From IMG/VR virus record IMGVR_UViG_3300037797_000117, positions 32,001 through 96,000 of that record: 64,000 nucleotides of DNA; one strand, written 5' to 3'. Of the stretch, positions 1 through 64,000 are shown piece after piece. A model generated the notes under the pieces. The model did no database searches. It saw nothing but the letters and a program-made list of their open reading frames with translations, and was not told where the DNA came from. Both the position numbers and the translations under genes were made by a program. Each line of letters opens with the position of its first letter. Position 1 is the first letter of the stretch. This DNA is from a virus.

Positions 1-562
1 GGTGTCGACCACGCCCGGCTCCGGGATCGACCTGAGCCCGTTGCCGTCCGGGTGGGAAGACCTGGGCTGGTGCTCGACGGATGGCGTCACCTACGGCCGC
101 GAAACCGAGGTCAGCGAGGTCAACTCGTTCGGGTCGACCGAGCCGACCCGGGCAGACATCACCTCCGACACGATCACCATGTCTGTGACCGCTCAGGAGA
201 CTCGTCTCCTCACGGTCGGGTTGTACACCGGTGCCGATACGGCCGGTCTGGTTGCTGACGCGACGACGGGTGAGTTCTCCATCGCCAAGCCGTCCACGCC
301 GGGGTTCCGCTACTACCGGGTGCTGGGTTTGTTCGTGGACCGGGACGACAACGGTCGGGAAATCTTCATCGCCCGGTACATGCCAAGGGCGCGAATCACC
401 GAATTCGGCGAGCAACAGTACCAGTCGGGCGAAGACCCCGTCTCGTACAACATGACCTTTACGGGCTTTGAGGACAGCGTGGTCGGATATAGCCATCGGT
501 GGATCTTCGGCGGACCGGGCTGGTTCCCGCTTCTCGCCACCATGGGCATCCCCACCGCCTAA
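1..562 (+). CDS. Major tail tube protein, 5' partial
   Basis: WEDLGWCSTDGVTYGRE...FTGFEDSVVGYSHRWIFGGPGW resembles actinophage major tail proteins; lies upstream of the chaperones and tape measure. Confidence 0.85.
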   Translation, partial: VSTTPGSGIDLSPLPSGWEDLGWCSTDGVTYGRETEVSEVNSFGSTEPTRADITSDTITMSVTAQETRLLTVGLYTGADTAGLVADATTGEFSIAKPSTPGFRYYRVLGLFVDRDDNGREIFIARYMPRARITEFGEQQYQSGEDPVSYNMTFTGFEDSVVGYSHRWIFGGPGWFPLLATMGIPTA

Positions 563-652
563 CCCTTCTTCGTCGGCCAGGGCAGCCCAACGCGGGCGGC
601 TGCCCTGGCCTTCCTTCCGCACGCCCGCTCCAACGCCGAAGGAGATCCACCG

Positions 653-844
653 GTGGCCCGCAAGATCAAGCCCAAGACTTTCGTGCGCGACGGCGAGGTC
701 GCCTACGCGTACACCCCTGCCGACGAAGTCGGATTCGTCTACAACGGCTGGCGCGAGCAGAAGCCACCGCCGCCCGCCCCGGCCGCCGACAACACCGGCA
801 ACGCCGACAAGCCGAAGCCCGCGCCCAAGAAGGCCGCCGGCTAG
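653..844 (+). CDS. Small hypothetical tail-region protein (63 aa)
   Basis: RBS AAGGAG upstream; GC-rich hairpins on both sides. Confidence 0.6.
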   Translation: MARKIKPKTFVRDGEVAYAYTPADEVGFVYNGWREQKPPPPAPAADNTGNADKPKPAPKKAAG

Positions 845-968
845 CGACGGCTGCACACAGACGGTCGGGGCGGCGTTCTGGGTGGGCACGCCGCCCCGAC
901 CTTTCCCTTTCCCGGATCCGCCCGCCCCTCACCAACCCGACTCTTCAACCGAAGGAGCCCACCCGCTC

Positions 969-1283
969 ATGAGTAACACCATCGACGACAACCCGGCATT
1001 GGACCTAGACAAGCTCGAACGTGAAGGCGCACCCAAGCCGTTCGACTTCGTCCTGGACGGCCACCGGTACCTCATGTCCGACCCGCAGGAAGTCGACTGG
1101 CAGGACATGCTTGCCGCGTTGCAGAACCCGGTCATGTTCTTCCGGCTCGTGCTGCCCGCCGACGACCAGCAGCAGTTCTTCCGGACCAAGCTGCCGGCCT
1201 GGCGGATGAACAAACTCATGCAGGCCTACCAGGACCACTACGGGCTGCCGAGCGCGGGAAATGTCGGCGGCTTGCCGCGCTGA
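969..1283 (+). CDS. Tail assembly chaperone (gpG-like)
   Basis: RBS GAAGGAG; position before the tape measure; slippery GGGAAAT near the 3' end. Confidence 0.85.
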   Translation: MSNTIDDNPALDLDKLEREGAPKPFDFVLDGHRYLMSDPQEVDWQDMLAALQNPVMFFRLVLPADDQQQFFRTKLPAWRMNKLMQAYQDHYGLPSAGNVGGLPR

Positions 1284-1735
1284 TCGCCCGGTACGGCAAA
1301 GCCCTCGAGTACGACCTGCTGAACCTGCCGGCCCGGCTCGACCTGGCCACCGAATGGCGGTCCCGGCGATGGCGCCGCCTGCTCAACATCATCGACCAGC
1401 TTCCCCGTAACTCCCGTTACGTCGAAGCCCGGTTCGAGGACGAACAGATGGCCGAGGCGTACGTCGAGTACGGCCCTGCCGAAGACAAGTCGGCGCCGGG
1501 ACGGCGCATGTCGGACTGGTCTGCGCAGACCGAGTTGCTGACCGCGATCCTTAACCGGCTCGGTGAGATGACCCAGGCGTTGGCGTCCCTCGGTGGTGCG
1601 AAACCCCGCCCGGTCCCGCCGGCGCCGGTGCCGGTCGGTGCGTTGGAGAAGGTCCGCAACCGGCGCCGCCTTCAGAAACACAAGTCGCTGGTTGCCCGGC
1701 TGCTACCCAACCGCGGGCCCGATCCCCGTTCCTGA
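1256..1735 (+). CDS. Tail assembly chaperone -1 frameshift extension (gpGT-like)
   Basis: The -1 frame from G-GGA-AAT (1256-1262) is open as GKCRRLAALIARYGKALEYDL... into ORF 1448-1735. Confidence 0.8.
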   Translation, partial: GKCRRLAALIARYGKALEYDLLNLPARLDLATEWRSRRWRRLLNIIDQLPRNSRYVEARFEDEQMAEAYVEYGPAEDKSAPGRRMSDWSAQTELLTAILNRLGEMTQALASLGGAKPRPVPPAPVPVGALEKVRNRRRLQKHKSLVARLLPNRGPDPRS

Positions 1736-1753
1736 CGGAGAGGGGCCCGCCGC

Positions 1754-4700
1754 ATGTACAGCGTTGGCACCGCATACCTCAGCGTTGTTCCTTCGTTCCG
1801 CAATATTGAGCGGGAGTTCCGTCAGGTCTCCGAGCGGCTCGGCCGTGAGGTAGATGCCGCGATCGCCCGGGCCATCCCGGAAGGTGTGCGGGAGGGTGCC
1901 GCCCGGGCGTCGGAAACGGCCGCGCGGGAAGGTGCCCGGTCCGGGCAGGCCTACGCCGGTGCGTGGCGCAACGCCATGGACCGGCACCTGCGCGGAATGA
2001 TGTCCCGCCTCGGCGACGACGCCCGCGACGAAATCAAGGACATCGCCAAGGACCTGGGCGAGCTCCGCGACGCGGTCATCAACGTCGACGTCGACTCCGA
2101 CTTCGCCATGTTGGAGTTCCGCCGCATCCGGGACCGGATCCGGGAGCTGCAACGCGAAGACCACACCATCGAGATGCACTTCAACCTCGCCGAGGTCATG
2201 CGCGAGGCGGAGCAGATCGAGCGGGCGTTGCGGGACAGCCGTTCGGAGATGGAACGGGCCCACGAGCAGGCCCTGTCCGACGACCAGCGCCGCGACGCCG
2301 ACCGGGCACGGCGGCAGCGTGAGCTCAACGAAAACATGCAGCGGTTCCTGCGGGACCAGAACCGCATGGAAGACGAGGCGTACCGGGAGAACGCCCGCCG
2401 CGACAACGATCGGGCACGGCGGCAGCGGGAACTGAACGAGGGCGCCCGCCGGTTCCTGATCGAGCAGCAGCGGATGCTGCGCGAGGCCTACGACGAGAAC
2501 GAGCGCCGCGACCGGGACATGCGCCGCCGCCTCGGTGGTGCCTACGGCGAGCAGGCGCAGCGGCGCACCACCGCGGCCCGCGACGCCATCCCCGACTTCA
2601 TGGCCCGCGATGTCCAGTCGCGGCTGCGGATGACCGGTGTCCAGGTGGAGCTGGCCCAGATCCGGGCCCAGTTCGACCGGCTCAGCAACCTCACCGTCGA
2701 CGTCGACATTCCCGCCGCCCAGTACCAGGCGGAGCTGGCAGCACTCATCGCCCGGCTGGAAGCGGTCGAGGCCAACGAGGTCGACATCGACATTCAGGCA
2801 CACACCCGCGCCGCGTTGGCAGAGGTCCGTGCGTTGACCGGGCACATGCGCCGGGCCGGCGACGACGCCGGCGACGCGTGGGGCGGGTCGTTCGTCCGGA
2901 ACATCCGCGAATCGGTGCGCCGGGTCGCCGCCACGATCTCCGACATTGAGATCGACGCGGACACCACCCCGTTCCAGCTCGCGTTGGGTGAGGTCCGGGC
3001 ACGCCTGCTGACGTTGGGCAACGTCCGCATCGGCGTCGACATGGACCTGGCCCAGTTCCTGGTCGAGGTCGAGGCAATCGAGCGGGAACTCGCCGATCTG
3101 GAACTCGACGGCGACGTCGATATCCACACCCGGCTGGAAGCCGCCGCGACCCGGGCCGGGCTGGTACAGCTTCACAACCAGATCAACCAGATCGACCGGG
3201 ACGACATCACCGTCAACGTCGACACCGACCGGGCCGTGTTCAGCCTGCGCAACTTCGCCGACAACGTCGGCATCTCGATGTCCCGGCTCGGCCTGCTCAT
3301 CTCGCTCGGTGCGTCGCTGGGTACCGCCATCGTCCCGGCCGCGGCAGCCGCGGCGGCGTCGATCTCTGCGATCGCAACGGCGGCGTCGGCGGCGGTGCTC
3401 GGCATCGGCGTGTTCGCGTTGGGCATCTTCGGCACGTTCAAAGCGATCGGCGCGCTCAACCAGTACCAGAAGGATGCCGACAAGTCAGCCCAGAACCTGT
3501 CGGCGTCGCAGTCCCGCGTCGCCGGCGCCATGGACCAGGTGGCAGGCGCGGCCGCCGGTGTCCGCTCGGCTGAGCGGAACCTGATCCGCGCGCAGAAAGA
3601 CGCCGTCGACTCGGTCCGGGACCTGGTCAGGGCCCGTGAGGAAGCCCGCCGGCAGCTCGAAGACATGAAGCTGGCGGTCAAGGACAACGCGTTGGCCCTG
3701 CGGCAGGCCCGCCTCGACGAGGCCGAAGCCAAGAAGGACCTGGACGCGGTTCTGGCCAACCCGCGGGCCAGTGAGGCCGACCGGGAACAGGCCCGCATCA
3801 CCTACGAGCAGCGGGTTCTTCAGATCGAGGAACTGAGCCTGCGGCAGGACCGGCTGTCCAAAGACGAGGAAGTGGCCCGGAAGAAAGGCATCGAAGGCAG
3901 CGACCAGGTCCAGGCCGCGCAGGAACGTATCGCGTCTGCGATCGAGGCCGTCGCCGACGCGCAGGGTTCGGTGGCGTCCAGCCACCGGTCGTTGGAAGCC
4001 GCCAACCGGGCATTGCAGCAGAGCTACGAGAAGACCGGTGTCGCCGGTGGCGACGCGTTGCGCAACATGCGTGAGGCCATGGATGCCCTGTCCCCGGCCG
4101 GGCAGCGGTTCGCGCTGTTCATCTTCTCCCTGAAGGACGAATTCAAGGGGCTCCAGGCCGCGGCTGAGGAAGGTCTGCTGCCCGGGTTGCAGCAGGCCAT
4201 CACGAACATGCTGCCGTACCTGGCTCCGTTGCAGAACCTGATCGGCCGGGTTGCGCAGGCGCTGGGCCGAGGGTTCGTCATGGCGACGGAACAGTTGAAG
4301 GACCCGGTGTGGCAGCGGTTCTTCGGCTACCTGTCGGCCACGGCCGTGCCGGTTCTCGAAGGAATGTTCACGTTCATGATGAACGTGGGCAAAGGCATTG
4401 CCGGTATTCTGCTGGGCCTGTCCGGGTTCAACGGGCCCATCGGCCAGGGCGTTCTGCAATGGTCTGAAGACTTCGCCGCGTGGGGGTCGACGCTCGACTC
4501 TAACCAGGGCTGGCAGAAATTCCTGCAATACGTCCGCGATTCGTGGCCGGAAGTCCGCGATTTCTTCGCCGGGCTGTGGGATTTCACGAAGAAGTTTGTT
4601 GCGGCCGCAGCGCCCATCGGTGAATGGGTGGTTGGTGCGTTCGCGAAGGTTTTCGAGTGGATGAACAAACTCGACACCGACACGTGGACGATCATCATCG

Positions 4701-6415
4701 GGTCGATCGCGGGTGTGGGTGCCGCCCTGCTCGTCGTTGCCGGGATCACCTCGGTCATCACGACCGGCTGGGCCGGCCTGATCGTGGCCCTGATCGGCCT
4801 GATCGCCGCTGAGTGGACGTTCCTGTATCAGAAGATCGAGCCGGTCCGGGTCATCATGCAGGCCCTGTGGGCGGCGACGGTTACCGGGTTCACCTGGATG
4901 TGGCAGTCCGTTCTCAAGCCCGGGTTCTCGGCGTTGATGACCGCCATCCGGTTTCTCGGCGACGTCGCGATGTGGCTGTGGGAACACATCTTCCGGAACG
5001 TATTCCAGTGGATCCAGGCTGGTTTTTCCATTTTGTGGGCGGCGTTCCAGGTCGGTGTTGGTCTGTTCCAGATTGCCCTCAAATGGTGGGGCAACATGTT
5101 CAGCTGGTGGAACCAGACCTACCTTCAGCCGTTCATCCGGCTGCTTACGCCGTTCTTCCGGTGGATCGCCGACATTTGGGAAAAGGATGTTCTCCCGAAT
5201 ACGAAGCGCGGGTTGAGGTTCCTTTCCGACGCGTTCGACACGTTGAAGGAAAGCCTGAAGATACCGATCAAGTTCATCGTGAATACGATTCTGAACGACG
5301 GGTTGCTCAAGGGCTACAACGCCATTGCGAAGTTCTTCGGTGTCAAACCCGACGACGTGAAAATTGACCTGCCGAAGGGGTTCCACAGCGGCGGCGCGGT
5401 ACGGGGGAAGGGTTCCGCCACCTCGGATTCGATCGTGGCGCGGCTGTCCGACGGCGAGCATGTTCTCACCGCGTTGGAGGTGGCCAAGCTCGGCGGCCAG
5501 GACCAGGTGTACCGGCTGCGGTCGATGATCCGCCACGGTGTGCTGCCTGGGTTCGCGGCCGGCGGCGCGGTGTCGAAGTCGGGCGACGAGTCGTGGTTCG
5601 AGAAGCTCAAGCGCAGGGCCGGAGACATTGTCGGCGGCATCACCAACTTCCTGTCCGACCCGTCCGGGTCGCTCAAGGCGTTGCTGGACAAGCTGCTCGC
5701 CCTGGTGCCGGGCAAGGAGTCCGGGGCGGCGCAGGTCGCGGTGGGGGTTCCGAAGAAGGTTCTCGGCCTCGCGCTGGAGAAGGTCAAGGATGTTCTGACG
5801 TTCGGGTCCGGGGATACCGGTCCGACCGGGCCGGGTCCGGGGTTCCTTCCGTGGCCGAGTTCGCCGGGTGCGCAGCGTGGAAATACAGGTGTCTGGAAAA
5901 ACATCCTTGCCCTGATTCGTTCCACTGGGCCCGCATCTGGGTCGTTTGGTAACGCTTACCGCCCAGGTGACCCACTTTGGCATGGCAGCGGAAGGGCTGT
6001 CGACTGGATGGGCTACAACCAGGACGCTTTGGCCCAATTTTTCATGAATATGCAGGGCCGTGTCCTGGAGCTCATCCACACCACCGACCGGGGCGGCTAC
6101 TACATCAGCCGCGGTCGGCGCCGGTCCAGCATGGGCCGGCAGGATGCCTTGCACCGCAATCATATTCATATCGCCATGGACCAGGGCGGATGGCTCGATC
6201 CGGGCTATTCGGGCATTGTGAATCAGACGGGGCTACCCGAAGCCGTCCTCACCAACCGGCAGTGGCGGGACATCTCCGCCCTCGCCCGCGGCGGCGACGG
6301 CGCCAGCGCACCCACCTACCAGTTCGCGTTCCGCGATACCACGCTCGACCCGGGCCGGCTACGCGCCATCCAGGACCGCGAAGCCGCCCGGGAACGGCAG
6401 GGCCGCGCACGCTGA
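1754..6415 (+). CDS. Tape measure protein with probable C-terminal cell-wall peptidase domain
   Basis: 1553 aa, helical Ala-rich with Trp repeats; GTAYLSVVPSF N-terminus; SDSIVARLSDGEHVL motif; C-terminal WHGSGRAVD...HRNHIHIA (M15-like). Confidence 0.92.
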   Translation: MYSVGTAYLSVVPSFRNIEREFRQVSERLGREVDAAIARAIPEGVREGAARASETAAREGARSGQAYAGAWRNAMDRHLRGMMSRLGDDARDEIKDIAKDLGELRDAVINVDVDSDFAMLEFRRIRDRIRELQREDHTIEMHFNLAEVMREAEQIERALRDSRSEMERAHEQALSDDQRRDADRARRQRELNENMQRFLRDQNRMEDEAYRENARRDNDRARRQRELNEGARRFLIEQQRMLREAYDENERRDRDMRRRLGGAYGEQAQRRTTAARDAIPDFMARDVQSRLRMTGVQVELAQIRAQFDRLSNLTVDVDIPAAQYQAELAALIARLEAVEANEVDIDIQAHTRAALAEVRALTGHMRRAGDDAGDAWGGSFVRNIRESVRRVAATISDIEIDADTTPFQLALGEVRARLLTLGNVRIGVDMDLAQFLVEVEAIERELADLELDGDVDIHTRLEAAATRAGLVQLHNQINQIDRDDITVNVDTDRAVFSLRNFADNVGISMSRLGLLISLGASLGTAIVPAAAAAAASISAIATAASAAVLGIGVFALGIFGTFKAIGALNQYQKDADKSAQNLSASQSRVAGAMDQVAGAAAGVRSAERNLIRAQKDAVDSVRDLVRAREEARRQLEDMKLAVKDNALALRQARLDEAEAKKDLDAVLANPRASEADREQARITYEQRVLQIEELSLRQDRLSKDEEVARKKGIEGSDQVQAAQERIASAIEAVADAQGSVASSHRSLEAANRALQQSYEKTGVAGGDALRNMREAMDALSPAGQRFALFIFSLKDEFKGLQAAAEEGLLPGLQQAITNMLPYLAPLQNLIGRVAQALGRGFVMATEQLKDPVWQRFFGYLSATAVPVLEGMFTFMMNVGKGIAGILLGLSGFNGPIGQGVLQWSEDFAAWGSTLDSNQGWQKFLQYVRDSWPEVRDFFAGLWDFTKKFVAAAAPIGEWVVGAFAKVFEWMNKLDTDTWTIIIGSIAGVGAALLVVAGITSVITTGWAGLIVALIGLIAAEWTFLYQKIEPVRVIMQALWAATVTGFTWMWQSVLKPGFSALMTAIRFLGDVAMWLWEHIFRNVFQWIQAGFSILWAAFQVGVGLFQIALKWWGNMFSWWNQTYLQPFIRLLTPFFRWIADIWEKDVLPNTKRGLRFLSDAFDTLKESLKIPIKFIVNTILNDGLLKGYNAIAKFFGVKPDDVKIDLPKGFHSGGAVRGKGSATSDSIVARLSDGEHVLTALEVAKLGGQDQVYRLRSMIRHGVLPGFAAGGAVSKSGDESWFEKLKRRAGDIVGGITNFLSDPSGSLKALLDKLLALVPGKESGAAQVAVGVPKKVLGLALEKVKDVLTFGSGDTGPTGPGPGFLPWPSSPGAQRGNTGVWKNILALIRSTGPASGSFGNAYRPGDPLWHGSGRAVDWMGYNQDALAQFFMNMQGRVLELIHTTDRGGYYISRGRRRSSMGRQDALHRNHIHIAMDQGGWLDPGYSGIVNQTGLPEAVLTNRQWRDISALARGGDGASAPTYQFAFRDTTLDPGRLRAIQDREAARERQGRAR

Positions 6416-6460
6416 CCGTCATCGACCAGCCACCACACCCCGAACGGAGGTGGCTGGTCG

Positions 6461-7357
6461 ATGACGTTCCCCCTCAGCGACGTCGGAACGATCTACGCCA
6501 CGTGGACCGACCCGACCGGCGTTGAATGGCCCCTTACCGACAAAACCCCCGACCGGGGCTACCACACCACCCGCGGCATCGCCGGGTGGGGCGCCATGCC
6601 GTACGAGATCGTCACCGACCCGCAGGCCCGCGGCGGCGAAACGGTCCGCCACGTCCGGCAGCTCCCGGCCCGGCTGACGTGGCCCCTCAACATCTGGGGC
6701 GACACACACCTCGAGTTCGTCGACCGGTACCGGGCGTTACGCCGCGCCATCATGATGACGGTCCACCGCGGGCAGCCAGGCCGGTTGACGGTGATGCGGA
6801 GCGACGGCTCAGGCCGGTTCATCGAAGCGTTCTACGAAGACGGCTGGGGCGGCGAAAGCGGCGAAAACTGGCTGTTTGCCAACCCGGTGGTCACCTTCTA
6901 CTGCCCGGACGGGGCGTGGAAGGACATCGAACGTGTCGTCGAGACACGCACCTTCGGCACCGCCGGCACCCTCGTGTCGTTCCTCGCCCCGTTCCCGACA
7001 TTCTCCGCCGGGCAGAGCGGTGGCTCGCCGACCCTGACCAACCCCGGCGAGCTGGTCGCCTGGCCGGAGTGGGTCATCACCGGCCCGGCCTCCGGCATCA
7101 CCGGCACCAACGTCACCACCGGGAAGTCGTTCAGCCTCGTCTACGACCTGGCCGCCGGGGAGTCCATCACGGTAACCACCGACCGTCCGACGGTGCGCGG
7201 CCCGGCCGGGCAGAACCTCGTCAACGCCTTGAACTGGCCAACCGCGTACCTGTGGGGGCTGGAACCCGGCGACAACACCGTCGAGTTCTCCATCGGCGGG
7301 TCCGGCATCGGAACCACGATCGAAATCTCGTTCTATCCCCGTTACGAAGGTGCCTGA
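6461..7357 (+). CDS. Distal tail (Dit)-like minor tail protein
   Basis: Follows the tape measure; TNPGELVAWPEWVITGP and LWGLEPGDN motifs. Confidence 0.85.
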   Translation: MTFPLSDVGTIYATWTDPTGVEWPLTDKTPDRGYHTTRGIAGWGAMPYEIVTDPQARGGETVRHVRQLPARLTWPLNIWGDTHLEFVDRYRALRRAIMMTVHRGQPGRLTVMRSDGSGRFIEAFYEDGWGGESGENWLFANPVVTFYCPDGAWKDIERVVETRTFGTAGTLVSFLAPFPTFSAGQSGGSPTLTNPGELVAWPEWVITGPASGITGTNVTTGKSFSLVYDLAAGESITVTTDRPTVRGPAGQNLVNALNWPTAYLWGLEPGDNTVEFSIGGSGIGTTIEISFYPRYEGA

Positions 7358-7373
7358 AAGGCGGTAGACGCGA

Positions 7374-8015
7374 ATGGCCCGCCTGCCCATCGACGCCGCC
7401 GACACCAACGTGTGGGGGCAACTCCTCAACGAGTACCTGCTGGTGTCCCACCTCGACGACGGCGCGGTCAAAGTCGTCCCGGCCAACCTTGGTTCTCCAC
7501 TGACCAGCGGCGAGGCATCGTTCGACCGCAAGTTCATCGGCCAGCCCGGTGCCGGAGCCAGCGGCGAGGTACTCCTGACGTACTTCACTGCCTGCAAGAC
7601 CGAAACCATCACCCAGGTCGCCATGTACTCCGTCACCGCGGCCGCCACTGCCACTTTGATCCGGTACGGGGTGTACTCCGTCGCCGGCAACGGCGACCTC
7701 GCACTGATCACGGGCACCGTCAACGACCTGACCGTGTTCGCCTCCACCAATACCCGGTACGTGCGGACCCTGGCCGCCCCGTGGAACAAGGTGGCCGGCA
7801 CCCGGTACGCCGTCGGGCACCTCGTCGTTGCGACCACCCCACCGTCGGTGTACGGATCGACCGACGCAACCGCTGGCACCGTCCTGGACGCGGTGTGGGC
7901 GATCGAACCTCGCATGTCCGGGGTACGGACCGGGCAGTCGGACCTGCCGGCGTCCATCACCTCAGCCAACGTGGTCGCCAACCGCCGCGGCCCGTACTTC
8001 GAACTCATCCCCTGA
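7374..8015 (+). CDS. Minor tail / baseplate-associated protein
   Basis: Beta-rich Thr/Ala protein within the tail operon. Confidence 0.65.
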   Translation: MARLPIDAADTNVWGQLLNEYLLVSHLDDGAVKVVPANLGSPLTSGEASFDRKFIGQPGAGASGEVLLTYFTACKTETITQVAMYSVTAAATATLIRYGVYSVAGNGDLALITGTVNDLTVFASTNTRYVRTLAAPWNKVAGTRYAVGHLVVATTPPSVYGSTDATAGTVLDAVWAIEPRMSGVRTGQSDLPASITSANVVANRRGPYFELIP

Positions 8016-8052
8016 CCTGCCCTGCCCGGCTCGCGCGATGTGGGGGTGACGG

Positions 8053-9294
8053 GTGGCTTACGGCCTTGGCCAGTACGGCGCCGGACCGTACGGCATCCTG
8101 CCCCCGCTCCCGGCCACCGTCGCCCCGGTCGTCCCGGAGGACTACCTGGTGCTGGTCACCGACCGGGACCTCAACGTCGTCGGTGACCCGATCACATGCT
8201 GGTCCCAGCTCGACGTGACGTTGCGGTTCAACGAGCCCGGATCCGGGATTCTGTACGTCCCCGCGTACGACTGGGTGCGGGAACAGATGGTGCCGGGCAA
8301 CCGGATCGTCGTCATCCGCAACGGGCAGGTCCTGATCGCCGGGCCGTGGGAGGAGAAGCTCCACGAACGGTCCGACGACGGGGAAAACGCCGGCGTCGGC
8401 CGGCTCACCGTCGCCTTCGCCGACGACCTGGCGTCGCTGGCCGCGCGGTGCGTGTACCCGGAGCCGAACCAGACCCCGGAAACGCAGGTCCTCGACTTCT
8501 ACGAGTTCACCGGGAACGCGGAGACGTCGCTGCGGCAGCTCGCCGACGGTGCCGGCGGGCCGGGTGCGTTACCGGACCGGCGCATCCCGCGGCTGGCGAT
8601 TGCGCACGGCATCGGCGTCGGCACCAACGTCGTGGTCAAGGCGCAGCGGCACGCGCCGTGGGGCGACGTGGCCCGCGATATCGCGCAGATCGGCGGCAAC
8701 CTCGGGTTCCGGATCCGGCAGGACGGCAACATCCTCCTGTTCGAGGTGTACCTGCCGACCGACAAATCCAGCGAGGTCCGGTTCTCGTTCGGGCTGGGCA
8801 ACCTGCGCTACGTCAGCCACGAACAGAAGGCACCCACCGCCACCGCGGTCGCGGTCGGTGGCCAAGGTGAAGGCGCCGAACGGGCCATGATCGAACGGGT
8901 CAATGTGGTGGAACACGCCGCGTGGGGCCGGTTTGAAAAGTTCGTCGCCCGCGGCGGGTCGTCGCCCCTGCAGGAACTCCAGGACGACGGGGACCTGGCC
9001 CTCGCCGAAGGTGCCGCCACCGTGCGGATGACCGCCAACGTGTCCGACTCCCCCGACCAGCAGTTCGGCGTCCACTACCGGGTCGGGGACATCGTCGCGA
9101 TCGAACCGGCCGACGGTGAACAGATCGCCGACGTCGTCCGCGTCGTCCACCTTCAGGTCCACGCCACCAGCGGCGAGTACGTCGCGGCGACCGTCGGCAA
9201 CCAGTCCGCCACCACCGACCCGATGTGGCTTCAGAAGACCCGCGACATTGAATCCCGGCTGGGCCGCGTCGAGCGGGCCGTCACCCCGGGCTGA
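8053..9294 (+). CDS. Minor tail protein (siphovirus Gp37-like family)
   Basis: LRFNEPGSG, VGGQGEGAER, QFGVHYRVGDIV motifs. Confidence 0.85.
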   Translation: MAYGLGQYGAGPYGILPPLPATVAPVVPEDYLVLVTDRDLNVVGDPITCWSQLDVTLRFNEPGSGILYVPAYDWVREQMVPGNRIVVIRNGQVLIAGPWEEKLHERSDDGENAGVGRLTVAFADDLASLAARCVYPEPNQTPETQVLDFYEFTGNAETSLRQLADGAGGPGALPDRRIPRLAIAHGIGVGTNVVVKAQRHAPWGDVARDIAQIGGNLGFRIRQDGNILLFEVYLPTDKSSEVRFSFGLGNLRYVSHEQKAPTATAVAVGGQGEGAERAMIERVNVVEHAAWGRFEKFVARGGSSPLQELQDDGDLALAEGAATVRMTANVSDSPDQQFGVHYRVGDIVAIEPADGEQIADVVRVVHLQVHATSGEYVAATVGNQSATTDPMWLQKTRDIESRLGRVERAVTPG

Positions 9295-9341
9295 CCAACC
9301 ATTCGTAACCGCCGGCCGGCCCGGCAGAAAGGGGCCGAGCT

Positions 9342-10397
9342 GTGGCCGAGACTTCGTGGCCCACCGTCGCCGGTGCCCGGGCCGTCACCGACGACCAGTG
9401 GGAGTTGATGTCTGCGGCGTTCGCCGCCGACGGGGTTCAGGGTGCGTGGACCAGTTCGTCGCCTGTATTCGGTGACTCGTCCGGGCGGCAGGTGAAGGTC
9501 CGCTCCGCGCAGCTCGCCGTCGTCGGCGGCCACGGCTACAGCTCCGGCACCTCCGACACCATCAAATCGATCTCGGCCAACTCGTCCGGATCGACCCGCA
9601 TCGACATGGTGGTGCTCGGGTTGAGCCGCACCACGTGGGCGGTCACCTCATACGTTAAGACCGGCACTCCCGGGGCGGGGGCGCCGCCGGCGTTGACCCG
9701 TAACGCCCGCGGCGGGTCGACCGGCGTGTGGGAAATCCCCCTCGCCATGGTGACCGTCGTCAACGGGGCGGCAACCATCGCCGCCGGCGACGTCACCAAC
9801 ATCGCCTGGTACAGCCGTGGCGAGACGGTGGCAACGTCGTCGGCGACACCGCCGCAGCCCGACGCGGCCAGCTACTCCCGGATGATGCACACCGACACCG
9901 GTCACGAATTCGACTCGGTGTCCGGGGCGTGGCGCCGCTCACCGTGGCAGGTGTCACGCGGCGTGGTCGGCGGCAAAAGGTACAACGCCAACGCGATCAT
10001 CGCGGCCGGTATCTCCACGTCGGAGTCGGTGCTGAACATGAATTCCGGCTCGGTCGTGTTGGAAGCCAACCGGCGGTTCCGGCTGCAATCCAACCTGAGA
10101 CTCCAGGCCGCCTCGTCCAACACGTACTTCATCTACCGGCTCCGGGAAACCGACCTTTTCGGAACCATCGTCGGATACGCCGAACAGTTCATCACCGGCA
10201 GCGGCGCACCGCACAACTTCACGTTCGAAGACGAAATCGCCACCTCGTCGTCGATCACCCGGACCTACGTTCCGACCCTGCAACGCATCGGCGGTGGCAA
10301 CCTGACCGCCTTCACCGGCGCCACGTTCCTCACGTGCGGCGTCTGGGTCATCGACGTCGGCCCGTCCGCGCCCGACGTCGTCACCATCGTTCCCTGA
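9342..10397 (+). CDS. Minor tail / tail fibre (receptor-binding) protein
   Basis: ISANSSGSTRIDMVVL and WEIPLAMVTV upper-baseplate motifs followed by a variable beta-rich C-terminus. Confidence 0.75.
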   Translation: MAETSWPTVAGARAVTDDQWELMSAAFAADGVQGAWTSSSPVFGDSSGRQVKVRSAQLAVVGGHGYSSGTSDTIKSISANSSGSTRIDMVVLGLSRTTWAVTSYVKTGTPGAGAPPALTRNARGGSTGVWEIPLAMVTVVNGAATIAAGDVTNIAWYSRGETVATSSATPPQPDAASYSRMMHTDTGHEFDSVSGAWRRSPWQVSRGVVGGKRYNANAIIAAGISTSESVLNMNSGSVVLEANRRFRLQSNLRLQAASSNTYFIYRLRETDLFGTIVGYAEQFITGSGAPHNFTFEDEIATSSSITRTYVPTLQRIGGGNLTAFTGATFLTCGVWVIDVGPSAPDVVTIVP

Positions 10398-10432
10398 CCC
10401 CGACAACTCCGGCGGGGGTGGCTGTGGCCTTC

Positions 10433-10747
10433 ATGCTCGCCGCCACGGCGGAAGCCGGAGCGGTCAACCTGGCCGTGTTCGCCCAGTACGGCGTCCTCGG
10501 CGTCGTCGCGGTCATCCTCATCTGGTTTGCGAAATCCGCGCATCAGCGTGAACGGGAACGCGCGGACCGGCTCGAAGAGGACAACAAGCGGCTCAACATG
10601 CTGATCCTGGACCGGGTCATTCCGGCGTTGACGTCTGCCACCCGGGCGGCTGAGGAATCGGCCGACCTGCTCAATGCGGTGCTACGCGAGCGTGCCATGC
10701 CGTCCCGCGTCGACCTACGTCGAGGTGTGGAAGGCAGGTCCCAATGA
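10433..10747 (+). CDS. Membrane protein, lysis cassette (holin-like)
   Basis: One TM helix (QYGVLGVVAVILIWF) followed by a coiled coil. Confidence 0.65.
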   Translation: MLAATAEAGAVNLAVFAQYGVLGVVAVILIWFAKSAHQRERERADRLEEDNKRLNMLILDRVIPALTSATRAAEESADLLNAVLRERAMPSRVDLRRGVEGRSQ

Positions 10748-10938
10748 TGTCCGTACCTCCCCCCATGCCGGATTCGGCACATATCGAAACCCGGCTGCTG
10801 GTAGTCGCCGAAATGTTGGAAAAGGCCGTTGCCGAGGTCAACCGGGCAATGGCGGACCTGAAATTCGGGGTTCGGGACTTTACCAGCGTCGGCACCTACG
10901 AACCCCCCGAAGACGGTGTCAGGAGTACCCATGTCTGA
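10744..10938 (+). CDS. Small hypothetical protein
   Basis: ATGA overlap with the previous gene. Confidence 0.5.
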   Translation: MMSVPPPMPDSAHIETRLLVVAEMLEKAVAEVNRAMADLKFGVRDFTSVGTYEPPEDGVRSTHV

Positions 10939-11497
10939 ACTGTTCGACCAGGACGGTGGGCGGCATTCCATTCCCCGCCCTGCTTTCCCCCCGGCTCCCC
11001 CACCTCCCCCGCCGCCTTCGCCGACCTCGCCTCCCCCGCCGGTTCCTCCCGCGGTGGCGGTCCTGTCCGCGTCCCTGTCCGCGCTGGTCGCCGAATCGCA
11101 GGCGTTGCGTAGCGACGTCCTCGCCGCCGAACAGGCCCGCAAACGGGCCAACCGGATCGCGTTGAGCCTGCTCGCGGTGCTGTGCCTGTTCACCGGTGCC
11201 GTGCTCGCCATCGGCTGGCAGAACAACCAGTTGAGCCGGCGCGTGGACAAGACGAACAATCAGATGGCTGACTGCACCACCCCGGGCGGGGTCTGCTACG
11301 AGGACGGCCGCCGCCGCACTGAAGGTGCGGTCAGCTCCGTCGTGCGGATCTCCCTGTTCGTATCCCAGTGTGGGCGCCTGCACCCGGGCGAGTCCGGCCC
11401 GGAATACGACCAGAAGATGGAGAAGTGCGTCACGGACCGGCTGGCCGCGGCCGCCGCCGCTGACCGGGCCACACCCGCCCCGTCGCCGGGGGGCTGA
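10931..11497 (+). CDS. Membrane protein, lysis cassette
   Basis: RBS AGGAG; Pro-rich N-terminus, single TM, DCTTPGGVCY extracellular Cys motif. Confidence 0.65.
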   Translation: MSELFDQDGGRHSIPRPAFPPAPPPPPPPSPTSPPPPVPPAVAVLSASLSALVAESQALRSDVLAAEQARKRANRIALSLLAVLCLFTGAVLAIGWQNNQLSRRVDKTNNQMADCTTPGGVCYEDGRRRTEGAVSSVVRISLFVSQCGRLHPGESGPEYDQKMEKCVTDRLAAAAAADRATPAPSPGG

Positions 11498-11500
11498 GCC

Positions 11501-11866
11501 GTGGGCAAGTACGGCAAGGCGGTCGCGGCTGCCCTCCTCGCCGTCGCCACCGCATTTCACACCATGTTGTCCGACAACGTCGTCACCCAGCAGGAAGGTG
11601 TGCAGATCGCGATCGCCGCGGTCACCGCCCTGTCTGTGTGGCTCGTCCCGATGCTGACCTACCCGTGGATGAAGACCGCCATCGCCGCGGTTCTGGCCGG
11701 GCTCAACGTTCTAGTCACCGCCATCGTCGGCGGCATCGGTACCGGCGACCTGGTGCAGGTTTCCATGTCGGTGTTCACCGTCCTCGTTGTCGGTGCCGCA
11801 CCAGCCCATTCCGACCGGCCCGCCCCTGCCGGGCCCGCTGGCCCTTCGGTAGAGCGGCACGACTAG
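11501..11866 (+). CDS. Holin (4 TM)
   Basis: KYGKAVAAAL start; four hydrophobic helices; just upstream of the endolysin. Confidence 0.75.
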   Translation: MGKYGKAVAAALLAVATAFHTMLSDNVVTQQEGVQIAIAAVTALSVWLVPMLTYPWMKTAIAAVLAGLNVLVTAIVGGIGTGDLVQVSMSVFTVLVVGAAPAHSDRPAPAGPAGPSVERHD

Positions 11867-12016
11867 CCGCCCCACCGAAGGGTGGTGCCCCGCCGGATGC
11901 GAGGGAGAGGCCCGCTCAGCGTGGCCCCGCAACCCGTTGCGGCGCAAGCGTTTCACCCATTTCTGGAACACCCGGAACACCTGTAAGCCGACACGCGATC
12001 GCCACGGGGGCAGCGC

Positions 12017-12919
12017 ATGGACAACGACAGCACGATGTGTGAACGCGAAATCGAGACCCAACCGGTCGGTGTCGACGCCGTTGTCCAGGCGGGCCGGTTC
12101 GGGGTGTCCGTTGCCAACCCGAACCAGGCCCGCATCCCCGACGGCCTGTGGTGGCTGTGGCTACGCCTCAAAGGGTTGGAGCCGGCAACCCAGCTCGGCG
12201 GCATCTACGCCGCCAAGTCCGGCTACCACGGCACCCGCGATGAGAACCGCAAGCGGTGGCCGGGGAACTACTCGATCCGTGAAGCTGAGGACCTCGGCGG
12301 GCCGGGTGACAAGGCCGCCGCCCTGGACTGGACGTTTCCCGACGCGCAGGCCGGCCGGTACGGCACCATCTCGAAGTACACCAAGCGGCTTCTGGTGTCG
12401 GGGAAGGACTCCAACGATCCGCGGCTGGACGGGCTCCGCGAGTTCTACGGCCAGGCCGACACCGACCGGTACGTCGAAGGTTGGGACTGCCGGCACCTGG
12501 TCGACGTCACCTCCGACGCGTCCCACCTGTGGCACCTGCATTTCAGCTTTGACCGGGACAAGGTCAACGACATGAAGGTGATGGAGGCGTTGCTGTCGGT
12601 CCTGACCGGGGAGGCGTTGGTGTCGTGGAAGGCCCGCACCGGCGGTGCCTCCCCCGCCCCGCAGCCGACCGGCCCGCCGGCCGGGGCAACCGGTCACCGG
12701 CCGGGGTCGCGGACGTTGCGGCTGACCAGTCCGCAGATGACCGGCGCCGACGTGACGTTCGTGCAGCGGTGGATCGGGCCGGAACGGGCAGGCGCCGCTG
12801 ACGGGATCTACGGCCCTGCCACGGTGGCCGGGGTGAAGTGGTACCAGCGGATGCGTGGCCTCGCCGTCGACGGCGAGGTCGGCCCGAAGACGTGGGCCCA
12901 TCTCGGGGTCAAGGCCTGA
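12017..12919 (+). CDS. Endolysin: Zn-peptidase (M15-like) plus C-terminal peptidoglycan-binding domain
   Basis: GYH...AALDW...SHLWHLHFS; MTGADVTFVQR...DGIYGPAT...VDGEVGPKTW. Confidence 0.88.
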   Translation: MDNDSTMCEREIETQPVGVDAVVQAGRFGVSVANPNQARIPDGLWWLWLRLKGLEPATQLGGIYAAKSGYHGTRDENRKRWPGNYSIREAEDLGGPGDKAAALDWTFPDAQAGRYGTISKYTKRLLVSGKDSNDPRLDGLREFYGQADTDRYVEGWDCRHLVDVTSDASHLWHLHFSFDRDKVNDMKVMEALLSVLTGEALVSWKARTGGASPAPQPTGPPAGATGHRPGSRTLRLTSPQMTGADVTFVQRWIGPERAGAADGIYGPATVAGVKWYQRMRGLAVDGEVGPKTWAHLGVKA

Positions 12920-13587
12920 TGGTGTGCCGGTACTACGAGGATGAGCTGGTAACGCTGTACCTCGGCAATTGCCACGAGATCGCGGAGTGGACGGCGGCAG
13001 ACGTTCTCGTTACCGATCCGCCGTACGGAATCGGATGGCGGACCAACGGTGGCGGCGGAAACGGTATCACCCCCGGCCGGCGTCACGACGGCATCCAAGG
13101 CGATAATGACACCTCGACTCGCGACAGGGCGATGGATCTATGGGGGGCAAAACCGGCGCTGGTGTTCGGATCGTTTCGCGCCCCGCCCCCGGCTGGCGTG
13201 GTCGAAACTCTGGTCTACCGAAAGCCAGCAGATTCGGGTGTCCTCGGCACCACCACCGGGTGGCGTCGGGACGTCGAACCCGTTTACGTCCTCGGTACGT
13301 GGCCTCGCCGCAAGACGCGGTGGAGTGCGGTAGTCGCCGCTCGCGGCGGGATTTGCAACGCCATCATGCGTACCGGCCACCCCCACACCAAGCCGCTCGA
13401 CGTAATGGAGCAACTCGTCGAGGCCTGCCCCGAGGGTGTGATCGCCGACCCGTTCGCTGGCTCGGGTTCGACGCTGGTTGCAGCACGTAACCTCGGACGT
13501 CGTGCTGTCGGCGTAGAGCTGGAGGAACGCTATTGCGAGGTCGTCGCCAAGCGACTCGACCAAGGCGTACTGCCCCTCATGTCATGA
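12919..13587 (+). CDS. Site-specific DNA methyltransferase (N4-C/N6-A, beta class)
   Basis: VTDPPYG catalytic motif, HPHTKP, DPFAGSGST SAM-binding motif; start overlaps the endolysin stop. Confidence 0.92.
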   Translation: MVCRYYEDELVTLYLGNCHEIAEWTAADVLVTDPPYGIGWRTNGGGGNGITPGRRHDGIQGDNDTSTRDRAMDLWGAKPALVFGSFRAPPPAGVVETLVYRKPADSGVLGTTTGWRRDVEPVYVLGTWPRRKTRWSAVVAARGGICNAIMRTGHPHTKPLDVMEQLVEACPEGVIADPFAGSGSTLVAARNLGRRAVGVELEERYCEVVAKRLDQGVLPLMS

Positions 13588-13621
13588 CATCTGGGATAGT
13601 GGTCGACGTGCCGATGGCATG

Positions 13622-13670
13622 CGAAGCGGCCCGGCCACACCCCCGTCGGGGGTGTGGCCGGGCCGCTTCG
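13622..13670. terminator. Bidirectional terminator hairpin
   Basis: Perfect 23-bp inverted repeat CGAAGCGGCCCGGCCACACCCCC with a GTC loop, between convergent genes. Confidence 0.85.
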
Positions 13671-13688
13671 TGGTTCGGCGCGGGCCGG

Positions 13689-14018
13689 TTACCAGACGGT
13701 CTTGCCGTGTCCGACCTGGGCACTGCGTGCCCGGTTCCAGTGCGGCACGTGCTGCTGGACCGGGTTGACACCGACCATTTCGACGTAGGTCGAGGCCGGC
13801 ACGACGGTGCCCAGGCGCAGGTCGCCGGGTTCGGCGTCTCCGGGCCATTCGAAGGTAGGCAGGTGCCGGTCGACGTACAGGGTGGCTTCTTCTTCGCTGC
13901 CCCACACGGTGCGGGCCACGGTGCGGGCGTCTTTGTCGCCACGTTTGAACGCGAGAACTGCGATCCATACTTCGCCGGGTGGTGCCCAGGCGGGTGGAAC
14001 GGTGGTGCTGGTCGTCAC
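13689..14018 (-). CDS. Hypothetical protein (109 aa)
   Basis: RBS GGAGGGA upstream; ends at the hairpin. Confidence 0.6.
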   Translation of the reverse strand: MTTSTTVPPAWAPPGEVWIAVLAFKRGDKDARTVARTVWGSEEEATLYVDRHLPTFEWPGDAEPGDLRLGTVVPASTYVEMVGVNPVQQHVPHWNRARSAQVGHGKTVW

Positions 14019-14169
14019 GGGTGTTCCCTCCGCCGGGTTGCGTTCGAGCTGGCCGTGTCGTTTTGATCAGTGCGCCGTTGTGTGTACAACGACGGGTCCG
14101 GGCTGGCAGGTACGGCCCCCGCCGACTTTCGTATTTGTGTGATCACTCTGAGCTAGGAACATAGACATG

Positions 14170-14510
14170 ACGGTTGACCTTGGGACGGTGGCCTGACGCA
14201 CTTGCCCGACAAGGGGTCGGTTCGTTAGACGCCGCCCGTGCCCGCAGCCCTTGCTGCGCGCGGGCTATCGGCGTCTACAACCGACACACCCGTACCCGGC
14301 CCGGGGCCGGGGTGCGGGCCGAAGTCATTGCTCCATCGGGGGCGCGGCGGCGGCACAAGGTTGGGTGTGCGCGGGCGAGGCCACAGAACCCTTCCTCATG
14401 CCACCGCCGCGTTGACGCGCAGCCGATCGGGGGACGGAATGCGCGTATGAGGTGGCGGGGGGCCGCGAACTGGACGTGGCCCCCCGCCCCGACAGATTCG
14501 GGCACCATAC
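14170..14510 (+). ncRNA. Candidate structured non-coding RNA
   Basis: No convincing ORF; nested stems 14216-14285, 14289-14318, 14344-14410 and 14454-14488; G-U wobbles favour the + strand. Confidence 0.4.
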
Positions 14511-14574
14511 CGCTCAACCCAGGTACCGCGAGGCCAAACTACGCGCGCTTATAACCCGACTTGAGCGGGGAAGG

Positions 14575-15489
14575 TTACGGCCCGGGCGTCGACCAACTGC
14601 TCTGGATGGTGGTGACCGCGTCGGCCAGCGTCGGCCATTCCATCCACGCCACCGACCCGGCGATGGCTGTAATCAGCAGCGGCCGCACCACGTACTGCTC
14701 GAATAGGCCGCCGGTGTTGAAGCGGGTCTTGACCGTCGCCGACCAGGACCCGGCCCGGACCGTGACGGTTTTCGGTGGTCCGACCGGATGCCACCGCCGC
14801 CACCCGACGATACGTCTGCGGCCGGTGGAGTCGCGGCGCAGCACCGGCACCGGGACCGGCGCCACGATCGGGCAGGCCGAGTTGGTCGGCGCGTCGCCGA
14901 GGCAGTGGATGAGAGATCCGGCGGCTACGGCGAGGCCGAGCCACCACGCCGACCCGGGCGCCTGAACGAAGGTGAACACGGCGAACCCGGCCGGCACCAG
15001 GACCGGAACCGAGATCCGCATTCGCCGCCGTCGGGGTCCGGTCCGGATCTGGATCCGTTGCCACCGCCACGGCAGTGTCGTGCGCAGCCCGAGGTGGGCT
15101 GACACGAATACCAGGGCGGCGGCCAGGTACGGCCCGGCCCACCGGCCGGCCGCGGCCACCACCACACCACACAGGATTGCCCACACCGCGGTGTGGGTAA
15201 GGAGCCGATGCCCGCCCAGACCCGGGCGGTCCCACGCGGTACGGGTCCGGTCGTGGACGACGCGGCTCAGTTCAGCGACCGCTTCGGCCAGGTAGCGGGT
15301 GATGGGGCCGGCGTACCGGGAAACCGTCGACTCTGGGTGGTCCAGGTCGGGAATCAGTGCCCACCCGGCGCACACCGCCGCGCCGATGGTACGTACGTGC
15401 AGCGCCACTGGGTGCCCGGCGGCGTCGAGGACCGCGCAGCCGGCGAGCCAGCCGGCGGCGCCACTCATCGCGTGCTGCTTGCCCATCAT
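14575..15489 (-). CDS. Membrane-bound metal-dependent hydrolase (YbcI/DUF457-like)
   Basis: MMGKQH, ALIPDLDHPES, GHRLLTHT and HCLGDAPT motifs; multiple TM helices. Confidence 0.85.
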   Translation of the reverse strand: MMGKQHAMSGAAGWLAGCAVLDAAGHPVALHVRTIGAAVCAGWALIPDLDHPESTVSRYAGPITRYLAEAVAELSRVVHDRTRTAWDRPGLGGHRLLTHTAVWAILCGVVVAAAGRWAGPYLAAALVFVSAHLGLRTTLPWRWQRIQIRTGPRRRRMRISVPVLVPAGFAVFTFVQAPGSAWWLGLAVAAGSLIHCLGDAPTNSACPIVAPVPVPVLRRDSTGRRRIVGWRRWHPVGPPKTVTVRAGSWSATVKTRFNTGGLFEQYVVRPLLITAIAGSVAWMEWPTLADAVTTIQSSWSTPGP

Positions 15490-15740
15490 CGGCGGCGTCC
15501 CCGGTCGGTGGAGCGTCGACCTTTGCGGCCTTCGTTGGCGTCCGGGGCGCGGTGCCCGACGTGGTGAAAGCCGCAGCCGCCCTGGTCGGGTCGGCAGTAG
15601 TAGGCGCCGAGGCTGCCCCGCGGGTGAAGACCGCTGCCGATCATCTGTTCGCGCCGGGCGACCGCAGCTTCCCGGGTCTCCAGACGTTCCTTCTTCTTCT
15701 TGTCTCCGCATCGGCGGGCGACGGACTGGGTGAACGGCAT
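15486..15740 (-). CDS. Hypothetical Zn-binding protein
   Basis: RCGDKK...AYYC...GCGFHHVGH motif; overlaps the next gene. Confidence 0.6.
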   Translation of the reverse strand: MPFTQSVARRCGDKKKKERLETREAAVARREQMIGSGLHPRGSLGAYYCRPDQGGCGFHHVGHRAPDANEGRKGRRSTDRGRRR

Positions 15741-15741
15741 G

Positions 15742-15963
15742 TCACACCCCCGCCGCGGGGGTGACCATGCCAGGCGCGAAGTGGACGATGACGCCGGCGA
15801 CGACCCGCTCGGGGTGGCCTGCGGTGCAGGGAACCACCGCGACGGCGGTCACGGTCGGGTACTGGCCTTTGACGCGGCGCAGCTCCCGGAGCAGGCAGCC
15901 ACAGCGTGCTTGCAGGTCGTATCCGACCGGAGCAAGGGGTGGGGCTGTTTGAAGATCAGACAT
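15742..15963 (-). CDS. Hypothetical protein
   Basis: RBS AGAGG; operon position. Confidence 0.55.
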   Translation of the reverse strand: MSDLQTAPPLAPVGYDLQARCGCLLRELRRVKGQYPTVTAVAVVPCTAGHPERVVAGVIVHFAPGMVTPAAGV

Positions 15964-16074
15964 GGCGGTAACCTCTTCTTTAACAATGGGGCGATTCGTC
16001 GTCCCGCCCCAGGAAGTCGCTCTGGCCTTCGGGTCCGGGTCGGGTGTCGTGGGGCCGTTTGGGGAAACGATTGA

Positions 16075-16108
16075 GAAGCGGGGCCACCTCTCGGGTTGGC
16101 CCCGCTTC
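16075..16108. terminator. Terminator hairpin
   Basis: GAAGCGGGGCCA...TGGCCCCGCTTC. Confidence 0.7.
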
Positions 16109-16113
16109 GCTTG

Positions 16114-16524
16114 TCAGAAGGGCCGTTCGAGGATCGTGCCGTCGGGCCAGGCGATCATAGGGACGGTCTTCACGGCCTGGCCGTCGGTGACTCCCAACCT
16201 CCAGATGTCACCCCAAACGGGGCCCTGGCCATGCAGGTAGCCGACGAACTGGTGGCCGGGGAAGGCGTCGACGAGCTCTTGAAGCTCCTCTTCTACGAGG
16301 GACAGCCTCACCGGGTACGGCCATGGAAACGCGACCGCGGTCGCGGTACGCGCTTCCAGGATCCCGTCGTCGGTCTCGACCTGTTCTGATCTTTCGACCA
16401 AGTACAGTCCCTTGCGGTTTTCCATGGCGTGTTCCCGGCTGCGGTACGGGCTGTCCTTGTACTCGAACCACCGCAGCGGTGGTTCGATCGTGATTTCTCC
16501 GCGCATGGAGCTGTCGTAGCCCAT
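16114..16524 (-). CDS. Hypothetical phage protein
   Basis: MGYDSSMRGEITIEPPL start with RBS GAAGGA. Confidence 0.7.
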   Translation of the reverse strand: MGYDSSMRGEITIEPPLRWFEYKDSPYRSREHAMENRKGLYLVERSEQVETDDGILEARTATAVAFPWPYPVRLSLVEEELQELVDAFPGHQFVGYLHGQGPVWGDIWRLGVTDGQAVKTVPMIAWPDGTILERPF

Positions 16525-16610
16525 CTCGGTCCTTCCTCGGATTCGGGGGTCAGGCGGTGGGGCCGCCCGGCTCGTCATGCGGGTCGCACTCCGGCATGAC
16601 GTTCTCCTGT

Positions 16611-16937
16611 TCAAGCGGCTGAGGAACCGGAGCGGCGGCGGCTGCCGCGGCGGGCGGCCACCCGCAGCATCAGGTTCATCGGGTTGACCCCGGCCCGGGT
16701 AGCGATCTGGTCCCAGGTGGTCATGGCGGTGGACTGTTCGTGGATGGTGGAGGCCGCGTCGTCGATGATGGCCTCGTACAGGCCGGTCATCGTCGTGAGG
16801 TGTTCGAGGACCTGCCGGGCGGCGTCGAGCCGGCGGCCGGGGTCGTCGAGGTCTCTGATCAGCCCCGGGGACGGCACCGTGAAGTAGCTGCCGGCCAGGC
16901 GGGTGATGCACGCCTCGTCGAGGGGGCGGCGGCGCAT
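16611..16937 (-). CDS. Hypothetical protein, possible C-terminal HTH
   Basis: TWDQIATRAGVN motif; start overlaps the upstream stop. Confidence 0.6.
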   Translation of the reverse strand: MRRRPLDEACITRLAGSYFTVPSPGLIRDLDDPGRRLDAARQVLEHLTTMTGLYEAIIDDAASTIHEQSTAMTTWDQIATRAGVNPMNLMLRVAARRGSRRRSGSSAA

Positions 16938-17248
16938 CAGGCCCGGCCTGTCCGGGCACGGATCGCGGTGGCGGCCGCGACAACAGCGGCGCCGGCGGCT
17001 TCGCGACGGCGGTCGGTGGCCACGTAGGACGGGATGTCCCGGATGAGGTCGCCCGCGATCCCGGACTGGTCGCCGGCGGCGATCAGTCCGGCCATGTAGG
17101 CCTCGGGTAGCTCGCCGAGGATGTCCGACACCTTCGCGGCGATGACATCACGGGCGGCGGCCTTGATTCGGAACGTGGCGAGTGCCCGGTAGGCGGCCCG
17201 CCGGGACCGGACGTAGCTGGGGATGTGCTCCCCGCCGGGGTGGTTCAT
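16937..17248 (-). CDS. Hypothetical protein
   Basis: First gene of the leftward operon; RBS GGGAG. Confidence 0.6.
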   Translation of the reverse strand: MNHPGGEHIPSYVRSRRAAYRALATFRIKAAARDVIAAKVSDILGELPEAYMAGLIAAGDQSGIAGDLIRDIPSYVATDRRREAAGAAVVAAATAIRARTGRA

Positions 17249-17298
17249 GAGGTTTCTCCCAGCTCGGGTTCGGATCTCAGATCGGGTGTACCTCTTTC

Positions 17299-17328
17299 TT
17301 GTACCGTACCCGGGGTACCGAGTATTGT
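17299..17328. promoter_or_regulatory. Regulon promoter/operator copy 1 (divergent)
   Basis: + strand TTGTAC-cgtacccggggtaccgag-TATTGT; overlapping - strand TGGACA-N17-TACGGT. Confidence 0.75.
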
Positions 17329-17398
17329 CCAGAATCGAAGTAGGTTGCCGACCCGGGGAGCTGGACCCCGGCCGGTGGCCCCATGAGATGGAGCACCG

Positions 17399-17776
17399 AT
17401 GCGTCGCCACCTTGTTCTCGTACGCCCGGAACCCATGCCGCGGTGCACCGCCGCCGACCCGTCCGCAACCTGCACCTGCAAAGGGCTGCTGGCCTACGTC
17501 GGTGGGGAATGGGTCCACGTCGACGTCTGCCTCGACTGCCTGACCGGGCCGGGCGGGCGGTGCCAGGGCCGGCATTCGCCGGTCGACCCGGACGGCGGGC
17601 CCTGCGACGACCCGCAACCGGCCGTGTGCGTCCACGAAGAGGACTGGCAGTGCCGCAACCCGGCCGAGATCCACGTCAAATGCGCCTACGCGCTCCCGGA
17701 TCAGACCTGCTGCGGCTGCTGCTGGGCAGACGAGTACCCGCTGGTCGACGACCGCGACCTGGTCGGGGCCGGGTGA
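17399..17776 (+). CDS. Cys-rich hypothetical protein
   Basis: RBS GGAG; many Cys residues. Confidence 0.6.
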   Translation: MRRHLVLVRPEPMPRCTAADPSATCTCKGLLAYVGGEWVHVDVCLDCLTGPGGRCQGRHSPVDPDGGPCDDPQPAVCVHEEDWQCRNPAEIHVKCAYALPDQTCCGCCWADEYPLVDDRDLVGAG

Positions 17777-18336
17777 AGCGGTCGCCGATGACCCGGTCGC
17801 AGACCCCGATGTCCCGAAGCCCGATGACGCGGACCCGGATGAAGCGGCGGCCGGCGGACAACCACCTGACCGGCGACGAGTGGGATGTCCAGGGCCAGAT
17901 GTTGCTGGTCCGCACCGGTGGCCTGTGTGAAGGGCGCACCCCGGCGTGTATCGCGCCGGACGGCCTGGTGCTGGGGATGCCCCGGGAGCAGGTGGAGATC
18001 CAGCACCGGCGGGCGCAGGGCATGGGCGGTACGGCCCTGGTCGAGGCGAACAACCTGGCGAACCTGTTGCTGTTGTGCGCGCGGTGTCACCGGTGGGTGG
18101 AGTCGCGGCCGTCGCCGCCGGATGACGGGGCGGATCTGGCCCGGCGGCGGGGTCTGTGGGTCGGGCATGACTACCGGGACGGGGTGCCGGTGCCGGTTGA
18201 GGAGTATCCGCTGGTGTTGGCGTCGGGGCGGATGGTGTTGCTGGATCCGGTGGTGCCGGAGTATCGGCGGCATCCGTCGGAGTGGTCCGGAGAATGGTCA
18301 CAGCTTGTGCCGTACCCCGGGTACGGCTACAGTTAG
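17773..18336 (+). CDS. HNH endonuclease
   Basis: GLCE...C...QHRRAQGMGG...NLANLLLLCARCHRWVE. Confidence 0.85.
   Translation: MKRSPMTRSQTPMSRSPMTRTRMKRRPADNHLTGDEWDVQGQMLLVRTGGLCEGRTPACIAPDGLVLGMPREQVEIQHRRAQGMGGTALVEANNLANLLLLCARCHRWVESRPSPPDDGADLARRRGLWVGHDYRDGVPVPVEEYPLVLASGRMVLLDPVVPEYRRHPSEWSGEWSQLVPYPGYGYS
18305..18333 (+). promoter_or_regulatory. Regulon promoter/operator copy 2 (perfect palindrome)
   Basis: TTGTGC-cgtaccccgggtacggc-TACAGT. Confidence 0.85.
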
Positions 18337-18368
18337 GTTGTTGGTAGAGGACAACGGAAGGCAACCCC

Positions 18369-19442
18369 ATGACCACAGCGACCGTGACACCCCTGGTCTC
18401 CGGCACGACCGACGCGCACGGCACTACGAGCACCGTCACCAACGGTGGACTCCTCCGCGACGAGGCCCGCCGCATCCCCGCCTTCATCGCGCTGTCCCGC
18501 CTCGGCGACGGCCGCTACGCCGAGAACGTGGCCGGCATGACCGTCCCGCAGGCCCTGGAAGCCGCCGGCCTCGACTTCACCGTCGCCAAGCACGACGGCC
18601 TGTCCGTGAACGGCTTCAACGACGGCTGTGACCGAGTTGCCGGCCTGACCAAGATGCGCGGCGCCGTCGCCCACTTCACCGACCACCGCCCGCCGACCCT
18701 CCTCGGTGTCGTCGGTGAGGGCTACGAGGTCGTCCAGCCCGCCGAGGCAGCCCAGTTCGGCCAGGCCGTACTCGACGAGGGCGGCGCCACCGTTGTCGCA
18801 GTCGGCGCCTACGGAGACCCGATCGGGTCACGCATGTACATGGCGCTGAAGATGCCCGGCGGCATCACCATCGGCGGCGAGGACCCGCACGACCTGTACC
18901 TCACCATCGGCAACTCGTGGAACCGCTCGACCGGCCTGTGGGCCGTCTGCGCCCCGATCCGCCTGGACTGCACCAACCAATTCGCCGCCACGTTCGGCAA
19001 GCTCTCCGCACGGATCTCGCTGCGCCACACCGCCGGTGTCGCCGCCGAGGTTGCCGAGGTCCGTCGCATGCTGACGATCGCGAACACGTTCACCGACCAC
19101 TTCACCGCGTTCGCCGAGTCGCTACTCACCGAACCGATGGTGGGCAGCGACGTCGACACCTTCGTCGAGAAGCTCATGCCGACCCCGCACGCGGTGAAGA
19201 CCGACCGCGGTGAGCAGAACTGGGCCGGGCGGCGCAACACGATCTCCTACCTGATCCGCGCCGGTGAGCGCAACACCGTCGGCCGGGGCACCCGGTACGC
19301 CGCCTACCAGGGCGTCGCCGAGTGGGCCGACTGGATTAAGGACGCCAAGAGCCCGTTGACCCGCGCCGTGCGCGCGATCGACGGCGGCGAGCACGAACAG
19401 ATCAAGATTCGGGCGGCGGAGCTGCTGTCCGCTGGCCTGTAG
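18369..19442 (+). CDS. DUF932 family protein
   Basis: AGLDFTV, LGVVGEGYEVVQ, YLTIGNSWN, PIRLDCTNQ, LRHT, GTRYAAYQGVAEWAD. Confidence 0.88.
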   Translation: MTTATVTPLVSGTTDAHGTTSTVTNGGLLRDEARRIPAFIALSRLGDGRYAENVAGMTVPQALEAAGLDFTVAKHDGLSVNGFNDGCDRVAGLTKMRGAVAHFTDHRPPTLLGVVGEGYEVVQPAEAAQFGQAVLDEGGATVVAVGAYGDPIGSRMYMALKMPGGITIGGEDPHDLYLTIGNSWNRSTGLWAVCAPIRLDCTNQFAATFGKLSARISLRHTAGVAAEVAEVRRMLTIANTFTDHFTAFAESLLTEPMVGSDVDTFVEKLMPTPHAVKTDRGEQNWAGRRNTISYLIRAGERNTVGRGTRYAAYQGVAEWADWIKDAKSPLTRAVRAIDGGEHEQIKIRAAELLSAGL

Positions 19443-19448
19443 GAACGT

Positions 19449-19487
19449 CAGCCGCCCGGCCCCGTCTCCCCCGGGGCCGGGCGGCTG
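19449..19487 (+). terminator. Terminator hairpin
   Basis: CAGCCGCCCGGCCCC...GGGGCCGGGCGGCTG. Confidence 0.75.
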
Positions 19488-19544
19488 CACAGACGGCACA
19501 CGGTCACACCTTCGCGCCGTTGCCCCGGAATCGAACTACCTCAG

Positions 19545-20006
19545 ATGAGTTGTCCGCCACCACCACCGGGAGTCCCCGTGGATACCGTCACCAGAGTCAA
19601 GATCCCCGTATCCGCGAACGCCCTACCGAAGCGGACCCCGACCCAACTGGTCGAGATGGCCCGCGCCGACCTGGCCCAGTCCGGAACCATCCGCAACAAC
19701 GGCCTGCGCTACGCCACCGCCCACCTCGCCGCGTTGCGGGCCGCGTCCGCGTTGCTCGCCGCCCGGGCCACCCCTACCGAGGACATCGCCGACAGCCCCA
19801 CCAGCGTGTGGGTGATGCTGGTGATGGTCGCCCCGGAACTGGAACAGTGGACCGACACCTTCACGGCGAGCGCCCGGAACCGGGCCACCATCGAAGCCGG
19901 CGGGGTACACACCGTAGACGGGCACCAGGCGGACATTCTGATGATCCAGGCCGGCCGGTTCGTACAGGTCGTCGAAACCATCCTCGGCCTGACCCGCCCG
20001 ATTTAG
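19545..20006 (+). CDS. SAV_6107-like HEPN domain protein
   Basis: RYATAHLAALRAASALLAARA...PTSVWVML..VAPELEQW..F.ASA..RA.IEAG. Confidence 0.8.
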   Translation: MSCPPPPPGVPVDTVTRVKIPVSANALPKRTPTQLVEMARADLAQSGTIRNNGLRYATAHLAALRAASALLAARATPTEDIADSPTSVWVMLVMVAPELEQWTDTFTASARNRATIEAGGVHTVDGHQADILMIQAGRFVQVVETILGLTRPI

Positions 20007-20015
20007 TCCGTGACG

Positions 20016-20054
20016 ACCGCCCCTGCCCAGCCGCAACGGCTGGGCAGGGGCGGT
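20016..20054 (+). terminator. Terminator hairpin
   Basis: ACCGCCCCTGCCCAGCC-gcaac-GGCTGGGCAGGGGCGGT followed by TT. Confidence 0.8.
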
Positions 20055-20087
20055 TTCGCATTTCCCGGAAAAAGCCCCATCACCGTA

Positions 20088-20116
20088 TTGTGTCGTACCC
20101 CGGGTGCGAGTAGCGT
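20088..20116 (+). promoter_or_regulatory. Regulon promoter/operator copy 3
   Basis: TTGTGT-cgtaccccgggtgcgag-TAGCGT. Confidence 0.8.
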
Positions 20117-20173
20117 CACGGGCAGGCAAGGGAGAACTGGACTCCCCCACTACCCCGAGATGAGGCATCCGCC

Positions 20174-20404
20174 ATGGCCACCATCGTCGCCACCGCCGAA
20201 ATCGTGTTCGCCAGCCCCTTGCAGGAAAGCGACCCGCTCACCCCCGACACCGTCGAGGCTGCGGTCACCGCCACCGAGCTACGCCTTGGCCTCGACGGGT
20301 GTATCGCCCAGCTCGCCGGCGAATACGCCCGCCACCCCGACACGGCAGCCGCCCGGATGCGTTTCTCCCTGCGGGCCGCCGCACTCATCTGCAACTGCCA
20401 CTGA
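20174..20404 (+). CDS. Conserved small actinomycete protein
   Basis: FASPLQES...GCIAQLAGEYARHPDTAAARMRF motif. Confidence 0.7.
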   Translation: MATIVATAEIVFASPLQESDPLTPDTVEAAVTATELRLGLDGCIAQLAGEYARHPDTAAARMRFSLRAAALICNCH

Positions 20405-20425
20405 CATTCGCTGGCAGGAAGGGAA

Positions 20426-20743
20426 GTGATGACGATGCGCGCCACCCGTCTCGACGCCATCCGCAGGCGCGCTGCGGCAGCAACACCGGGCACCTGGAAG
20501 ATCGGCAGCAAGTTCGGCTGCGGCGTCCTCGGATCGTCGGTCGTGGTCCTGTCCGGCAAGCTCCCGTCGATCGACCTGGACCCCTACCGGAACGGCCGGG
20601 CCGATGCCGCTTTTATCGCCCATGCGCGTCAGGACATTCCGGCGCTGCTGGTGGAGATCGACCGTTTGCGGGCCGAGCTGGAGAGCCGCCCAGGACGTCC
20701 GGGCACTCCGGGCGAAACCTGTCACCGTAAATCCCGGGTGTGA
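20426..20743 (+). CDS. Ead/Ea22-like protein
   Basis: LDAIRRRAAAATPGTW...ADAAFIAHARQDIPALLVEIDRLR. Confidence 0.75.
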   Translation: MMTMRATRLDAIRRRAAAATPGTWKIGSKFGCGVLGSSVVVLSGKLPSIDLDPYRNGRADAAFIAHARQDIPALLVEIDRLRAELESRPGRPGTPGETCHRKSRV

Positions 20744-20787
20744 CATTTCCCCCCACCACCCGCCCAGACCAGAACGGACCCCGACCC

Positions 20788-21414
20788 ATGAATGAGCCGC
20801 TCCTGTCCGAGCCCCGCATCGCCGGTGTCATCTACGGCGCGATCGGCGGGCGCCGCGTGTTCCGAAGCTCCGCCGACCAGCGTGACTACCTGGCCGCGCC
20901 CCGGTTTTCGATCGAGACGGTTGAGGACATCGACGTGACCGACCTGATGGCCGCGATCGGAGGGGCCGGCCACGCCCGACGCCACGTCGGCGGGATCTGG
21001 GAGTTGACCGCGGCCGGGGAGGAACGCCTGTCCGAGTACGCGGTTGAAGCCCTGTTCCACCCGGAAGTGCTGCGGCTGCGGGAGCAGGCGGTCGCGGTCG
21101 AGGATGCCCTGCGCCGGCTGGCCCTGTTCCAGGAGCCGACCGCGAACCAGTTGGCGGTGGTCCCGCCGGAGCATCGGGTGTATCTGATGGGTCAGGCCGC
21201 CGGGCACCGGGCGATGCAGGAGCTGTACCGGCGGCACCGGCGGGTAGGGGAGATGTTGGCGTCGTGGTTGGGCCGGTTCGGGTCCGCCGGTGGGGATCCG
21301 CAGGTCCGTCAGGTGGCGTTGGTGAAGGCCTACCTCGACGGGGAGGCCGTCGAACATCAGGACGGCCCGGAGCGGGTGGCGGAGATGGCCCGGATGGTGT
21401 CGACGGGGTCCTGA
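20788..21414 (+). CDS. Hypothetical protein
   Basis: ORF with phage-like codon usage, followed by hairpin 21432-21465. Confidence 0.6.
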   Translation: MNEPLLSEPRIAGVIYGAIGGRRVFRSSADQRDYLAAPRFSIETVEDIDVTDLMAAIGGAGHARRHVGGIWELTAAGEERLSEYAVEALFHPEVLRLREQAVAVEDALRRLALFQEPTANQLAVVPPEHRVYLMGQAAGHRAMQELYRRHRRVGEMLASWLGRFGSAGGDPQVRQVALVKAYLDGEAVEHQDGPERVAEMARMVSTGS

Positions 21415-21469
21415 CCGTTTTCTGGTGTGGTTGGCCGGGTTGCCGAGGGTTCGGCAGCCCGGCCACTTC

Positions 21470-21499
21470 TTGTTCCGTACCCGGGGTGCGGGGTAGTGT
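21470..21499 (+). promoter_or_regulatory. Regulon promoter/operator copy 4
   Basis: TTGTTC-cgtacccggggtgcgggg-TAGTGT. Confidence 0.8.
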
Positions 21500-21545
21500 T
21501 GGTGGTGGTGGGGAACTGGACCCCGCCACCGGAGATGGAGACACG

Positions 21546-21806
21546 ATGGCAACCACGGAAAGGATGTTCGCCGATCTTCTGGGCGGCACGGAGGAATGGC
21601 AGGAGCGCGCGCTGTGCGCGCAGACCGACCCGGAAGCGTTCTTCCCGGAGAAGGGCGGGACGACCGGGGACGCGAAGCGGATCTGCCGCCGATGCGAGGT
21701 TCGTGGGGAGTGCCTGGAGTACGCCTTGGCCGGAAACGTCAAGTTCGGGATCTGGGGTGGGCTGACGGAGCGGGAGCGCAAGAGGTTGAAGCGCCGCGCG
21801 GGGTAG
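21546..21806 (+). CDS. whiB: WhiB family transcription factor
   Basis: WQERALCAQTDPEAFFPEKGG...AKRICRRCEVRGECLEYAL...FGIWGGLTERER. Confidence 0.95.
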   Translation: MATTERMFADLLGGTEEWQERALCAQTDPEAFFPEKGGTTGDAKRICRRCEVRGECLEYALAGNVKFGIWGGLTERERKRLKRRAG

Positions 21807-21828
21807 ATCATCCACCCGCCCACACGTC

Positions 21829-21857
21829 TTGTATGGAATCAGGGGTACGGGTACACT
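21829..21857 (+). promoter_or_regulatory. Regulon promoter copy 5 (right half-site)
   Basis: TTGTAT-ggaatcaggggtacggg-TACACT. Confidence 0.7.
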
Positions 21858-21951
21858 GGGGGCGGCTGATCTTGGCCTGACCCCCCTGTACACCCCTGGA
21901 GGCATCGTAGTGAACGGAGCAGACACCGTGGAGGAGGAGGACACCTCCACC

Positions 21952-22458
21952 ATGAACCCGGAAAAGGAACGCCAGGAACGGGAAAGGGCCCAACTCGCCG
22001 ACGAGCGCGAGGCCCGCTACCGGCAGCGGCGTAAAGACCTCACCGCCGACACCACCATCGACCCACGCCGCCGCGACCTGTACCTGGACCGCACCCTGTG
22101 GGACAGCTCCCGGATCGCCGCCGAGCTCGACATCAGCGACCACCGCCTGTCAACCATGCGCGGCGGCCGGCGGACCGCCGGCGGGGTGACCCTGCCGCAG
22201 CGGCCGTACCCCCACCCGTCCGGGTTCATCCCACCCGACGAGATCAGAGGTTACGTGTTCGGCAACCCCACCTACGCGTGGGAAGCCGGCCGGGTCCGCC
22301 AGTTCGCCGTCCGGCGGGGCCTGAACCTACTCAACCTGGACACCGGCCGGATGCGGAAGATGCGCGCCCGGTACGGCCGCGCCCGGCACGGACGCACCAC
22401 CGCGTCGAAGGTTCACAAGGCCGGCACCCCACGGAAGGGCAAGAAGACCACCGACTGA
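21952..22458 (+). CDS. Putative HTH DNA-binding protein
   Basis: LWDSSRIAAELDISDHRLSTMR HTH-like segment and P..AWEAGRVRQF wing; very basic. Confidence 0.55.
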   Translation: MNPEKERQERERAQLADEREARYRQRRKDLTADTTIDPRRRDLYLDRTLWDSSRIAAELDISDHRLSTMRGGRRTAGGVTLPQRPYPHPSGFIPPDEIRGYVFGNPTYAWEAGRVRQFAVRRGLNLLNLDTGRMRKMRARYGRARHGRTTASKVHKAGTPRKGKKTTD

Positions 22459-22606
22459 GGAAATGGGCGAGGCCCGCACCGACCCGGAACAGGACTGGAA
22501 TCCGAGGTCTGGCCAGCGCGGGCCTCTGAGATGAAGCACGACTACAGGTCCCCCGTCTCCGGGTTGTTGGCGCCGCGTAGGTAACGGTACCAGCGCGCCC
22601 GGACCA

Positions 22607-23584
22607 ATGTCATCTTCTGTTGAGGAGATCACCGTGTCCGTGTCCGCGCCCCCCGCCCCGCCCCGTGTCGACGTGTCCGGCTACAACGGCCCGACCATGC
22701 TGGACGACCAGATCCGGCTGGCCGAGGTCCTCGCGACTGCGACCCGGGTCATCCCGGTCGACTACCGCGACCAGCCCGGCGACCTGCTGGCCCTCATCTA
22801 CGAGGCGCAGGCCCTCAACATTCCGGTGATGACCGCCGTCCACAACCTCTACTTCGAGGACGACGGCTCGTACGGCATGTCGGCGCAGTTGATCGGGGCG
22901 TTGCTGCGCCGCGGCGGCGCCGACTGGTCCACCACCATCGAGCAGGGTAAGTCGTGCACCCTGGTGTTCACCTTCGCAGACGGCCGCACCGGTGGAGAGG
23001 CCAAGTACACCATCGGCGACGCGCTTCGGGCCGAGATCGCCAACACCACCAACTGGATCCGGTACCCCGACGACAACCTGTACGCCCGTGCGGTGTCGCA
23101 GGGCGCCCGCCGGTTCGCCCAAGACCTCACCGGTGGCCTGGCCTACGTCCCCGGCGAACGGACCACCGCACCCGCCGTGCAGGAAGAGGCCGTCGACCCG
23201 GACGTGGCCGAGTTCCTCGCCCAAGCTGACGGGGCTTCCACCACCCAGATCCAGGCCCTGACCGACACCGCCCTGGCGAAGAAGTCCAACGGCCTGGCCG
23301 CCAAGCCCGCCGGCGGCGGGAAGTCCGTCGAGGACCGGCTGCGGGAGCTGTGGCTGGCCGCCGCCGCCCGGGAGCTGGCCGCCGCCACCGCACCCGACGC
23401 CGACGCCGGCGAGCCGGCACCCGAGCCCGACCCGCAGCCGGCGGCGGTCCCCGGTGACGGGCACGCCCTCACCGCCCCCGCCGGCGAAGGAGACCTGCCG
23501 TGCCGCTGCCCGGCCGCTGCCGTCCTCGCCACCGGCGAACACGACCCGGCCGTGTGCCTCAACACCGCGGCGGTGACGCCGTGA
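22607..23584 (+). CDS. RecT/Red-beta-like single-strand annealing protein
   Basis: IPVDYRDQPGDLL, MSAQLIGALL, YTIGDALRA, NWIRYPDDNLYARAVSQGAR. Confidence 0.75.
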   Translation: MSSSVEEITVSVSAPPAPPRVDVSGYNGPTMLDDQIRLAEVLATATRVIPVDYRDQPGDLLALIYEAQALNIPVMTAVHNLYFEDDGSYGMSAQLIGALLRRGGADWSTTIEQGKSCTLVFTFADGRTGGEAKYTIGDALRAEIANTTNWIRYPDDNLYARAVSQGARRFAQDLTGGLAYVPGERTTAPAVQEEAVDPDVAEFLAQADGASTTQIQALTDTALAKKSNGLAAKPAGGGKSVEDRLRELWLAAAARELAAATAPDADAGEPAPEPDPQPAAVPGDGHALTAPAGEGDLPCRCPAAAVLATGEHDPAVCLNTAAVTP

Positions 23585-24063
23585 CCGCGCCGGTCGACCT
23601 GGCCTTCACCGTGCGGCTGCCCTACGCCGCCGCCATCCGCAACGGCACGAAGCCGATCGAGAACCGGGGGCGGCCGCCGCACGGCAAGTACCTCGGCGCC
23701 CGGGTCGCGTTGCACGCCGCCATGACCTGGTCGAAAACCGGCGCCGCCGACCCTCGGATCCGGACCTGGTGGTGGGGACCAGACCGCGCGGACCACCCCG
23801 TCGACCCCGTCGACTTCTGGCCACTCGTCGGCCGGCTCATCGCCGTGGTCACCTTCGCCGGGTGGCACCAGGCCGACCGGACCACACCGTTCGCGACATG
23901 CTGCCAGCCGTGGGGCGACCGCATGTACAACGGCTCCCTCGACACGGTGGCCTGGCACATCGAGCTCGCGGACATCACCCCGATCGACCCGCCAACCTCG
24001 CGGATCCACGGCCGCCTGTCGGTGCCGTTCACCCTTGCCGACCCGATTGCCGACCCGCGATGA
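23581..24063 (+). CDS. ASCH domain protein
   Basis: FTVRLPYAAAIRNGTKPIENR...VALHAA. Confidence 0.85.
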   Translation: MTAPVDLAFTVRLPYAAAIRNGTKPIENRGRPPHGKYLGARVALHAAMTWSKTGAADPRIRTWWWGPDRADHPVDPVDFWPLVGRLIAVVTFAGWHQADRTTPFATCCQPWGDRMYNGSLDTVAWHIELADITPIDPPTSRIHGRLSVPFTLADPIADPR

Positions 24064-25079
24064 GCGGCGTCGCCCTACGGACCGCGTCCGACCTGGTCGC
24101 CGAAACCCGGGCCATGGTGGGGAAGGCGTTCACCGCTGAAAACAGCCGCCGCCAGGCCGAACGCGACCCGACCCGGCTCACCATGTCCGGTCTCGGCGGC
24201 TGCACCCGCGCCGCCGCCTACTCGATCGCGGGTACCCCACCGTCCGACGTTGCCCTCCCGGAAGAGGCCCGCCAAGCCCTCCTCGGCACCTGGATCCACG
24301 AACATCTCCTGCCCGGCATGGCCGAATTCGCCGGCCCCGACGTCGTGGTGGAACAGCCGGTGAAACTCGCGGCCGCCGGCCTCGTCATCACCGGCACCTT
24401 GGACATGGCCGTCCACGACGTGGTGTGGGAGGTGAAGTCGGTCAAGGAGTGGCGTCTACACGGCGTGCGCCGCAAAGGGGTCTACGCCGAACACCGCGTC
24501 CAGGCCCGCGGCTACGGCCTGGCCTACCTCCAGGCCGGCAACCCGGTCAGGTGGATCGTGTTCATCTACATCGACCGCGCCACCGGCGAAGTCCACATCG
24601 AGGCCGAGCCGTTCACCAACGCCGCCGCCCTGTCCGTCATCGACCGCCTCGACCGGATCAAATTCCACGCCGGCGACGACCCCGACCGGGCACCCCGCGA
24701 GGGCCGCGGCCCCGGCGTGTCCCTCGCGTGCGACCGCTGCCCGTGGCTACGCCGCTGCTGGGGCGACGACGCAGTCCCCGGCAAGACCGGCCCGCAGCGC
24801 ACGATCGCCCGCACCGACGCCGGAATCGAGTACGCCCTCGACCTGTACGGCCGGGCCGCCGCCGCCGCGTCGCAGGCCGAACGCGACAAGACGTTCGCGA
24901 AGCTGATCCTGGCCGCCGCCCCCAACGGCCAGTACGGGTCGTGGATCTACGGCCGGGGCAGGGGAAGCGAAAAGTGGGACCACGACCAGATCGCCGCTGA
25001 CTACGCCGCGGCCGGCTTGGAGGTCCCCAAGGCACCCACCGCCGGGAAGATCATCGTCAAGCCGGCCCCCCAGAAATAG
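24060..25079 (+). CDS. Cas4/RecB-like PD-(D/E)XK exonuclease
   Basis: MSGLGGCTR, GTWIH, GTLD...WEVKS, Q.RGY, CDRCPWLRRCW. Confidence 0.85.
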   Translation: MSGVALRTASDLVAETRAMVGKAFTAENSRRQAERDPTRLTMSGLGGCTRAAAYSIAGTPPSDVALPEEARQALLGTWIHEHLLPGMAEFAGPDVVVEQPVKLAAAGLVITGTLDMAVHDVVWEVKSVKEWRLHGVRRKGVYAEHRVQARGYGLAYLQAGNPVRWIVFIYIDRATGEVHIEAEPFTNAAALSVIDRLDRIKFHAGDDPDRAPREGRGPGVSLACDRCPWLRRCWGDDAVPGKTGPQRTIARTDAGIEYALDLYGRAAAAASQAERDKTFAKLILAAAPNGQYGSWIYGRGRGSEKWDHDQIAADYAAAGLEVPKAPTAGKIIVKPAPQK

Positions 25080-25476
25080 GCGACACCCCACGGAAGTCCG
25101 GTGTCTTCGGCCACTTACGGAGTACCGTGTTCACCGCTACTACCCGGTCTGCGGGCATGCGGCCCGACGGTGGGGATGCCCCGGAAACTATTCCGGCTCC
25201 CACCCGAGGGCATCGGGTAGGAGCCGGAATGTTGGCCCTTGTCAAGGGGCCACGGGCCAGGAGGGTCGAACAACTAAGCCGAGTTCGCAGCACGTCTCAG
25301 TCTCACTCAAACCAACCTCAACAGATCCCTGAGGAAAACACCCAGAAGATCCCGATGAAAACAGGCCCTGCGCGGGCGTCACGCGTTAACGAGTATAGCG
25401 GAACCGCGGGCGATGCATCACCGCCTACTTGTTAACACGTCCGGCGTGTCGGGGCTTCGAGTAGGAAGCAGACCAG

Positions 25477-26628
25477 ATGGCCGGCATGTCGGCATCCGAC
25501 GCCGATTTCGAGATCGAGATCGAGCCGGGGCGGGTTCCGCCCCCCCACACACCAGCCCCCGACTGGATCACCATGTCGGCCTTCTCCGCAGCGGCACAGA
25601 AGCTGCACAAGGTCCTCGGCATGCACGTCAACCGGGACCGCGGCGACGGGATCGTGTGGCCCAGCACCCGCAGCCTGGCCGCGCTGATGGGGTATAGCCG
25701 CGGCGACAAGATCAGCACGTTGTTGAAGGAACTCGCGGCCGGCAAGGCCATCGAGATCCGCCGCCGCGGCGTGCCCTGCCGCAACGTCTACGTCTGGCAC
25801 CAGCTCCCACCCGAGGGCTACACCGGCCCGGTGACGTTGAAGGACTGGTACAGCCGCAACCGGCCGCTGCTGGACCAGATGCGGAAAGCCGAGCAGGCCC
25901 GCCGCAAGGCCCGCCGCAAGACTTCCGCAAAAGCCCAGGTCAACCCAGATACCCCCGATCCAGGGGGCACCCAAGCGGACCCGGGGTGCCCCCCCGATGG
26001 AGGGGATCAGGCCCACCCCGATTCAGGGGATCCAGATACCCCCGATCCGGGTCGGGAACAAGAAGAAGAAGAACAAGAAGAAAAGAACCCCCCCCCTACC
26101 CCCCACGACGAACCGGCGGCGCCCGACGACGGCGAGGCCGCAACGGCGGAGGGGGAGGAACCTGAAGATCACATACAGACCCGCATCGACGATGCCGTCG
26201 TCGAGGTGCGGAAGCTGCGGCCGGGGTGGTCCCCTCCGCGCGTAGTGAAGGTTCTCCGGGCTGCGTTGGGTGAGGGCCGGGATCCGGCGGTGGTGTTCGC
26301 GGCGGTACTGCTGGTCGCTGCCGATCCGGCGACGAAGCACCCGTCCCGGTTGAACCAGGACGGGGATTGGTGGCCGGCGGCGGAGCGCGCGGTTCGTCGG
26401 CCCCCGCCGGCGCCGCCTCGTGTTTCGACGGTGTGGTGCGACCGGCACGGCCACAGGTACCCGGCGGGTGAGGACTGCGGTCTGTGTATGGCCGAGGCCC
26501 GGAACGGCGGCTACGGGACTTCTGACGGGCCGGGCGGGGCATCTGTGATCGACCTCAGCGACGCTGAGTGGGCGCGGCTGCCGGCGGCGACCCGTGCCCG
26601 GTACGCGGCGGCTCGGAGCGGGTCGTGA
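25477..26628 (+). CDS. Replication initiator (N-terminal wHTH, lambda O-like layout)
   Basis: VWPSTRSLAALMGYS...LKEL...RNVY HTH; internal DNA repeats and a purine tract; C-terminal CxxH-CxxC. Confidence 0.75.
   Translation: MAGMSASDADFEIEIEPGRVPPPHTPAPDWITMSAFSAAAQKLHKVLGMHVNRDRGDGIVWPSTRSLAALMGYSRGDKISTLLKELAAGKAIEIRRRGVPCRNVYVWHQLPPEGYTGPVTLKDWYSRNRPLLDQMRKAEQARRKARRKTSAKAQVNPDTPDPGGTQADPGCPPDGGDQAHPDSGDPDTPDPGREQEEEEQEEKNPPPTPHDEPAAPDDGEAATAEGEEPEDHIQTRIDDAVVEVRKLRPGWSPPRVVKVLRAALGEGRDPAVVFAAVLLVAADPATKHPSRLNQDGDWWPAAERAVRRPPPAPPRVSTVWCDRHGHRYPAGEDCGLCMAEARNGGYGTSDGPGGASVIDLSDAEWARLPAATRARYAAARSGS
25945..26088. repeat. Iteron-like repeats and purine tract, candidate origin
   Basis: CCAGATACCCCCGATCC at 25945 and 26032; CCCCGATNNAGGGG at 25953, 25992 and 26016; GAA-rich tract 26056-26088. 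Confidence 0.6.
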
Positions 26629-27023
26629 CCGCCGCCGCCCCGGCGCCGGCCGGGGGCGAGCGGCGTCCGGGGCCGCCGGCGCTGTCGCGGATCGAGGACT
26701 GCCCGACGTGTGGGCAGCGGATCACGTCGGTGATGGACCGGGTGGGGAAGCCGGTGAGGTTCAACTGCGACGACAACGGTAAGGCGGTGCGGTCGCCGGT
26801 CGGTGAGTGGTGGGCGGCCCGGTTCAGTGACCGGTGGTGTGTGGTGCGCCCGGAGCGGGGTGAGGATCCGCCGTCGACGGGTGGTGGGGTGCGGTATCGG
26901 CAGCACAACTGTCGGCGGACGGTTGAGGAGTTGGCTGCGGAGGATGTGTTGCGGCAGGTGTTCGGTGTGGTTGAGGTGTTGTCGTTGCCGGATGGTCCGG
27001 TACAGGGGGAGATGGGGCGTTAG
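26625..27023 (+). CDS. Hypothetical Zn-ribbon protein
   Basis: CPTCG...HNC; GTGA overlap with the initiator gene. Confidence 0.6.
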   Translation: MTAAAPAPAGGERRPGPPALSRIEDCPTCGQRITSVMDRVGKPVRFNCDDNGKAVRSPVGEWWAARFSDRWCVVRPERGEDPPSTGGGVRYRQHNCRRTVEELAAEDVLRQVFGVVEVLSLPDGPVQGEMGR

Positions 27024-27046
27024 CTGCCACGACACCCCGGCCGGTC

Positions 27047-27075
27047 TTGTATGGTTTCCGGGGTACGGGTAACCT
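27047..27075 (+). promoter_or_regulatory. Regulon promoter copy 6
   Basis: TTGTAT-ggtttccggggtacggg-TAACCT. Confidence 0.75.
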
Positions 27076-27115
27076 TGGAGGGTAGGTTTCCTTCCCACCG
27101 AGTGCTGGAGCGCAC

Positions 27116-27457
27116 ATGGACGAATCACCCATCGACACCACCGAGCCGCTCGGTATCCAGGCGAAACAGGTCCTCATGATGGCCGCCGAGGACCGGCTCG
27201 TCGGGTACAGCTTCCCGATCGACATGACCGACCCGGAGTCGGTGCAGGCCGCCCAGGAAGAGATCGGGCCTACCGGGGTTCTCCCCGACGACCAAGTCGG
27301 CGTCTACTACCTGATCAAGGTGACCGACGTTGCCGGGAACCGGGTGCCGTCGATCGTTGCCGAACCTGAGGTCCGGTCGACGATCTTCGGGATTGCGGTC
27401 AAGACCGACGCGGTTCTGGCCCGCAAGTACGCCTACCAGAGGTACCTGCTGCCGTGA
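27116..27457 (+). CDS. Hypothetical protein
   Basis: RBS GGAG; first gene of the cassette. Confidence 0.65.
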   Translation: MDESPIDTTEPLGIQAKQVLMMAAEDRLVGYSFPIDMTDPESVQAAQEEIGPTGVLPDDQVGVYYLIKVTDVAGNRVPSIVAEPEVRSTIFGIAVKTDAVLARKYAYQRYLLP

Positions 27458-27993
27458 CCGGGCCAGCCGACCGGCCCACCGGCCCCGCCGCGACAACGAC
27501 CGGGTGGCGTGTCGACGTCCACATGCCCGTGTGGGAGTCGGGGAAGAAAGCTGGGGAGCCGGTCGGCTGGCTGTCGCTGAACCGTCTACCCACCACCCGG
27601 TGGCAGAAGGTCGCCTTCGACAAGGTTCGAGGCCTGTGGCGCACCGGCGCCTACAGCGCCCTGGTCGTGGCCCGCGTCCCCCGCGGCCTGGCCCGGGCCG
27701 AAGTGGCTGTCGAGTTGCGGTTCACAGACCGGACGGTCCGCGACCCGTCGAACTACGAGTTGACCATCAAGCCGGTCATCGACGCGCTCGGCCCGCAACG
27801 AATCTACGAGTCGAAGGCGAAGAAGAAAGACCACGGCATCGTCGTCGAACACGGCCGCGGCGTCATTCCGGGCGACGACCCCCGCTACCTGGTTCGGCCC
27901 AACACCACCGTTGGTGAACCCCTCGGCCGCACCAACCCGATCAAGGGCATCGTCACGTTGACGATCCGCCCACTACCCGCCCTGGAGGTGTGA
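27454..27993 (+). CDS. RusA-like Holliday junction resolvase
   Basis: WLSLN, RDPSNYELTIKPVIDAL, GVIPGDD. Confidence 0.75.
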   Translation: MTGPADRPTGPAATTTGWRVDVHMPVWESGKKAGEPVGWLSLNRLPTTRWQKVAFDKVRGLWRTGAYSALVVARVPRGLARAEVAVELRFTDRTVRDPSNYELTIKPVIDALGPQRIYESKAKKKDHGIVVEHGRGVIPGDDPRYLVRPNTTVGEPLGRTNPIKGIVTLTIRPLPALEV

Positions 27994-28427
27994 TGCCCGT
28001 CGACCACGTACGTCGCGAACACATGCCGTGGCGGGCCCCGCTCGACCGGACCGAATGCGGCCGCGCCCTCAGCAACGTTCCCGGCCGGGTCCTGTCCCGC
28101 GCGGAGTGGCACACGGTGGCCCGCGAATGGAACGACCTGGTCCGTAGCTACCGGGTGGCGAAGATGCAGGTTCCGGCGTCCGCCGTCCGCCCCAACGTGT
28201 GTATGACCTGCTGGACGACATGCGAGCGGTGGCCGGCGTGGGAACGGGTGCCGCTGCGGCCGTTGTGGCGGTGGCTCGACGACTTCGGCTACTACCCGGC
28301 CGGCCGCGACGCTGAACAGGCCTGCCGGGAGCTGTGGGCGATCGGGCACCTGGTCCGGCGGCACCGCCGCGAGTTCGACGCCCTCATCGAATCCATGCCT
28401 GACGGCTACCGCCGCGACGACCTGTGA
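27990..28427 (+). CDS. Hypothetical protein
   Basis: Overlapping operon gene; TECG and CMTC motifs. Confidence 0.6.
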   Translation: MMPVDHVRREHMPWRAPLDRTECGRALSNVPGRVLSRAEWHTVAREWNDLVRSYRVAKMQVPASAVRPNVCMTCWTTCERWPAWERVPLRPLWRWLDDFGYYPAGRDAEQACRELWAIGHLVRRHRREFDALIESMPDGYRRDDL

Positions 28428-28443
28428 AAGGGGGGCGACCTCT

Positions 28444-29430
28444 GTGACCGAGCAACCCGCTGCCGAGATCGACGCGATCGTGGGGGCCGACCGGAAACGA
28501 CGGCTGATCGAGGCCGCCGCGGACCGGTGGACGCTGTACGGCGAGTTCAGCAGCAATGCCCAGGCCCTGCGCTACGCCCAGCAGACATGGCCCGACGCGG
28601 CCATCCTGGTGGCCCGCGGCCAGGTGTGGCGCCGGAAAGGCCCGGCCCGCCGCGGCGACATCGGGGTCATCCTCGGCCGCGACGACGAGACCGTCACCAT
28701 CGAACAGGTTCTTCACGCCGAGCAGATGGTCGACGTCGGCGGTGGGCGGCGCCTCAACTACATGTGTTACCTGACGGACAGGTACGAGCTGATCGGCTGG
28801 CATCCCGACTTCGTCCCGGGCGGTGACAACCCGCAGCCGCCGGCGGCGTCGCTGGCCCCGCCGGAAGAGCAACCCACCGGCGGGGAGCCCCCGTTCGACC
28901 CGCGCGCCATGTTCGTCCTGGTGCAACGCGAAGCCGACCTGGACGCCTACATCAAGGCCCGCACCGCCGGCGGCGAAGCGGGTCACGGCCCGCACTGGAT
29001 GCCGATGACCCGGCCCTACTGGCGGTCCGGCACCACCGAATGCCCCGTCTGCTACTTCACCGCGATCGACGTGGTGGCGTTCATCAACGACCCGGTCAAC
29101 CTGGCCAACTACCGTGCCGGCTGGCCCGACTTCCTCGCCGCGTTCGAGCACAAGGACGCCCATTGGAACTACTTCAACGAGCTGTCGTGGGGCGGGTTCG
29201 ACACCGACCTTCAGGTTGCGGCCTACCTCGGGCAGTGGCTGTTCCAGGCCATCCGCGGCGACGTCGCCCGTGAACACGGCGGCACCGGCGCCGACTACGA
29301 CACCGGGTTCATGTGGGCCGGTGACATGGCAGACGTGGTCCTCGAAGCGTGCCCGTTCGCCGATCCACGCGTCGACCTGCCCGCAGACCATGCCCTTGCC
29401 CAATGCGACGGGCAGGAATCCCTGCTGTAA
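28444..29430 (+). CDS. Hypothetical protein (328 aa, probably two domains)
   Basis: Long ORF in the operon with RBS AAGGGGG. Confidence 0.65.
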   Translation: MTEQPAAEIDAIVGADRKRRLIEAAADRWTLYGEFSSNAQALRYAQQTWPDAAILVARGQVWRRKGPARRGDIGVILGRDDETVTIEQVLHAEQMVDVGGGRRLNYMCYLTDRYELIGWHPDFVPGGDNPQPPAASLAPPEEQPTGGEPPFDPRAMFVLVQREADLDAYIKARTAGGEAGHGPHWMPMTRPYWRSGTTECPVCYFTAIDVVAFINDPVNLANYRAGWPDFLAAFEHKDAHWNYFNELSWGGFDTDLQVAAYLGQWLFQAIRGDVAREHGGTGADYDTGFMWAGDMADVVLEACPFADPRVDLPADHALAQCDGQESLL

Positions 29431-29447
29431 CCCCGAAAGGAACGATC

Positions 29448-29891
29448 ATGCAGTTGCGTGTGTACGGCGAACCCGTCGACCCGCAGCCGTGGGCCGTCGG
29501 TGACACCGTCCGGCTCGACGACAGCCACGACTGGACCGTTCAGGCCGCCACCGACCACTTCCACGCCCTGACCCGCCCGGTGACCGACCGGGACCGCGAC
29601 GAGGTTTACGCCGAGTACGAGGCGCCCGACGACTGCGACGACGGCGACTGTGACCACTTCGGCTGCCACAGCGAACCGCCGGACCTGGAACGGGGGACCA
29701 CCTGGTACACCGTCGTCGACTGGCGGGGCGGGGTCCGCGGCCCCTGCAACCTGGTCGGGCAGAGCTGGGGCGACGGAACCTACAGCGAAGACCAGTGCGC
29801 CGCGATGCTGGCCGAGTTCGAGTCCGGCAAACGGGAGGTGTCGCACCGCAACCGGGTTCGGCTCGGCGTCGTCGCCGGGGTCGTGCAGTGA
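29448..29891 (+). CDS. Hypothetical protein
   Basis: RBS GAAAGGA; YTVVDWRGGVRGP motif. Confidence 0.65.
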   Translation: MQLRVYGEPVDPQPWAVGDTVRLDDSHDWTVQAATDHFHALTRPVTDRDRDEVYAEYEAPDDCDDGDCDHFGCHSEPPDLERGTTWYTVVDWRGGVRGPCNLVGQSWGDGTYSEDQCAAMLAEFESGKREVSHRNRVRLGVVAGVVQ

Positions 29892-30334
29892 CCGCCCCCG
29901 CTCTGACCGTCCCGGACCTGGCCGGGTTCGACACCTGCTACGGGGTGCGGATCTCCTGCATCGGCGACGACGGCGACATGGTCATGCTCGGCCATGTCGA
30001 CCGGCGCCGCGCGATCGCCGCCGTCCGTGCCTACCTGCGCAAGCTGTGGATGGTCCAGGCCGAAGTCGACGACCACCTGACCTGCCATCTCGGCCTGGAC
30101 CCGGGAGACGCCGAGCGGGCCGCCGAACGCGGCTTCGAGTTCGACGCCGGCATCCACCGGCATGCTGTCGTGGTCGAGCACTGCAACCGGTGGCCGGCCT
30201 GCCAGGAACCCGACGCCGACTGCGGCGAGCCAGACTCCTGTACCGGGCTCGGCGGCTACGACTGGTACCTCAAGGTCGACGACGTCACCCCCGACACCCC
30301 GGGCGCATTCCCCATCACCTACTGGTCCGAATAG
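29888..30334 (+). CDS. Hypothetical protein
   Basis: GTGA overlap; TPGAFPIT C-terminus. Confidence 0.6.
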   Translation: MTAPALTVPDLAGFDTCYGVRISCIGDDGDMVMLGHVDRRRAIAAVRAYLRKLWMVQAEVDDHLTCHLGLDPGDAERAAERGFEFDAGIHRHAVVVEHCNRWPACQEPDADCGEPDSCTGLGGYDWYLKVDDVTPDTPGAFPITYWSE

Positions 30335-30377
30335 CACCCCCGCACCACCCGTTTCCCCAACGGAAAGGCCCGAAACC

Positions 30378-30524
30378 ATGACCGACCCCAACCCGGCCGT
30401 CAGAGCGGTCGCCGACCTGATCGAGATGTCCATCGTCGACGCCGAAGATGCCGGCATGCCCCGCGACCAGTTCGACCGGCCGCTACGCGCGCACCTCGAC
30501 CGGCAGGAAGGCAGGAAGGCATGA
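30378..30524 (+). CDS. Small hypothetical protein
   Basis: RBS GAAAGG; ATGA overlap with the next gene. Confidence 0.5.
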   Translation: MTDPNPAVRAVADLIEMSIVDAEDAGMPRDQFDRPLRAHLDRQEGRKA

Positions 30525-30709
30525 ACCGCCACAACGACGAGTTCGACCCGGACGACGTGATCACGGTCGGCGGGCAGCCGGGCATCACCGTCGGCCAACT
30601 CGCCGAAATCGCGTTCGCCCAGGAGGACACCTACCGGCGGCAGATGCGCGACGCCGGGCTCGGGGTCCTACTGGCCGACGACGCAGTCGAAGGTGGAGAC
30701 CATGCCTGA
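30521..30709 (+). CDS. Small hypothetical protein
   Basis: Coupled operon gene. Confidence 0.55.
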   Translation: MNRHNDEFDPDDVITVGGQPGITVGQLAEIAFAQEDTYRRQMRDAGLGVLLADDAVEGGDHA

Positions 30710-31532
30710 ACCGGTCATGCTGACCCTGCGTACCCACCTGAACGACGAGGTCATGGTGCAGAAAGCCAAGGCCAAGCCGACGTTCAACCAGTCAACCGGC
30801 GACGGTGTGAGCTGGGCAGCCTGGACGTGGAACCCCATTACGGGCTGCCTGCACGGATGTAAATACTGCTACGCACGCGCGATTGCCGCCCGCTTCCCGA
30901 ACGCGTTCCCGGTCGGGTTCACGCCGATCTTCCGTGAGGACCGGCTGGACGCCCCGGCCAACACCAAGATCCCCGCCGCGCACCAAGGCGATCCGGATTG
31001 GGAGCGGGTGTTCGTCACGTCGATGGGCGACGGATACGGCCGGTGGGTTCCGCAGGAGTGGATCGACCGTATCCACGCGGCCGAGCGGGCCAGCCCGTGG
31101 TGGCAGTACATCCACCTGTCGAAGTTCCCCGACCGGTTCCCCGGGCTCGACTTCCCTCCGGGCGCGTGGGTCGGCACCAGCGTGGACGAGCAGAAGCGCG
31201 TCCGTATCGCCGAACGGGCCATGGCCGCCGTCACCGGCGTAAAGGTGAAGTGGCTGTCCCTGGAGCCGCTCAAGGAGCCTCTCGTCTTCGCCGATCTAAC
31301 GATGTTCGACTGGATTGTCATCGGTTCGCAGACCCGCACGATCCAACCCGGAGGTGTGGTCGAACCGGCGTTCGCGCCACCAGCCGAATGGGTACTGCGG
31401 ATTACCCACCAAGCCCGTGAAGCCAACATCCCCGTTCACTGGAAACCGAACCTCCGGTCCAACCCCGGTGTGGTCGGCAGTCTCGGTACCGAGTGGCACG
31501 ACCGGTACCCGAGCGGGGTGATCCGGCCATGA
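30702..31532 (+). CDS. DUF5131 (phage Gp37/Gp68, radical-SAM-like) protein
   Basis: TWNPITGCLHGCKYCYA, VFVTSMGD, WVGTSV, WLSLEPL, DWIVIG. Confidence 0.9.
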   Translation: MPEPVMLTLRTHLNDEVMVQKAKAKPTFNQSTGDGVSWAAWTWNPITGCLHGCKYCYARAIAARFPNAFPVGFTPIFREDRLDAPANTKIPAAHQGDPDWERVFVTSMGDGYGRWVPQEWIDRIHAAERASPWWQYIHLSKFPDRFPGLDFPPGAWVGTSVDEQKRVRIAERAMAAVTGVKVKWLSLEPLKEPLVFADLTMFDWIVIGSQTRTIQPGGVVEPAFAPPAEWVLRITHQAREANIPVHWKPNLRSNPGVVGSLGTEWHDRYPSGVIRP

Positions 31533-31972
31533 GCGCCGGCATGATCCCGATCAGCGCCGGGCACGTCCTGGTCATCACCGGCAGCAATGAGGACGGCTGC
31601 GACGAACGCCGCTACAGAATCGACCACTACGGCCCCGTCGACACGTGCGCCATGTGGGTGCCCTGCGACCGGGACCTTCCCTGCGCCGACGACGTTCAGT
31701 GGGCGCCGGACGGCAAGGTGTTCCACGGGGTCGAACACAGTTGGGGCGACGACGCGTGGGTCGTGCGCCCCAACGAGCCGACGTGTATCTACACCCGCCA
31801 GTTCGTCGCCGATGATCTCCCGGACGTGGCCGCCGACCTGGAGTACGACGGCGGCCCGCTGACGGCGGGCCGGTACCTGGTCGGACTGGTGTGGATGGGT
31901 GACGGCGAGTTCGACCTGAACATCCGGTCCCGCCTCGACGACACCGAACCGGCCCGGCCGGGGGTGGGGTGA
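31529..31972 (+). CDS. Hypothetical protein
   Basis: ATGA overlap. Confidence 0.55.
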   Translation: MSAGMIPISAGHVLVITGSNEDGCDERRYRIDHYGPVDTCAMWVPCDRDLPCADDVQWAPDGKVFHGVEHSWGDDAWVVRPNEPTCIYTRQFVADDLPDVAADLEYDGGPLTAGRYLVGLVWMGDGEFDLNIRSRLDDTEPARPGVG

Positions 31973-32352
31973 TGCCGGTCAGGGCCGCGAGCTGTTTCGA
32001 GGTGGTCTGCGACAACGCCGACACGGTGCCGTCGTGTGACGGAGGCTGGGACGACGGGCCGATCCACTTCCCCACCGAACAGGACGCCGTCGACTACGCC
32101 CGCACGGCCGGGTTCGTCATCGTCGGAACTACGGTCCTGTGCGCCGAGTGTTCCGCCACCCGTGACTGCGAACGCCTCGGCCACCAGTGGGACACCTGGA
32201 CCGACGGCGAGCACCTCGGTGTCACCTTCAAGAAGCGGCACTGTGACCACTGCGGGATCGGCGACTTCAGCGAAGAATTCCAGCAGGCGGTCCTGCTGGC
32301 CGAGGTCCGGGACATCGTCAACAATGCCGACCAGGCCGGCCACGATGCCTAG
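31969..32352 (+). CDS. Cys-rich hypothetical protein
   Basis: CxxC pairs; coupled gene. Confidence 0.6.
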   Translation: MMPVRAASCFEVVCDNADTVPSCDGGWDDGPIHFPTEQDAVDYARTAGFVIVGTTVLCAECSATRDCERLGHQWDTWTDGEHLGVTFKKRHCDHCGIGDFSEEFQQAVLLAEVRDIVNNADQAGHDA

Positions 32353-32731
32353 CCGGGTCCGGGTCGACGGGGACCTGTTCCACGGCCGGGTCCCCGACGG
32401 CGCGATCTACGTGGGGCGGGCCGCGCCCGGTTTGCGGACCTCGCCGTGGGCCAACCCGTTCAAGGTCGGCAGGCCGGTCGGGCCGACCGTACGGCTCGCC
32501 GGCGGTGTCTGGACGGTGGCCCCCTCGATCGCGGGAAGTACCCCCGCCGGCACAGCCGAGGTGATCACCTGGTACTCGTGGGCCATCACCACGTTCGACC
32601 TGACCGGGCGGGTGGCGTCCGAGCTCGCCGGCCGGGACCTGGCCTGCTGGTGCCGCGAAACGCAGCCCTGCCACGGCGACGTCCTGATGACATTCGCCAA
32701 CCCGGGATGGGTGCCGCCGTGGATGCCCTGA
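32345..32731 (+). CDS. DUF4326 family protein
   Basis: IYVGR...SPWANPFKVG...ELAGRDLACWC...PCHGDVL. Confidence 0.9.
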   Translation: MPSRVRVDGDLFHGRVPDGAIYVGRAAPGLRTSPWANPFKVGRPVGPTVRLAGGVWTVAPSIAGSTPAGTAEVITWYSWAITTFDLTGRVASELAGRDLACWCRETQPCHGDVLMTFANPGWVPPWMP

Positions 32732-32754
32732 ACAACCTCAGGCTCCCGTACGAC

Positions 32755-32795
32755 GACGAAGGCGCCGACCGCATGATGCGGTCGGCGCCTTCGTC
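32755..32795. terminator. Bidirectional terminator hairpin
   Basis: GACGAAGGCGCCGACCGCAT-g-ATGCGGTCGGCGCCTTCGTC. Confidence 0.8.
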
Positions 32796-32804
32796 TGTCT
32801 GGAC

Positions 32805-33185
32805 CTACCGGTCGGCTTCCCGGGCCTTGCGGTCCTCCGCGATCGCCAACGCCTCCTCGGCCATGATCAGCGCCTCTTCGGGCGTTGCCATGACCCAGTC
32901 GACGTTGGGGCAGGCCGCCTCCCAAGCGTTGACCCGGTCCAGGGCGGCGTCGCGGAACGTGTCGTAGTCGAAGACGCAGGCCGGCGGGCTGGACGTGTCC
33001 GCGTCGGCGCCTTCCCACACCACGATCCGCCAGTGGTGGTAGGCGACGTTCTGGTTGTTGGCGGCCCATTCGGCTACGTCCCGCGCGGTGCCCGGGTCGT
33101 CGACCGTTTCGGAGGGGCCGGCGGCCTGCCAGACGGTGGCGTTGTGGTCGCCAGACACTTCAAGCTGAACGGTGTAGGCCGTCAT
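32805..33185 (-). CDS. Hypothetical protein ending in a copy of a TraB segment
   Basis: C-terminal PNVDWVMATPEEALIMAEEALAIAEDRK matches TraB PGVDWVASTPEEALIMAEVALAIAKDRK. Confidence 0.7.
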   Translation of the reverse strand: MTAYTVQLEVSGDHNATVWQAAGPSETVDDPGTARDVAEWAANNQNVAYHHWRIVVWEGADADTSSPPACVFDYDTFRDAALDRVNAWEAACPNVDWVMATPEEALIMAEEALAIAEDRKAREADR

Positions 33186-33424
33186 GAGGGGTTCCTCTCG
33201 GTGGAGGCCGGGCCGGCGGGCGGGAACAGCGGTGGGCGGGCGTCGTCGCACGCTACGTCGGCCGAGTGGTGGCCGCTGCACCAGTTGCGTGTGCCGGCCG
33301 GCAGGAAATCCGTCACCGGGGCGTACGGGCGACCTTCGCGGCCCTCGGTGTGTGCCTGCACCAGCAGGTCGTGTTGACGGGTGGCGGCATCCCACTGCCG
33401 GGCGGTGCGGGAACGCTTCGTCAC
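33182..33424 (-). CDS. Hypothetical protein
   Basis: Coupled in the leftward operon. Confidence 0.5.
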   Translation of the reverse strand: MTKRSRTARQWDAATRQHDLLVQAHTEGREGRPYAPVTDFLPAGTRNWCSGHHSADVACDDARPPLFPPAGPASTERNPS

Positions 33425-33425
33425 G

Positions 33426-34142
33426 TTAGGACTGCCTCTGCGCGGAGGCCCGGCCGGCGGCGTACGCCTGGCGGGCGATCTCGCGGTAGGTGTCGGTGCG
33501 GTGGTGACCTTCGCGGGCGTCGTCGAGGGAAACGTCCAGGCCGTCCTCGTCGATGGCGTGCTGGGTGTACGCGTCGAGCAGGGCGGCCGGGATTTCACTG
33601 GCGAGGTCGGGGGTGCTCGGCCTGTACACGTCGATGCGGGCCAGCATGTGGTACTTCAGGTGAAGCGCCGCCCCGGCGACGACACCGGGGGTGCAGCGGC
33701 AACCGCCGCCGTCGCCGCAGGCGTGGATGTTGTACGCGGCACCTTGGACGGCGCTGAAGAACTGTCCATCGACCAGCAGGCTGCCGTCGCGGGCACGGAC
33801 ATCAGCGATACAGAGAGTTTCGAGGACGTCGATCGCGATGCGTAGGTCGACTTCGGCGATCTTCGCGTTGAGCCGGTCGTACAGGTTGTCGATCTCCGAG
33901 ACAATGCCGCGCTCGATCCACCGGTCGTCGCCGAGGGCTGCCTCGTCGGCGACGAGCTTGGCCAGGACTGGGTCGGTGGCGTTGGCGAGGTCCCTGTCGA
34001 CGAAGAGGCGGGTGCGGCCGGGGAAGGACTGGTCGAAGCCTTCGTCGTAGTCAGGGAAGATCAGCATGGTGTACCGGTCGGTGTGGACCTTGTAGGTGCC
34101 GTTGAGGTCGGGGCCGGTCGTGGCGATGAGCGTGGCGGTCAT
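33426..34142 (-). CDS. Hypothetical protein
   Basis: RBS GGGAG; HACGDGGGCRCTPG motif. Confidence 0.65.
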   Translation of the reverse strand: MTATLIATTGPDLNGTYKVHTDRYTMLIFPDYDEGFDQSFPGRTRLFVDRDLANATDPVLAKLVADEAALGDDRWIERGIVSEIDNLYDRLNAKIAEVDLRIAIDVLETLCIADVRARDGSLLVDGQFFSAVQGAAYNIHACGDGGGCRCTPGVVAGAALHLKYHMLARIDVYRPSTPDLASEIPAALLDAYTQHAIDEDGLDVSLDDAREGHHRTDTYREIARQAYAAGRASAQRQS

Positions 34143-34177
34143 CCGGGTCTCCCTGGGGCTGTCGAGTTCGTCACCTC

Positions 34178-34207
34178 ATGGTACGCCGTTCCCCGGGTAC
34201 GGAGCAA
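34178..34207 (-). promoter_or_regulatory. Regulon promoter/operator copy 7 (leftward)
   Basis: Reverse strand TTGCTC-cgtacccggggaacggcg-TACCAT. Confidence 0.8.
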
Positions 34208-34240
34208 CACGACGGTTTGGCGCCATCTGAACATCTAGCG

Positions 34241-34269
34241 TTGTGCCGTACCCCGGAAAGGGGTACCGT
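34241..34269 (+). promoter_or_regulatory. Regulon promoter/operator copy 8
   Basis: TTGTGC-cgtaccccggaaagggg-TACCGT. Confidence 0.8.
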
Positions 34270-34279
34270 CGAGGGAACA

Positions 34280-34470
34280 GCCAGGATGGTCGGAACCCCC
34301 GAGATCCCGCAAGGCGGACAGGCCGACCCAACACCACCGGATCGGCCTGTCCTGGTCTCCAACAACCCCCCGCGGATCGTCTGCCGCCCGAGCCCGCTAC
34401 CGACAGGCTCGCGCGAAACGCGAAACGACGCGCTCAGGTGAGGAGACGTTTCGACCCCGTCCATCCTGGC
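34280..34470 (+). ncRNA. Candidate multibranch structured RNA or leader
   Basis: Closing stem GCCAGGATGG/CCATCCTGGC plus several internal helices, directly after promoter 8. Confidence 0.55.
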
Positions 34471-34499
34471 CCGACCGCCACTAGACCTGAAGGGTTCCC

Positions 34500-34991
34500 A
34501 TGACTGATGACGTATCCACCCATTCCGGCACCCTCGACCGCGACCGCCTCGTCACCGCGTACCGGGAGCTGCGCCGCATCGTCGACGTAGACCCGCTTAT
34601 CCCGGCGTTCCCTTCCTCCGTCCAGGTGTTCCAGGTCCTCTGCGACACACCCGGCTGGGACGAGCAGACCGCCCGCATGTACAGCATTGCCGCCCGATGC
34701 TGTTACCAGGACGGGGTCGACCCGGTCACCGGCCGGCCGCTGGCCGGGGAGGCAGCTATCCACCCGGTCCGGGTTGCTGAGGCCCGCAACCTGGTGTACT
34801 CGGTGCTTGCCGGCCTGGACCCGGCGGCGGCGTCCGCCGCGGCGGCGCGGGTGGTGAGCCTGCTCGCCGACGCCGGGTGGCGTCCCAGCGAAGTGCCGAC
34901 CGACCCGGCTGCGCACGCGACCGCGGTGGCGCGCGTTGTGAGCATGCTCCGCGGCGAGCCTCCGATCGAGGGGAATCAGCCGGCCCGTTAG
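34500..34991 (+). CDS. Hypothetical protein
   Basis: ORF downstream of the structured leader. Confidence 0.6.
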   Translation: MTDDVSTHSGTLDRDRLVTAYRELRRIVDVDPLIPAFPSSVQVFQVLCDTPGWDEQTARMYSIAARCCYQDGVDPVTGRPLAGEAAIHPVRVAEARNLVYSVLAGLDPAAASAAAARVVSLLADAGWRPSEVPTDPAAHATAVARVVSMLRGEPPIEGNQPAR

Positions 34992-35061
34992 GAGATCCCC
35001 GTGCCGGCGGGGCCGGTGCCTAGCTGTTCTGCACGGACCACATCTACGAGGAGGAAACAGA

Positions 35062-35784
35062 ATGATCAACCGTGTCCGCGGCGCTGTCGCCGTGGCGAAA
35101 GGCCGATGGCAGTGGCGCAAGGCTCGCAGCCTCGCCGACCTGGCCAACCTGCGAGCCGACCAGATCGCCCGCAACCTGCCCGGCGTGGGACGCCGGCCAC
35201 GGACTGCCTACCTGAACGGGGACGGCACGGTGCGGCTCGGCCCACCGGCGACCGCTGTCGAGCAGTCCACGAAGACCATGTACTCGGCGCTGGTCGCGCT
35301 CGGCCGGACCGGTGTGGTCGTCCACGACTGGCACCCGGGAACGTTCACCGAGGCCACCGGCGAGCACCCGGCCATGGCGACCAGGGCCTGCGTGGCCGGG
35401 TTCGCCGACGACGAAACGAAGGACTGGCTCGACAGCCTGCTGTACTACGCCGGCAAGGAGCCGGGCGCCACCGGCTACGAACTCGGATCCGTCCTCGACC
35501 TGTGGGCCCCCGGTCAAGAAGATTACGAACGGTGGGACGGGGTCGACGCCCACCGCTCCCGCGGTCACTGGGTCGAGCGCATCGACGACACCCCGACGGT
35601 CCGCATCGGCGACCAGATGACCGCCCGCGAGGTGTACCGGGCGTTCCCCACCCGCGGGCGTGTGCAGCGGGAGTTGCGGAAGGCGTGGCTGATCACGATC
35701 GTCGCACCGACGTGGGGCGACAACACGATGTTCGCCGACCTGCTCCCGCTGTTGGCCGGGGCCCGGCGCCCGGCTGAGGTCTAG
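35062..35784 (+). CDS. DUF6919-like protein (paralog of 39606-40283)
   Basis: WRKARSLADL, RACVAGFAD, AWLITIVAPTWGDN. Confidence 0.6.
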   Translation: MINRVRGAVAVAKGRWQWRKARSLADLANLRADQIARNLPGVGRRPRTAYLNGDGTVRLGPPATAVEQSTKTMYSALVALGRTGVVVHDWHPGTFTEATGEHPAMATRACVAGFADDETKDWLDSLLYYAGKEPGATGYELGSVLDLWAPGQEDYERWDGVDAHRSRGHWVERIDDTPTVRIGDQMTAREVYRAFPTRGRVQRELRKAWLITIVAPTWGDNTMFADLLPLLAGARRPAEV

Positions 35785-35862
35785 CGCCCGGTTTCGGTCC
35801 AGGAAGCGCCGGGCCCGACCCCCTGGGGACGTTGGGCCCGGCGCTTTCTTATGGTCCACATG

Positions 35863-35892
35863 TTGCGCCGTTCCCGGGGTACGCGTTACGGT
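35863..35892 (+). promoter_or_regulatory. Regulon promoter/operator copy 9
   Basis: TTGCGC-cgttcccggggtacgcgt-TACGGT, preceded by a terminator hairpin at about 35803-35847. Confidence 0.8.
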
Positions 35893-35930
35893 TGCTGTAT
35901 TCCCCGAACGGCCAATGCCAGGAGTTCACC

Positions 35931-36338
35931 ATGACCTCCCAGACGAAGACCCCCCGACGGGTGGGGTTCCTCCACGACCCCACCGGCGAACACCACGACG
36001 GCATGCCCACCTACCCGTGGGGCCTTGAACCCGGCGAAGACGGAGCCCCACCGGCCAACCTCGCCACCCGCCGCCAACTCGCCAAGATGGGCCTACGCCC
36101 CAACGGCCAGGAACACGTCGCCGAAATCCGCAAACTCGCCTACGGCTGGCTCGTAGCCAAGCTCTACCCGATCGCCGGGGCCGCACCGAAACGGCCCATG
36201 ACCGACGCCATGTGGCGGGCCGTCAACACCGCCGCCCGCTCCCGGTACCGGTGCAACACCTGCCCCCGCACCGACCTGGACTACATCCCGAAGCAAACCT
36301 CCCCGGTCTGGGGACGCTGCCACCACTGCTACCCCTGA
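35931..36338 (+). CDS. RRQRL-motif zinc-binding protein (typical of actinomycete plasmids/AICEs)
   Basis: PTYPW...LATRRQLAKMGLRPNGQ...AKLY...PKRPMT...RCNTC...RCHHC. Confidence 0.8.
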   Translation: MTSQTKTPRRVGFLHDPTGEHHDGMPTYPWGLEPGEDGAPPANLATRRQLAKMGLRPNGQEHVAEIRKLAYGWLVAKLYPIAGAAPKRPMTDAMWRAVNTAARSRYRCNTCPRTDLDYIPKQTSPVWGRCHHCYP

Positions 36339-36349
36339 GGAGACCCGCC

Positions 36350-36841
36350 GTGTCCGACGCCCACCAGTTCGCCACCGTCGCCACGATCATCGCCGCCCTG
36401 ACCCTGGGCGCCGCGGCCACCCTGATCGCCCTGTTGGCCAGCTACCGCAAGCTGCGCACGATGATGCTGCTGGCCAGCCTCGTCGACCGGTACGCCGTCA
36501 GCCTCGTCGACCGGGACGCCCCCGACCGGGCCAAGTCCACGATCTACGTCTATCGGCAGTACCTCCACGCCGCTGGCTTCGACCCGGAGCCGGACACCCG
36601 GTGGGTGGTCGTCGGCCCCGACGGCAAGGCCCTGTCCAAGCGCGACGGGTGGGTCGACTACGACCTGGCCGACCGGAAACGCCGCGACGACATTCAGCAC
36701 CCCGATCTGCACGCCGCACTCACGGTGGCCCGCGGCGCCGCCCTGGCCTTCGGCTACCACATGCCCAGCTACGACATGCTGCGCCGGCTGTCCCGCCTGG
36801 CGTCCGTCCAGTTCGGCCCCCGCCGTAGGGGTGATCTGTGA
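36350..36841 (+). CDS. Membrane-anchored hypothetical protein
   Basis: RBS GAGGAG; N-terminal TM helix. Confidence 0.6.
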   Translation: MSDAHQFATVATIIAALTLGAAATLIALLASYRKLRTMMLLASLVDRYAVSLVDRDAPDRAKSTIYVYRQYLHAAGFDPEPDTRWVVVGPDGKALSKRDGWVDYDLADRKRRDDIQHPDLHAALTVARGAALAFGYHMPSYDMLRRLSRLASVQFGPRRRGDL

Positions 36842-37239
36842 TGGACAACCCCGCAACCCGGTTCGGCCCGGTCGCGGAGCGCGAGTTCGACTCGGCGAAG
36901 GACTGCCACAAGCCGGCCCTCACAGCATGGCTGGAAGCCCTGCCCACCCTGTCCGACGACGACTTCTTCGCCGCCACCGCGTCCGCCATCCACGGCTCTG
37001 CCCTAGCCAACTCGTTCCGGGGCAACTGGAACCACGAATACTGCAAGGCGTCCGCCGCCCACGACGAGGCCGAACGCCGCCACCGCGCCGCCGGGCACAG
37101 CGACAACTGCAACGGCGACAGCATTTACTCGAAGGCGTTCGCGCAGGTGTGGCGGGCCCAGGGCCACAGCCGGTCTGCGTACCCGCATCGGCCGTGCAAC
37201 TGCGGCGCCAACGCCACGCCCGGGCGGGGGGCCACCTGA
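36838..37239 (+). CDS. Hypothetical protein
   Basis: Coupled gene. Confidence 0.6.
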   Translation: MMDNPATRFGPVAEREFDSAKDCHKPALTAWLEALPTLSDDDFFAATASAIHGSALANSFRGNWNHEYCKASAAHDEAERRHRAAGHSDNCNGDSIYSKAFAQVWRAQGHSRSAYPHRPCNCGANATPGRGAT

Positions 37240-37667
37240 TGGGCGCCATGTTCTGGATCATCCGCCGGGTGTGGCTCCCCCTGGTGGTGCAGGCCCTGTG
37301 GTGGGGCGGCCGACAGATCGACTGGCCGCGCCCGATGCAGCTCCTGTTCTGCGTCCTGGCCATGGTCGCCTTGGCCGTGGTCGGTCAGTTCATGGTCTAT
37401 TCGACCCGCAACCTGGGTGACGAGGCCCGCTGGATAGAGATCGTCCTGCTCGTCATCGGGTGGGTCAGTGTGCTGGCCATCGTCGTTCTGTTCGCGGTGC
37501 GGATCCCGCTGGTCGGCATCGTGGGGGGCGGGTTCCTCATTTACGCGGCGTTGGATGCGTTCCGGGAGTACCGGGACGCGTTTATCCGGAAGATCCGGGT
37601 CGAGCATGTGGCGCTGCGTCCGGGGGATCCGAACTACCGGCCGGCGGTGGTGCGCCGCCGAAAATAG
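37239..37667 (+). CDS. Membrane protein
   Basis: Three to four hydrophobic helices. Confidence 0.6.
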   Translation: MGAMFWIIRRVWLPLVVQALWWGGRQIDWPRPMQLLFCVLAMVALAVVGQFMVYSTRNLGDEARWIEIVLLVIGWVSVLAIVVLFAVRIPLVGIVGGGFLIYAALDAFREYRDAFIRKIRVEHVALRPGDPNYRPAVVRRRK

Positions 37668-37675
37668 CACACATA

Positions 37676-37704
37676 TTGTGTCGAACCCGGGGTACGGATA
37701 GGAT
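37676..37704 (+). promoter_or_regulatory. Regulon promoter/operator copy 10
   Basis: TTGTGT-cgaacccggggtacgga-TAGGAT. Confidence 0.85.
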
Positions 37705-37737
37705 GGGTGTGTTGACCCACGTCGAGGAGGCCGCCAT

Positions 37738-38220
37738 ATGCACAAGCCCCGCACCACGATGTTGAGCTGGGACTGGAAAGAACAGCCGGACCTGGACACG
37801 CTGGGCCGCGTTATAACCACCATGTCCAACGGAACGGTCCACCTGCACCAGGTCGACGACGGCACCGACAACATCACCATCCTCCTGTCCGACACCCCCC
37901 TCGACGCGCGGGCCGTCCTGGACGCCTACGACGCGGCCTGCGAACCGCAGGCCGGCACCGACCTTGTCGAGCTGTGGCTGATGCACGACACGATCACCCC
38001 GTACGAGGTTCGGGAGGTGTGGACCAACTGGGCGCGTGCCCTCATCCCCCCGGTCGGTCGGGTGCTGTACCTGAGCACCTTCGGTCCCGGCAACAGCTCC
38101 GGAACCTGGAAGATCAGGTCGGTTGAGCAGGTCCGGCCCGACGCCTACCAGGTCACCCTCACCGACGTCGACCCGTCCGACCCGGACCCGCTGGAACCGA
38201 TCCGGCGCCCGGAAGCCTGA
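37738..38220 (+). CDS. Hypothetical protein
   Basis: RBS GAGGAGG; SWDWKEQPDLDTL motif; hairpin 38246-38278 follows. Confidence 0.7.
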   Translation: MHKPRTTMLSWDWKEQPDLDTLGRVITTMSNGTVHLHQVDDGTDNITILLSDTPLDARAVLDAYDAACEPQAGTDLVELWLMHDTITPYEVREVWTNWARALIPPVGRVLYLSTFGPGNSSGTWKIRSVEQVRPDAYQVTLTDVDPSDPDPLEPIRRPEA

Positions 38221-38299
38221 CTCCCCGGTCGTGCCGGCCAGACACGAAACGGCCCCCGCACCGCGCGGGGGCCGTTTCGCCATCTGCACACTCGTCATG

Positions 38300-38328
38300 T
38301 TGTTCCGTAACGCGGGTACGAGTATGGT
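38300..38328 (+). promoter_or_regulatory. Regulon promoter/operator copy 11
   Basis: TTGTTC-cgtaacgcgggtacgag-TATGGT. Confidence 0.8.
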
Positions 38329-38379
38329 CGTTGACACGGGCGACCACGTCGCGGCCCCCCGAAACGCAGGAGGACCCCC

Positions 38380-38982
38380 ATGGGCGCAGACAAGATGACC
38401 CCGCAGGAAGCCTTGGAGATCATGGCATACGACATTGCCGACATGATCAGCCGCTGCGACGGCTACGACGGCCTGATCCCCGACGACAAAGCCACCCAGG
38501 ACGACCTGATCACAGCCCTGCCGGTCCTGTTCCGCGCCCTCGGCTTCGACCCGTTCCAGGAGGTTACGCCGGCCGACTGGATTCCCCAGCCCGGCAACCG
38601 GGTGGTCCACCTGCACTACCCGGAGCCCCGCCAGGTGTGGATCGTCGTCAAGGTGTTCTACCGGGCCGCCCCCGGCGCCGACACCTACCGCGTTGCGGAG
38701 GTCCACGCCGAGAAGACCCCGACCCGGCAGAACATCTTCCGCGCGGAGTTCCTGGCACCGGCCCCCGCCCGCGTTGAGCCGGTTCCGGCGAACAAGGGGG
38801 GCGGAAAGAACAACTCCGCTCCGTTCATCGCGCACTGCTGCAACCCCGAACGCCCCGGCAAGCCCCTCGGCTGGGGCCGGCTGGCCCCCCTCGGTGACTG
38901 CCCCCGCTGCGACGAGCTCCGCGCCGGAGCCGCCCCCCGCCCGGCCCCGGCGTGGACCCGCAAGTCCAACGGCACCTCGTGA
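38380..38982 (+). CDS. Hypothetical protein
   Basis: RBS AGGAGG; C-terminal CPRCDEL motif. Confidence 0.65.
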   Translation: MGADKMTPQEALEIMAYDIADMISRCDGYDGLIPDDKATQDDLITALPVLFRALGFDPFQEVTPADWIPQPGNRVVHLHYPEPRQVWIVVKVFYRAAPGADTYRVAEVHAEKTPTRQNIFRAEFLAPAPARVEPVPANKGGGKNNSAPFIAHCCNPERPGKPLGWGRLAPLGDCPRCDELRAGAAPRPAPAWTRKSNGTS

Positions 38983-38996
38983 AAGGCGAGCCCACC

Positions 38997-39284
38997 GTGA
39001 AAACCCTCCGCGACACCCTGACCGAGGCGTGGAATGCCCTGTTCGCCCTGCTCGCCGTCGTGCTTGCCTGCGCCATGCTGGTCGCCTTCGGCGCCGGCAT
39101 CGTCGCCTACGTCCGGGACGCCAACGTCGTTGTACCGGTCATGCTCGGCATCGGCCTGCTGGTGCTGGCCGTGGCCGCCCGGGTCCTGTCCCGTATCGAC
39201 GAATATGAGTACGTCCCTGTTACCACCACAACCCGCCGCGGCGGCACCCGTCGCCGCCCCACCAGGAAGGCAACGACGTCATGA
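38997..39284 (+). CDS. Small 2-TM membrane protein
   Basis: Two hydrophobic helices. Confidence 0.6.
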   Translation: MKTLRDTLTEAWNALFALLAVVLACAMLVAFGAGIVAYVRDANVVVPVMLGIGLLVLAVAARVLSRIDEYEYVPVTTTTRRGGTRRRPTRKATTS

Positions 39285-39547
39285 GCTACGTCTACAGGCA
39301 GATCCACAAGCAGCACGCACCCGATCTGTTCACCGTCGGCCACTACGACCCGGACGGCAAATTCGTTCCGCAGAGCGACTACCACACGGAGCAGTCCGCC
39401 GCCGACCGGGTTCACTACCTCAACGGCGGTGACGTGGTTCGGTCCCGGCAGGATCTTATCGACCTGGTCGAAAAGACCGTCAATGCCGCAATCACGCGGC
39501 ACCTGAACAAAGAGCCGCATCTGTACGCCGACGGATCCAACCGCTGA
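39281..39547 (+). CDS. Hypothetical phage protein
   Basis: LFTVGHYDPDGKF...AADRVHYLNGG motif. Confidence 0.7.
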   Translation: MSYVYRQIHKQHAPDLFTVGHYDPDGKFVPQSDYHTEQSAADRVHYLNGGDVVRSRQDLIDLVEKTVNAAITRHLNKEPHLYADGSNR

Positions 39548-39605
39548 AGTTCCCAAACCAGCCTTCCCACACGTCCGACCGCCACAGACCCGAAAGGACA
39601 ATCCC

Positions 39606-40283
39606 GTGAACCGGACCGACCGCGAACGGTGGCGCACCGCCACCACCCTGCCCGCGCTCGGCGAGCTGTACGCCGAATTCCTCGAAGGCCACCTGCCCGA
39701 CGCCCCCGGCTGGTACGGCAGTGGGCCCGACCCGGAGACCGAGCCGCTGGTGCCGACCCTGGCCGCCCTGAACCGGGCCGGGTACGTCACCGTCGAGTCG
39801 CAACCCGGCGACTACGCCAGCTCCCCCCGCGGCGACCGGGTGTGGCGGCAACGCGCCGGCGTCGAGGGGTTCGCCGACTCCCTCACCTTGGAATGGCTGG
39901 CGGCGGCCCTGGCCGGCACCGACTACCTGATGATCGTGCAGACGACCCAGGCCCGCGGTGGCAGCGCCGACCCGCGCGAGATCAACCTCAACCAGGGCAT
40001 CGCCGTCACGACCCGCAACGGCCAGCCGGTCACCTGGTACGGCCGGCAGTTGACCCGCCGGTTCATGCGGGCCGAACTGTTCGGCCGGCACCTGTGCGGT
40101 GCCGCCCTGGATATTCTCGCCGCCGCGTGGCACGTCACCATCGTCGACCCGGTGTGGGACCGCAACACCCTGTGGCCGGTACTGGAACGCGCGACCAACC
40201 CGCAGCCGCTGACGGCGGCGGGCCGCGATTACCACCTGGCCCGGCTGGCCCCGCTCGACGCGGCAGCCTGCCCTGTTTCGTAG
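39606..40283 (+). CDS. DUF6919-like protein
   Basis: LAALNRAGYVTVESQPG, QRAGVEGFAD, AWHVTIVDPVWDRN. Confidence 0.65.
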   Translation: MNRTDRERWRTATTLPALGELYAEFLEGHLPDAPGWYGSGPDPETEPLVPTLAALNRAGYVTVESQPGDYASSPRGDRVWRQRAGVEGFADSLTLEWLAAALAGTDYLMIVQTTQARGGSADPREINLNQGIAVTTRNGQPVTWYGRQLTRRFMRAELFGRHLCGAALDILAAAWHVTIVDPVWDRNTLWPVLERATNPQPLTAAGRDYHLARLAPLDAAACPVS

Positions 40284-40328
40284 ACCTACCAAGTCCGACC
40301 GCCACCGTTTTGCAAGCGAGGTATCTCG

Positions 40329-40730
40329 ATGAGTACACGGACCGAGCCGGCGCCCGCCGTCGACGTTGACGCCGCCGCCCAGGCCGCCGATGACATCGCC
40401 GCGATGAACGCGGCGATCGACGCGGCGCAGCCGATGACCACAGCCAGGCAGGTCGCTGCCCGGTATGAGAAGACCATCGTGGGGAGACCGATTGCGTACT
40501 TCGCGGTATTCCAGGCCAACGGGCAGGCCTGGCCGCAGGTGCAGCAGGGTGAACGGAGCCTGCCCACCAACGTCGACCCGAGCGCGCTGGAGGATCTCAC
40601 CGCCCGGCTGATGGACGTGTTCGGCCGGGAGCGGCCGACCCGGATCGTGGTGACGGCGACGGCCGGCGGTCGCGGCCACGTCGCGGTGCGGGAGCGGTGG
40701 CCGGTCGGCGACGGCTACATTACGGTCTGA
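40329..40730 (+). CDS. Hypothetical protein
   Basis: RBS GAGG; followed by a 21-bp-stem terminator at 40733-40785. Confidence 0.6.
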   Translation: MSTRTEPAPAVDVDAAAQAADDIAAMNAAIDAAQPMTTARQVAARYEKTIVGRPIAYFAVFQANGQAWPQVQQGERSLPTNVDPSALEDLTARLMDVFGRERPTRIVVTATAGGRGHVAVRERWPVGDGYITV

Positions 40731-40826
40731 TCCAGACGAAGGAGGTCCCTCCCGGGTCGCGACCGGGAGGGACCTCCTTCGTCTGTGTGTGGTTGTGCGG
40801 ATGGCGCCAACCTCCACATACCGGTG

Positions 40827-40856
40827 TTGCGTCGTACCCCCGAAAGCCCGTACGGT
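40827..40856 (+). promoter_or_regulatory. Regulon promoter copy 12
   Basis: TTGCGT-cgtacccccgaaagcccg-TACGGT. Confidence 0.7.
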
Positions 40857-40896
40857 GTGAGGGTAGGTCCACCCACACACCGTGCGGAGGCAGGAC

Positions 40897-41559
40897 ATGG
40901 TCACCACCCTCGATCGGACGTTCCACCACCCGATCAGCCTGACCTGCTCCGACCACCGCAGCATGTCTCGATGGCCTACCTACGCGGCGGGTCTCGGCGA
41001 GCTGCTCAGGAGCTGTTGGGCCTGCGACGCGACGTGGAGGAACCTCCAGGACCCGAACGGGGACTGCTGGGCCCGTTCCCACCTCGACTGGCCACTCGAC
41101 GAGGTCATCGCGGGCACTGCCCACCACGAGGCTGCACACACCGTTGCCGTGCTCCTCGCCGGGCAGCGGGTGGACGAGGTCGTCGTGCGCCGGGATCCGG
41201 ACGTAGACGTCTCGACCGACCCATCCGGGTGGGTCAGATGGAATTCGACGCGGACCAAGGTCGACGTGATGGACCACCTGGTCGTGTGCTGGGCCGGGCA
41301 GATGGCAGGCCTTCGGTACCTGGAGGAGATCGGCCGGGACACCCCAACCGACCGGTTCGACATCATCCACGGTTCGTCCGACGACGCGGGCCAGGCCTAC
41401 AAGCTGGCCGCCGACCATGGCCTGCCGGAAGACGCCGGGATGCGCGCGGCCCGGCTGATCGTGCGAAGCGAGTGGGCCACGATCGCCCGGCTGGCCCGGG
41501 AGCTGTGCACCCGCGGCCGGCTGGACGACACCGAGGTGCGGGCCATCGTCGGGCTCTGA
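40897..41559 (+). CDS. Standalone Zn metalloprotease (M41/FtsH protease-domain-like)
   Basis: TAHHEAAH (HExxH), VCWAGQMA, GSSDD. Confidence 0.7.
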   Translation: MVTTLDRTFHHPISLTCSDHRSMSRWPTYAAGLGELLRSCWACDATWRNLQDPNGDCWARSHLDWPLDEVIAGTAHHEAAHTVAVLLAGQRVDEVVVRRDPDVDVSTDPSGWVRWNSTRTKVDVMDHLVVCWAGQMAGLRYLEEIGRDTPTDRFDIIHGSSDDAGQAYKLAADHGLPEDAGMRAARLIVRSEWATIARLARELCTRGRLDDTEVRAIVGL

Positions 41560-41607
41560 CCCGGCGGGTTCCGTTGTGCAGTTGGTGAACACCCCGACAT
41601 CACCATA

Positions 41608-41637
41608 TTGTGCCGTACCCCGGTTTCGATGTACTGT
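41608..41637 (+). promoter_or_regulatory. Regulon promoter copy 13
   Basis: TTGTGC-cgtaccccggtttcgatg-TACTGT. Confidence 0.8.
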
Positions 41638-41695
41638 CTGTCTATCGGCAGCGCGCCACACGGCAGCAGCGCCACAGACTTTCCGGGAGATCCCG

Positions 41696-42385
41696 ATGAC
41701 CACCAGCACCGCTACCCAGCAGGACAGCACCGCCGGAAACTTCACCTACTACATCGCCAGGACCATCGTTCTCGGCTTCGCCATCGGCTGTCTCTACTTC
41801 TCCTTCGACCACACCATCCACCTGGCCCACATGCTCGGCGCCACCGGCACCCAGGCCTACACCGCCCCCGCCTTCGTCGACGGCTTCATGTTGCTTGGCC
41901 GCCTCGGCATGAGCGCCAAGTTCGACGCCGCCACCAACAAGATCGGCCGCCGGATGATGGTCGTCGGCGCCCTGATCTCCCTCGCCGCGAACATCGCCGC
42001 CGGCCAGACCCTCGGCGGCCGCATTCTCGGCGCGGCCGTGGTGATCGGCTTCCTCGTGACCGAGTGGTACGCCGGCAAGCTCAAGCCCGCTCCCGCCCCG
42101 GCCCCGACCGTCACCCCCGACGAGCAGGCCGCGATCGACCTGGCCGCCAAGCGTTCCGCCGCCGCCCGCAAGGCCGCCGAAACCCGCAAGGCGAACCAGG
42201 CCGCCAAGCCCACCCGCAAGCCCCGCACCCGCAAGCCCGCCGCCGCCAAGACCCACCCGGTCGCCGCGATCCAGGCCCTGACCCCCCAGCAGATCAACGA
42301 CGCCCCGGTCTCCCCCGCCCCGTGGATGGGCCCGAGCCTGGTCATCGCGAAGACCACCGCTGACATCCGGAACCTGACCAACTAA
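41696..42385 (+). CDS. DUF2637/Spd-like 4-TM plasmid spread protein with Lys/Ala tail
   Basis: SFDH..HLA..LGA...PAFVDG...GALISLAANIAA; basic KAAETRK tail. Confidence 0.7.
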   Translation: MTTSTATQQDSTAGNFTYYIARTIVLGFAIGCLYFSFDHTIHLAHMLGATGTQAYTAPAFVDGFMLLGRLGMSAKFDAATNKIGRRMMVVGALISLAANIAAGQTLGGRILGAAVVIGFLVTEWYAGKLKPAPAPAPTVTPDEQAAIDLAAKRSAAARKAAETRKANQAAKPTRKPRTRKPAAAKTHPVAAIQALTPQQINDAPVSPAPWMGPSLVIAKTTADIRNLTN

Positions 42386-42456
42386 CCCAGCACCACCCCG
42401 GGGTCGGCACCCGCCGGCCCCGGGACTTCCCCCCGTTCCGAGAGGACACGCCCGAC

Positions 42457-42642
42457 ATGAACGAGGACAACGACCGCAGGCCGACCGCAGAGCAGACGAT
42501 CCGGATGGCAGCCCTTATCGCCGCCGCTGAGATTGCCCCCTCCGGCCTCGGGATCGCCCGCCTGACCGACACCGCGAGCATCCTGGCCGCGTGGATCACA
42601 ACCGGCCAACTTCCCCGGCCCGAGCCGGGCACCTACTACTAG
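42457..42642 (+). CDS. Small hypothetical protein
   Basis: RBS GAGGA. Confidence 0.55.
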   Translation: MNEDNDRRPTAEQTIRMAALIAAAEIAPSGLGIARLTDTASILAAWITTGQLPRPEPGTYY

Positions 42643-42670
42643 ACCGGACCGCACCCCGAAGGAGCCCACG

Positions 42671-42994
42671 ATGACCACCACGACCGCCACGACCTACGGT
42701 GCCGAGTTCGGATTCACCGCCCAGACCGACGGGATCAGGGCGTTCGTGAACGACGCCGGCTACACCGCCGACGAGGCCGGCGCCGTGTTCGATGCCTTGC
42801 TGGCCGCGTTCCGTTCCGTGGTCGACGGACGGCTCCCGGACGGGGTGTTGTGGCAGCCGATCACGAGCGAGTTCATCCACCCGGTCGACGTCGACCTGCC
42901 CGACCGGGACGAGATGACCGAGCTGTTCCGGGAGGCGTGGGCCGCGACCGCAGATCGGATCGAGGCGATCGAGTCGGAGGTTCTTGGCGCCTGA
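42671..42994 (+). CDS. Hypothetical protein
   Basis: RBS AAGGAG; terminator hairpin at 42995-43042. Confidence 0.65.
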   Translation: MTTTTATTYGAEFGFTAQTDGIRAFVNDAGYTADEAGAVFDALLAAFRSVVDGRLPDGVLWQPITSEFIHPVDVDLPDRDEMTELFREAWAATADRIEAIESEVLGA

Positions 42995-43051
42995 ACACAC
43001 AGCGACGCCCCCCCGGGATCCCGGGGGGCCGTCGCTGTGTGTAACGAGGAT

Positions 43052-43179
43052 CGTCCGTACGTACGGACGGACGTACGGTTCCACCAAAAACAAGGGAGGG
43101 GGGTCTTACGCGAGCCCAGGGCCCCCTCTGAGGGGGGCGTACGTCCGTACGTACGTACGTCCGTACGGACAACCGTACG
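43052..43179. repeat. CGTACG/GTCCGTAC repeat cluster (candidate cis-acting transfer locus)
   Basis: Nine CGTACG in about 125 bp; GTCCGTAC x3 forward and x2 reverse. Confidence 0.7.
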
Positions 43180-43237
43180 ATACTCACGGTGACATGTCGG
43201 TGGGCGGGGGCATGCCGTCCGACAACCGTGGGAAGCG

Positions 43238-43549
43238 CTATTCCTGAACTTCGTTGCCGCCGTCCGCATGCCCGTCGACCGGGTCTGTCTGGTCCGCGCG
43301 GCTGCGTTCCTGCCCGGCCAACTGGGCCTCCAGCTCGCGGCGTTTCGCCAGAGCAGCAGAGCGGGGGATCCGCGCCCACCGCTTGTCACCCAGCCGGACG
43401 TGCAGCAGTTCTGGCGGGTCGCTGCCGATCATCGCGATGACCTGCCGGCGGGTGGTGCCGTAGCCGATGACCGCCGCCGCCTCCCCTGTAGTCAGCATTT
43501 CGCCTTCCCACGCGGGATGGTCCTGGTCGGGTACCGGCGTATCCGTCAT
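43238..43549 (-). CDS. Excisionase-like HTH regulator, divergent from the transfer operon
   Basis: MLTTGEAAAVIG...RQVIAMI...WARIPRSA. Confidence 0.7.
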   Translation of the reverse strand: MTDTPVPDQDHPAWEGEMLTTGEAAAVIGYGTTRRQVIAMIGSDPPELLHVRLGDKRWARIPRSAALAKRRELEAQLAGQERSRADQTDPVDGHADGGNEVQE

Positions 43550-43644
43550 AAGCACGTTTGCCCCCTTCGTTCCTGGTGTGGCCGGTCGCCGGTTCGCGTC
43601 CGGCCGACCGCACACACGTCCACGATCAACTGTCCCCCACCGGT

Positions 43645-43715
43645 ATGACAAAGGTACCGAAGTTACCCGACATACCGAGTGACCAAAGCTGCCAAAGTTT
43701 CCGACAGTATGTCAT
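43645..43715. promoter_or_regulatory. Tandem 9-bp repeats in the divergent intergenic region
   Basis: CAAAGGTAC-CGAAGTTAC-CCGACA and CAAAGCTGC-CAAAGTTTC-CGACA, bracketed by ATGACA/TGTCAT. Confidence 0.55.
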
Positions 43716-43724
43716 GATGAGCGC

Positions 43725-45368
43725 ATGGAGCGGAACACCGAACACGGAGCGCCGAAGAGTGCCGAATCGGCCCCCGGCGGTACCGCAGTACCCGCGGTAC
43801 CGGTGACCCCCGGTACCGCGGTACCGGTACCGCCCGCGGCCCGGCCGGTACCGGCACACCGCGCCCCGGTACCGACGACCGACACCGGCGGTACCAGTAC
43901 CGACAGCGGTACCGGTACCGCCGGCCGGTACCGCTGGTACCACCGGCTCGGCCGCCGGTACCGCCACACCGGTACCGGTACTGCCACCGCCGGTACCAGC
44001 CTCGCGGTACCGGCCGACGGGGCAGTACAGGTCTTCGGTACCGGTACCGGCGACCTGGTACCGGCCGCCGGGTACCGGTACAACCCGGTCGGTACCGAAG
44101 CAACGATCCGGGCCCACCTGCGCGACCTGCCGGTGCCGGCGGCCGGTACCGCCCGTCGGCACCGCAAGGCGGCGACCGGCACCACCACCGAGCCGGTGAC
44201 CTTCCTCGGCCGGATCTTCAAAGCGATCAGCACCATCTTCGAGATCGCCCCCCTGGCCGCGCCCCTGTTCGCCTCCGGCTGGTTCACCTACCTCGTCGTC
44301 ACCGACGAGTACGGCCTGAGCCAGCCGTGGCCGATCGCGGTGACCATGGTGCTCGGCCTCGAAGGTGTCGTCTGGACCCTCGCCAAGCTGTACGAGCAGC
44401 GGCTGGTCGCCGGCCACTCCACCATCGCCGACCGGCTCGGAATCCTGTTCGTCGTCAGCGCCATCGGCAGCCTCATCTACTGGCACTCCATGGTCGAGGC
44501 CAAGGCCCGCACCGCCGAGGCCAGGGCCGCCGCCGTGCTGGCCGGCATCGACCCGGACTTCGTCGTCGCCGCCAAGGCCGACTGGCGCGGTGCCGCCGTC
44601 GCCGCGTCCATGAGCGCGCTCGGCGTGTTCGTGTACGGGCGTAGGGCCAGGTGGAACCGCCGTGTCGAGCTGGAAGCCGAAGGCCGCGTCGACATGCAGG
44701 CCCTGCGGATCGGTCTCTGGCAGTGGATCGTCTCCCCCTGGGAGTCGACCTGGTCGTTCCGCCACGGCATGAAGTACCGGATCAAGCGCCCCACGGACGC
44801 GGTACGGGACTGGCGGCTGTGGAAGGAGATGGGCAAGCCCAAGCTGTGGCCGCCGGCCATGACCGCCGGTACCACCGGCACCAGCACCGACGAGACGGTA
44901 CCGGTACCGGCGTGGATGCTCGCCGAGCTACTCGGCAACGCCGCCGGTACCGGTACCGGCGGGGACCTGGTCGGTACCGGGTACCCGGTACCGACCTCGC
45001 CCGGCCCGGCCGGTACCGGTACCGGCGGTACGAGCTACGTACCGGTACCGCCGGCGAGCGTTGGCGGTACCGCGACCCGTACCGCCTCCGGCCCGGCCGG
45101 TACCGGAGCGCGCGGTCCCGGCGGTACCGGTACCGGTACCGCCGGGGACTCGGTGACGATCAGCCAGTACCGGCAGCGCAACGCCCACCGTCTCGACAAG
45201 ATCCGTAAGGTGCTCGACGGTACCGACGGCCGGCCGGATTGGCGGCTCGCCCCGGAAGCCGACCTGACCCTGTCCGTCATCACGGCCGCCGGCGGGTTCA
45301 GCAACCGCACCGACGCCGCCCAGTGCAAGTCGGTCCTCCTGGCCGACCGGCAGCGGGAAGGCGGATAA
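43725..45368 (+). CDS. Spd-like 4-TM membrane protein with GGTACC-encoded low-complexity arms and possible C-terminal HTH
   Basis: Central TM helices; GT/VP/RY repeats on both sides; first gene of the transfer operon. Confidence 0.7.
   Translation: MERNTEHGAPKSAESAPGGTAVPAVPVTPGTAVPVPPAARPVPAHRAPVPTTDTGGTSTDSGTGTAGRYRWYHRLGRRYRHTGTGTATAGTSLAVPADGAVQVFGTGTGDLVPAAGYRYNPVGTEATIRAHLRDLPVPAAGTARRHRKAATGTTTEPVTFLGRIFKAISTIFEIAPLAAPLFASGWFTYLVVTDEYGLSQPWPIAVTMVLGLEGVVWTLAKLYEQRLVAGHSTIADRLGILFVVSAIGSLIYWHSMVEAKARTAEARAAAVLAGIDPDFVVAAKADWRGAAVAASMSALGVFVYGRRARWNRRVELEAEGRVDMQALRIGLWQWIVSPWESTWSFRHGMKYRIKRPTDAVRDWRLWKEMGKPKLWPPAMTAGTTGTSTDETVPVPAWMLAELLGNAAGTGTGGDLVGTGYPVPTSPGPAGTGTGGTSYVPVPPASVGGTATRTASGPAGTGARGPGGTGTGTAGDSVTISQYRQRNAHRLDKIRKVLDGTDGRPDWRLAPEADLTLSVITAAGGFSNRTDAAQCKSVLLADRQREGG
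43779..44150. repeat. GGTACC array 1 (about 22 copies)
   Basis: Hand count of the palindromic hexamer. Confidence 0.9.
44868..45224. repeat. GGTACC array 2 (about 17 copies)
   Basis: Hand count of the palindromic hexamer. Confidence 0.9.
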
Positions 45369-45506
45369 AGATCGGCTAGCTGAACGGTTCCACGCCCATA
45401 GACGTGACCCTGAGCATGATCGATGCTTTACCTGGCACCACACGTACCAACTAGCACCAACCTCCCCAAACAGCCCAGATCCCGACAAGAGGAAGACGCG
45501 ACCCCC

Positions 45507-46094
45507 ATGAAAATGCTGACGGCGCAGACCCGGGCCGAATGGCACCGAGGCAACCCCCTCCCCGAACACCCGGTCCGGTCCAAGCCGGCGAGGCCGACGT
45601 TCAGGTTCCTCGACACCCGGGCGTGGCGGCTCCACACCCGCGGCGTGTGGCTCCTCGTCGCCGCGTGCCTGCCCGCCCTGTTCCTGGTGGCGTTCTGGGT
45701 GACCGCCGACGAACTCGGCATGATCGGCTGGGGCATGACCACCGCGGCGGTCCTGATGGTCGCCGTGGCCACCCTGTCCCTGTGGGCCGCCCGCGCCGTC
45801 GAGAACGCCACCCGCAACCGGGCCGACCTGAACGCCGCCGCCGAGGACGCGTTCCTGGCCTTCGACGGTGTCGGACCGGACCTTCCCCCGCCGGCCGCGG
45901 CGGCCGCCGCACCCGTCCCGACCGGTCCGCTGCCGACGCCCGCACCGTGGGTCGGCCCGAACATCGTCTGGCCGACCCGGCAGGAAGACATCCACGAGTC
46001 CGGCCGCGAATACGACGACTACGCGGAGCAGGTCACGGCGGAGGTCGCCGACCCGGCGCCCGCCGCCGGCCCGGCCCGACCCACCCGCCTGTAA
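45507..46094 (+). CDS. 2-TM membrane protein, transfer operon
   Basis: RBS GAGGA; two hydrophobic helices. Confidence 0.65.
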   Translation: MKMLTAQTRAEWHRGNPLPEHPVRSKPARPTFRFLDTRAWRLHTRGVWLLVAACLPALFLVAFWVTADELGMIGWGMTTAAVLMVAVATLSLWAARAVENATRNRADLNAAAEDAFLAFDGVGPDLPPPAAAAAAPVPTGPLPTPAPWVGPNIVWPTRQEDIHESGREYDDYAEQVTAEVADPAPAAGPARPTRL

Positions 46095-46106
46095 CCCGAC
46101 CAAGAG

Positions 46107-47597
46107 GTGAATATCGTGAGCACCCCTCAGAACGTTCCGACCCAGCCGGCCGGGCACGGGCCCTACCCGGTGTACCCGGTCGTTCCGGGTGCACCCGTGC
46201 CCGGCACCCCGGGCACGCCCGGAGCCCGGCCCCGCGGGGATGCGGCGTCCCGGATCCAGCGGATGCCGCTCGGGCCGCTGGTGGCCTCGGCTGGCCTGAT
46301 CAGCCTGATCGTCGTCCTGGTCCTGTTCGAGCTGTTCCCGCCGATGATCGCCCTGATGATTCTGTGTGTCCTGATCCTGCTGGCCATCGGGATCTGGTAC
46401 CTGCGTCAGCGCCGCGCCGCCCGCCGCCGCCCCGGCCCCGCCGGTGCGCGCGGCGGGGCTGCCGGGCCGGGTACCCGCCGCGGCGGGAACCCGATCAGCC
46501 GCATGCTCGGCGGCCGCGGTGCCCGCCCCGGTGGTGCCGGCGGCCGCCCGGGCGGTGGCGGGCTGCGCGGGATGTTGCCCCGCGCGCTCGGCGGAACCCG
46601 GGGACGCCCCGGCGGCGGCACCCCCGGCGGTGCGCGGGCTGCGGGTGGCCGCCCCGGCGGCAAACTCAACCCGCTCAACTGGGGTCGCAACCGGGCAGCC
46701 GGTCGCGGCCCTACCACCGGTCCGGGCGGCAGCAAGGCCCCCGGCCGGTTCAACCCGTTCAGCCGGAGCCGCGGCGCGGCCGGCCCGGGTGGTGGACGGC
46801 CCGGGGGCGGCGCTCCCGGCGGTGGGGGACTCGGCAGGTTCAACCCGTTGAACCGGTTCCGTAGCCGGGGAGCTGGCGGCCAGCCGGCGGGGGCCAAGCC
46901 CGGCGGTGGATCATCCAACTCGCCAGGAAGATCCCCCGGTGGTAGCGGCGGCGGCCTGTTCGGGGGCAAACTGAATCCATCCAACTGGAAACGGAACAAC
47001 ACGACCGGGCGCGGCCCGGCCGGCGGGGCCTCCCCCACCGGCGGAGGCCCGGCCGGCGGCGGCGGGGGGCCGGCTCGGGGGTCCGCTGGCGGGGGACCGC
47101 CACCAGGCCCCACCCTGCGCCGCGGTGGTGGCGGCCCCCCAACGCCGCCCCCCGCCCCCCGGCCGGGCGGTTGGTCCCGACCGGGGGGTGGCGCTACCCG
47201 GCGGGCACCGGATCCGCCCGCAAGCGGCGGCGGTGGTTCAGGAAGCGGAGATGGAGGCAGTTCGGACATGGGCATTGAACTTTCCGACGACAAGGTCAGC
47301 CTCATCAAGTGGGCACTCGGGTTGAAGGCCGCCGCCGCCGCGGGCGAGGCCGAGGCCAAAAAGTGGCGTGCTCTTGCCATGCAGGCGGAACAGGAGCAGC
47401 CGACCGAAACGGCGTTGATCGAGCGGCTCCGCGCGCAGGCCACCCGCTACACGGCGGCGTTCGAGCGGATGAGCAAGTGGTACGAAACCATCAAAAAGCA
47501 GAACGAGCCCGACTTCAGGGCCTACTTCACGCCGCGGCACGGGTCGCTGCATCGGGAGGCCCGGTCGGATACCCGGCGGGCGTTCGACGGCAACTAG
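46107..47597 (+). CDS. 2-TM protein with Gly/Arg-rich linker and C-terminal 109-aa helical domain
   Basis: TM hairpin; repeated G(K/R)(L/F)NP motifs; C-terminus paralogous to the next gene. Confidence 0.7.
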   Translation: MNIVSTPQNVPTQPAGHGPYPVYPVVPGAPVPGTPGTPGARPRGDAASRIQRMPLGPLVASAGLISLIVVLVLFELFPPMIALMILCVLILLAIGIWYLRQRRAARRRPGPAGARGGAAGPGTRRGGNPISRMLGGRGARPGGAGGRPGGGGLRGMLPRALGGTRGRPGGGTPGGARAAGGRPGGKLNPLNWGRNRAAGRGPTTGPGGSKAPGRFNPFSRSRGAAGPGGGRPGGGAPGGGGLGRFNPLNRFRSRGAGGQPAGAKPGGGSSNSPGRSPGGSGGGLFGGKLNPSNWKRNNTTGRGPAGGASPTGGGPAGGGGGPARGSAGGGPPPGPTLRRGGGGPPTPPPAPRPGGWSRPGGGATRRAPDPPASGGGGSGSGDGGSSDMGIELSDDKVSLIKWALGLKAAAAAGEAEAKKWRALAMQAEQEQPTETALIERLRAQATRYTAAFERMSKWYETIKKQNEPDFRAYFTPRHGSLHREARSDTRRAFDGN

Positions 47598-47616
47598 AGC
47601 AGAAAGGTGGCCCACC

Positions 47617-47946
47617 GTGGGAACACACAGCTACGACGACCAGACCAGCACCTACAAGTGGATCAACGGCCTGAAGGGGCGGGCGGGTGGCGCTAACGTG
47701 CTCGCCCGGGGCGTCCAGATCCTCGCCCACCAGGCGCAGGACCGCCAGCCGGTAACGCCGGCGTTCGCCGCCGAAGTTGCTGCCGTATCGGCCCTCCTGG
47801 GCAAGGCATCACTCGAAGCGGGCGAACTTTTCAAGGCTGCCCGGGCAGCTCACCGCCGTGACGTTGAACGGGTGGAGAACTACCGCAAGAGCCCGGCGGT
47901 AGAGACCAACGCCGACGTCACCGCAGCCAGGCGCGACGGCATGTAG
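47617..47946 (+). CDS. Small helical transfer-associated protein (109 aa)
   Basis: RBS GAAAGG; directly upstream of traB. Confidence 0.7.
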   Translation: MGTHSYDDQTSTYKWINGLKGRAGGANVLARGVQILAHQAQDRQPVTPAFAAEVAAVSALLGKASLEAGELFKAARAAHRRDVERVENYRKSPAVETNADVTAARRDGM

Positions 47947-48016
47947 CTGTCGGTGGCCGGGCCCACCCCCGGCCACCGACCCCCGCACCACCGAGACGTT
48001 GAGGGAGGCGAGACGG

Positions 48017-50233
48017 ATGCCGATGCAGTACAACGCCACCATGTCCGGCGGCACGGCATGGGGGGCGGTCAACGGGTTCCTTACCGCCTTCGCCGTGGCC
48101 CTGCTCGGGTCCAACTGGAATCGCCTCGACCGCAACTGGGGGTGGTGGCACGACCGGTTCGGCCCGTTCCCGATCTGGTTCCCGATGGCTGTCGCCGCCG
48201 CCGCCGCGGTCGCGGCGGTCCTGGTCGGCAACCACCGCGGCACCACCGCTTCCAACATCCGCTTCCGCGCCGGGTGCTGGCTCGGCGCGGGCGTGTGGAC
48301 CACAGTCACCATCCACTACGGCTGGTCCGTGATCGGGTTCGTCATCCTTACCGTCGCCGCGGTTCTTGCGGGAACCCTCGCCCCCGCGTTCGGAACCTTC
48401 ACTCCGCCTCCGCAGCCGTCCATGGACAGCGGAAGCGAGATCACCAGACTCACCCGTTTGATCAACAAGTTTGCCAACATCAAGCCCGAAGACCAGCCGA
48501 CCTTGCAGAAGGTCCGCGACTGGGAACCGAAGGACGCCGGCGTCACCTACAAGGCAGTCGGCGCTCCCGGCACCGACTTCAGTTGGCGCACGCTGCGGGA
48601 GATCCAGATCAGGTTGGCGGCCGGGCTCGGCCTGCCGGAAGGGTGCCCGGTCCAGTCAGAGCCGGCCGGCACCACCCAGAACGAAGCCCTTGTGATGGTT
48701 TCCACCCGGAACTACCTGGCCGAAGACGTCTGGTACCCGATGGACATGACGCCGCTAACCGTCACGGAAGACTTCCCCGTCGGCCGGTTCCTTGACTCGG
48801 CACCGACCGACGTCGAGTTGCGCCAGGCCGCCGGTGTCGTGGTAGGCCAGCGCGGCGGCGGTAAGACCATGCTGCTTCACAACATCACCGCCAGCTTGAT
48901 TCGCATGCCGGACGTCGTGGTGTGGCACATCGACCTCAACGGTGGTGGCCTGTCCGCGCCGTGGACCATGCCGGTAGCGATGGGCGAGGTGCAGTACCCC
49001 GGCGTCGACTGGGTCGCGTCAACGCCCGAAGAGGCGCTGATCATGGCTGAGGTGGCGCTGGCGATCGCGAAGGACCGCAAGCGACGCTACGCCGGCGAGC
49101 TGGTACGCAGCGACGACGACGTGCTCCCCGTCCGACCCGGCCTACCGAAGATCCTCATCATTGTCGACGAGAGTGCCGAGGTCACCGGCGAAGACGCCAA
49201 GAAGAAGGCCCAGGCGGTGTCGGCGGCGTTGCAGGAGGTGCAGCGGATCGGCCGCGCCATGTGCGTCGACGTCTTCTTCTCCGTCCTGCGTGGCACCGGC
49301 GATCTGCTGCCGGCCGGAATCAAGAAGCAGGCCGTCCTGTCGTTCTGCACCCGGGTGCGCGACGAGTCGGAACTGGCGTTCGTGTTCGACTGGAAGTCGG
49401 GCCTGGACCACGAGGCGCTCAAGGAGCCCGGCCAGATGTACATGCAGCGCGGCTCCGGCGCGGTCAAGATGTTCAAGGGGTTCCGATTGAAGCCCAGCAT
49501 GATGATCGCCATCGTGCATGCCATGCAGCATGTCCGGGCCCAGGCCCAACTCGACGGCCCCGCGTTGCGGGTCGCCGGTGACGCCTACCTCCAGCGGTGG
49601 CAGCGACCCGACGCAGTTGCCTACCTGGCGGGGCTCCGCGGCGAAGACGGCCCCGACCCCGGCGACGGTGGGGGCGGCGGCTACGGCGGCCCACCCGACC
49701 CGGACCCGGACCCGTATTCGTCCGGTGGCGACCCCGGGGACGACGCGCTCGCCGAGTTCGACGCCGCCATCCGCGAGATCGAGGCGGGGGAGAAGCCGGA
49801 ATCGACCCGGCCGGCGGCACCGGTGCGGGAGGCAGCACCGGCAGCACCGGCCGGGTCGATTCCCGACGACGTGGTCCAGCGGATGCTGAACCAGATCGAG
49901 GCGCTCCCCACGACGGAGGCGCCGCTGGTAGACCCGGCCCCGGCGGCGACGACGCTGGCCGGCCCGGGCCTGCCGGGCGGCCCGGATCAGGCGTCGACCC
50001 GTGGCCCCGTCCCCCGGCGGGCGTTCATCGAGCAGCTACTCGAGCGGGCCGGTCGGGACGGGATGCGGACGGGGGACATTGTGCGGCTTGTGATGGCGTC
50101 GGGGCTGAAGGTTCGGCGCGAGGCCACGATCAAGGAGGACCTACAGGCTCTCCTTGACGCGGGGGTCATCACGCGGAACAACCCGGACGGCGGCGAGACG
50201 CACGGCATGTACTGGCTGAGCCGGCTGGTCTGA
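48017..50233 (+). CDS. traB: TraB-like FtsK/SpoIIIE conjugative DNA translocase
   Basis: N-terminal TM helices; Walker A GQRGGGKT; VWHIDLNGG; Walker B ILIIVDESAE; R.GRA motif; C-terminal wHTH. Confidence 0.85.
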   Translation: MPMQYNATMSGGTAWGAVNGFLTAFAVALLGSNWNRLDRNWGWWHDRFGPFPIWFPMAVAAAAAVAAVLVGNHRGTTASNIRFRAGCWLGAGVWTTVTIHYGWSVIGFVILTVAAVLAGTLAPAFGTFTPPPQPSMDSGSEITRLTRLINKFANIKPEDQPTLQKVRDWEPKDAGVTYKAVGAPGTDFSWRTLREIQIRLAAGLGLPEGCPVQSEPAGTTQNEALVMVSTRNYLAEDVWYPMDMTPLTVTEDFPVGRFLDSAPTDVELRQAAGVVVGQRGGGKTMLLHNITASLIRMPDVVVWHIDLNGGGLSAPWTMPVAMGEVQYPGVDWVASTPEEALIMAEVALAIAKDRKRRYAGELVRSDDDVLPVRPGLPKILIIVDESAEVTGEDAKKKAQAVSAALQEVQRIGRAMCVDVFFSVLRGTGDLLPAGIKKQAVLSFCTRVRDESELAFVFDWKSGLDHEALKEPGQMYMQRGSGAVKMFKGFRLKPSMMIAIVHAMQHVRAQAQLDGPALRVAGDAYLQRWQRPDAVAYLAGLRGEDGPDPGDGGGGGYGGPPDPDPDPYSSGGDPGDDALAEFDAAIREIEAGEKPESTRPAAPVREAAPAAPAGSIPDDVVQRMLNQIEALPTTEAPLVDPAPAATTLAGPGLPGGPDQASTRGPVPRRAFIEQLLERAGRDGMRTGDIVRLVMASGLKVRREATIKEDLQALLDAGVITRNNPDGGETHGMYWLSRLV

Positions 50234-50236
50234 CAA

Positions 50237-50283
50237 CCGACGAGGCACCTGCCCCAGGGTTCGGGGGCAGGTGCCTCGTCGGT
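50237..50283. terminator. Bidirectional terminator hairpin
   Basis: ACCGACGAGGCACCTGCCCC...GGGGCAGGTGCCTCGTCGGT. Confidence 0.8.
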
Positions 50284-50294
50284 GTTTCGGTGGG

Positions 50295-50591
50295 TCAGGC
50301 GGCGTAACGCGACGGGTAGACGTCGACGTCGTCGTCGTAGTCGTGGTAGTCCGTCGGGGGTGTGTCTTCGCCGTCGGGCCGGTACCAGCCGTTGGCGGCG
50401 TTACGGGCCTGTGCACCGGTGGTGGTCGGCCAGTCGCGGGCGTCGTTGACGCCGTCTTCGACGAGGGCGAAGACCTGGTCTTCGTCGATGCCGACGGACA
50501 GAGCGGTCGCGGCAGCGGCACGGAGCATGCGCGCCGCGCGGTCCATGTCTGTCTGCCAGGCGTCCTTCATGTTCTCCACGATCCCATACAC
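50295..50591 (-). CDS. Hypothetical protein
   Basis: Acidic small ORF convergent on traB. Confidence 0.55.
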   Translation of the reverse strand: MYGIVENMKDAWQTDMDRAARMLRAAAATALSVGIDEDQVFALVEDGVNDARDWPTTTGAQARNAANGWYRPDGEDTPPTDYHDYDDDVDVYPSRYAA

Positions 50592-50672
50592 CTCCGCGTA
50601 AATACAGGCAAGTGCTCGCTGCCGGCGTGTCGCCAGCCACGTTCAGAACATCCGTGCTAACACCCTCCCTAG

Positions 50673-50701
50673 TTGTGTCGTACCCCGGCTTCGGGTAACA
50701 T
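50673..50701 (+). promoter_or_regulatory. Regulon promoter copy 14
   Basis: TTGTGT-cgtaccccggcttcggg-TAACAT. Confidence 0.8.
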
Positions 50702-50796
50702 CAACTTCTCCGAGTGGCGAGAACTGGACTCCCACCCCGGACCGAGATGGAGCACCACATGCTCACCGCCCCTACCCCCTCCTGCCCGGAGTGGCG

Positions 50797-52161
50797 ATGA
50801 CCACCACCGTCACCCGCCCCGTCGACGCCGACCGCTCGCCGCCCAACGACCTCAACGCCGAAATGGCCGTCCTCGGCGCCATGCTGATCTCCAAAGACGC
50901 CATCGCGGACATCGTCGAGATCCTTCAGGGCAGCGACTTCTACCGCCCCCACCACACCGCGATCTTCGACGCCGCCATCGGCCTCTACAACGACGGCGAC
51001 CCGGTCGACGCCATCTCCGTCACCGACGCCCTCACCACCTCCAACCCCGCCGCGTTCACCCGCATGGGCGGTGCCAGCTACCTCCACGACTGCATGCACG
51101 CCGCCCCCACCGCCGCCAACGGCGGCTACTACGCCGGCATCGTCAAAGAGCACTCCATCGAACGGCGCCTCATCGAAGCCGGCACCAAGGTCGTCCAGTA
51201 CGGCTACGGCACCGCCGGCACCGGCCTCGACGTCACCGAACGCCTCGACATGGCCCAACGAGCCGTGTACGACGTCGCCAACACCGACGCCACTGACGGG
51301 TTTACCGCCCTCGACGACCTCCTCCAACCAACCCTCGACGAAATTGAGGAATGCGGTGCCCAGGGCGACGGCATGCGCGGCGTCCCCACCGGGTTCACCG
51401 ACCTTGACCGGCTCCTCAACGGGCTCGCCCCCGGCCAACTCATCGTCGTCGCCGGCCGGCCCGGTCTCGGAAAGTCGACAGCAGGGCTGGACTTCTGCCG
51501 CTCGGCGTCGATCCGGCACGGCCAGGCCAGCGCCATCTTCTCCTTGGAGATGAGCAAGGTCGAGGTGGTGACACGGCTCCTGTCCGCTGAGGCCCGGGTT
51601 CCGCTGCAAGTGCTCCGGTCGGGGCGGCTGAACGACGACGACTGGACGAAGCTGGCCCGCCGCATGGGCGAGATCAGCGGGGCGCCACTGTTCGTCGACG
51701 ACACGCCGAACATGTCCCTCATGGAGATCCGGGCCAAGGCCCGCCGGCTCAGGCAGCGTCACGACCTGAAACTCATCGTGGTCGACTACCTGCAACTCAT
51801 GACCGTGCCGAGGCGGGGAGATTTCAACCGCCAGAACGAGGTGGCCGAACTGTCGCGGGGGCTGAAGCTACTCGCGAAGGAGGTCGAGTGCCCGGTGGTC
51901 GCGGTCAGCCAGTTGAACCGCGGCCCGGAACAGCGTACCGACAAACGCCCCCTCCTGTCCGATTTGAGAGATTCGGGCGCAATCGAGCAAGATGCGGATG
52001 TTGTCATACTTTTGCACCGCGACGACTACCACGACAAGGAATCCGTCCGGGCAGGCGAGGCCGACTTCATCGTGGCCAAGCACCGAAACGGACCGACCGA
52101 CACCATCACCGTCGCGGCGCAGCTTCACCTGTCCCGGTTCGTTGACATGGCCATCGTCTAG
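50797..52161 (+). CDS. dnaB: Replicative DNA helicase
   Basis: PPNDLNAEMAVLGAML, GVPTGFTDLD, AGRPGLGKS, VVDYLQLM, SQLNRGPEQR, LSDLRDSGAIEQDAD, AKHRNGPT. Confidence 0.97.
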   Translation: MTTTVTRPVDADRSPPNDLNAEMAVLGAMLISKDAIADIVEILQGSDFYRPHHTAIFDAAIGLYNDGDPVDAISVTDALTTSNPAAFTRMGGASYLHDCMHAAPTAANGGYYAGIVKEHSIERRLIEAGTKVVQYGYGTAGTGLDVTERLDMAQRAVYDVANTDATDGFTALDDLLQPTLDEIEECGAQGDGMRGVPTGFTDLDRLLNGLAPGQLIVVAGRPGLGKSTAGLDFCRSASIRHGQASAIFSLEMSKVEVVTRLLSAEARVPLQVLRSGRLNDDDWTKLARRMGEISGAPLFVDDTPNMSLMEIRAKARRLRQRHDLKLIVVDYLQLMTVPRRGDFNRQNEVAELSRGLKLLAKEVECPVVAVSQLNRGPEQRTDKRPLLSDLRDSGAIEQDADVVILLHRDDYHDKESVRAGEADFIVAKHRNGPTDTITVAAQLHLSRFVDMAIV

Positions 52162-52179
52162 TTGCGGAAAGGGCCACCC

Positions 52180-52533
52180 ATGACCGACACCGACGTGCGT
52201 TCCTCACCCCGTGCGGCCGCAGGTGAAGCCATGCGAACCATCACGATCAACGGGCACGACGTGCTGCCCTGGGACCAGCTCGCTGCGGACCGGCGCGAGC
52301 TGTGGGGCGACCGGGCCGCCCCGGCGGTGACCGCCGCACTCGACGCGGTCACCGTCCACCACCTCGATCAGCTCGCCCTCGTCCTGTACATCCAGCACCA
52401 CCGGTGGGCCGGCACGTACACCGACGAGACCGTACGCGGCTGGGAGGCCGGTGAGCAGCACGTGGACCGGTGGCCGTGGCGCCACCAAGCACAGACGGTG
52501 ATGGCCGCGGTTGCCCTGCTCGTCAGCCGCTGA
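52180..52533 (+). CDS. Hypothetical protein
   Basis: RBS GAAAGGG. Confidence 0.6.
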   Translation: MTDTDVRSSPRAAAGEAMRTITINGHDVLPWDQLAADRRELWGDRAAPAVTAALDAVTVHHLDQLALVLYIQHHRWAGTYTDETVRGWEAGEQHVDRWPWRHQAQTVMAAVALLVSR

Positions 52534-52562
52534 TTGTGCCGTACCCCCGAATCGGCTAACGT
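52534..52562 (+). promoter_or_regulatory. Regulon promoter copy 15
   Basis: TTGTGC-cgtacccccgaatcggc-TAACGT. Confidence 0.8.
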
Positions 52563-52600
52563 AGGTGGTGTTCCCCGAACCCCGCCCGGCAGGAGACGCC

Positions 52601-53023
52601 ATGCCCACCAGCCGCACCATCCGAGCCGACGCCCCCGGACCCGTCCTCGTCGACGCCCACACCCGCAGCCTCACCGTCCACGTCTCCACCGTCCCGAACC
52701 TCGCAGTGGCCGAGCTGACCATCTCCACCGACGACGACAGCGGCCCCTCCGCCGACCTGGTCAACAACGCCCACCTCGACGTGCTGCCACCGGCCGCCGA
52801 CGAGAAAGGAATCGGTGGTGTCCGCGGCGGATACCAGCCGGTGGTGTCCCGGCCGCAGACCTCGACGCGGTGGTCCGAACACATCCCGCCGAACCCGGGG
52901 CAGACCCGCCCGCGGCCGGCACCGCCCGCGAGCTACCACCGACCCGCCAGCCCGCGCTCCAGCCGGTCCAGCGGCGGCTGGCTGGACAGCGTCCTCGACG
53001 GAATCGGCGACGTCTTCGACTAG
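52601..53023 (+). CDS. Hypothetical protein
   Basis: RBS AGGAG. Confidence 0.6.
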   Translation: MPTSRTIRADAPGPVLVDAHTRSLTVHVSTVPNLAVAELTISTDDDSGPSADLVNNAHLDVLPPAADEKGIGGVRGGYQPVVSRPQTSTRWSEHIPPNPGQTRPRPAPPASYHRPASPRSSRSSGGWLDSVLDGIGDVFD

Positions 53024-53079
53024 CCGCAGCCCGTCCCTGCTGTTCAACGGCCCCGCCCACCATCGAAGGGATTCGTGTC

Positions 53080-53403
53080 GTGCCCGACGCATACCTGACC
53101 CCAGACCAGGCTGACATCTACCTGGGTGCCAAACGTGACCAGCTCACCCGCGCGGTCGCGGACGGCGACCACGCGGCCGCACTCGACGTCGTCCGCGGCG
53201 TCCGTGACGACGGATTCCCCACCGTCGCCGACGAAATCCACGACGGCGTGGTCCGCATGCTCCCCGCCGACACCGCCGGTCTGGGCTCCACTTCCCCGGA
53301 GCCCAGACCGGCAGCGGTTCACCGCTGGACAACCGCGTGTGACGTAGCCGCGTGCGCAGCGTGCGCCGAGGGCAGTCGTCCCACCACAGAGGACGGTGAG
53401 TGA
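53080..53403 (+). CDS. Hypothetical protein
   Basis: RBS GAAGGG; operon position. Confidence 0.5.
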   Translation: MPDAYLTPDQADIYLGAKRDQLTRAVADGDHAAALDVVRGVRDDGFPTVADEIHDGVVRMLPADTAGLGSTSPEPRPAAVHRWTTACDVAACAACAEGSRPTTEDGE

Positions 53404-53777
53404 TGGCTGAGGACCTGATCGGCCCGTTGACCGCCGCCGAGTGGTGCGAGTTCCGCCTACGCCCGGGCGACGACCTGCTGACATGCTGCTCGGTCACCTC
53501 CGAGTTCCGGGACGAGATTTTCTACCTGCTCCGCATGGGTGGCGACGACCGGTTGCTACGGGACGGGTTCCGCGCCGCGTACTACCGGATGGTCGACCAC
53601 GGTCTACCCGACGGCCGTAGTGGGGAGCTGGTCGGCCGGCTGGCGACCTACTTCCTCGGCGACCCGCCGGAGCCGAAACAGGACATGGACGATATGACTG
53701 TCGAAGAGATGCTTGCCGAGTTGAAGCGCCGCCAGGACGCCGACGCCGGTGACGTGCCCGGCCAGACAGCCGAGTGA
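53400..53777 (+). CDS. Hypothetical protein
   Basis: Overlap-coupled. Confidence 0.6.
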
Positions 53778-53826
53778 AAAACAGCAAGTTGCAGAGAGTG
53801 ACCACCACAAAGGGGACTACCAAATC

Positions 53827-54366
53827 ATGGCCGGAGATACCACGATCACGATCATCGGCAACCTGACCGACGATCCGGAGCTGCGGTTCACGCCGTCCGG
53901 TGCGGCCGTGGCCAAGTTCCGCGTCGCCTCGACGCCGCGGTTCATGGACCGGCAGACCAACGAGTGGAAAGACGGCGAACCGCTTTTCCTGGCCTGCACC
54001 GTGTGGCGGCAGGCGGCCGAGAACGTCGCCGAGTCGCTGCAACGCGGCGCCCGGGTGATCGTCTCCGGCCGGCTCAAGCAGCGCAGCTACGAAACCCGCG
54101 AGGGCGAGAAGCGCACCGTCATGGAGTTGGAGGTCGACGAGGTCGGCCCCTCGCTCCGCTACGCCACCGCCAAGGTGCAGAAGATGCAGCGCACCAACGG
54201 GGGGACCGGTGGCGGGTTCGGCGCGTCGGGTTCCACACCGGCAGGCAACGGCGGGGGAGCGGCCGCCGGCGGCGGCGGCTACGCCGACGATCCGTGGGCC
54301 AGCGGATCCCCCGCCACAGCGGGCGGGGCAAAGGCGGGCGACTTCAACGACGAGCCGCCCTTCTAA
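53827..54366 (+). CDS. ssb: Single-stranded DNA-binding protein
   Basis: [29 protein letters not shown]...DDPWA...DEPPF. Confidence 0.97.
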
Positions 54367-54390
54367 CCGACGAAGGAAAGGGCAACGCTG

Positions 54391-54654
54391 GTGCAGGTCT
54401 CTGGCGGGGACGTTCTGTTCATCACCGACCGGGCAAGTGTTCAGTTTCGCCGTCCCATCCTTTTCCGGGTGATCCGGGAAGAGCCGTGGTCCACCCCGCA
54501 GGGGTGGGTGTGGCTCGACGGATACGAGTTGAACAAGACCTGCGACGCCGTGTCCCGGCGTTCCATCTTCGTACAGCGGGCAGGGCTGATCCGGCCCCGC
54601 CAGAACAGTGCGCCGGCCCGTCTGCTGAACAGCTACAAACCGCCGCGGCTGTAG
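54391..54654 (+). CDS. Conserved small Micromonosporaceae-type protein
   Basis: GDVLFIT.RASVQF.RPI.FRVIR...GWVWLDGYEL...DAV.RRSIFVQ.AGL. Confidence 0.7.
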   Translation: MQVSGGDVLFITDRASVQFRRPILFRVIREEPWSTPQGWVWLDGYELNKTCDAVSRRSIFVQRAGLIRPRQNSAPARLLNSYKPPRL

Positions 54655-54739
54655 CGCACGATCCGAGAAGGCGTCGGCCGGTGGTGAAGTTTCACCGGCC
54701 GACGCCCGTATCCAAGACCAGAAACAGGGAGGCGCAGAG

Positions 54740-55300
54740 GTGGCGTTTACGTGGACGACGGTGGCCGGCACCGGCCCCCGCGACATGACCGGCCCGTCCG
54801 GCTGGACCCGCACCAACCTGGACCAATGTGCCGTGTGGCTGCGGGAAAAGGCAGGCACCGTCACCGCCGTGTCCGGCCTGGCCCGCGGCTTCGACCTGTG
54901 GTGGGGCGCCGCCGCGGTCCGGGCCGGCCTCGACCTGTGGGCAATGATCCCGTTCGAGGAGCAACCCGACGGGTGGAAGGACGTCGACCAGGCCGAGTGG
55001 CGACGCCTCCGAGCGGCCGCCGCGCGGGAAACGGTCGTCGGCGCCCTCGCTGGCGCCGCCGACCGGCGGCGCCGCGCGATCGATCTGTACCACGCCCGCA
55101 ACGACGCCATGCTCGAGGTTGCCGACGCTGTCGTCACCGGGTGGGAACCCCACCGGCGCAGCGGGGGAACACACTCCGCCCTGCTCAAGGCTGCCCGGCG
55201 GGGCATGCCCGGTATCCACCTTGACCCGGCCCGGCCCGGTGTCCGGTTCCAGCTCCCCACCCTCGCCGAGCTCCAGCCCCGTCGGCGGGCCCCCCGGTGA
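54740..55300 (+). CDS. SLOG superfamily (YspA/DUF1273-like) protein
   Basis: VAGTGPR, SGLARGFDLW, IPFEEQ, YHARNDAML, SGGT. Confidence 0.8.
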   Translation: MAFTWTTVAGTGPRDMTGPSGWTRTNLDQCAVWLREKAGTVTAVSGLARGFDLWWGAAAVRAGLDLWAMIPFEEQPDGWKDVDQAEWRRLRAAAARETVVGALAGAADRRRRAIDLYHARNDAMLEVADAVVTGWEPHRRSGGTHSALLKAARRGMPGIHLDPARPGVRFQLPTLAELQPRRRAPR

Positions 55301-55896
55301 CCGCCGTCCCGGCCGAGCTACGCCCGTACCGTGTCGTCGACCGGTACCAGCGTGGGTGGCTGACTGCGGTGGATCCGTGCACGACCTACCCGCCGATCGG
55401 TGGTAGCCGGGTGTGGACGTTGGCCGCGTTGGAGGAATGCCGGGCGCCGCTACGCCCGGTCGTGGCCGCGCCCACTACCGACCGGGACGCCCTGGTGGCC
55501 ATCCTGGCCGAGGCGGGCCGCGACGCGGTGTCCACGGTGGCGGCGGCCCTGTACCGGGTGGCCCGCGCTTGTTACACCGCGGACGGGCACGACGCGCGGA
55601 TGGTGGCCGGGCGGCCCGGGTCGTGGGAAAGCATGCTGCTGCCCCGGGTGGCGTGGGAGATCGGTATCGACATTGCCGGGCGCCGGGTTCACCCGCGGGC
55701 GTTGGCGGTGTGTGAGCGGACCATCCATTCGTGGGTGTTCACCGCAGAGTGGTATGTCGAGGTTGCCGAGAACCTGGCGTCGGTGCTGGGGGAGGTGGTC
55801 ACGGTGCGGGGTGGCTATCCGAAGGTGTGTGATCAGTGGATTCGTCAGCATGCCCTGGCTGACCGGGTGGAGGCGTGGGTGACGTCGACGGTGTGA
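55297..55896 (+). CDS. Hypothetical protein
   Basis: Coupled; AGRPGSWES motif. Confidence 0.6.
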   Translation: MTAVPAELRPYRVVDRYQRGWLTAVDPCTTYPPIGGSRVWTLAALEECRAPLRPVVAAPTTDRDALVAILAEAGRDAVSTVAAALYRVARACYTADGHDARMVAGRPGSWESMLLPRVAWEIGIDIAGRRVHPRALAVCERTIHSWVFTAEWYVEVAENLASVLGEVVTVRGGYPKVCDQWIRQHALADRVEAWVTSTV

Positions 55897-55927
55897 CACC
55901 TGGCATGCCACACCGCACCGGCCGGTC

Positions 55928-55956
55928 TTGCCCCGTACCCAGGGTACGGATACTCT
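55928..55956 (+). promoter_or_regulatory. Regulon promoter/operator copy 16 (perfect palindrome)
   Basis: TTGCCC-cgtacccagggtacgga-TACTCT. Confidence 0.85.
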
Positions 55957-56021
55957 GGGTGTTTGTAGTTGCCGAACCCGTTTCCCCACGGACCCATTCC
56001 ATACCCATCGAAGGACCGCCC

Positions 56022-58043
56022 ATGGCCAGCAAAACCGGCTACGTCAACTCCGGACAGTTCTGCACCATCGGAGATGTCGGCGTCACCCGCGCCGGTACCC
56101 GCCTGGAATGTATCGCCGTCGACGGTAAACGTGCCCGCATGCGTATGCCCGCCGGCGAAACCGCCAAGTCGAAAATCCGCAAGCGGGAACGCCGCACCCC
56201 TGCCGACCGGGCCGCCGACGCCCTACGCCCCTCCGAGGTCGGCCACCTGCGCCGCCTCGCCGGCCTGCCCTCCGACCAGGCGAAGATGCGCCGCAAATCC
56301 CAACTCGACAAGCTCCGCACCGCCGGGTTCGTCGACGACCAGGGCGACCTGACCGACGCCGGCCGCGACGCGTTGCGCCGCTGCGGCCAACTCGACGACA
56401 CAACCCCGAAGATCGACCGCTCCGACAACGCCGTCACCGACTGGTCGACCTTCAGCGTGTGCCCGACCTGCGGTGCCGACCTGACCGAGCCGTGCCACGA
56501 CCTGCGCGACCGGGGCAGCCTCAACGCCACCCCGCACGCCGGACGGCCCCACCAGGCCAGCGACACGCTAGCCGAGATCGACCAGCGGGTGGCGGGCAAG
56601 AAGGCCGCGGAAGAGTACCGGCTGGAAAATCACCCGGCCGCGTACGACCTGCGCAACCACCCGGACCGGTTCGTCGGCAAGACCGTTACCGTTACCTCCC
56701 CCAGCTACGGCGGGACGCCGGGAACGACCTACACCGGGGAGCTGGAGTCGGCGCCGTACACCCCGGGAATGTCGCACGTCGTGGTCCGGATCAAAGGCGT
56801 CGACGGCACGGTCCGGTTGGACCCCTCGGCCCCCGTCACCGTCCACGACCGGTCCGCCCAGGCCGGTACCGACTGGTCCCGGTTCGGTATCTGCCCGGCC
56901 TGCACCGCCGCCACCGGCCAGCCGTGCCACGACCTGGGTTCCCCCGGCTCGCTGAACGCGACACCGCACGACGGCCGACCCGCCATCCTGAACCGCGACA
57001 ACGAAGCCGCGGCCGATGTCCGTGCCCGGGACATCGCGGCCGACAAGAAGCTGTCCGACGTCCTGACCCAGGCCGACGAGGACGGCGACCTGACCAACCA
57101 CGACCTGGACAACGCATGCTCGCTGGGCCTGTGGCACACCGGCCCGTGCGTACCGAAGGACGGGCCGGCCCCGCCCGCCGACGACGAGGCCAAGTTCCAG
57201 GCAACCCGCAGCCGGCAGGCCGATATCGACGCCGGCCGGGCCGCGGCCAAGACCGCGGCCGAGGTCGACGAGCTCCGCGCCGAAGGCCACGACGACGTCG
57301 CCCGGCAGCGGCTCACCGACCGGATCGGCCACGACCACCCCAACTGGACTCCTGACCAGGTGAAGAACGAAACCGACCGGATCATGAACGACCCGTGGGC
57401 CGACGCCGCCCAGCACCACACCACCCCGATCGGCGCGGCCGGCGGCACCGAACCCTACGACCCGGCCCGGCACACCGCCATCGGTGACGCCCCCACCGCC
57501 GGCACGCCGGTCACCGTCGTGCGGCCGGGTGCCCAGTGGGGGAGCGGCGACGACACCACCCCGATCGAGAAGGCCCACGTCGCCGACACCGGCCGGCCGG
57601 TACCGGCCCGGCTCGACCCGTCGCTGCCGGTCGAGGACCGTATCCGCGCTGCCTACGACGATCTGAAGAACCGCAAGGACAGCTACGTTCCCGTCGCGGA
57701 CCTGCGGGCGGCCCTGCCCGATGTGCCGAATGACCAGTTCGACGCCACGCTGCGCCGGATGAGTCGCGCCGACGGGGACGCCTACACCGTGCCGGAGTCC
57801 AACCAGAAGGCACTCACCGAGCACCGGCGGGCTGGGGCGCTGTGGATGGGGAATCAGGACAGGCACATCGTTTCCTTCCCGGGTCGTGACTCCGAACCGA
57901 CCGGGGCGTTGGTACAGAGCCCGGGCCAGTGGGATGTCCTGCCTGCCGATGTGGCCGAGCGGGTCCGTGAGTTGTACGGCGATCAGGCGATGCCCAGCCG
58001 TGCGGCGGATACCGGCTCAGCGATGCCGCAGGCCGGTCTGTAA
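56022..58043 (+). CDS. Large multidomain protein with two Zn-finger repeats
   Basis: TDWS.F..CP.C.A....PCHDL...GSLNATPH.GRP twice; wHTH-like segments. Confidence 0.7.
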   Translation: MASKTGYVNSGQFCTIGDVGVTRAGTRLECIAVDGKRARMRMPAGETAKSKIRKRERRTPADRAADALRPSEVGHLRRLAGLPSDQAKMRRKSQLDKLRTAGFVDDQGDLTDAGRDALRRCGQLDDTTPKIDRSDNAVTDWSTFSVCPTCGADLTEPCHDLRDRGSLNATPHAGRPHQASDTLAEIDQRVAGKKAAEEYRLENHPAAYDLRNHPDRFVGKTVTVTSPSYGGTPGTTYTGELESAPYTPGMSHVVVRIKGVDGTVRLDPSAPVTVHDRSAQAGTDWSRFGICPACTAATGQPCHDLGSPGSLNATPHDGRPAILNRDNEAAADVRARDIAADKKLSDVLTQADEDGDLTNHDLDNACSLGLWHTGPCVPKDGPAPPADDEAKFQATRSRQADIDAGRAAAKTAAEVDELRAEGHDDVARQRLTDRIGHDHPNWTPDQVKNETDRIMNDPWADAAQHHTTPIGAAGGTEPYDPARHTAIGDAPTAGTPVTVVRPGAQWGSGDDTTPIEKAHVADTGRPVPARLDPSLPVEDRIRAAYDDLKNRKDSYVPVADLRAALPDVPNDQFDATLRRMSRADGDAYTVPESNQKALTEHRRAGALWMGNQDRHIVSFPGRDSEPTGALVQSPGQWDVLPADVAERVRELYGDQAMPSRAADTGSAMPQAGL

Positions 58044-58147
58044 CCCCCTTCGGTAGACGAACCGATCCCTGACCCGGGCCGCCCCCAGACAGATTGGAGG
58101 TGGCCGGGCCGGGGCCAGCCCCGAACTTCCCAAGGAAAGGATCACCC

Positions 58148-58660
58148 GTGACCGACGTCGAGGCGGCAGTGGCCACGTTCCACCGGTTTCTGGGGCAGCC
58201 CGGACCTGACCGGCCCAGCCTGGAGCAGCACGCGGCCCGCCGCGACCTACGGATCGCCCTCCTCGAAGGGGAGACGGCCGAACTGGTGGCCGCGATCCGG
58301 GCGGGTGACCTGACAGCGATCGCGCACGAGCTCGCCGACCTGGCCATCGCCGTCTACGGAACGGCCCACACGTACGGGCTGCCCCTGAACGAGGTGGTGG
58401 CCGTGGTCCACAGGTCGAACATGACCCGGACCCCGACCGCTTCCGGCAAGGCCGTGAAAGGTGTCGGATACGTGTACCCGGACGTAGGGAAGGTTCTCGA
58501 CGCGGCGGCCGCGCGTCCGGATCAGCGGCCGGCGTTCCGGTTCCCGACCGGCCGGCCCGAGTGGCTGGGGACGTTCCAGGAGTGGCCGTGTGGGAGCTGC
58601 GGGAAGGAGGCGGATGACTCGACGAAGCATTTCTGCCGGCCGACCACCACCCGCCTCTAA
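58148..58660 (+). CDS. MazG-like nucleotide pyrophosphohydrolase
   Basis: LRIALLEGETAEL...AIAHELADL...YGTA...VHRSNMTR. Confidence 0.85.
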   Translation: MTDVEAAVATFHRFLGQPGPDRPSLEQHAARRDLRIALLEGETAELVAAIRAGDLTAIAHELADLAIAVYGTAHTYGLPLNEVVAVVHRSNMTRTPTASGKAVKGVGYVYPDVGKVLDAAAARPDQRPAFRFPTGRPEWLGTFQEWPCGSCGKEADDSTKHFCRPTTTRL

Positions 58661-58662
58661 CA

Positions 58663-58691
58663 TTGTGCCGTACCCCTGAATCGGGTACCGT
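58663..58691 (+). promoter_or_regulatory. Regulon promoter copy 17
   Basis: TTGTGC-cgtacccctgaatcggg-TACCGT. Confidence 0.8.
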
Positions 58692-58733
58692 AGTGGTCGA
58701 ATCTGACCGCCACAACCAAAGGATCTCGCCCTC

Positions 58734-59059
58734 ATGGACACTCTTGACCCCGACATGCGACAGTTCCTGGGCAGGTACCTGGACCAGCGTGCCGACGAAC
58801 GCCGGCAGAACGCCGACCACGCACTGATGGCCATGACCGAACGGGAGCGGGCAATCTTCCGCGAGGCAGCCGTCATGGGCTACGTCCTCGGCGTCCGTTC
58901 CGTCCCGGGCAGCCACAACCAGGAGATGCCGACCGACGGCCGCATCGCCTACTCGACGCCATCATCGGCTCCGGCGTCGCCGACCTGTACCCGGTCATCA
59001 ACCGCATCGCCCGCAAAGCCGCACGCCGGCGTGCCCGCAAGGCCGCCACCAACCCCTGA
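58734..59059 (+). pseudogene. Hypothetical phage gene with apparent frameshift near 58950
   Basis: Protein-like up to ...PTDGRIAY; the -1 frame continues LDAIIGSGVADLYPVINRIAR... to TGA at 59059, just before the next RBS. Confidence 0.5.
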
Positions 59060-59070
59060 GAGGACCTGTT

Positions 59071-59247
59071 ATGCCCAGATGGCTGAAGTGGGGCCTGATC
59101 ATCGGCGGGGTGGTGTGGCTGGCAAGCAACCCCGACACCGCCGTCGATACCGCGGTGTCGATCGCTGAGGGCCTCGGAACCCTGTTCGGCAAGCTCATCG
59201 ACTTCGCCGTCAAGCTGTTCGACGGCGTCGGAGACGCCGCATCGTGA
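59071..59247 (+). CDS. Small membrane protein (58 aa, below the ORF-track cutoff)
   Basis: RBS GAGAGGA; MPRWLKWGLIIGGVVWLASNP... Confidence 0.6.
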   Translation: MPRWLKWGLIIGGVVWLASNPDTAVDTAVSIAEGLGTLFGKLIDFAVKLFDGVGDAAS

Positions 59248-59290
59248 ACTGGGAAGACTGCGCCGCCAATACCGAAGGGAACGGATCACG

Positions 59291-59857
59291 ATGCACTCCG
59301 AACAGCTGAGCCGATGGCTGGACCGGGAGGTGGAGCAGGAACGCAACGCCGACCTGGACCGGCTCCTGGTTGACACGGCCGCCATCCCTGGCGAGGTCCG
59401 CCGGCTGGTGGAAGCCGCCATCCGGTTTGGCCAAAGCAAGATGGCCGGCGACGGCTACCGCCAGGTCTACGACCGGGAAGAAGCCATCGCGAAGCGGCTG
59501 GCCCGCGTCGAAGCGTTCATCCGCTCCCACCGGCCGCCGCAGACCACCACGGCCGGTGTCCCCGACGACCTGGTCGACGCCATCCGCGCCGTCCTCGCCG
59601 ACAATCCCGACTACCGGGGGCGACCCGGCCTGGGCACCAACGCGTTGCGGAGACGGATCAAGCGCCACCACCCCGCCGTGTACGAGTGGCACATCGCTAC
59701 CGAATCGTGGAGCCACTTCAACGACCACGTGCTCAAGTCGCTGGCCGACGCCGGGATCCTGCGGGCCGACCCGGACGTGCGGTCCACCGCCGGGCCGCGC
59801 TGGCTGCTCGGCGGGGACGCTGCGCCGCGAACTGGGACGAAGGGACTTACTCCATGA
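59291..59857 (+). CDS. Hypothetical protein
   Basis: RBS GAAGGGA. Confidence 0.6.
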   Translation: MHSEQLSRWLDREVEQERNADLDRLLVDTAAIPGEVRRLVEAAIRFGQSKMAGDGYRQVYDREEAIAKRLARVEAFIRSHRPPQTTTAGVPDDLVDAIRAVLADNPDYRGRPGLGTNALRRRIKRHHPAVYEWHIATESWSHFNDHVLKSLADAGILRADPDVRSTAGPRWLLGGDAAPRTGTKGLTP

Positions 59858-60036
59858 CCGTTATGACGGAAGACCAGATCAGAGAGTTCGTCGACGACGC
59901 CACGAGTACCCCCGGCGACAGGGCAACCGCGACAGAGATGATCACCGCCCGGTGGCTGAGGGACCAGGCGGCGGCGGCCGAGGAAGCCCGCGACGCGATC
60001 TACGAGGAAGCCCGCGACAGTTGGGACGGAACCTGA
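59854..60036 (+). CDS. Small hypothetical protein
   Basis: ATGA overlap. Confidence 0.55.
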   Translation: MTVMTEDQIREFVDDATSTPGDRATATEMITARWLRDQAAAAEEARDAIYEEARDSWDGT

Positions 60037-60075
60037 CGTACCGGACGCCTTCAACAAACGAGAAAGGCAGACAGA

Positions 60076-60348
60076 ATGACGACCGGCCCGATGCTGTGGA
60101 TCGCCTACGACCCGAGCGTTTTCGACCACGACAAGAACCGCGAGCAGTTCAACGGCAAGGAACCCGCCTGGGGTGAGCCGATGGACGACCACCTCGCCAA
60201 GCAGGGCATCGACGTGCCGCAGGTCGGTGATGAGTTGAACCTGCGGATGGGTGCGCGGACCGTCGTCCAGCGGCGGTTGGAGGCGCCCGAGCGCGACGAC
60301 GACGGGAACAGGGCTACCGACTGGTACTGGACAGTCCTCGTCAGGTAA
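60076..60348 (+). CDS. Hypothetical protein
   Basis: RBS GAAAGG. Confidence 0.6.
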   Translation: MTTGPMLWIAYDPSVFDHDKNREQFNGKEPAWGEPMDDHLAKQGIDVPQVGDELNLRMGARTVVQRRLEAPERDDDGNRATDWYWTVLVR

Positions 60349-60400
60349 TAAGCCCCCCAAAGGGGCGCAACTTTACATAACGGGCATTATCGAACTGTGC

Positions 60401-60428
60401 TTGACTGTCCAGGACTGTCCTGTACAGT
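60401..60428 (+). promoter_or_regulatory. Independent promoter with a GACTGTCC direct repeat
   Basis: TTGACT-N16-TACAGT; GACTGTCC x2; ATG 7 nt after the -10, so probably leaderless. Confidence 0.6.
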
Positions 60429-60435
60429 ATGGGTT

Positions 60436-60840
60436 ATGGCGAAGTACCAGAAGGACAACCGGGTTCGGGTCATCGACCCGGCCGACAGGCGTAAGCGGGT
60501 CAACGGAACGGTGGTCAGCGTGAACGAAGGTCGCGGGCCGCTGGAGTACGTGGTTCTACTGGATGACGAAACGGTGCCGATGGCCTTCGGGCCGTCAGAG
60601 ATCGTTGGGTCAGCCCGGGTAAGTCAGATGACGAAGGCGGAGACGGAGGCGCTGGCCGCGATCAAGGCGGCGGGCACCCTCTACCCGCACAACGGCGTCA
60701 GCATCACGACCGTGGAGGCGTTGGAGCGCAAGGGCCTTGTGGCCGTCACGCGTCGCCCCCCGACTCGGCAGTACGGCACGCTGGGCACTCAGGGTGGCCA
60801 CGGTCGCATGGTCGCTAACTGGTCGGTCACGGCAGCATGA
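60436..60840 (+). CDS. Hypothetical protein (SH3-like N-terminus, wHTH-like C-terminus)
   Basis: KYQKDNRVRV...GTVVSV...YVVLLD; TVEALERKGLV. Confidence 0.6.
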   Translation: MAKYQKDNRVRVIDPADRRKRVNGTVVSVNEGRGPLEYVVLLDDETVPMAFGPSEIVGSARVSQMTKAETEALAAIKAAGTLYPHNGVSITTVEALERKGLVAVTRRPPTRQYGTLGTQGGHGRMVANWSVTAA

Positions 60841-61061
60841 GCCAGCGGCGCAAGACCCCGTACACCAGCATCAGCGTCACGCCCGAGGCAGCCGAAGCTA
60901 TGCGCCGGCTGGCCGTCAGCCTCTCGTCTGCCGTCGGTTTCCGGATCAGCATCTCGGGCGCAGCGCTGGCCGCCGAGAGGCTGACGGCCGGTGTCGACCT
61001 GGCAGCCCAACACGAAGTAATCAAGGACGCCATCGCCCAACCCACCATCAACTTGACATAA
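60837..61061 (+). CDS. Small ribbon-helix-helix-like regulator
   Basis: YTSISVTPEAAEAMRRL...ISISGA pattern; ATGA overlap. Confidence 0.55.
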   Translation: MSQRRKTPYTSISVTPEAAEAMRRLAVSLSSAVGFRISISGAALAAERLTAGVDLAAQHEVIKDAIAQPTINLT

Positions 61062-61089
61062 GAGACATTACCGAACAGGAGGCAGGATC

Positions 61090-61218
61090 ATGGAGAAGTT
61101 TTCAGTCAGGCTGCTACGCGCGCTGGCCGGGCCACCGGACCCGCCGAATCCGTACCCCGGTGACGACGCGCCGTTCTGGCGTCGGCTGCTGTGGGCGTTG
61201 GCCGGAGGCTACCGGTGA
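61090..61218 (+). CDS. Small hypothetical peptide (42 aa)
   Basis: RBS CAGGAGG; RLL.ALAG repeated twice. Confidence 0.4.
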   Translation: MEKFSVRLLRALAGPPDPPNPYPGDDAPFWRRLLWALAGGYR

Positions 61219-61223
61219 CCGAC

Positions 61224-61532
61224 ATGAGTACCGACTTCTGGCTTGGACTCGCCACCATCCCCACCATCGCCGCCGCCGTGCTGCTGGTGGTGAAGGTGCG
61301 CCGGTTCGTCCGGGACCGCATCCAGAACCTTCGCGGCTTCAACCCACGAAGGACCATCCCGCTGGCCGCCCGGCTGGCGGTGGCCCGACGGGCGATCGTC
61401 TGGTCGACACCTCGGGTGGCGGTCGCTGTCGTCGTCGGCACCGACTACGACGCCCACCGGCGGGCCGAAGCGGCGCTACTCGACGTATTCGTGCCGCTGA
61501 CCGATGACGACATTCGTCAAGGGCGGGGCTGA
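61224..61532 (+). CDS. Membrane-anchored hypothetical protein
   Basis: N-terminal TM helix. Confidence 0.55.
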   Translation: MSTDFWLGLATIPTIAAAVLLVVKVRRFVRDRIQNLRGFNPRRTIPLAARLAVARRAIVWSTPRVAVAVVVGTDYDAHRRAEAALLDVFVPLTDDDIRQGRG

Positions 61533-61831
61533 TGGGCGCCGTACCTGCCGAGATCGCCAACGCAGTTCAGCAGCTCGATGACGTAGGCATGCCGGGAATC
61601 GACGGCCGCATCGTCGCCGCGGTCCTCGCGGCTCATCCACACCTGGTGCACGAGGCCCAGGAATGGGGATGGGGTGACACCGAGGTCCGCGACGGTCTGT
61701 TCGTCAGCCTGTGGGCATACCTGACCGGCGGCGACCCTCACGCGCGAGTCGACGAGTCCGAACGAACCGAGCAGATTTACGCGTCCCAGCGTGCCTGGCT
61801 CTCGGCCCGATCGAACGCGGAATCGCCGTGA
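61532..61831 (+). CDS. Hypothetical protein
   Basis: Coupled; WGWGDTEVRD motif. Confidence 0.6.
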   Translation: MGAVPAEIANAVQQLDDVGMPGIDGRIVAAVLAAHPHLVHEAQEWGWGDTEVRDGLFVSLWAYLTGGDPHARVDESERTEQIYASQRAWLSARSNAESP

Positions 61832-62232
61832 CGACCGAGCCTGCCACGGTAGTTGTCGAGGACCGGGCCGCCGACGCCCGGCAACTCGTCAAGCACCTGA
61901 TGGTCATACGGATGGGACACGGCGTGAGCCAGGAAAAGCTCGCGAAACGGGTGGGTGTTTCGCAGCAGGTCCTCAGCTCCTGGGAGCGTGGGGTTTGCCG
62001 ACCTACACGGCGGTCGCTGCGCCGGTGGGCGTTGGCGCTGGGGCAGGAACCGCTACCTGAGCGGCTCCCGGTCCGGGACAAGTGCGGTACCACACCCGGC
62101 TACCAGGTCCACCAGCGGCGCGGCGAGCCCCCGTGTGACCCGTGCACCGATGCGAACACCGAGTTCATGCGGGCGTACCGCGCGGCCCGACGCGGCCTGT
62201 CGACGCGCCCAACCGAGAAAGGCAGATCATGA
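61828..62232 (+). CDS. XRE-family HTH regulator with C-terminal Cys/His motif
   Basis: GVSQEKLAKRVGVSQQVLSSWERG; CGTTPGYQVHQRRGEPPCDPC. Confidence 0.85.
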   Translation: MTTEPATVVVEDRAADARQLVKHLMVIRMGHGVSQEKLAKRVGVSQQVLSSWERGVCRPTRRSLRRWALALGQEPLPERLPVRDKCGTTPGYQVHQRRGEPPCDPCTDANTEFMRAYRAARRGLSTRPTEKGRS

Positions 62233-62891
62233 CAAGCCAGTTTCCACCGACGGACGTGGCGAACTACGGACTGCTGAACCCGGACCAGATCCGGTCTGTG
62301 TTCCGACGCGGCCGCGTCGGGCCACTCTCGCCGGGCGAGCAGATGATCCCCAAGGACGACCAGGGTGCGGTCGTGGTCTACGGCCACCCCGGCGCGAAGA
62401 TCGCCATACATGGCGCGCGCTTCTTCGGCGGCGGTACCGGCGAGGTTTCCGAGGTTCGCAGGGTTTTCCTGCTGTTCACCGAACGGCCGTTCGACGGGCG
62501 CGAAGCACCACCCGGATCCACGGTGTGCTGGACGGTGGTCCCGGCGGGCACATCCGACGCTGTCCCCGCCACGGTGGTCATCTTCGCCGCGGACCGGCCT
62601 GCGGCCGCCGCTGTCAAGCCGGCCGGCCGGGTACCCGACCGGAACGAGGTGAAGGACATCCTCGGCGAAGGGGTCCACACCGGGCTCCGCAAGGCCGTCG
62701 ACAGCTCCGCCGCGTGGCAGACACACCAATGCATCACCAACCTGTCACCGGCCGAATGGGACCGGGTGCTGAACTTCGCCCTCGACGGCCTGGCCGCTGC
62801 GGGCTACCACATCACCAGCGACCCCACCCAGTGCGGAGACTGGCCGGCCCCCTGCAACTGCGACGACCCGCTGCTGCACAACGGGCACTGA
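62229..62891 (+). CDS. Hypothetical protein
   Basis: ATGA overlap; C-terminal PCNCDDP..H. Confidence 0.6.
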   Translation: MTSQFPPTDVANYGLLNPDQIRSVFRRGRVGPLSPGEQMIPKDDQGAVVVYGHPGAKIAIHGARFFGGGTGEVSEVRRVFLLFTERPFDGREAPPGSTVCWTVVPAGTSDAVPATVVIFAADRPAAAAVKPAGRVPDRNEVKDILGEGVHTGLRKAVDSSAAWQTHQCITNLSPAEWDRVLNFALDGLAAAGYHITSDPTQCGDWPAPCNCDDPLLHNGH

Positions 62892-62907
62892 TCGAGAGAC
62901 GTGAACC

Positions 62908-63147
62908 ATGACGTTAACAATCGTTGTCGACGGAGGCGACTGGGTCATCGCCGAAGAGGACTACGACACCAACTACGCGGACGCAGACCCCGACGGTGAC
63001 GGCCCGTTCGAGGCAGACCCCGGCCACTGGTGGGACTTCCACGACGGCTGCGAAGAGGGCGAAGGCTACTTCGACAGCGGCACCGAAACCGGCCGAACCT
63101 ACTGCGGCTGCGGCTTCTGGTACGACCGCTACTACTGGGGGCTGTAA
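62908..63147 (+). CDS. Small acidic hypothetical protein
   Basis: Operon position. Confidence 0.5.
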   Translation: MTLTIVVDGGDWVIAEEDYDTNYADADPDGDGPFEADPGHWWDFHDGCEEGEGYFDSGTETGRTYCGCGFWYDRYYWGL

Positions 63148-63210
63148 CCCGAGCGTTACCGGCTCCCCGACCTGACCGTTTCCCCAAGCGTTGACAGGAG
63201 AACACCCGAC

Positions 63211-63819
63211 GTGAACATCAACAGTCCGACCGCCTACATGACTGACGACCCGGCCGCGGTGGCTGCGTTCCTCGCCGCCTGCGCCGCCCAGGCCGAGTTC
63301 GCCCGGAACGTCCACGCGGCCGCTGCTGCGGTCGGGAAGAACATCGGCGCGATGCGTGCCAAGAGTGTGTTCGGCAACGACGAAACCGTCGGGCTCGGCA
63401 CCGACACCCCCGACGACCGGCCGGCCGGCTGGGTGTACTCCAAGTCGAAGGGGTACCTGGTGCCCGGACGCGGCAAGGCCGGCGATGCTGCGCGTGCCTG
63501 GTTGAAGGCGCACCAGCCGCCGGAGGACATCTACACCTGGACGGTCCTGGCCGGGTTCGGGCTGCCCGCGAACGACATGCTCGGCACGACCTCGGCCGGG
63601 TTCCGGATGGGCCGCCCCTCCGTCGCCTACCACGACGACAAGCTGTGGGCCCTGTACCTGGGCACCCCCGGCCTGTGGTGCGAGTCCAACCCGAAGCCGG
63701 TCACGTGGACGCCGTGCAAGGTGAGCGAGTTCTACATCGCGTTGGAAGCGTCCAAGGAGGCCGCCGCGACCGCGCGGGCCGCCGACACATCTGCCGGCCA
63801 GGAGGTTCCTAGTGCCTGA
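63211..63819 (+). CDS. Hypothetical protein
   Basis: RBS CAGGAG. Confidence 0.65.
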   Translation: MNINSPTAYMTDDPAAVAAFLAACAAQAEFARNVHAAAAAVGKNIGAMRAKSVFGNDETVGLGTDTPDDRPAGWVYSKSKGYLVPGRGKAGDAARAWLKAHQPPEDIYTWTVLAGFGLPANDMLGTTSAGFRMGRPSVAYHDDKLWALYLGTPGLWCESNPKPVTWTPCKVSEFYIALEASKEAAATARAADTSAGQEVPSA

Positions 63820-64000
63820 ACAGCCCGCCATCACCGACCAGGCCATCCAGGCGTACATCGCGGCCGTCATCCGTGAAGCGCCCGCTATGGTCGGCTACCT
63901 CAGCGACCGCGACGTCCGCGCCGGCCTGGCCGACGCCGCACCCCACATCGCCGCCCAAGCCCTCCGCGACGCCGCCGAGGAGGTACTCAAGCCGATGCGC
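63812..64000 (+). CDS. Hypothetical protein, 3' partial
   Basis: RBS AGGAGG, GTG start overlapping the previous stop; AAPHIAAQALRDAA motif. Confidence 0.55.
   Translation, partial: MPEQPAITDQAIQAYIAAVIREAPAMVGYLSDRDVRAGLADAAPHIAAQALRDAAEEVLKPMR

Follow-up and report, generated by a model that had tools for sequence, protein, structure and literature searches.

A repeated sigma-70-like promoter with a putative symmetric spacer operator in a 166-kb soil phage-plasmid

In a 64,000-nt stretch of viral DNA (hereafter the window), a promoter-like element with a palindrome between its two hexamers recurs ahead of one operon after another. This raises the question of whether the copies form a single regulon and, if so, what kind of protein would read the palindrome. 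The window corresponds to bases 32001–96000 of a complete virus record of 166,387 bp, with 69% GC. This virus is a soil phage-plasmid carrying plasmid-transfer genes. No close relative was found in phage and plasmid collections, its portal protein being at most 38% identical to that of any deposited phage, and it has no cultured close relative. No Rfam family was found in the window.

Number and geometry of the promoter copies

The 17 promoter copies of the original prediction were all present where it had placed them, and the whole-genome motif search that it called for, performed as a weight-matrix scan, returned 24 sites over genome positions 12.5–138 kb, seven of them beyond the range previously considered. 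The copies are listed below in window coordinates, except for the last line; L025 is an uncultured relative described further on.

17299..17328, +: full palindrome (0+1 mismatches), spacer 18; first early operon
18305..18333, +: perfect palindrome, spacer 17; drives DUF932 gene (18369-19442)
20088..20116, +: full palindrome (0+1); after a hairpin with a 19-bp stem
21470..21499, +: full palindrome (0+1), spacer 18; after a hairpin
21829..21857, +: right half only
27047..27075, +: right half only; the orthologous L025 promoter (2275) is of the same type
34178..34207, −: full palindrome (0+1); drives 238-aa gene (33426-34142); back to back with 34241
34241..34269, +: left half only; gene at 34500 after a long leader, long in L025 too
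35863..35892, +: full palindrome (1+0), spacer 18; after a strong hairpin
37676..37704, +: full palindrome (1+0)
38300..38328, +: right half exact, left half with 2 mismatches; after a strong hairpin
40827..40856, +: left half only, spacer 18; weakest of the window
41608..41637, +: left half only; head of the spread/transfer module, with a DUF2637 SpdB-like gene (41696-42385) and a TraB/FtsK-like gene (48017-50233)
50673..50701, +: left half only; drives DnaB helicase (50797-52161)
52534..52562, +: left half only; SSB (53827-54366) in the operon
55928..55956, +: perfect palindrome; drives 673-aa zinc-finger/wHTH protein (56022-58043)
58663..58691, +: left half only; ORF 58734-59168 begins 71 nt from TTG
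Further copies, genome coordinates: 12574 (−), 97685, 100617, 118329, 127313, 137172 (−) and 137870

The motif consists of TTGYnn-N17/18-TAnnnT, with CGTACCC-N-GGGTACG in the spacer, in full or as one half, centred on base 14 from TTG. TAnnnT was found in 24 of 24 sites and TTG in 23, with a spacer of 17 nt in 14 sites and of 18 nt in 10. The sites thus fit the sigma-70/HrdB-type promoter, for which TTGnnn and TAnnnT are expected 16–19 nt apart with a gene at leader distance downstream, the -35 hexamer agreeing with the consensus in TTG alone. TTGY-N17/18-TAnnnT frames numbered 21 on the plus and 4 on the minus strand, against 2.85 ± 1.8 per strand expected from 60 dinucleotide shuffles, an excess of about 7-fold over chance. 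An exact operator half lay in register in 22 of these 25 frames and in none of any shuffle, and 12 of the 14 palindrome matches with at most two mismatches fell within frames, the remaining two being at chance level. The two palindromes claimed to be perfect are so, as 15-mers at 18311–18325 and 55934–55948. The tetranucleotide GTAC and the hexamer GGTACC are also in excess genome-wide; two local clusters at genome 74–78 kb explain part of this, and the rest may reflect NNG-TAC codon usage, with no link drawn to the operator.

One half with at most one mismatch is present in every site (24/24). The degenerate halves are not random but read G-WWW-C, with degradation limited to the inner triplets of one half, where GTA/TAC become A/T-rich. 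A possible reading of such sites is that a monomer recognizes the asymmetric 9-mer GGGGTACGG, as gp71 of L5 does, a full palindrome then representing two units; it agrees with the occurrence of a single exact half only in 15 of 24 sites here and in all nine of L025, and with the centre base of the palindrome, which goes with the intact half. However, left-only and right-only sites are exact mirror images around base 14, the symmetric skeleton G8..C12-N3-G16..C20 is retained even in half sites (each position in 22–24 of 24), both halves are altered symmetrically in another relative (L027), and stand-alone copies outside promoters were not found beyond chance level, so that we regard recognition by a monomer as very unlikely.

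The whole 30-mer might instead be read by the polymerase itself with a phage-encoded or alternative SigB/SigF-like sigma factor, no separate operator being involved. GGGTAC resembles the -10 element of SigB/SigF-type promoters, and about 75% of sites have G-rich bases ahead of their -10. Against this, the T-A-N3-T found in 24/24 is the signature of a housekeeping -10, the right-half GGGTAC has no partner at SigB/F spacing, and no Sigma70_r2 domain is encoded in the phage genome, where the Sigma70_r4_2 matches are non-significant. Relatives, moreover, keep the TTG/TAnnnT frame yet swap the spacer palindrome, which a sigma contact would forbid. A holoenzyme element of this kind is therefore hardly credible.

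Gene context and the proposed switch

As originally described, the copies are intergenic or at the extreme 3' end of a gene and face the downstream gene (24/24 sites). In most of them a ribosome-binding site and the start codon of a GC3-rich ORF follow 55–125 nt after TTG, the exceptions being at +36, +259 and +166 and the site at the tRNA array; the copy at genome 127313 has its ATG 7 nt past the -10, which is the geometry of a leaderless mRNA. The statement that copies often follow a terminator did not stand, a clean long GC-rich hairpin preceding only about 6 of 24 sites and upstream folding energy being overall the same as at random genome positions (p = 0.10). Likewise, the absence of copies from the tra operon was misleading, since copy 41608 is the head promoter of the spd/tra module, which thus lies inside the regulon. 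On the structural-gene side one copy is present, at genome 12574 (−), driving an FtsK-like gene, which corrects the earlier reading. No other canonical promoter was found in 17–57 kb with an E. coli-style scanner that is ill-suited to 69% GC and misses these copies too; on this result, the motif copies must be the first to fire on infection.

Taken together, frame statistics, geometry and conservation bear out the central proposal of one regulon with symmetric spacer operators over early, replication, transfer and tRNA operons. We consider it rather probable that the 24 copies are host sigma-70/HrdB-type promoters whose spacer holds an operator for a phage-encoded symmetric, most likely dimeric, DNA-binding protein. 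The host housekeeping polymerase would read the TTGYnn -35 and the TAnnnT -10 across the 17/18-nt spacer. With the dyad on base 14, some 23 nt ahead of the predicted transcription start, a bound dimer would fill the DNA between the polymerase contacts and shut the promoter, so that one protein could control all cassettes together, holding down or releasing the early cassettes, DnaB, SSB, the zinc-finger/wHTH protein, the spread/transfer module and the tRNA array. As about two dozen operons have the same promoter and site, common switching by one regulator is probable. The degraded inner triplets of one half may grade the affinity of the regulator, and it is plausible that such graded degeneracy tunes the response. 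Promoter activity and protein binding are here inferred from sequence, and operator position and spacer length are what point to repression rather than activation.

Activation would be the opposite outcome of the same geometry. The palindrome could bind an early-made phage activator, making the copies middle-class promoters; T4 MotA boxes and Mu Mor/C sites are sites for factor-dependent middle promoters of this type. A poor -35, with TTG alone kept, is usual in activator-dependent promoters, and a half-site adjoining the -35 or the -10 could touch the polymerase. Proteins centred in a 17/18-nt spacer, however, normally exclude polymerase; the only known spacer-bound activators are of the MerR type, which require over-long spacers of 19–20 nt, whereas they are of 17 or 18 nt here. 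A MotA box stands in for the -35 element, whereas 23 of the 24 sites here retain TTG, with the palindrome centred at about -23 rather than -30. In addition, the early region has no other promoter candidate from which an activator could be made first. We thus judge activation unlikely and retain repression from the spacer operator as the working scheme.

Conservation and change of the operator in uncultured relatives

Relatives were sought with the DUF932 profile as query, both in the metagenome scan and in the genome scan. The most informative, L025 (21 kb compared), has a DUF932 protein 70% identical to that of the phage and nine sites, seven of them at orthologues with protein identities of just 40–70%; four of these seven orthologous promoter pairs agree in site type. 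The same operator is present on the 94-kb contig WUUC01011548.1. The suggestion that the shared 30-mers act as recombination points found no support against this sequence: 29 of 32 gene junctions are breakpoints, with 8/9 motif junctions and 21/23 others broken (p = 1).

In L027 the palindrome is CGTACCG-N-CGGTACG, in 3–4 sites, both half-sites having changed symmetrically, and in L029 it is TCTCAGTC-N-GACTGAGA, in five sites, with the same dyad centre and unrelated to that of the phage. Other palindromes occupy the same place at a sigma-70-like promoter in L031, L047 and L033, the promoter of the last being the consensus TTGACT-N17-TATAGT. The fixed dyad, the kept skeleton, the symmetric change in L027 and the L029 palindrome on the same centre make a dimeric trans-acting regulator, as originally proposed, the best reading. 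The site differs among related phages (G000/L025, L027, L029, L031 and L047), as is expected of an immunity specificity; operator and regulator may co-evolve in this role, the palindrome being lineage-specific and the frame and dyad position fixed.

The differing palindromes could also mirror differing hosts, if the palindrome were the site of a host regulator through which the phage senses host state, and it speaks for such a factor that no phage regulator has been tied to the site. However, in 401 Actinomycetes genomes, a sample from which the host is possibly absent, the motif was at background level (11 single matches against 5 for the control), with no genome having more than two. The L047 palindrome is confined to the element's own contig in a 6.1-Mb MAG, and L025, L027 and L029, which probably have similar hosts, have differing palindromes. 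A host factor is accordingly very improbable, and a phage-encoded regulator remains the preferred reading.

Elsewhere in IMG/VR the exact motif had one match (L009), judged to be due to chance. The 81-kb record G001, behind L017, has only a handful of genes in common with the phage and was of no use for tracing the regulator.

Candidate regulators and comparison with known systems

The search for the regulator itself gave the following features at the left end of the regulon:

17303..17331, −: candidate promoter TGGACA-N17-TACGGT, read from the sequence, its -10 overlapping the palindrome of the 17299 copy; would drive P0061/P0062
16937-17248, −: P0061, small leftward gene; weak regulator candidate
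16611-16937, −: P0062, small leftward gene, C-terminal HTH-like; weak regulator candidate

P0062 is a weak candidate for the protein acting on the motif copies. Its homologues were absent from a word-index search and from IMG/VR, and four remote ones were retrieved by exhaustive HMMER; it had no match among solved-structure sequences, and its predicted model (pLDDT 81) gave fold matches all with E > 1, mostly to three-helix HTH domains. The gene driven by the divergent copy, whose 238-aa product is acidic and has no Pfam or PHROG match, was dropped as the lead candidate because in L025 it lies inside a regulated operon. None of the recognizable HTH/GntR genes has an operator in its own control region, no copy being found upstream of the HTH_3, GntR, MarR-like and 86-aa HTH genes, and the two GntR genes of the phage lie far from the regulon. 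HTH_3 proteins are encoded at window 61711-62232 and genome 106098-106523, and the 86-aa HTH protein at window 43238-43498.

Tentatively, the palindrome could be a swappable specificity module: within a clade of large phage-plasmids of actinobacteria, the chassis TTGCGT-N17/18-TAC-N-GT, with its dyad on base 14, would stay constant while operator/regulator pairs are exchanged, the regulator belonging to a family with no Pfam model, such as that of P0062, and conserved weak halves ordering derepression. For this 166-kb phage-plasmid the motif provides a map of transcription, with about 24 operons and their predicted starts, and implies that replication, conjugative spread/transfer and tRNA genes are switched along with the early genes. 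The series of lineages, in which the same chassis passes from a one-base symmetric change to a wholly different palindrome, represents a natural experiment on the evolution of immunity specificity and might supply orthogonal promoter/repressor parts for high-GC actinobacteria.

The analogies originally drawn with mycobacteriophage stoperators and phiC31 early promoters hold only as a concept. phiC31 shares a repeated perfect palindrome (about 15 copies there), an element at early genes and a related host group. However, its CIR CCTACTCACGTGAGTAGG is distinct in sequence from its early element GGGTTGCCGACTCCCTTAC, which does not resemble a sigma-70 promoter, and CIRs occur in the late region as well, whereas the studied phage fuses the operator with a sigma-70-like promoter; no homologue of the c repressor or of gp12 was found in it by tblastn (E ≤ 1).

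Repeated palindromes in many promoters are also used by IncP KorA and KorB, and in the kil-kor systems, as with TraR of pSVH1, a plasmid-borne repressor restrains transfer and spread genes. The pSVH1 TraR sites contain GGTAC (PMC4447253) but are direct repeats in one promoter region, and the GntR genes of the phage, far from the regulon, have no upstream operator.

L5 and the other Cluster A phages, as well as Streptomyces phage R4, have 18–30 repressor sites in one orientation relative to transcription, and motif and repressor co-evolve among lineages (PMC4557955, PMC6550527, PMC10276819). The many sites across an actinophage genome, oriented with transcription and varying by lineage, recall this arrangement. 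Stoperators, however, are asymmetric, bound by monomers and located inside transcribed regions, where they block elongation, with only one overlapping the early promoter; the phage copies all lie inside promoters and have a symmetric skeleton.

There is also a likeness to P1, a large phage-plasmid over which about 22 operators of a single repressor, C1, are dispersed, each governing its own operon of lytic, replication or accessory genes (PMC8546580); many dispersed operators, separate operons and a phage-plasmid genome are found in both. P1 operators are asymmetric 17-mers, ATTGCTCTAATAAATTT, variable in position relative to the promoter, whereas the site described here is symmetric and fixed within one repeated promoter. 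With 24 copies, above the at least 15 of one site taken to define a dispersed-operator regulon, the system of this phage is a variant of a regulation already known from P1, L5 and phiC31 rather than a new kind.

The repeated putative promoter-operator copy and its distribution

The virus record is complete (166,387 bp, with terminal repeats); the window covers its bases 32001-96000 and has a G+C content of 69%. No match was retrieved by megablast against phage and plasmid collections, and the portal protein shares at most 38% identity with that of any deposited phage. By the following features, the element is a large temperate actinophage equipped with transfer genes of plasmid type:

window 48017-50233, TraB/FtsK-type translocase
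DUF2637 gene, SpdB-like, part of the same element
genome 110426-111721, tyrosine-integrase candidate
long tRNA array

The integrase candidate lies in a likely lysogeny module (genome 105091-111721, outside the window), together with a block of leftward genes and two divergent genes, MarR-like (82 aa) and HTH_3 (141 aa), separated by the inverted repeat CGGGTC-N18-GACCCG; the regulon motif has no copy in this module.

All 17 positions of the original prediction carry the motif in register, and the perfect palindromes claimed at two sites were confirmed, the 15-mer CGTACCC-N-GGGTACG being exact at 18311-18325 and 55934-55948. With up to 3 mismatches, the 15-mer matches 24 times in the window, versus 9.1 +/- 2.9 in shuffles. 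A weight matrix derived from the known sites and run on the whole genome retrieved 24 strong copies, 17 inside the range first described and seven beyond it (genome 12574(-), 97685, 100617 (weak), 118329, 127313, 137172(-) and 137870). Genome-wide, TTGY-N17/18-TAnnnT frames number 21 on the plus and 4 on the minus strand, versus 2.85 +/- 1.8 per strand expected from dinucleotide shuffles, and an exact operator half stands in the right register in 22 of the 25 but in no shuffle. Beyond chance level, the operator does not occur outside promoter frames: 12 of its 14 genome-wide matches at up to 2 mismatches fall inside them, the remaining 2 being at chance level.

Layout of one copy, with bases numbered from the T of TTG
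Bases 1-4: -35 element TTG(T/C), with TTG in 23 of 24 sites
Bases 7-13: left half, CGTACCC
Base 14: centre, its identity set by the intact half
Bases 15-21: right half, GGGTACG
After a spacer of 17 nt (14 sites) or 18 nt (10 sites): -10 element TAnnnT, its T, A and last T invariant (24 of 24)

At least one half has no more than 1 mismatch in all 24 sites; both halves do in nine, the left half only in nine and the right half only in six. An intact left half is followed by C at the centre and an intact right half is preceded by G, so that GGGGTACGG, a 9-mer, would be the recognised unit. Degenerate halves are non-random: G8 (24/24), G16 (24/24), C12 (23/24) and C20 (22/24), mirror positions about base 14, are kept, and degeneration is confined to the inner triplets, which become A/T-rich (e.g., GGAATCG, GGTTTCG, CGAAACG). 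Left-only and right-only sites are placed in exact mirror image about a single axis, which favours a symmetric dimer bound at one set position over a monomer that reads the 9-mer as a free-standing unit.

Probable promoter function and the genes served

All 24 copies lie in intergenic gaps or in the last bases of a gene and face the downstream gene, as had been proposed. In most of them an RBS and the start codon of a GC3-rich ORF follow 55-125 nt past the TTG, the exceptions being a leaderless case (+36), 34241 (+259), genome 137870 (+166) and the copy before the tRNA array (genome 118329). At genome 127313, a 230-aa gene has its ATG 7 nt past the -10, the arrangement of a leaderless mRNA, which independently supports the predicted -10. 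This copy (in genome 127306-127349, outside the window; L013 11306-11349) begins 7 nt past the point where the array's last tRNA-Thr ends, and the genome 137870 copy is likewise preceded by a tRNA-like T-arm. In L033, a more distant relative, the DUF932 gene is preceded, at the homologous position, by a consensus promoter (TTGACT-N17-TATAGT).

A scanner tuned to E. coli found no further sigma-70-like promoter between 17 and 57 kb, which argues that the copies, as predicted promoters, must be the ones read first by the host polymerase. Across the whole genome, the encoded proteins lack a Sigma70_r2 domain and Sigma70_r4_2 matches are below significance; a T7-type polymerase was not found, in a search whose control was uninformative. 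The genes predicted to be driven are:

DUF932 gene, SAV_6107-type HEPN protein, HNH endonuclease
DUF5131, DUF4326 and two DUF6919 proteins
DnaB helicase, SSB, MazG-like pyrophosphohydrolase, 673-aa zinc-finger/wHTH protein
spread/transfer module, with the copy at 41608 at its head
FtsK-like gene on the structural side of the genome
tRNA array

Virion and lysis genes are indeed without a copy, but the transfer module, thought to be equally free of them, is headed by one. No copy lies on the right arm or around the integrase (genome 105-112 kb).

Leaders of four motif promoters share a second conserved element (window 17353-17371, 20129-20147, 21508-21526 and 50716-50734), also present at 14462-14480. 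It is a hairpin whose loop, A(A/G)CTGGA, is constant while its stem varies in a compensatory way (GGGAG/CTCCC, GGGG/CCCC, CCGGGG/CCCCGG), followed by GAGATGGAG as RBS and by the ATG; GGGGAGCTGGACCCC is found in the leader of the DUF932 gene of L017, a distant relative. This hairpin may add a layer of translational control inside the regulon. The leader between copy 34241 and the gene at 34500 (34270-34499; 259 nt from TTG to ATG) is unusually long, and that of the orthologous promoter in the relative L025 (7220-7438, 248 nt) equally so, suggesting a conserved small ORF or RNA element; Rfam gave no match for 34270-34499.

Dense GTCCGTAC / CGTACG units form two patches in the transfer module (window 43052-43179), flanked by a terminator and by the 3' end of the 86-aa HTH gene. 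They share CCGTAC with the operator half but are not the operator, and could represent a clt-like TraB target. GGTACC is about 3-fold over-represented genome-wide (138 versus 46 expected), with 41 of the 138 in a 4-kb stretch (window 43725-45368; genome 74-78 kb).

Conservation in relatives and the putative regulator

Relatives were retrieved via the DUF932 protein. L025, from a 94-kb metagenome contig and with a 70% identical DUF932, carries 9 copies in 21 kb, all half-sites; seven precede orthologues of genes standing behind copies here, even though the proteins are just 40-70% identical, and left/right site type agrees in 4 of these 7 pairs. The motif is also kept upstream of DUF932 in two further relatives (L024 and L026). 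In L027 (59%) the operator reads CGTACCG-N-CGGTACG in 3-4 copies, the innermost base of both halves being altered together, and in L029 (50%) TTGCnT...GTAnnGT is kept around TCTCAGTC-N-GACTGAGA in 5 copies with the same base-14 centre. In L031 and L047, a sigma-70-like promoter at the corresponding location has other palindromes (GGTACAT-N4-ATGTACC and TGTAGCTACA). A polymerase frame that stays constant around a symmetric insert, the insert being lineage-specific and altered jointly in all copies of a genome, is the hallmark of co-evolution between an operator and a trans-acting dimer; phage immunity specificities diverge by such operator/regulator co-evolution. The regulon signal is real, well defined and conserved.

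In L047, a contig of a Pseudonocardiaceae MAG, four TGTAGCTACA palindromes (7956-8009 and 9184-9218) bracket the DUF932 gene of the related element, two of them flanking and overlapping a TTGCGT-N17-TACTCT promoter. Downstream of one L029 copy (region 8313-8700), over 350 nt lack a convincing ORF, the sole call being a low-complexity minus-strand frame, and this copy may drive a non-coding RNA.

A regulon belonging to the host is improbable: in 401 Actinomycetes genomes the motif, at up to 1 mismatch, gave 11 single matches versus 5 for the reversed control, with at most 2 per genome, versus 9 in this phage at the same threshold, and the L047 palindrome is confined to the element's own contig in the 6.1-Mb MAG that contains L047.

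A protein on the dyad, which lies roughly 23 nt ahead of the start and within a spacer of optimal length, would cover DNA that polymerase must hold, which makes repression its likeliest action. As to activation, the sole known spacer-sitting activators are of the MerR type, requiring 19-20-nt spacers, and MotA-type boxes take the place of the -35, which is retained in the copies, unlike in promoters with such boxes.

Among the recognisable DNA-binding genes examined, none has an operator copy in its own control region:

window 61711-62232, HTH_3 gene
genome 106098-106523, HTH_3 gene
genome 132070-132369, GntR gene
genome 141256-141495, GntR gene
window 43238-43498, 86-aa HTH gene
MarR-like gene

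The most suggestive arrangement for a regulator is that of the first copy. There the minus strand carries a second frame, TGGACA-N17-TACGGT (17303-17331), whose -10 is overlapped by the palindrome (17305-17319). This frame points into a pair of small leftward genes where the late and early regions meet, which is where repressor genes classically lie. For P0062, one of the two, the match to TetR_N is weak (E = 0.0065), leads to HTH_23 and to sigma-region-4-like proteins stay below threshold, and only four remote homologues were found among 1.8 billion representatives; in its model (pLDDT 81), a three-helix region at the C-terminus gives HTH-type fold matches, all non-significant. We regard P0062 as a possible but rather doubtful candidate, and the regulator is possibly novel.

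Terminators, recombination and known systems

That the copies often follow a terminator holds for about 6 of 24 only (a clean long hairpin before 20088, 21470, 35863, 38300, 65685 and genome 12574(-)), and upstream folding energy does not differ overall from random positions (p = 0.10); in relatives, a hairpin does precede the DUF932 promoter. The suggestion that the shared 30-mers act as recombination points was not borne out: breakpoints versus L025 are not enriched at motif junctions (8/9 vs 21/23, p = 1), in a test low-powered at this divergence, with breakpoints at 29 of 32 gene junctions. A majority of insertions and deletions versus L025 lie inside operons, and a single-gene cassette stands between two copies at L025 1637-2257.

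The proposed analogy with stoperators and phiC31 early promoters goes no further than the concept. In the phiC31 genome, read directly, the CIR palindrome CCTACTCACGTGAGTAGG recurs 15 times across late and early regions, and the early element GGGTTGCCGACTCCCTTAC is separate from it; operator and promoter are therefore unfused in phiC31, whereas here both reside in one copy. No homologue of the phiC31 repressor or gp12 was found in this phage. About 10 nt past the predicted start of two copies (window 17341-17352 and 55965-55976), GTAGTTGCCGA / GTAGGTTGCCGA has the core GTTGCCGA(C) of the phiC31 conserved early element GGGTTGCCGACTCCC, which, with two instances only, may be chance. Stoperators are asymmetric sites, bound by a monomer, at which elongation is blocked (PMC4557955, PMC6550527). 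Conceptually closest is the C1 system of the phage-plasmid P1, although the 22 dispersed operators bound by C1 are asymmetric (PMC8546580). Phage control by dispersed operators is already known in kind, and the variant described here is new.

What the first reader, a model, noticed from the sequence alone, without database searches (positions are those of the whole stretch)
32826..32910. 85-bp fragment of traB captured in frame at the end of a small gene 16 kb away
Seen: the reverse complement of 32826-32910 matches traB 48997-49081 at 76/85 nt by hand alignment, including a 28-nt perfect run. The 126-aa ORF 32805-33185 ends in PNVDWVMATPEEALIMAEEALAIAEDRK, against TraB PGVDWVASTPEEALIMAEVALAIAKDRK, which lies between Walker A and Walker B. 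Mismatches are not adenine-specific, so this is not a DGR. Inference: either a new chimeric gene made by short-homology recombination (RecT-like and exonuclease genes are present), or a TraB-helix mimic that blocks oligomer assembly during lytic growth or excludes rival elements. It also suggests traB has long resided in this lineage.
Basis: partly seen in the sequence, partly recalled or inferred. Interest (0 to 1): 0.72.

Follow-up and report, generated by a model that had tools for sequence, protein, structure and literature searches.

The report
FtsK gene fragment inserted in small gene
A large soil-type phage copied about 81-85 bases of its own FtsK/TraB-like DNA-pump gene, in frame, into the tail of an unrelated small gene; relatives lack the copy and it drifts freely, so it is most likely a recent tolerated recombination scar and not a proven regulator.

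Summary
The reverse complement of 32826-32910 matches 48997-49081 at 76/85 nt (self-BLASTN E 3.7e-25) and is the strongest dispersed repeat in the whole 166-kb phage genome. It is read in the same frame in both genes.

- **Donor:** an FtsK/SpoIIIE-type motor gene. The copied piece is one core strand plus helix between Walker A and Walker B, conserved in about 80 homologues, so the direction is ftsK-like gene to small gene.
- **Recipient:** a 126-aa protein. Residues 1-73 form a widespread, unannotated domain with variable tails.
- **Relatives lack the insert:** none of 83 relatives has it, including a 60%-identical copy in a related ~167-kb phage that also carries the FtsK-like gene.
- **Position:** the piece lies inside the tail, and the ancestral last residues and stop codon are kept.
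- **Age:** codon identity (21/23 against 13.4 expected) shows a recent DNA copy.
- **Selection:** dN/dS is about 1.1, and all five replacements fall in the small-gene copy, three at positions conserved in the FtsK-like family.

Best reading: a lineage-specific, microhomology-mediated templated insertion that is tolerated and near neutral. An FtsK-binding role is not excluded; the co-fold gave weak support only. The scan also noted this same stretch from an overlapping window.

The parts
32805..33185 (-). Small chimeric gene, 126 aa (P0001)
   Evidence: ORF with GC3 0.91 and an upstream GAGAGGAA ribosome-binding site. No Pfam, PHROG or NCBIfam match. AF2 model has mean pLDDT 92.
32967..33185 (-). 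N-terminal alpha/beta domain, residues 1-73, of a widespread unannotated family
   Evidence: 83 representative proteins match this part, mostly query residues 1 to about 72 and at most about 117. No relative matches the insert as FtsK-like sequence. No Pfam family fits. Five strands plus one helix at high pLDDT.
32913..32966 (-). Helix, residues 74-91, shared with the closest relatives
   Evidence: Aligned with P0002, P0083, P0084, P0144 and P0156 up to the Trp-Glu motif. Helix 74-91 in the model.
32826..32910 (-). FtsK-derived in-frame patch (residues 93-120); about 81 nt are inserted and the right end overlaps a microhomology
   Evidence: 76/85 nt identical to 48997-49081, E 3.7e-25. Absent from all relatives. 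21 of 23 identical-residue codons are identical against 13.4 expected, P 2.5e-4.
32805..32825 (-). Retained ancestral last six codons plus the stop codon
   Evidence: Aligns with the C-terminal ends of P0002, P0144 and P0156.
32755..32795 (.). 19-bp-stem hairpin between the small gene and the convergent DUF4326 gene; likely a bidirectional terminator
   Evidence: Inverted repeat. RNA fold -45.8 kcal/mol, z -7.1. No U-tract, so the simple terminator scan did not list it.
33426..34142 (-). Upstream 238-aa gene on the same strand, unknown function; probably co-transcribed with the small gene
   Evidence: GC3 0.89. No Pfam or PHROG hit.
34178..34207 (-). Promoter-like site (TTGCTC, 18-nt spacer, TACCAT) carrying the element-wide palindromic operator
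   Evidence: Pattern search and sequence. The operator copy at 34187 has one mismatch to the consensus.
48017..50233 (+). Donor gene: FtsK/SpoIIIE (TraB-like) motor, 738 aa (P0003); an alternative start at 47999 gives 744 aa
   Evidence: phrog_31069 at 2.9e-72. Family profile hits YukB/EssC, TcpA and FtsK chains. AF2 model best matches the FtsK motor 2iut at E 2.8e-16 and TcpA.
48997..49081 (+). Donor segment: strand 332-334 plus helix 337-357 of the RecA-like core, between Walker A and Walker B
   Evidence: Conserved motif in about 80 homologues. pLDDT 97-98 and secondary structure.
22634..23584 (+). RecT-like single-strand annealing protein (candidate agent of the event)
   Evidence: phrog_561 at 3.5e-11.
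24060..25079 (+). Cas4-domain exonuclease (likely partner of the annealing protein)
   Evidence: phrog_1706 at 1.3e-24 and phrog_1990 at 2.2e-13.

Best explanation
About 81 nt, within an 85-nt homologous stretch, were copied from the phage's own FtsK/SpoIIIE-type motor gene into the variable C-terminal tail of a small accessory gene 16 kb away on the other strand. The event is recent and specific to this lineage.

The insert is in the sense orientation and in the donor's reading frame, and its length is a multiple of three. The recipient therefore keeps its last six codons and its stop. The product is an unannotated ~73-residue N-terminal domain, its native helix, a loop, and a new 24-residue helix.

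The inferred mechanism is a microhomology-mediated templated insertion. This could be a template switch during replication, or annealing by the phage's RecT-like protein and exonuclease at very short homologies.

Since the event the copy has evolved without FtsK-type constraint. The chimeric tail is therefore most likely a tolerated, near-neutral scar and not a working mimic of the motor.

Shown: the copy itself, its direction, its absence from relatives, its recent age, and the relaxed constraint. Inferred: the molecular mechanism and the neutrality.
For: 1. Repeat: 76/85 nt, E 3.7e-25. It is the strongest dispersed repeat in the genome.
2. Direction: the segment is a conserved core motif in about 80 FtsK-like homologues, and the phage's own protein is the best match to the tail.
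3. Lineage-specific: the two closest relatives of the small protein lack the insert (P0002 62% identical, P0083 60%). So do 80 more distant ones. P0083 lies on the same 166,985-bp contig as the FtsK homologue P0018.
4. Recent DNA copy: 21 of 23 identical-residue codons are identical against 13.4 expected from codon usage (P 2.5e-4); pS is 0.10.
5. Relaxed constraint: 7 non-synonymous and 2 synonymous differences, dN/dS 1.09. All five residue changes are derived in the small-gene copy, and three hit positions conserved in the FtsK-like family.
6. Junctions: the sequence GACCGC(A/G)AG is shared by the donor, the recipient and the relative L003 at the right junction. The tail after the insert aligns with relatives' tails.
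7. The recipient family tolerates varied C-terminal extensions.
8. RecT-like and Cas4-type exonuclease genes are present. Phage recombinases of this superfamily recombine short, diverged sequences efficiently (PMC3945230).
Against: - The ORF is intact and the insert keeps the donor frame. The a priori chance of sense orientation plus donor frame is only about 1 in 6.
- The inserted helix remains amphipathic and is modelled with confidence.
- A co-fold of the small protein with the motor domain scored 0.53 against 0.00 for the best of 3 controls. This is 'weak support'. The mark was reached by 58 of 80 solved complexes and 2 of 110 mismatched pairs, but at 0.60 or under by only 7 of those 80 and by both mismatches that passed. 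The runs agree in at least 78% of contacts, and partner pLDDT is at least 78.
- dN/dS rests on only 9 differences. It cannot separate neutrality from adaptive change.
- The left junction shows no clear microhomology.
- No relative closer than about 60% identity is available to date the event.
Confidence: 0.6

Rival explanations
1. The chimeric tail is functional. The small protein uses the captured strand-plus-helix to bind the FtsK/TraB-like motor, or a partner of that helix. It would then act as a self-derived regulator, decoy or dominant-negative cap on motor assembly.
For: - Co-fold score 0.53 against 0.00 for the best of 3 controls. This is 'weak support': the mark was reached by 58 of 80 solved complexes and 2 of 110 mismatched pairs, but at 0.60 or under by only 7 of those 80 and by both mismatches that passed. 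Runs agree in at least 78% of contacts; partner pLDDT is at least 78.
- The ORF is intact, sits behind a regulon-type promoter and is followed by a strong hairpin.
- The N-terminal domain family is modular. It occurs fused to Phd/YefM antitoxin domains and to other tails.
- The domain's fold weakly resembles small phage-encoded inhibitor proteins: AcrIF9 (Z 5.1, rmsd 2.4, 62 aligned) and Dmd (Z 4.5). Both are below the level that means more than a common arrangement.
Against: - The insert is absent from every relative, including a related phage that has both genes.
- dN/dS is about 1.1, with a Val-to-Glu and a Lys-to-Glu change at positions conserved in the motor family.
- In the motor the segment is a buried core element of the RecA-like fold. 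No evidence places it at a subunit interface.
- The two co-folded chains share a 28-residue near-identical stretch. This may bias the model, and the unrelated-protein controls do not test for that.
Confidence: 0.2
2. The 85-bp inverted repeat matters as DNA. It is a substrate for recombination that inverts the 16-kb segment between the two copies. Because the repeat is in frame in both genes, inversion would swap the 3' parts of the two genes. This could be an accidental liability or a switch.
For: - The copies are inverted, 89% identical and include a 28-nt perfect run.
- The phage encodes a RecT-like protein and an exonuclease. Such systems act on short, diverged repeats (PMC3945230).
Against: - No site-specific recombinase was identified next to either copy among the neighbouring genes scanned.
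- An inversion would truncate the motor before Walker B.
- Only one arrangement is present in the assembly.
- The insert's absence from relatives argues against a conserved switch.
Confidence: 0.05
3. The similarity arises at the protein level (shared ancestry or convergence of a helix motif), or the copy went from the small gene into the motor gene.
For: High GC3 makes identical peptides look alike at the DNA level. The 107-nt, 82% match between the motor gene and its degenerate paralogue is explained in this way (dS 0.54, omega 0.06).
Against: - For the small gene, codon identity far exceeds the codon-usage expectation (P 2.5e-4).
- The flanks are unrelated.
- The motif is ancestral in about 80 motor homologues and absent from 82 relatives of the small protein.
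Confidence: 0.03
4. RNA-level role: read-through from the convergent + strand genes past the hairpin would give an RNA antisense to the motor mRNA over 85 nt.
For: The + strand of 32826-32910 is complementary to the motor mRNA, with a 28-nt perfect run. The DUF4326 operon converges on this spot.
Against: A very stable hairpin (-45.8 kcal/mol) lies between the + strand genes and the patch. The small gene's own mRNA carries the sense copy. There is no conservation in relatives.
Confidence: 0.03

Closest known systems
Phage mosaicism by relaxed or illegitimate recombination driven by Rad52-like (Red-beta, RecT, Erf) recombinases (De Paepe et al. 2014, PMC3945230)
   Same: Short patches of about 100 bp are moved into genes. 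The phage encodes a RecT-like annealing protein and an exonuclease. Short, diverged homology is enough.
   Different: Here the donor and recipient are in the same genome and are unrelated genes. The result is an insertion, not an exchange between homologous modules. Only one junction shows microhomology (8 of 9 nt).
Templated insertions by microhomology-mediated template switching (FoSTeS/MMBIR-type events; from general knowledge, not tested here)
   Same: A short stretch is copied from a distant site in inverted genomic orientation. The donor stays intact. There is microhomology at a junction.
   Different: The mechanism cannot be shown from one sequence. The in-frame, sense outcome that yields an intact chimeric ORF is a special case.
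Diversity-generating retroelements
   Same: Two near-identical short repeats in one phage genome, one of them at the 3' end of a gene.
   Different: There is no reverse transcriptase in the genome. Mismatches are not adenine-specific. The donor is itself a coding core motif.
Self-derived inhibitory small proteins (microProtein or dominant-negative fragment logic; from general knowledge)
   Same: If functional, this is a small protein carrying a piece of a larger oligomeric protein encoded in the same genome.
   Different: The captured piece is a core fold element, not a known interaction domain. It shows no purifying selection. Binding has only weak in-silico support.
FtsK/SpoIIIE-family DNA translocases, including actinomycete TraB, clostridial TcpA and actinophage 'FtsK-like DNA translocases'
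   Same: The donor gene has Walker A and Walker B. Its profile and fold match FtsK, TcpA and EssC. Homologues occur in Streptomyces phages Galactica, Hiyaa and Keanu, in Thermobifida phage P1312 and in phage-plasmid ZL12.
   Different: The single sequence does not reach Pfam PF01580. TraB-specific DNA recognition and a conjugative role were not tested.

Membership tests
FtsK/SpoIIIE-type translocase (donor gene) | Walker A P-loop with the catalytic Lys | tested here: met
   GGGKT at residues about 279-284 of P0003; G280, G282 and K283 are invariant in 54 homologues.
FtsK/SpoIIIE-type translocase (donor gene) | Walker B (hydrophobic strand followed by Asp-Glu) | tested here: met
   IVDES on strand 378-384; D384 and E385 are invariant.
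FtsK/SpoIIIE-type translocase (donor gene) | Sequence or fold similarity to solved FtsK-family motors | tested here: met
   The family profile hits YukB/EssC at 4.4e-11, TcpA at 9e-11 and FtsK at 1.3e-7. Foldseek gives 2iut at E 2.8e-16 with TM (target) 0.63. The single-sequence Pfam scan gave only AAA_22 below its cut-off.
Actinomycete TraB (conjugative translocase) | C-terminal winged helix binding 8-bp clt repeats; plasmid transfer function | not tested
   A C-terminal helical/strand module (664-734) is modelled.
Diversity-generating retroelement | Reverse transcriptase gene near the repeats | tested here: not met
   No PF00078 match in the 166-kb genome; the controls matched.
Diversity-generating retroelement | Mismatches confined to template adenines | tested here: not met
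   Only 1 of the 9 mismatches is at an A of the motor copy and 4 of 9 at an A of the small-gene copy.
Templated microhomology-mediated insertion | Intact donor elsewhere in the same genome; insert absent from orthologues | tested here: met
Templated microhomology-mediated insertion | Microhomology at both junctions | tested here: inconclusive
   The right junction shares 8 of 9 nt among donor, recipient and L003. The ancestral sequence at the left junction cannot be reconstructed from relatives at about 60% identity.
Dominant-negative or mimic fragment of the motor | Captured piece kept under selection for the donor's residues | tested here: not met
   dN/dS is 1.09, with three replacements at positions conserved in the FtsK-like family. 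The sample is small (9 differences).
Dominant-negative or mimic fragment of the motor | Physical binding to the motor | tested here: inconclusive
   Co-fold 0.53 against best control 0.00, 'weak support'. At 0.60 or under the mark was reached by only 7 of 80 solved complexes and by both of the 2 mismatched pairs (of 110) that passed. Runs agree in at least 78% of contacts; partner pLDDT is at least 78.
Small-protein N-terminal domain family (unnamed) | About 70-residue alpha/beta domain with conserved Trp/Glu/Trp-Arg/Val-Trp/Gly positions | tested here: met
   83 representative hits. W57 is invariant, and T5, W19, E26, A38, W52, R53, V56 and G59 are nearly invariant. No Pfam model exists.

The most novel reading that the evidence does not exclude
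The phage has made a regulator of its own FtsK/TraB-like DNA pump. It grafted a 28-residue strand-plus-helix of the pump onto a modular small inhibitor-like domain. The result would be a self-derived decoy or cap that binds the motor or the helix's partner and tunes DNA translocation during infection. It would be a 'microProtein' born by templated insertion and caught soon after its origin.
Probability: 0.15. Interest if true: 0.65.

Novelty: new member of a known kind. Interest (0 to 1): 0.35.

Why it matters
This is a clean, datable case of a chimeric phage gene formed by an intragenomic, in-frame templated insertion. The donor is intact, the relatives are empty, a junction microhomology is visible, and a RecT/exonuclease system is on board.

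Such events are assumed to feed phage gene innovation but are rarely seen this fresh. If the tail proves to bind the FtsK-like motor, it would show how a phage can derive a regulator from its own target protein.

As it stands it is a good illustration and not a new principle. The analysis also exposes an unannotated ~70-residue domain family with many fusion partners, and a degenerate paralogue of the motor.

Tried and rejected
- **Family scans of the small protein:** Pfam, PHROGs and NCBIfam gave no family. A Pfam scan of 54 family members gave only fusion-partner hits such as Phd/YefM.
- **Sequence profile against the PDB:** nothing below E 0.06.
- **Fold searches of the small-protein model:** Foldseek against PDB and BFVD gave no match at E <= 0.001. 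VIA-align wide gave a best Z of 5.1 (AcrIF9), too weak to name a fold.
- **Related loci in IMG/VR:** searches with the small protein, the motor protein and the family alignment gave no usable loci.
- **Nucleotide and protein searches:** megablast of 30000-36000 against isolated phages gave no match. tblastn of the small protein against phages gave no match.
- **DNA of related contigs:** DNA of three related ~165-kb contigs could not be fetched. The record behind L004 is not searchable. The position of the small gene relative to the motor gene in relatives is therefore unknown.
- **tblastx of L003 against the genome:** only the small gene is truly shared; the rest was high-GC noise.
- **A second 107-nt match** links the motor gene and a site 19.6 kb before the window. 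It first looked like a second gene-conversion patch. Codon analysis (dS 0.54, omega 0.06) shows it is old protein-level conservation in a degenerate paralogue, not recent DNA exchange.
- **Consensus promoter and terminator scan of 32300-34600:** found nothing. The regulon-type promoter and the U-less hairpin were found by pattern search and folding.
- **Assembly artefact:** rejected, because the copies differ at 9 positions and each lies in an intact ORF.

Full report
**Setting.** The window is bases 32001-96000 of a 166,387-bp virus record with direct terminal repeats; its GC content is 68.7%. It encodes:
- a tape-measure-sized gene and a lysin with a peptidoglycan-binding domain;
- DUF932, DUF5131 and DUF4326 proteins;
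- a RecT-like annealing protein and a Cas4-type exonuclease;
- DnaB, and a 738-aa FtsK/SpoIIIE-like protein.

- The reverse complement of 32826-32910 equals 48997-49081 at 76 of 85 positions without gaps, including a 28-nt perfect run, and identity vanishes on both sides.
- Self-BLASTN gives E 3.7e-25 in the window and 2.5e-24 in the whole genome, where it is the best dispersed repeat.
- The ORF 32805-33185 on the minus strand (126 aa) has GC3 0.91 and a GAGAGGAA site before its ATG.
- The patch is read in the same frame in both genes, with 23 of 28 residues identical.

**The donor.**
- The 738-aa protein (P0003) matches phrog_31069, 'FtsK/SpoIIIE-like', at 2.9e-72.
- A profile of 54 homologues hits YukB/EssC, the conjugation coupling protein TcpA, and FtsK among solved structures.
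- Its AF2 model (pLDDT 85) is most similar to the FtsK motor domain (2iut, E 2.8e-16) and to TcpA.
- Walker A and Walker B are intact and invariant in the family.
- The copied segment is residues 328-355. It comprises strand 332-334 and helix 337-357 of the RecA-like core, between the P-loop helix and the Walker B strand, at pLDDT 97-98.
- This motif is conserved in about 80 homologues from large phage contigs and from Micromonospora, Nonomuraea, Streptosporangium and related genomes.
- The direction of transfer is therefore motor gene to small gene. No database homologue fits the small gene's tail better than the resident motor.
- Four large related contigs (136-167 kb) keep the order FtsK-like gene, small reverse gene, DnaB. 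The motor gene is therefore an old resident of this phage lineage.
- Isolated actinophages carry more distant homologues annotated as FtsK-like translocases.

**The recipient.**
- An exhaustive HMMER search found 83 representative proteins. Nearly all align only to residues 1 to about 72 of the small protein, and a few extend to about residue 90.
- The only match to residues 88-124 is the phage's own motor.
- The N-terminal part is thus a widespread domain of about 70 residues. It has no Pfam model. It occurs alone or fused to varied extensions, including N-terminal Phd/YefM antitoxin domains.
- The AF2 model (pLDDT 92) shows a five-stranded alpha/beta domain (1-73), a helix (74-91), a loop (92-101) and a second helix (102-125).
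- Fold searches gave nothing significant. The best was AcrIF9 at Z 5.1.

**It is an insertion, and it is lineage-specific.**
- The closest relatives are P0002 (98 aa, 62% identical) and P0083 (99 aa, 60%). They align through the first helix to a Trp-Glu motif and then end within 10-14 residues.
- In a subfamily alignment, the last residues of the window protein after the patch line up with the ends of P0002, P0144 and P0156. MAFFT opens a gap of about 27 columns in all relatives exactly over the patch.
- At the DNA level, the right edge of the patch is GACCGCAAG. L003 has GACCGCGAG at the matching spot of its tail, and the donor has GACCGCAAG. This is an 8-of-9-nt microhomology.
- The left junction cannot be resolved.
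- P0083 lies on the same 166,985-bp contig as the motor homologue P0018. A related phage with both genes therefore has an uninterrupted small gene.

**Age and selection.**
- Of the 23 codons that encode identical residues, 21 are identical. The window's codon usage predicts 13.4 (P 2.5e-4), so this is a recent copy of DNA and not protein-level resemblance.
- Nei-Gojobori counts give 2 synonymous and 7 non-synonymous differences: pS 0.10, pN 0.11, dN/dS 1.09.
- Polarised by the motor family, all five residue changes lie in the small-gene copy. Three of them hit positions that are conserved or nearly invariant in the family:
  - Ala to Met after the Trp-Val;
  - Val to Glu in the helix;
  - Lys to Glu before Asp-Arg-Lys.
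- The motor copy shows no residue change polarised to it by the family alignment. The captured piece therefore no longer evolves as an FtsK element.
- With nine differences, neutral drift cannot be told apart from adaptive change, for instance removal of an exposed hydrophobic residue.

**Expression context.**
- The small gene follows a 238-aa gene of unknown function on the minus strand.
- A promoter-like site (TTGCTC, spacer, TACCAT) at 34207-34178 carries the palindromic operator seen at many intergenic sites of the element.
- Ten bases after the stop codon lies a 19-bp-stem hairpin (-45.8 kcal/mol, z -7.1). It separates the gene from a convergent DUF4326 gene at 32345-32731.

**Mechanism.**
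- The phage encodes a RecT-like protein and a Cas4-type exonuclease.
- Phage recombinases of this superfamily recombine short and diverged sequences far better than RecA does (PMC3945230).
- A templated insertion, by annealing or by template switching at microhomology, fits the anatomy. This step is inference.
- A DGR is excluded: there is no reverse transcriptase and no adenine bias.

**Test of the mimic idea.**
- A co-fold of the motor domain (residues 225-560, with its alignment) and the small protein (with its alignment) scored 0.53 in three runs, against 0.00 for the best of three controls.
- The tool calls this weak support. The mark was reached by 58 of 80 solved complexes and 2 of 110 mismatched pairs, but at 0.60 or under by only 7 of those 80 and by both mismatches that passed.
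- The runs agree in at least 78% of contacts, and partner pLDDT is at least 78.
- The two chains share a near-identical 28-residue stretch, which the unrelated-protein controls do not control for.
- I weigh this result together with three facts: the insert is absent from relatives, constraint is relaxed, and the donor element is buried in the motor core. On that basis I put a functional motor-binding role at about 0.2.

**Side result.**
- A second match to the motor gene (window 48856-48962) lies at genome 12254-12357, outside the window. It led to a ~387-aa paralogue of the motor domain with degenerate Walker A and Walker B, 33% identical overall.
- Its 107-nt, 82% match has dS 0.54 and omega 0.06. 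It reflects old, strongly conserved protein sequence, not recent exchange.

**Verdict.** The repeat is real and is an intragenomic, in-frame, lineage-specific insertion that created a chimeric small protein. It is most likely a tolerated scar. A regulatory link to the motor is possible but unproven.

Noticed in passing
Same genome, 19.5-20.7 kb before the window start (genome 11349-12512, minus strand): A paralogue of the FtsK-like motor domain, about 387 aa and 33% identical to P0003 residues 246-552. Walker A has lost its Lys and Walker B its Asp-Glu. It keeps a 22-residue stretch after the P-loop helix almost identical to the resident motor's version (dS 0.54, omega 0.06). It may be a catalytically dead partner subunit.
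   Followed up: partly
window 32967-33185 (-) and proteins P0083-P0163: The N-terminal ~70 residues of the small protein define a widespread domain family with no Pfam model (83 representative clusters). It occurs alone, behind Phd/YefM antitoxin domains, or in front of varied C-terminal extensions. Several extensions end in a shared Leu-Tyr-Gln-Ile-Arg motif. Its function is unknown.
   Followed up: partly
window 32345-32731 (+): A DUF4326 gene (4.6e-15) converges on the small gene. A naive GC3-based call had put a false minus-strand ORF (32407-32700) here.
   Followed up: yes
window 17305, 18311, 20094, 21476, 34187, 35869, 37682, 38306, 41614, 50679, 55934, 61151: Copies of the palindrome CGTACCC-N-GGGTACG with 0-2 mismatches lie at intergenic sites, inside promoter-like spacers. 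This agrees with the element-wide operator regulon noted by first readers.
   Followed up: partly
window 50295-50591 (-) and contigs: A small reverse-strand gene (78-130 aa) sits between the FtsK-like gene and dnaB in this phage and in four large related contigs. The arrangement is conserved and its function is unknown.
   Followed up: no
window 43803-45368 (+): Self-BLAST shows dense internal direct and inverted repeats within this 521-aa ORF. It has no Pfam or NCBIfam hit.
   Followed up: no
window 41696-42385 (+): A weak DUF2637 match (E 1e-3, below the cut-off). This family is often found beside TraB-type genes in actinomycete conjugative elements. Streptomyces phage-plasmid ZL12 also carries a distant homologue of the motor.
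   Followed up: no

Follow-up and report, generated by a model that had tools for sequence, protein, structure and literature searches.

In Streptomyces plasmids, the TraB/Tra translocases (pSVH1 TraB, pIJ101 Tra) are composed of a membrane anchor, an FtsK-like motor and a C-terminal winged helix. The classical clt consists of 4 to 9 direct repeats of 8 bp. The TraB/Tra operons contain small membrane proteins, a divergent regulator and a cluster of short repeats adjoining the gene, and a role in spreading phage DNA has been proposed for the Spd homologues found on actinophages (PMC4447253). In the case of pZL12 (GQ919031), transfer was reported to need the tra gene as well as two genes next to it (PMC3583192). 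The same domain order and a similar operon were found in the window analysed here, a stretch of 64,000 nucleotides (positions 32,001 to 96,000 of IMG/VR record IMGVR_UViG_3300037797_000117) belonging to a complete 166-kb siphophage, probably of a filamentous actinomycete (IMG/VR class DTR; CheckV completeness 100%). Whereas the TraB/Tra systems are plasmid-borne, that of the window is carried by a phage.

Organization of the module

Genes were called on the basis of GC3 and transmembrane (TM) segments were predicted. Between 43.2 and 50.3 kb of the window, a divergent small regulator-like gene precedes a tight operon of five genes, separated by gaps of 13-55 bp. The first three encode membrane proteins, the fourth a helical protein of 109 aa and the last an ATPase of 744 aa. 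The layout that the initial annotation had described is thus confirmed. The features of the module and its neighbours are as follows.

35832-36338, + strand: RRQRL-motif zinc-binding protein, 168 aa (NCBIfam NF041638, 82.8 bits for a cut-off of 65; RRQL motif, two CxxC pairs)
41696-42385, + strand: DUF2637-family membrane protein, 229 aa (3 predicted TM; basic Ala/Lys/Arg-rich tail)
43052-43180, no strand: cluster of CGTACG / GTCCGTACG repeats (family D7) on both sides of a hairpin, where the divergent gene has its 3' end (motif cluster)
43238-43555, - strand: divergent 105-aa protein, putative small DNA-binding operon regulator (gene call; conserved position)
43725-45368, + strand: operon gene 1, 547-aa membrane protein with a 4-TM core (TM prediction)
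45423-46094, + strand: operon gene 2, 223 aa, 2 TM (TM prediction; 35% identity with the homologue of the related locus L051)
46107-47597, + strand: operon gene 3, 496 aa, 1 TM (TM prediction; partner-domain profile)
47617-47946, + strand: operon gene 4, free-standing 109-aa partner domain, helical (profile)
47999-50233, + strand: operon gene 5, TraB-like translocase, 744 aa (motifs, model, Foldseek)
50295-50591, - strand: small convergent gene, 98 aa (position conserved in relatives)

The RRQRL protein, of a type typical of mobile elements in actinomycetes, lies at the periphery of the module: the zinc-finger gene of the initial annotation is real, but lies outside the region to which it had been assigned. 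The DUF2637 gene alone scores 18.7 bits against PF10935, below the cut-off of 22.8, and its homologues at 53-68% identity do carry PF10935, in agreement with the earlier DUF2637-like assignment; L029, L051 and L093 retain the gene, likewise upstream of the module. The divergent 105-aa protein, read as an HTH regulator in the initial annotation, is not of the GntR type and has no match in Pfam or NCBIfam, and relatives possess a reverse gene of 94-119 aa at its position. Likewise, a gene of 78-130 aa is found between the ATPase gene and dnaB in all close relatives, as for the 98-aa convergent gene.

In operon gene 1, Gly/Thr/Pro/Val-rich regions, whose sequence is shaped by an embedded DNA motif, flank the TM core; homologues with 40-78% identity occur in related phages. 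For the operon membrane proteins, sequence and profile comparisons gave no demonstrable homology with Spd proteins, the similarity between gene 1 and pIJ101 SpdB being weak (blastp 1e-3, hhalign probability 23%). Operon gene 3 continues with a Gly/Arg/Pro-rich linker of ~300 aa and ends with a C-terminal partner domain (about 47268-47594). Its counterpart in relatives is called as a gene of 447-516 aa.

The ATPase and its partner domain

In the ATPase, 4 TM helices are followed by an FtsK/TcpA-like motor, which a disordered linker joins to a C-terminal winged helix. A TTG start gives 744 aa and the ATG at 48017 gives 738 aa; the Walker A and B motifs are GQRGGGKT and ILIIVDES. The AF2 model (pLDDT 84.6) displays four N-terminal helices, the motor domain and a C-terminal three-helix-plus-wing domain. 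Its Foldseek matches include TcpA and the motor of FtsK (about 5e-16), and the C-terminal domain folded alone (pLDDT 86) matched Fur/MarR-type winged helices with TM scores of 0.6-0.7. The TraB-like architecture first read from the letters is thus seen in motifs, model and structural matches. In sequence, however, the family is distinct from TraB/Tra and remote from the classical TraB, since the score against Pfam FtsK_SpoIIIE (PF01580) reaches only 12 bits, versus 38.8 bits for pIJ101 Tra.

By tblastn, the ATPase was matched in pFQ12 (1e-48), a Thermobifida plasmid, pSQ10 and pAGRA3207_2. P1312 (4e-51), Hiyaa (1e-44) and pZL12.71c (2e-13) match as well, and many prophages carry the family too. 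Outside phages, its closest relatives are the large ATPases encoded by small plasmids of actinomycetes, together with pZL12.71c. In a FastTree phylogeny, plasmid and phage rows interleave and the pZL12 ATPase forms a long branch far from the clade of the window. The named hosts, which are those of the relatives, are all mycelial actinomycetes (63/63 genome loci with a named genus, 9/9 phage and 34/34 plasmid records); this restriction is confounded with phylogeny because all named hosts are related.

Of the 107 loci, 104 have the partner domain, a helical domain of ~105 aa, directly upstream of the ATPase. The source phage possesses two copies, the C-terminus of operon gene 3 and the free 109-aa protein. 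The domain is common to pZL12.72c and to plasmid proteins of ~560 aa, and Hiyaa gp101, left out of the profile, scores 2e-25. As judged from these sequences, the ATPase and the partner domain upstream of it constitute a conserved two-part cassette of small plasmids, pZL12, isolated actinophages and prophages of mycelial actinomycetes.

Arrays of short motifs

Operon gene 1 contains 39 GGTACC hexamers, distributed over the three reading frames as 23/11/5. They form two halves, and the ~700-bp TM core between them holds no copy.

43779-44150, no strand: GGTACC array, left half: 22 copies with an extended consensus of about CCGGTACCGG (candidate for a clt-like recognition array)
44868-45224, no strand: GGTACC array, right half: 17 copies (motif count)

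No 6-mer cluster of the 166-kb genome is stronger than the left half (p about 1e-42 to 1e-80), and L093, a relative with 76% nucleotide identity, retains 22+18 copies. At this position relatives carry other motifs, among them GGGCCC, CGGAAC and CGCTAC, with copies in every frame and in either orientation. A motif cluster was detected at p<1e-6 in 48 of the 61 loci; 29 are centred 0-4 kb upstream of the ATPase, 6 are just 3' of it and none lies 6-10 kb upstream. In pSQ10, a 9-copy CGTTAC array (4 direct, 5 inverted) comes right after the ATPase stop codon. These element-specific arrays beside the module look like clt, and the 39-site array may be the loading signal of a DNA pump.

The array motif tracks the type of the ATPase C-terminal domain: L051 has the motif and recognition helix of L060 though its motor is closer to that of the window. 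The covariation is imperfect, however, as the window, L058 and L072 have GGTACC in common with different C-terminal domains. Another protein may therefore read the array. Furthermore, the array motif resembles the operator of the phage regulon (GTACCC-N-GGGTAC), and the sites could accordingly serve as a sink for a regulator instead. A role in host takeover or exclusion would make use of this likeness: the ATPase, with the catalytically dead soluble paralogue that exists, would hamper host FtsK or the transfer of a resident plasmid or AICE, or exclude superinfecting DNA, and the array would be a repressor titration sink or a consequence of low-complexity protein, being located in coding sequence for Gly/Thr/Pro-rich stretches. 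We consider such a role improbable. The Walker motifs are intact and the partner cassette is kept across more than 100 loci, the array sites fall in three frames and both orientations, and arrays of unrelated motifs stand beside the ATPase in elements devoid of the source phage's regulon, one of them in a plasmid intergenic region.

Genomic context

The contig encodes TerL, portal, protease, MCP, TMP, minor tail proteins and endolysin, which confirms the tail and lysis genes of the initial annotation. It also has 37 tRNAs, together with a DnaB, an SSB and a clamp of its own. The module is directly upstream of dnaB and ssb, a position conserved in relatives, and the synteny of DUF6919 genes, module, small reverse gene, DnaB and SSB recurs in independent assemblies of 94-166 kb. 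From this gene order, the module is a fixed part of the early/replication arm in the family of the source phage, with its own putative divergent regulator.

Relatives of the module are also found on plasmids and in chromosomes, as would be expected of a passenger AICE or plasmid insertion without role in the phage. This explanation, like that of a chimeric assembly, is contradicted and highly implausible: at least five independent assemblies, with ATPases that differ by 50-57%, display an identical synteny, the GC content is uniform, copies of the regulon operator are located on both sides of the module, and no integrase, rep gene or att-like repeat bracketing it was found. The earlier view that the module is not an inserted AICE is thus upheld. 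A single borderline tyrosine recombinase is present ~28 kb away.

The initial annotation had proposed a conjugative phage-plasmid, in which a circular plasmid prophage would be conjugated from donor to recipient via the module, as in pZL12, besides its lytic cycle. pZL12, described as a plasmid-phage from experiments, indeed has homologues of the ATPase and of the gene next to it, the borderline recombinase is present and the contig does assemble as a circle. However, the latter relies on a 28-bp end overlap, which fits a plasmid and a phage genome with circular permutation or terminal redundancy equally well. Relaxase, VirD4, ParA, ParB and serine recombinase were not found in the phage, whereas pZL12 and pSLE1 have both ParA and ParB, and the 37 tRNAs and own replication genes are typical of large virulent phages. 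Moreover, the module is syntenic in related phages of 135-166 kb, and phage Hiyaa carries it too, where no integrase, serine recombinase or ParB could be detected. The phage-plasmid life style is therefore unlikely.

The conserved place upstream of dnaB and ssb, the FtsK-like motor and the self-recognition that a phage-specific array would give are also compatible with the handling of DNA within one mycelium, either its segregation (for instance at sporulation septa, across which phage DNA would be cleared or loaded to give phage-carrying spores) or the resolution and positioning of replicating concatemers beside the replication genes. This function is doubtful, since 16-22 kb plasmids, which need transfer above all, are served by the same cassette, and the accompanying membrane proteins, with their multiple TM segments and long linkers, point to an apparatus that spans the envelope rather than to simple segregation.

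Proposed role of the module

We give a probability of about one in two to the reading that the module represents the dsDNA transfer apparatus of actinomycete plasmids in a phage-resident form and would spread phage DNA through the mycelium. The membrane-anchored ATPase would assemble into a ring at the cross-walls of hyphae or at their sites of contact, and its winged helix would load on the GGTACC array of operon gene 1, acting as a clt-like site. The motor would then pump replicating phage dsDNA into the adjoining compartment or hypha through a passage formed or gated by the three membrane proteins with the tethered and free partner domains. If so, the phage genome would spread through its multicellular host without virions, and this spread would need no plasmid prophage state.

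Comparison with known systems

pZL12 (pZL12.71c-73c) resembles the source phage in that a tailed-phage genome encodes an FtsK-like ATPase of the membrane (26% identity, E 2e-13), with the same ~105-aa domain in the preceding gene and membrane-protein genes upstream. It differs by its size (90 kb versus 166 kb), its ParA/ParB and plasmid state, where the source phage has tRNAs and lacks par genes, and its divergent GntR regulator, pZL12.80; no significant motif array was found at its locus. Compared with TraB/Tra systems, the window possesses the invariant partner domain, absent from the annotated genes of pIJ101, and its array differs from the classical clt by being made of palindromic hexamers inside a coding gene.

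The plasmids pSQ10 (Nocardiopsis), pAGRA3207_2 (Actinomadura) and pFQ12 (Frankia) encode ATPases of the same family (30-35% identity) which, as in the window, end an operon facing a divergent regulator, and the array of pSQ10 is likewise a hexamer array near the module. In these plasmids of 16-22 kb, the regulators are GntR, virion genes are absent and the partner domain is fused to the C-terminus of the preceding ~560-aa protein, but not also free. The same ATPase-plus-partner cassette is present in plaque-forming phages, namely Hiyaa (gp101-102), Galactica, Keanu, Spocter and the Thermobifida phage P1312 (P1312_063/064), whose genomes are smaller (60-83 kb) and whose ATPases share 31-36% identity with that of the window. 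In P1312, dnaB is downstream as in the window and an ACCGGT array lies just 3' of the ATPase. The annotation of these phage genes goes no further than FtsK-like and assigns them no function.

The operon lies in a complete siphophage genome

The record that contains the window comprises 166,387 bp (68.9% GC) and its first 28 bases recur at its end; it is classified in IMG/VR as a virus with direct terminal repeats and has a CheckV completeness estimate of 100%. Genes for the large terminase, portal, head protease and major head protein were identified with PHROG profiles at genome 13-22 kb, and the same profiles highlighted a tape measure protein, minor tail proteins and an endolysin in the window. 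Tail and lysis genes are indeed carried by the same contig as the putative transfer module, as stated in the initial annotation. The replication genes identified (DnaB and a sliding-clamp fusion) are of phage type. Given its head and packaging, tail, lysis, tRNA, DnaB and clamp genes and the completeness calls, the record is a complete large siphophage. All three DnaN domains of the clamp (Pfam E 1e-8 to 1e-13) are embedded in a 1350-aa protein encoded on the minus strand in another stretch of the record (L031:40-4092, genome coordinates). About 37 tRNA genes, one of them called with a two-base 'anticodon', lie on one strand with irregular spacing in two further stretches (L034:2735-19920 and L035:94-3674; genome ~118.7-139.7 kb).

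Genes were called by GC3 and transmembrane (TM) segments by hydropathy analysis.

Features of the window (coordinates, strand for the genes of the module, description)
1886-6415, tape measure protein, 1509 aa (PHROG profile)
12017-12919, endolysin (PHROG profile)
41696-42385, DUF2637-family protein with three TM segments and a basic tail, upstream of the module
43238-43555, minus, divergent gene, 105 aa
43725-45368, plus, 547-aa protein with a four-TM core
45423-46094, plus, 223-aa two-TM protein
46107-47597, plus, 496-aa protein with one TM helix, a Gly/Arg/Pro-rich linker of ~300 residues and a helical C-terminal domain
47617-47946, plus, 109-aa helical protein
47999-50233, plus, ATPase, 744 aa
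50791-52161, DnaB

The divergent gene is separated by a 170-bp region from five plus-strand genes with gaps of 13-55 bp. Gene calls, hydropathy and AlphaFold/Foldseek analysis agree with the proposed operon of three membrane proteins, a small helical protein and a TraB-like ATPase. The divergent 105-aa protein, a putative HTH regulator in the initial annotation, gave no match to GntR or any other family, whereas the plasmid relatives do have a GntR regulator. The RRQRL zinc protein named in the initial annotation is real (NF041638, 82.8 bits) but is encoded at 35832-36338 and not within 41696-50233. The product of the 41696-42385 gene reaches 18.7 bits alone with the DUF2637 profile (PF10935), below the cut-off of 22.8; six homologues (46-68% identity) carry PF10935, one of them being named a DUF2637 protein, and through these homologues it can be assigned to the family by sequence. 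Similarity of the 547-aa protein to SpdB of pIJ101 is weak (blastp 1e-3 over 79 aa; hhalign probability 23%), and the DUF2637 profile matches SpdB with a probability of 0.2%. Since no profile relation was found among DUF2637, the 547-aa protein and SpdB, the term 'Spd-like' stays an analogy. Literature searches on DUF2637 and on the Streptomyces phage Hiyaa gave nothing of use.

A scan for generic sigma-70 promoters and terminators revealed nothing beyond chance. The palindrome GTACCC-N-GGGTAC (up to 2 mismatches) occurs 19 times between window positions 17306 and 61164 against 4.3 expected, mostly in intergenic promoter-like contexts, with one copy ahead of the DUF2637 gene (41615) and another ahead of dnaB (50680). 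It is absent from the module's own divergent promoter region, and its half-site resembles the GGTACC motif described below. At the left edge of the module, nine CGTACG / GTCCGTACG repeats (43052-43180) are grouped in two patches that flank a GC-rich hairpin, in the gap between the 3' ends of two genes that converge there. Two DUF6919 paralogues are encoded at 35062-35784 (E 2e-11) and 39606-40283 (E 8e-43), and every related large contig has a DUF6919 gene at the equivalent place ahead of the module. The 225-aa protein encoded at 40882-41559 has a HEAAH metalloprotease-like motif and an N-terminal Cys/His cluster, with only a weak Peptidase_M50B match.

The module is not a recent insertion

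Homologues of the ATPase (42-54% identity) were found on metagenomic contigs of 165.5, 163, 135.7 and 94 kb. These contigs share the gene order of the window: DUF6919 genes, the DUF2637 gene, a reverse small gene, a membrane gene of ~500 aa, genes of ~160, ~450-516 and ~110 aa, the ATPase gene, a small reverse gene, dnaB and ssb. The GC content is even across the window, the phage promoter-operator motif is present on both flanks of the module, and no att-like repeats bracket it. Taken together, these results exclude a chimeric assembly or a recent AICE insertion, in agreement with the earlier view that the module does not look like an inserted AICE. In one relative (L043:4361-6997, 878 aa), an intein with a LAGLIDADG endonuclease interrupts the dnaB gene downstream of the module.

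Circularity, par genes and an integrase had been named as points to verify in the full contig. Besides the 28-base end repeat, no match to PF02195 or PF13614 (ParA/ParB) and no serine recombinase, MOB-type relaxase or VirD4 was found across the complete 166-kb record. A single tyrosine recombinase, borderline, lies ~28 kb away from the module. An AICE was also considered on its own terms and rejected, as this distant recombinase is the nearest one and no repeats bracket the module.

The ATPase is a membrane-anchored motor with a predicted winged helix

The Walker A (GQRGGGKT) and Walker B (ILIIVDES) motifs of the ATPase are invariant in 41 homologues, and the protein is an FtsK/HerA-superfamily motor with both motifs intact, like the TraB/Tra translocases. 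The AlphaFold model built on the 41 homologues (pLDDT 84.6) has four N-terminal membrane helices followed by a well-ordered motor and, after a disordered linker, a three-helix-plus-wing domain at the C-terminus. The anchor is formed by four long helices (residues 18-131, pLDDT 85-92) and hydropathy agrees with this membrane association. With Foldseek, the motor matches the pCW3 coupling protein TcpA and FtsK motor domains (E ~5e-16 over ~390 columns). The C-terminal domain (residues 670-744, three helices and a wing) is retained when the last 85 residues are folded alone (pLDDT 86); nearly all of its 50 best Foldseek matches are DNA-binding winged-helix proteins, mostly of Fur/MarR types (TM 0.6-0.7), with E values no better than 1e-3. 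A winged helix as in TraB/Tra is thus predicted by the model. The ATPase scores 12.3 bits with the FtsK_SpoIIIE profile PF01580, below the cut-off of 24, as do the pZL12.71c and P1312_063 proteins; pIJ101 Tra scores 38.8 bits. The match of the ATPase to phrog_31069 is 2.9e-72.

Outside the window, on the opposite strand in the late arm (L031:11349-12512, minus strand, genome coordinates), a lone gene encodes a soluble motor paralogue of 387 aa with 33% identity to residues 246-547 of the ATPase. Its Walker A lysine and Walker B Asp-Glu are lost (CQSNAGGT, IVVEKG), and it might serve the translocase ring as a regulatory or poison subunit.

Plasmids and phages of mycelial actinomycetes share the cassette

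Relatives of the ATPase in isolated phages (25-36% identity) are found in the Streptomyces phages Hiyaa, Galactica, Spocter and Keanu, the Thermobifida phage P1312, the Saccharomonospora phage PIS 136 and the plasmid-phage pZL12. Plasmid relatives include pFQ12 (Frankia, 1e-48), pSQ10 (Nocardiopsis), pAGRA3207_2 (Actinomadura) and many Streptomyces plasmids. Searched against phages with megablast, the module gave no match; viral contigs gave none in a single-protein scan and were matched in an alignment-based scan. A FastTree phylogeny was carried out on 66 sequences, including a random choice of 22 from the 59 genome rows, and 14 of the 43 metagenome rows. It groups the window within a well-supported clade of ten metagenomic sequences; proteins from plasmids and from phages interleave, clades track host family, and pIJ101 Tra forms a long outgroup branch. 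Five Streptomyces prophage-like loci (L014, L025, L012, L150 and L152) have the ATPase within much longer ORFs of 1216-1572 aa, which may be fusions to the partner protein; in L014, L025 and L150 the C-terminal part is similar to the canonical FtsK gamma domain (LQRKLRI...).

All-against-all BLAST revealed a helical domain of ~105 aa common to the C-terminus of the 496-aa protein and the whole 109-aa protein. This partner domain is also present at the C-termini of plasmid proteins of ~560 aa, in P1312_064 and in part of pZL12.72c, and its profile recovers Hiyaa gp101, which had been excluded from it, at 2e-25. In 104 of the 107 retrieved loci that extend 1.5 kb or more upstream, it directly precedes the ATPase, so that partner domain and ATPase make up a fixed cassette shared by plasmids and phages. 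Two tandem copies are found in the window and in close relatives of the phage. A further phage-plasmid common gene adjoins the cassette: Hiyaa gp103 (L094:8896-9381) is 51% identical to the DUF3307 gene product of pAGRA3207_2 (L091:4666-5112).

The small plasmids (16-22 kb) have a divergent GntR regulator facing an operon whose last two genes encode the ~560-aa protein and the ATPase. By sequence comparison, two components of the phage module are thus shown to be homologous to those of the dsDNA transfer modules of actinomycete plasmids, and the operon layout is shared. A function in host interference appears improbable.

The carriers of the cassette include Hiyaa, a plaque-forming isolate with no detectable integrase, serine recombinase or ParB, as well as P1312, which has an integrase, and pZL12, which has ParA/ParB; the cassette is therefore found across life styles. 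The initial proposal of a true conjugative phage-plasmid, for which pZL12 offers a precedent, is unlikely here: the complete record has no ParA/ParB and nothing points to a plasmid state of the phage.

All 63 genus-named loci from one-genome-per-species bacterial assemblies belong to mycelial actinomycetes (among them Streptomyces, Kitasatospora, Micromonospora, Streptosporangium, Nonomuraea, Nocardiopsis, Actinosynnema and Saccharothrix), as do the phage and plasmid matches. This distribution agrees with a role tied to hyphal growth, phylogeny and the use of a single peptide pattern in the scan being confounding factors. Intracellular segregation or spore loading is a rather unlikely alternative.

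Element-specific motif arrays accompany the translocase gene

The 547-aa gene contains 39 of the 138 GGTACC sites of the genome, 22 and 17 copies on either side of the TM core and 2.8-4.2 kb upstream of the ATPase. No other k-mer cluster in the 166 kb comes close to this array in strength. The copies are distributed 23/11/5 over the reading frames and are translated as Gly-Thr, Val-Pro or x-Tyr-x. In a relative whose version of this gene is 76% identical at the nucleotide level, 22 + 18 copies are retained, most of them at different positions. More distant relatives have, at the equivalent place, GGGCCC (L029), CGGAAC (L051, L060), GGTACC (L058, L072), CGCTAC, CGTGAA or other motifs, in both orientations and all frames; the short contigs of the closest relatives (L041-L043), which end just upstream of the partner genes, stand outside this comparison. 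A motif cluster at p<1e-6 was detected in 48 of 61 non-redundant loci with 10-kb flanks, its centre lying 0-4 kb upstream of the ATPase start in 29, just past the 3' end in 6 and 6-10 kb upstream in 0.

The plasmid pSQ10 has nine CGTTAC copies, four direct and five inverted and 12-13 bp apart, starting four bases past the ATPase stop codon (L090:10560-10720). The position right after the translocase gene is the classical position of clt, the cis-acting repeat site bound by TraB. Because the cluster holds all the copies in the 11-kb locus, it is likely to be the clt of that plasmid.

The motif type tracks the C-terminal domain type in several groups. L051 and L060 share their motif and the recognition-helix signature RRQTVxE, yet the L051 motor is nearer to that of the window (43% vs 32.5% identity). 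The correlation is incomplete, the window, L058 and L072 having GGTACC but differing C-termini. A mere protein repeat was rejected as the origin of the GGTACC array, since the copies occupy three frames, their number is kept at 76% nucleotide identity and non-coding plasmid DNA has comparable arrays. As a DNA signal, the arrays clearly override protein-coding constraints. The GGTACC array may be a replication origin made of iterons, but this would leave unexplained the linkage between array and ATPase across unrelated replicons. In our reading, the arrays are candidate sites for loading of the translocase.

Discussion

The pump, loaded on the array, would move phage DNA across cross-walls or between hyphae. 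We tentatively propose, with a probability of roughly 35%, that tailed phages of filamentous actinomycetes, including some without lysogeny or plasmid functions, shift replicating phage DNA between hyphal compartments without virions. Their tools would be a TraB-like pump of plasmid origin, an obligate helper domain and 20-40 element-specific motifs, which would be loading sites set in three frames of a membrane-protein gene and determine transfer specificity.

Such movement would be a virion-independent infection route in multicellular bacteria and would change the view of plaque formation, phage defence and gene flow in Streptomyces-like organisms. Two leads follow: the invariant ATPase-plus-partner cassette, and the element-specific arrays as possible clt sites for mobilising actinomycete DNA.

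pZL12 is a known plasmid-phage with a tra locus. Its layout is that of the small plasmids, a GntR gene facing an operon that ends in the ATPase gene; pZL12.71c is 26% identical to the ATPase of the window (E 2e-13) and the partner domain matches pZL12.72c. In a citing paper (PMC3583192), transfer of pZL12 is reported to require the tra gene and two genes next to it. Spd homologues on actinophages have already been suggested to spread phage DNA (PMC4447253); new here are the full module as a core feature of a phage family with very large genomes, the invariant partner domain and the large element-specific arrays inside coding sequence. If the module does move phage DNA between hyphal compartments, the boundary between phages and conjugative elements would be blurred beyond the single case of pZL12, and the module would be a bacterial counterpart of the movement proteins of plant viruses.
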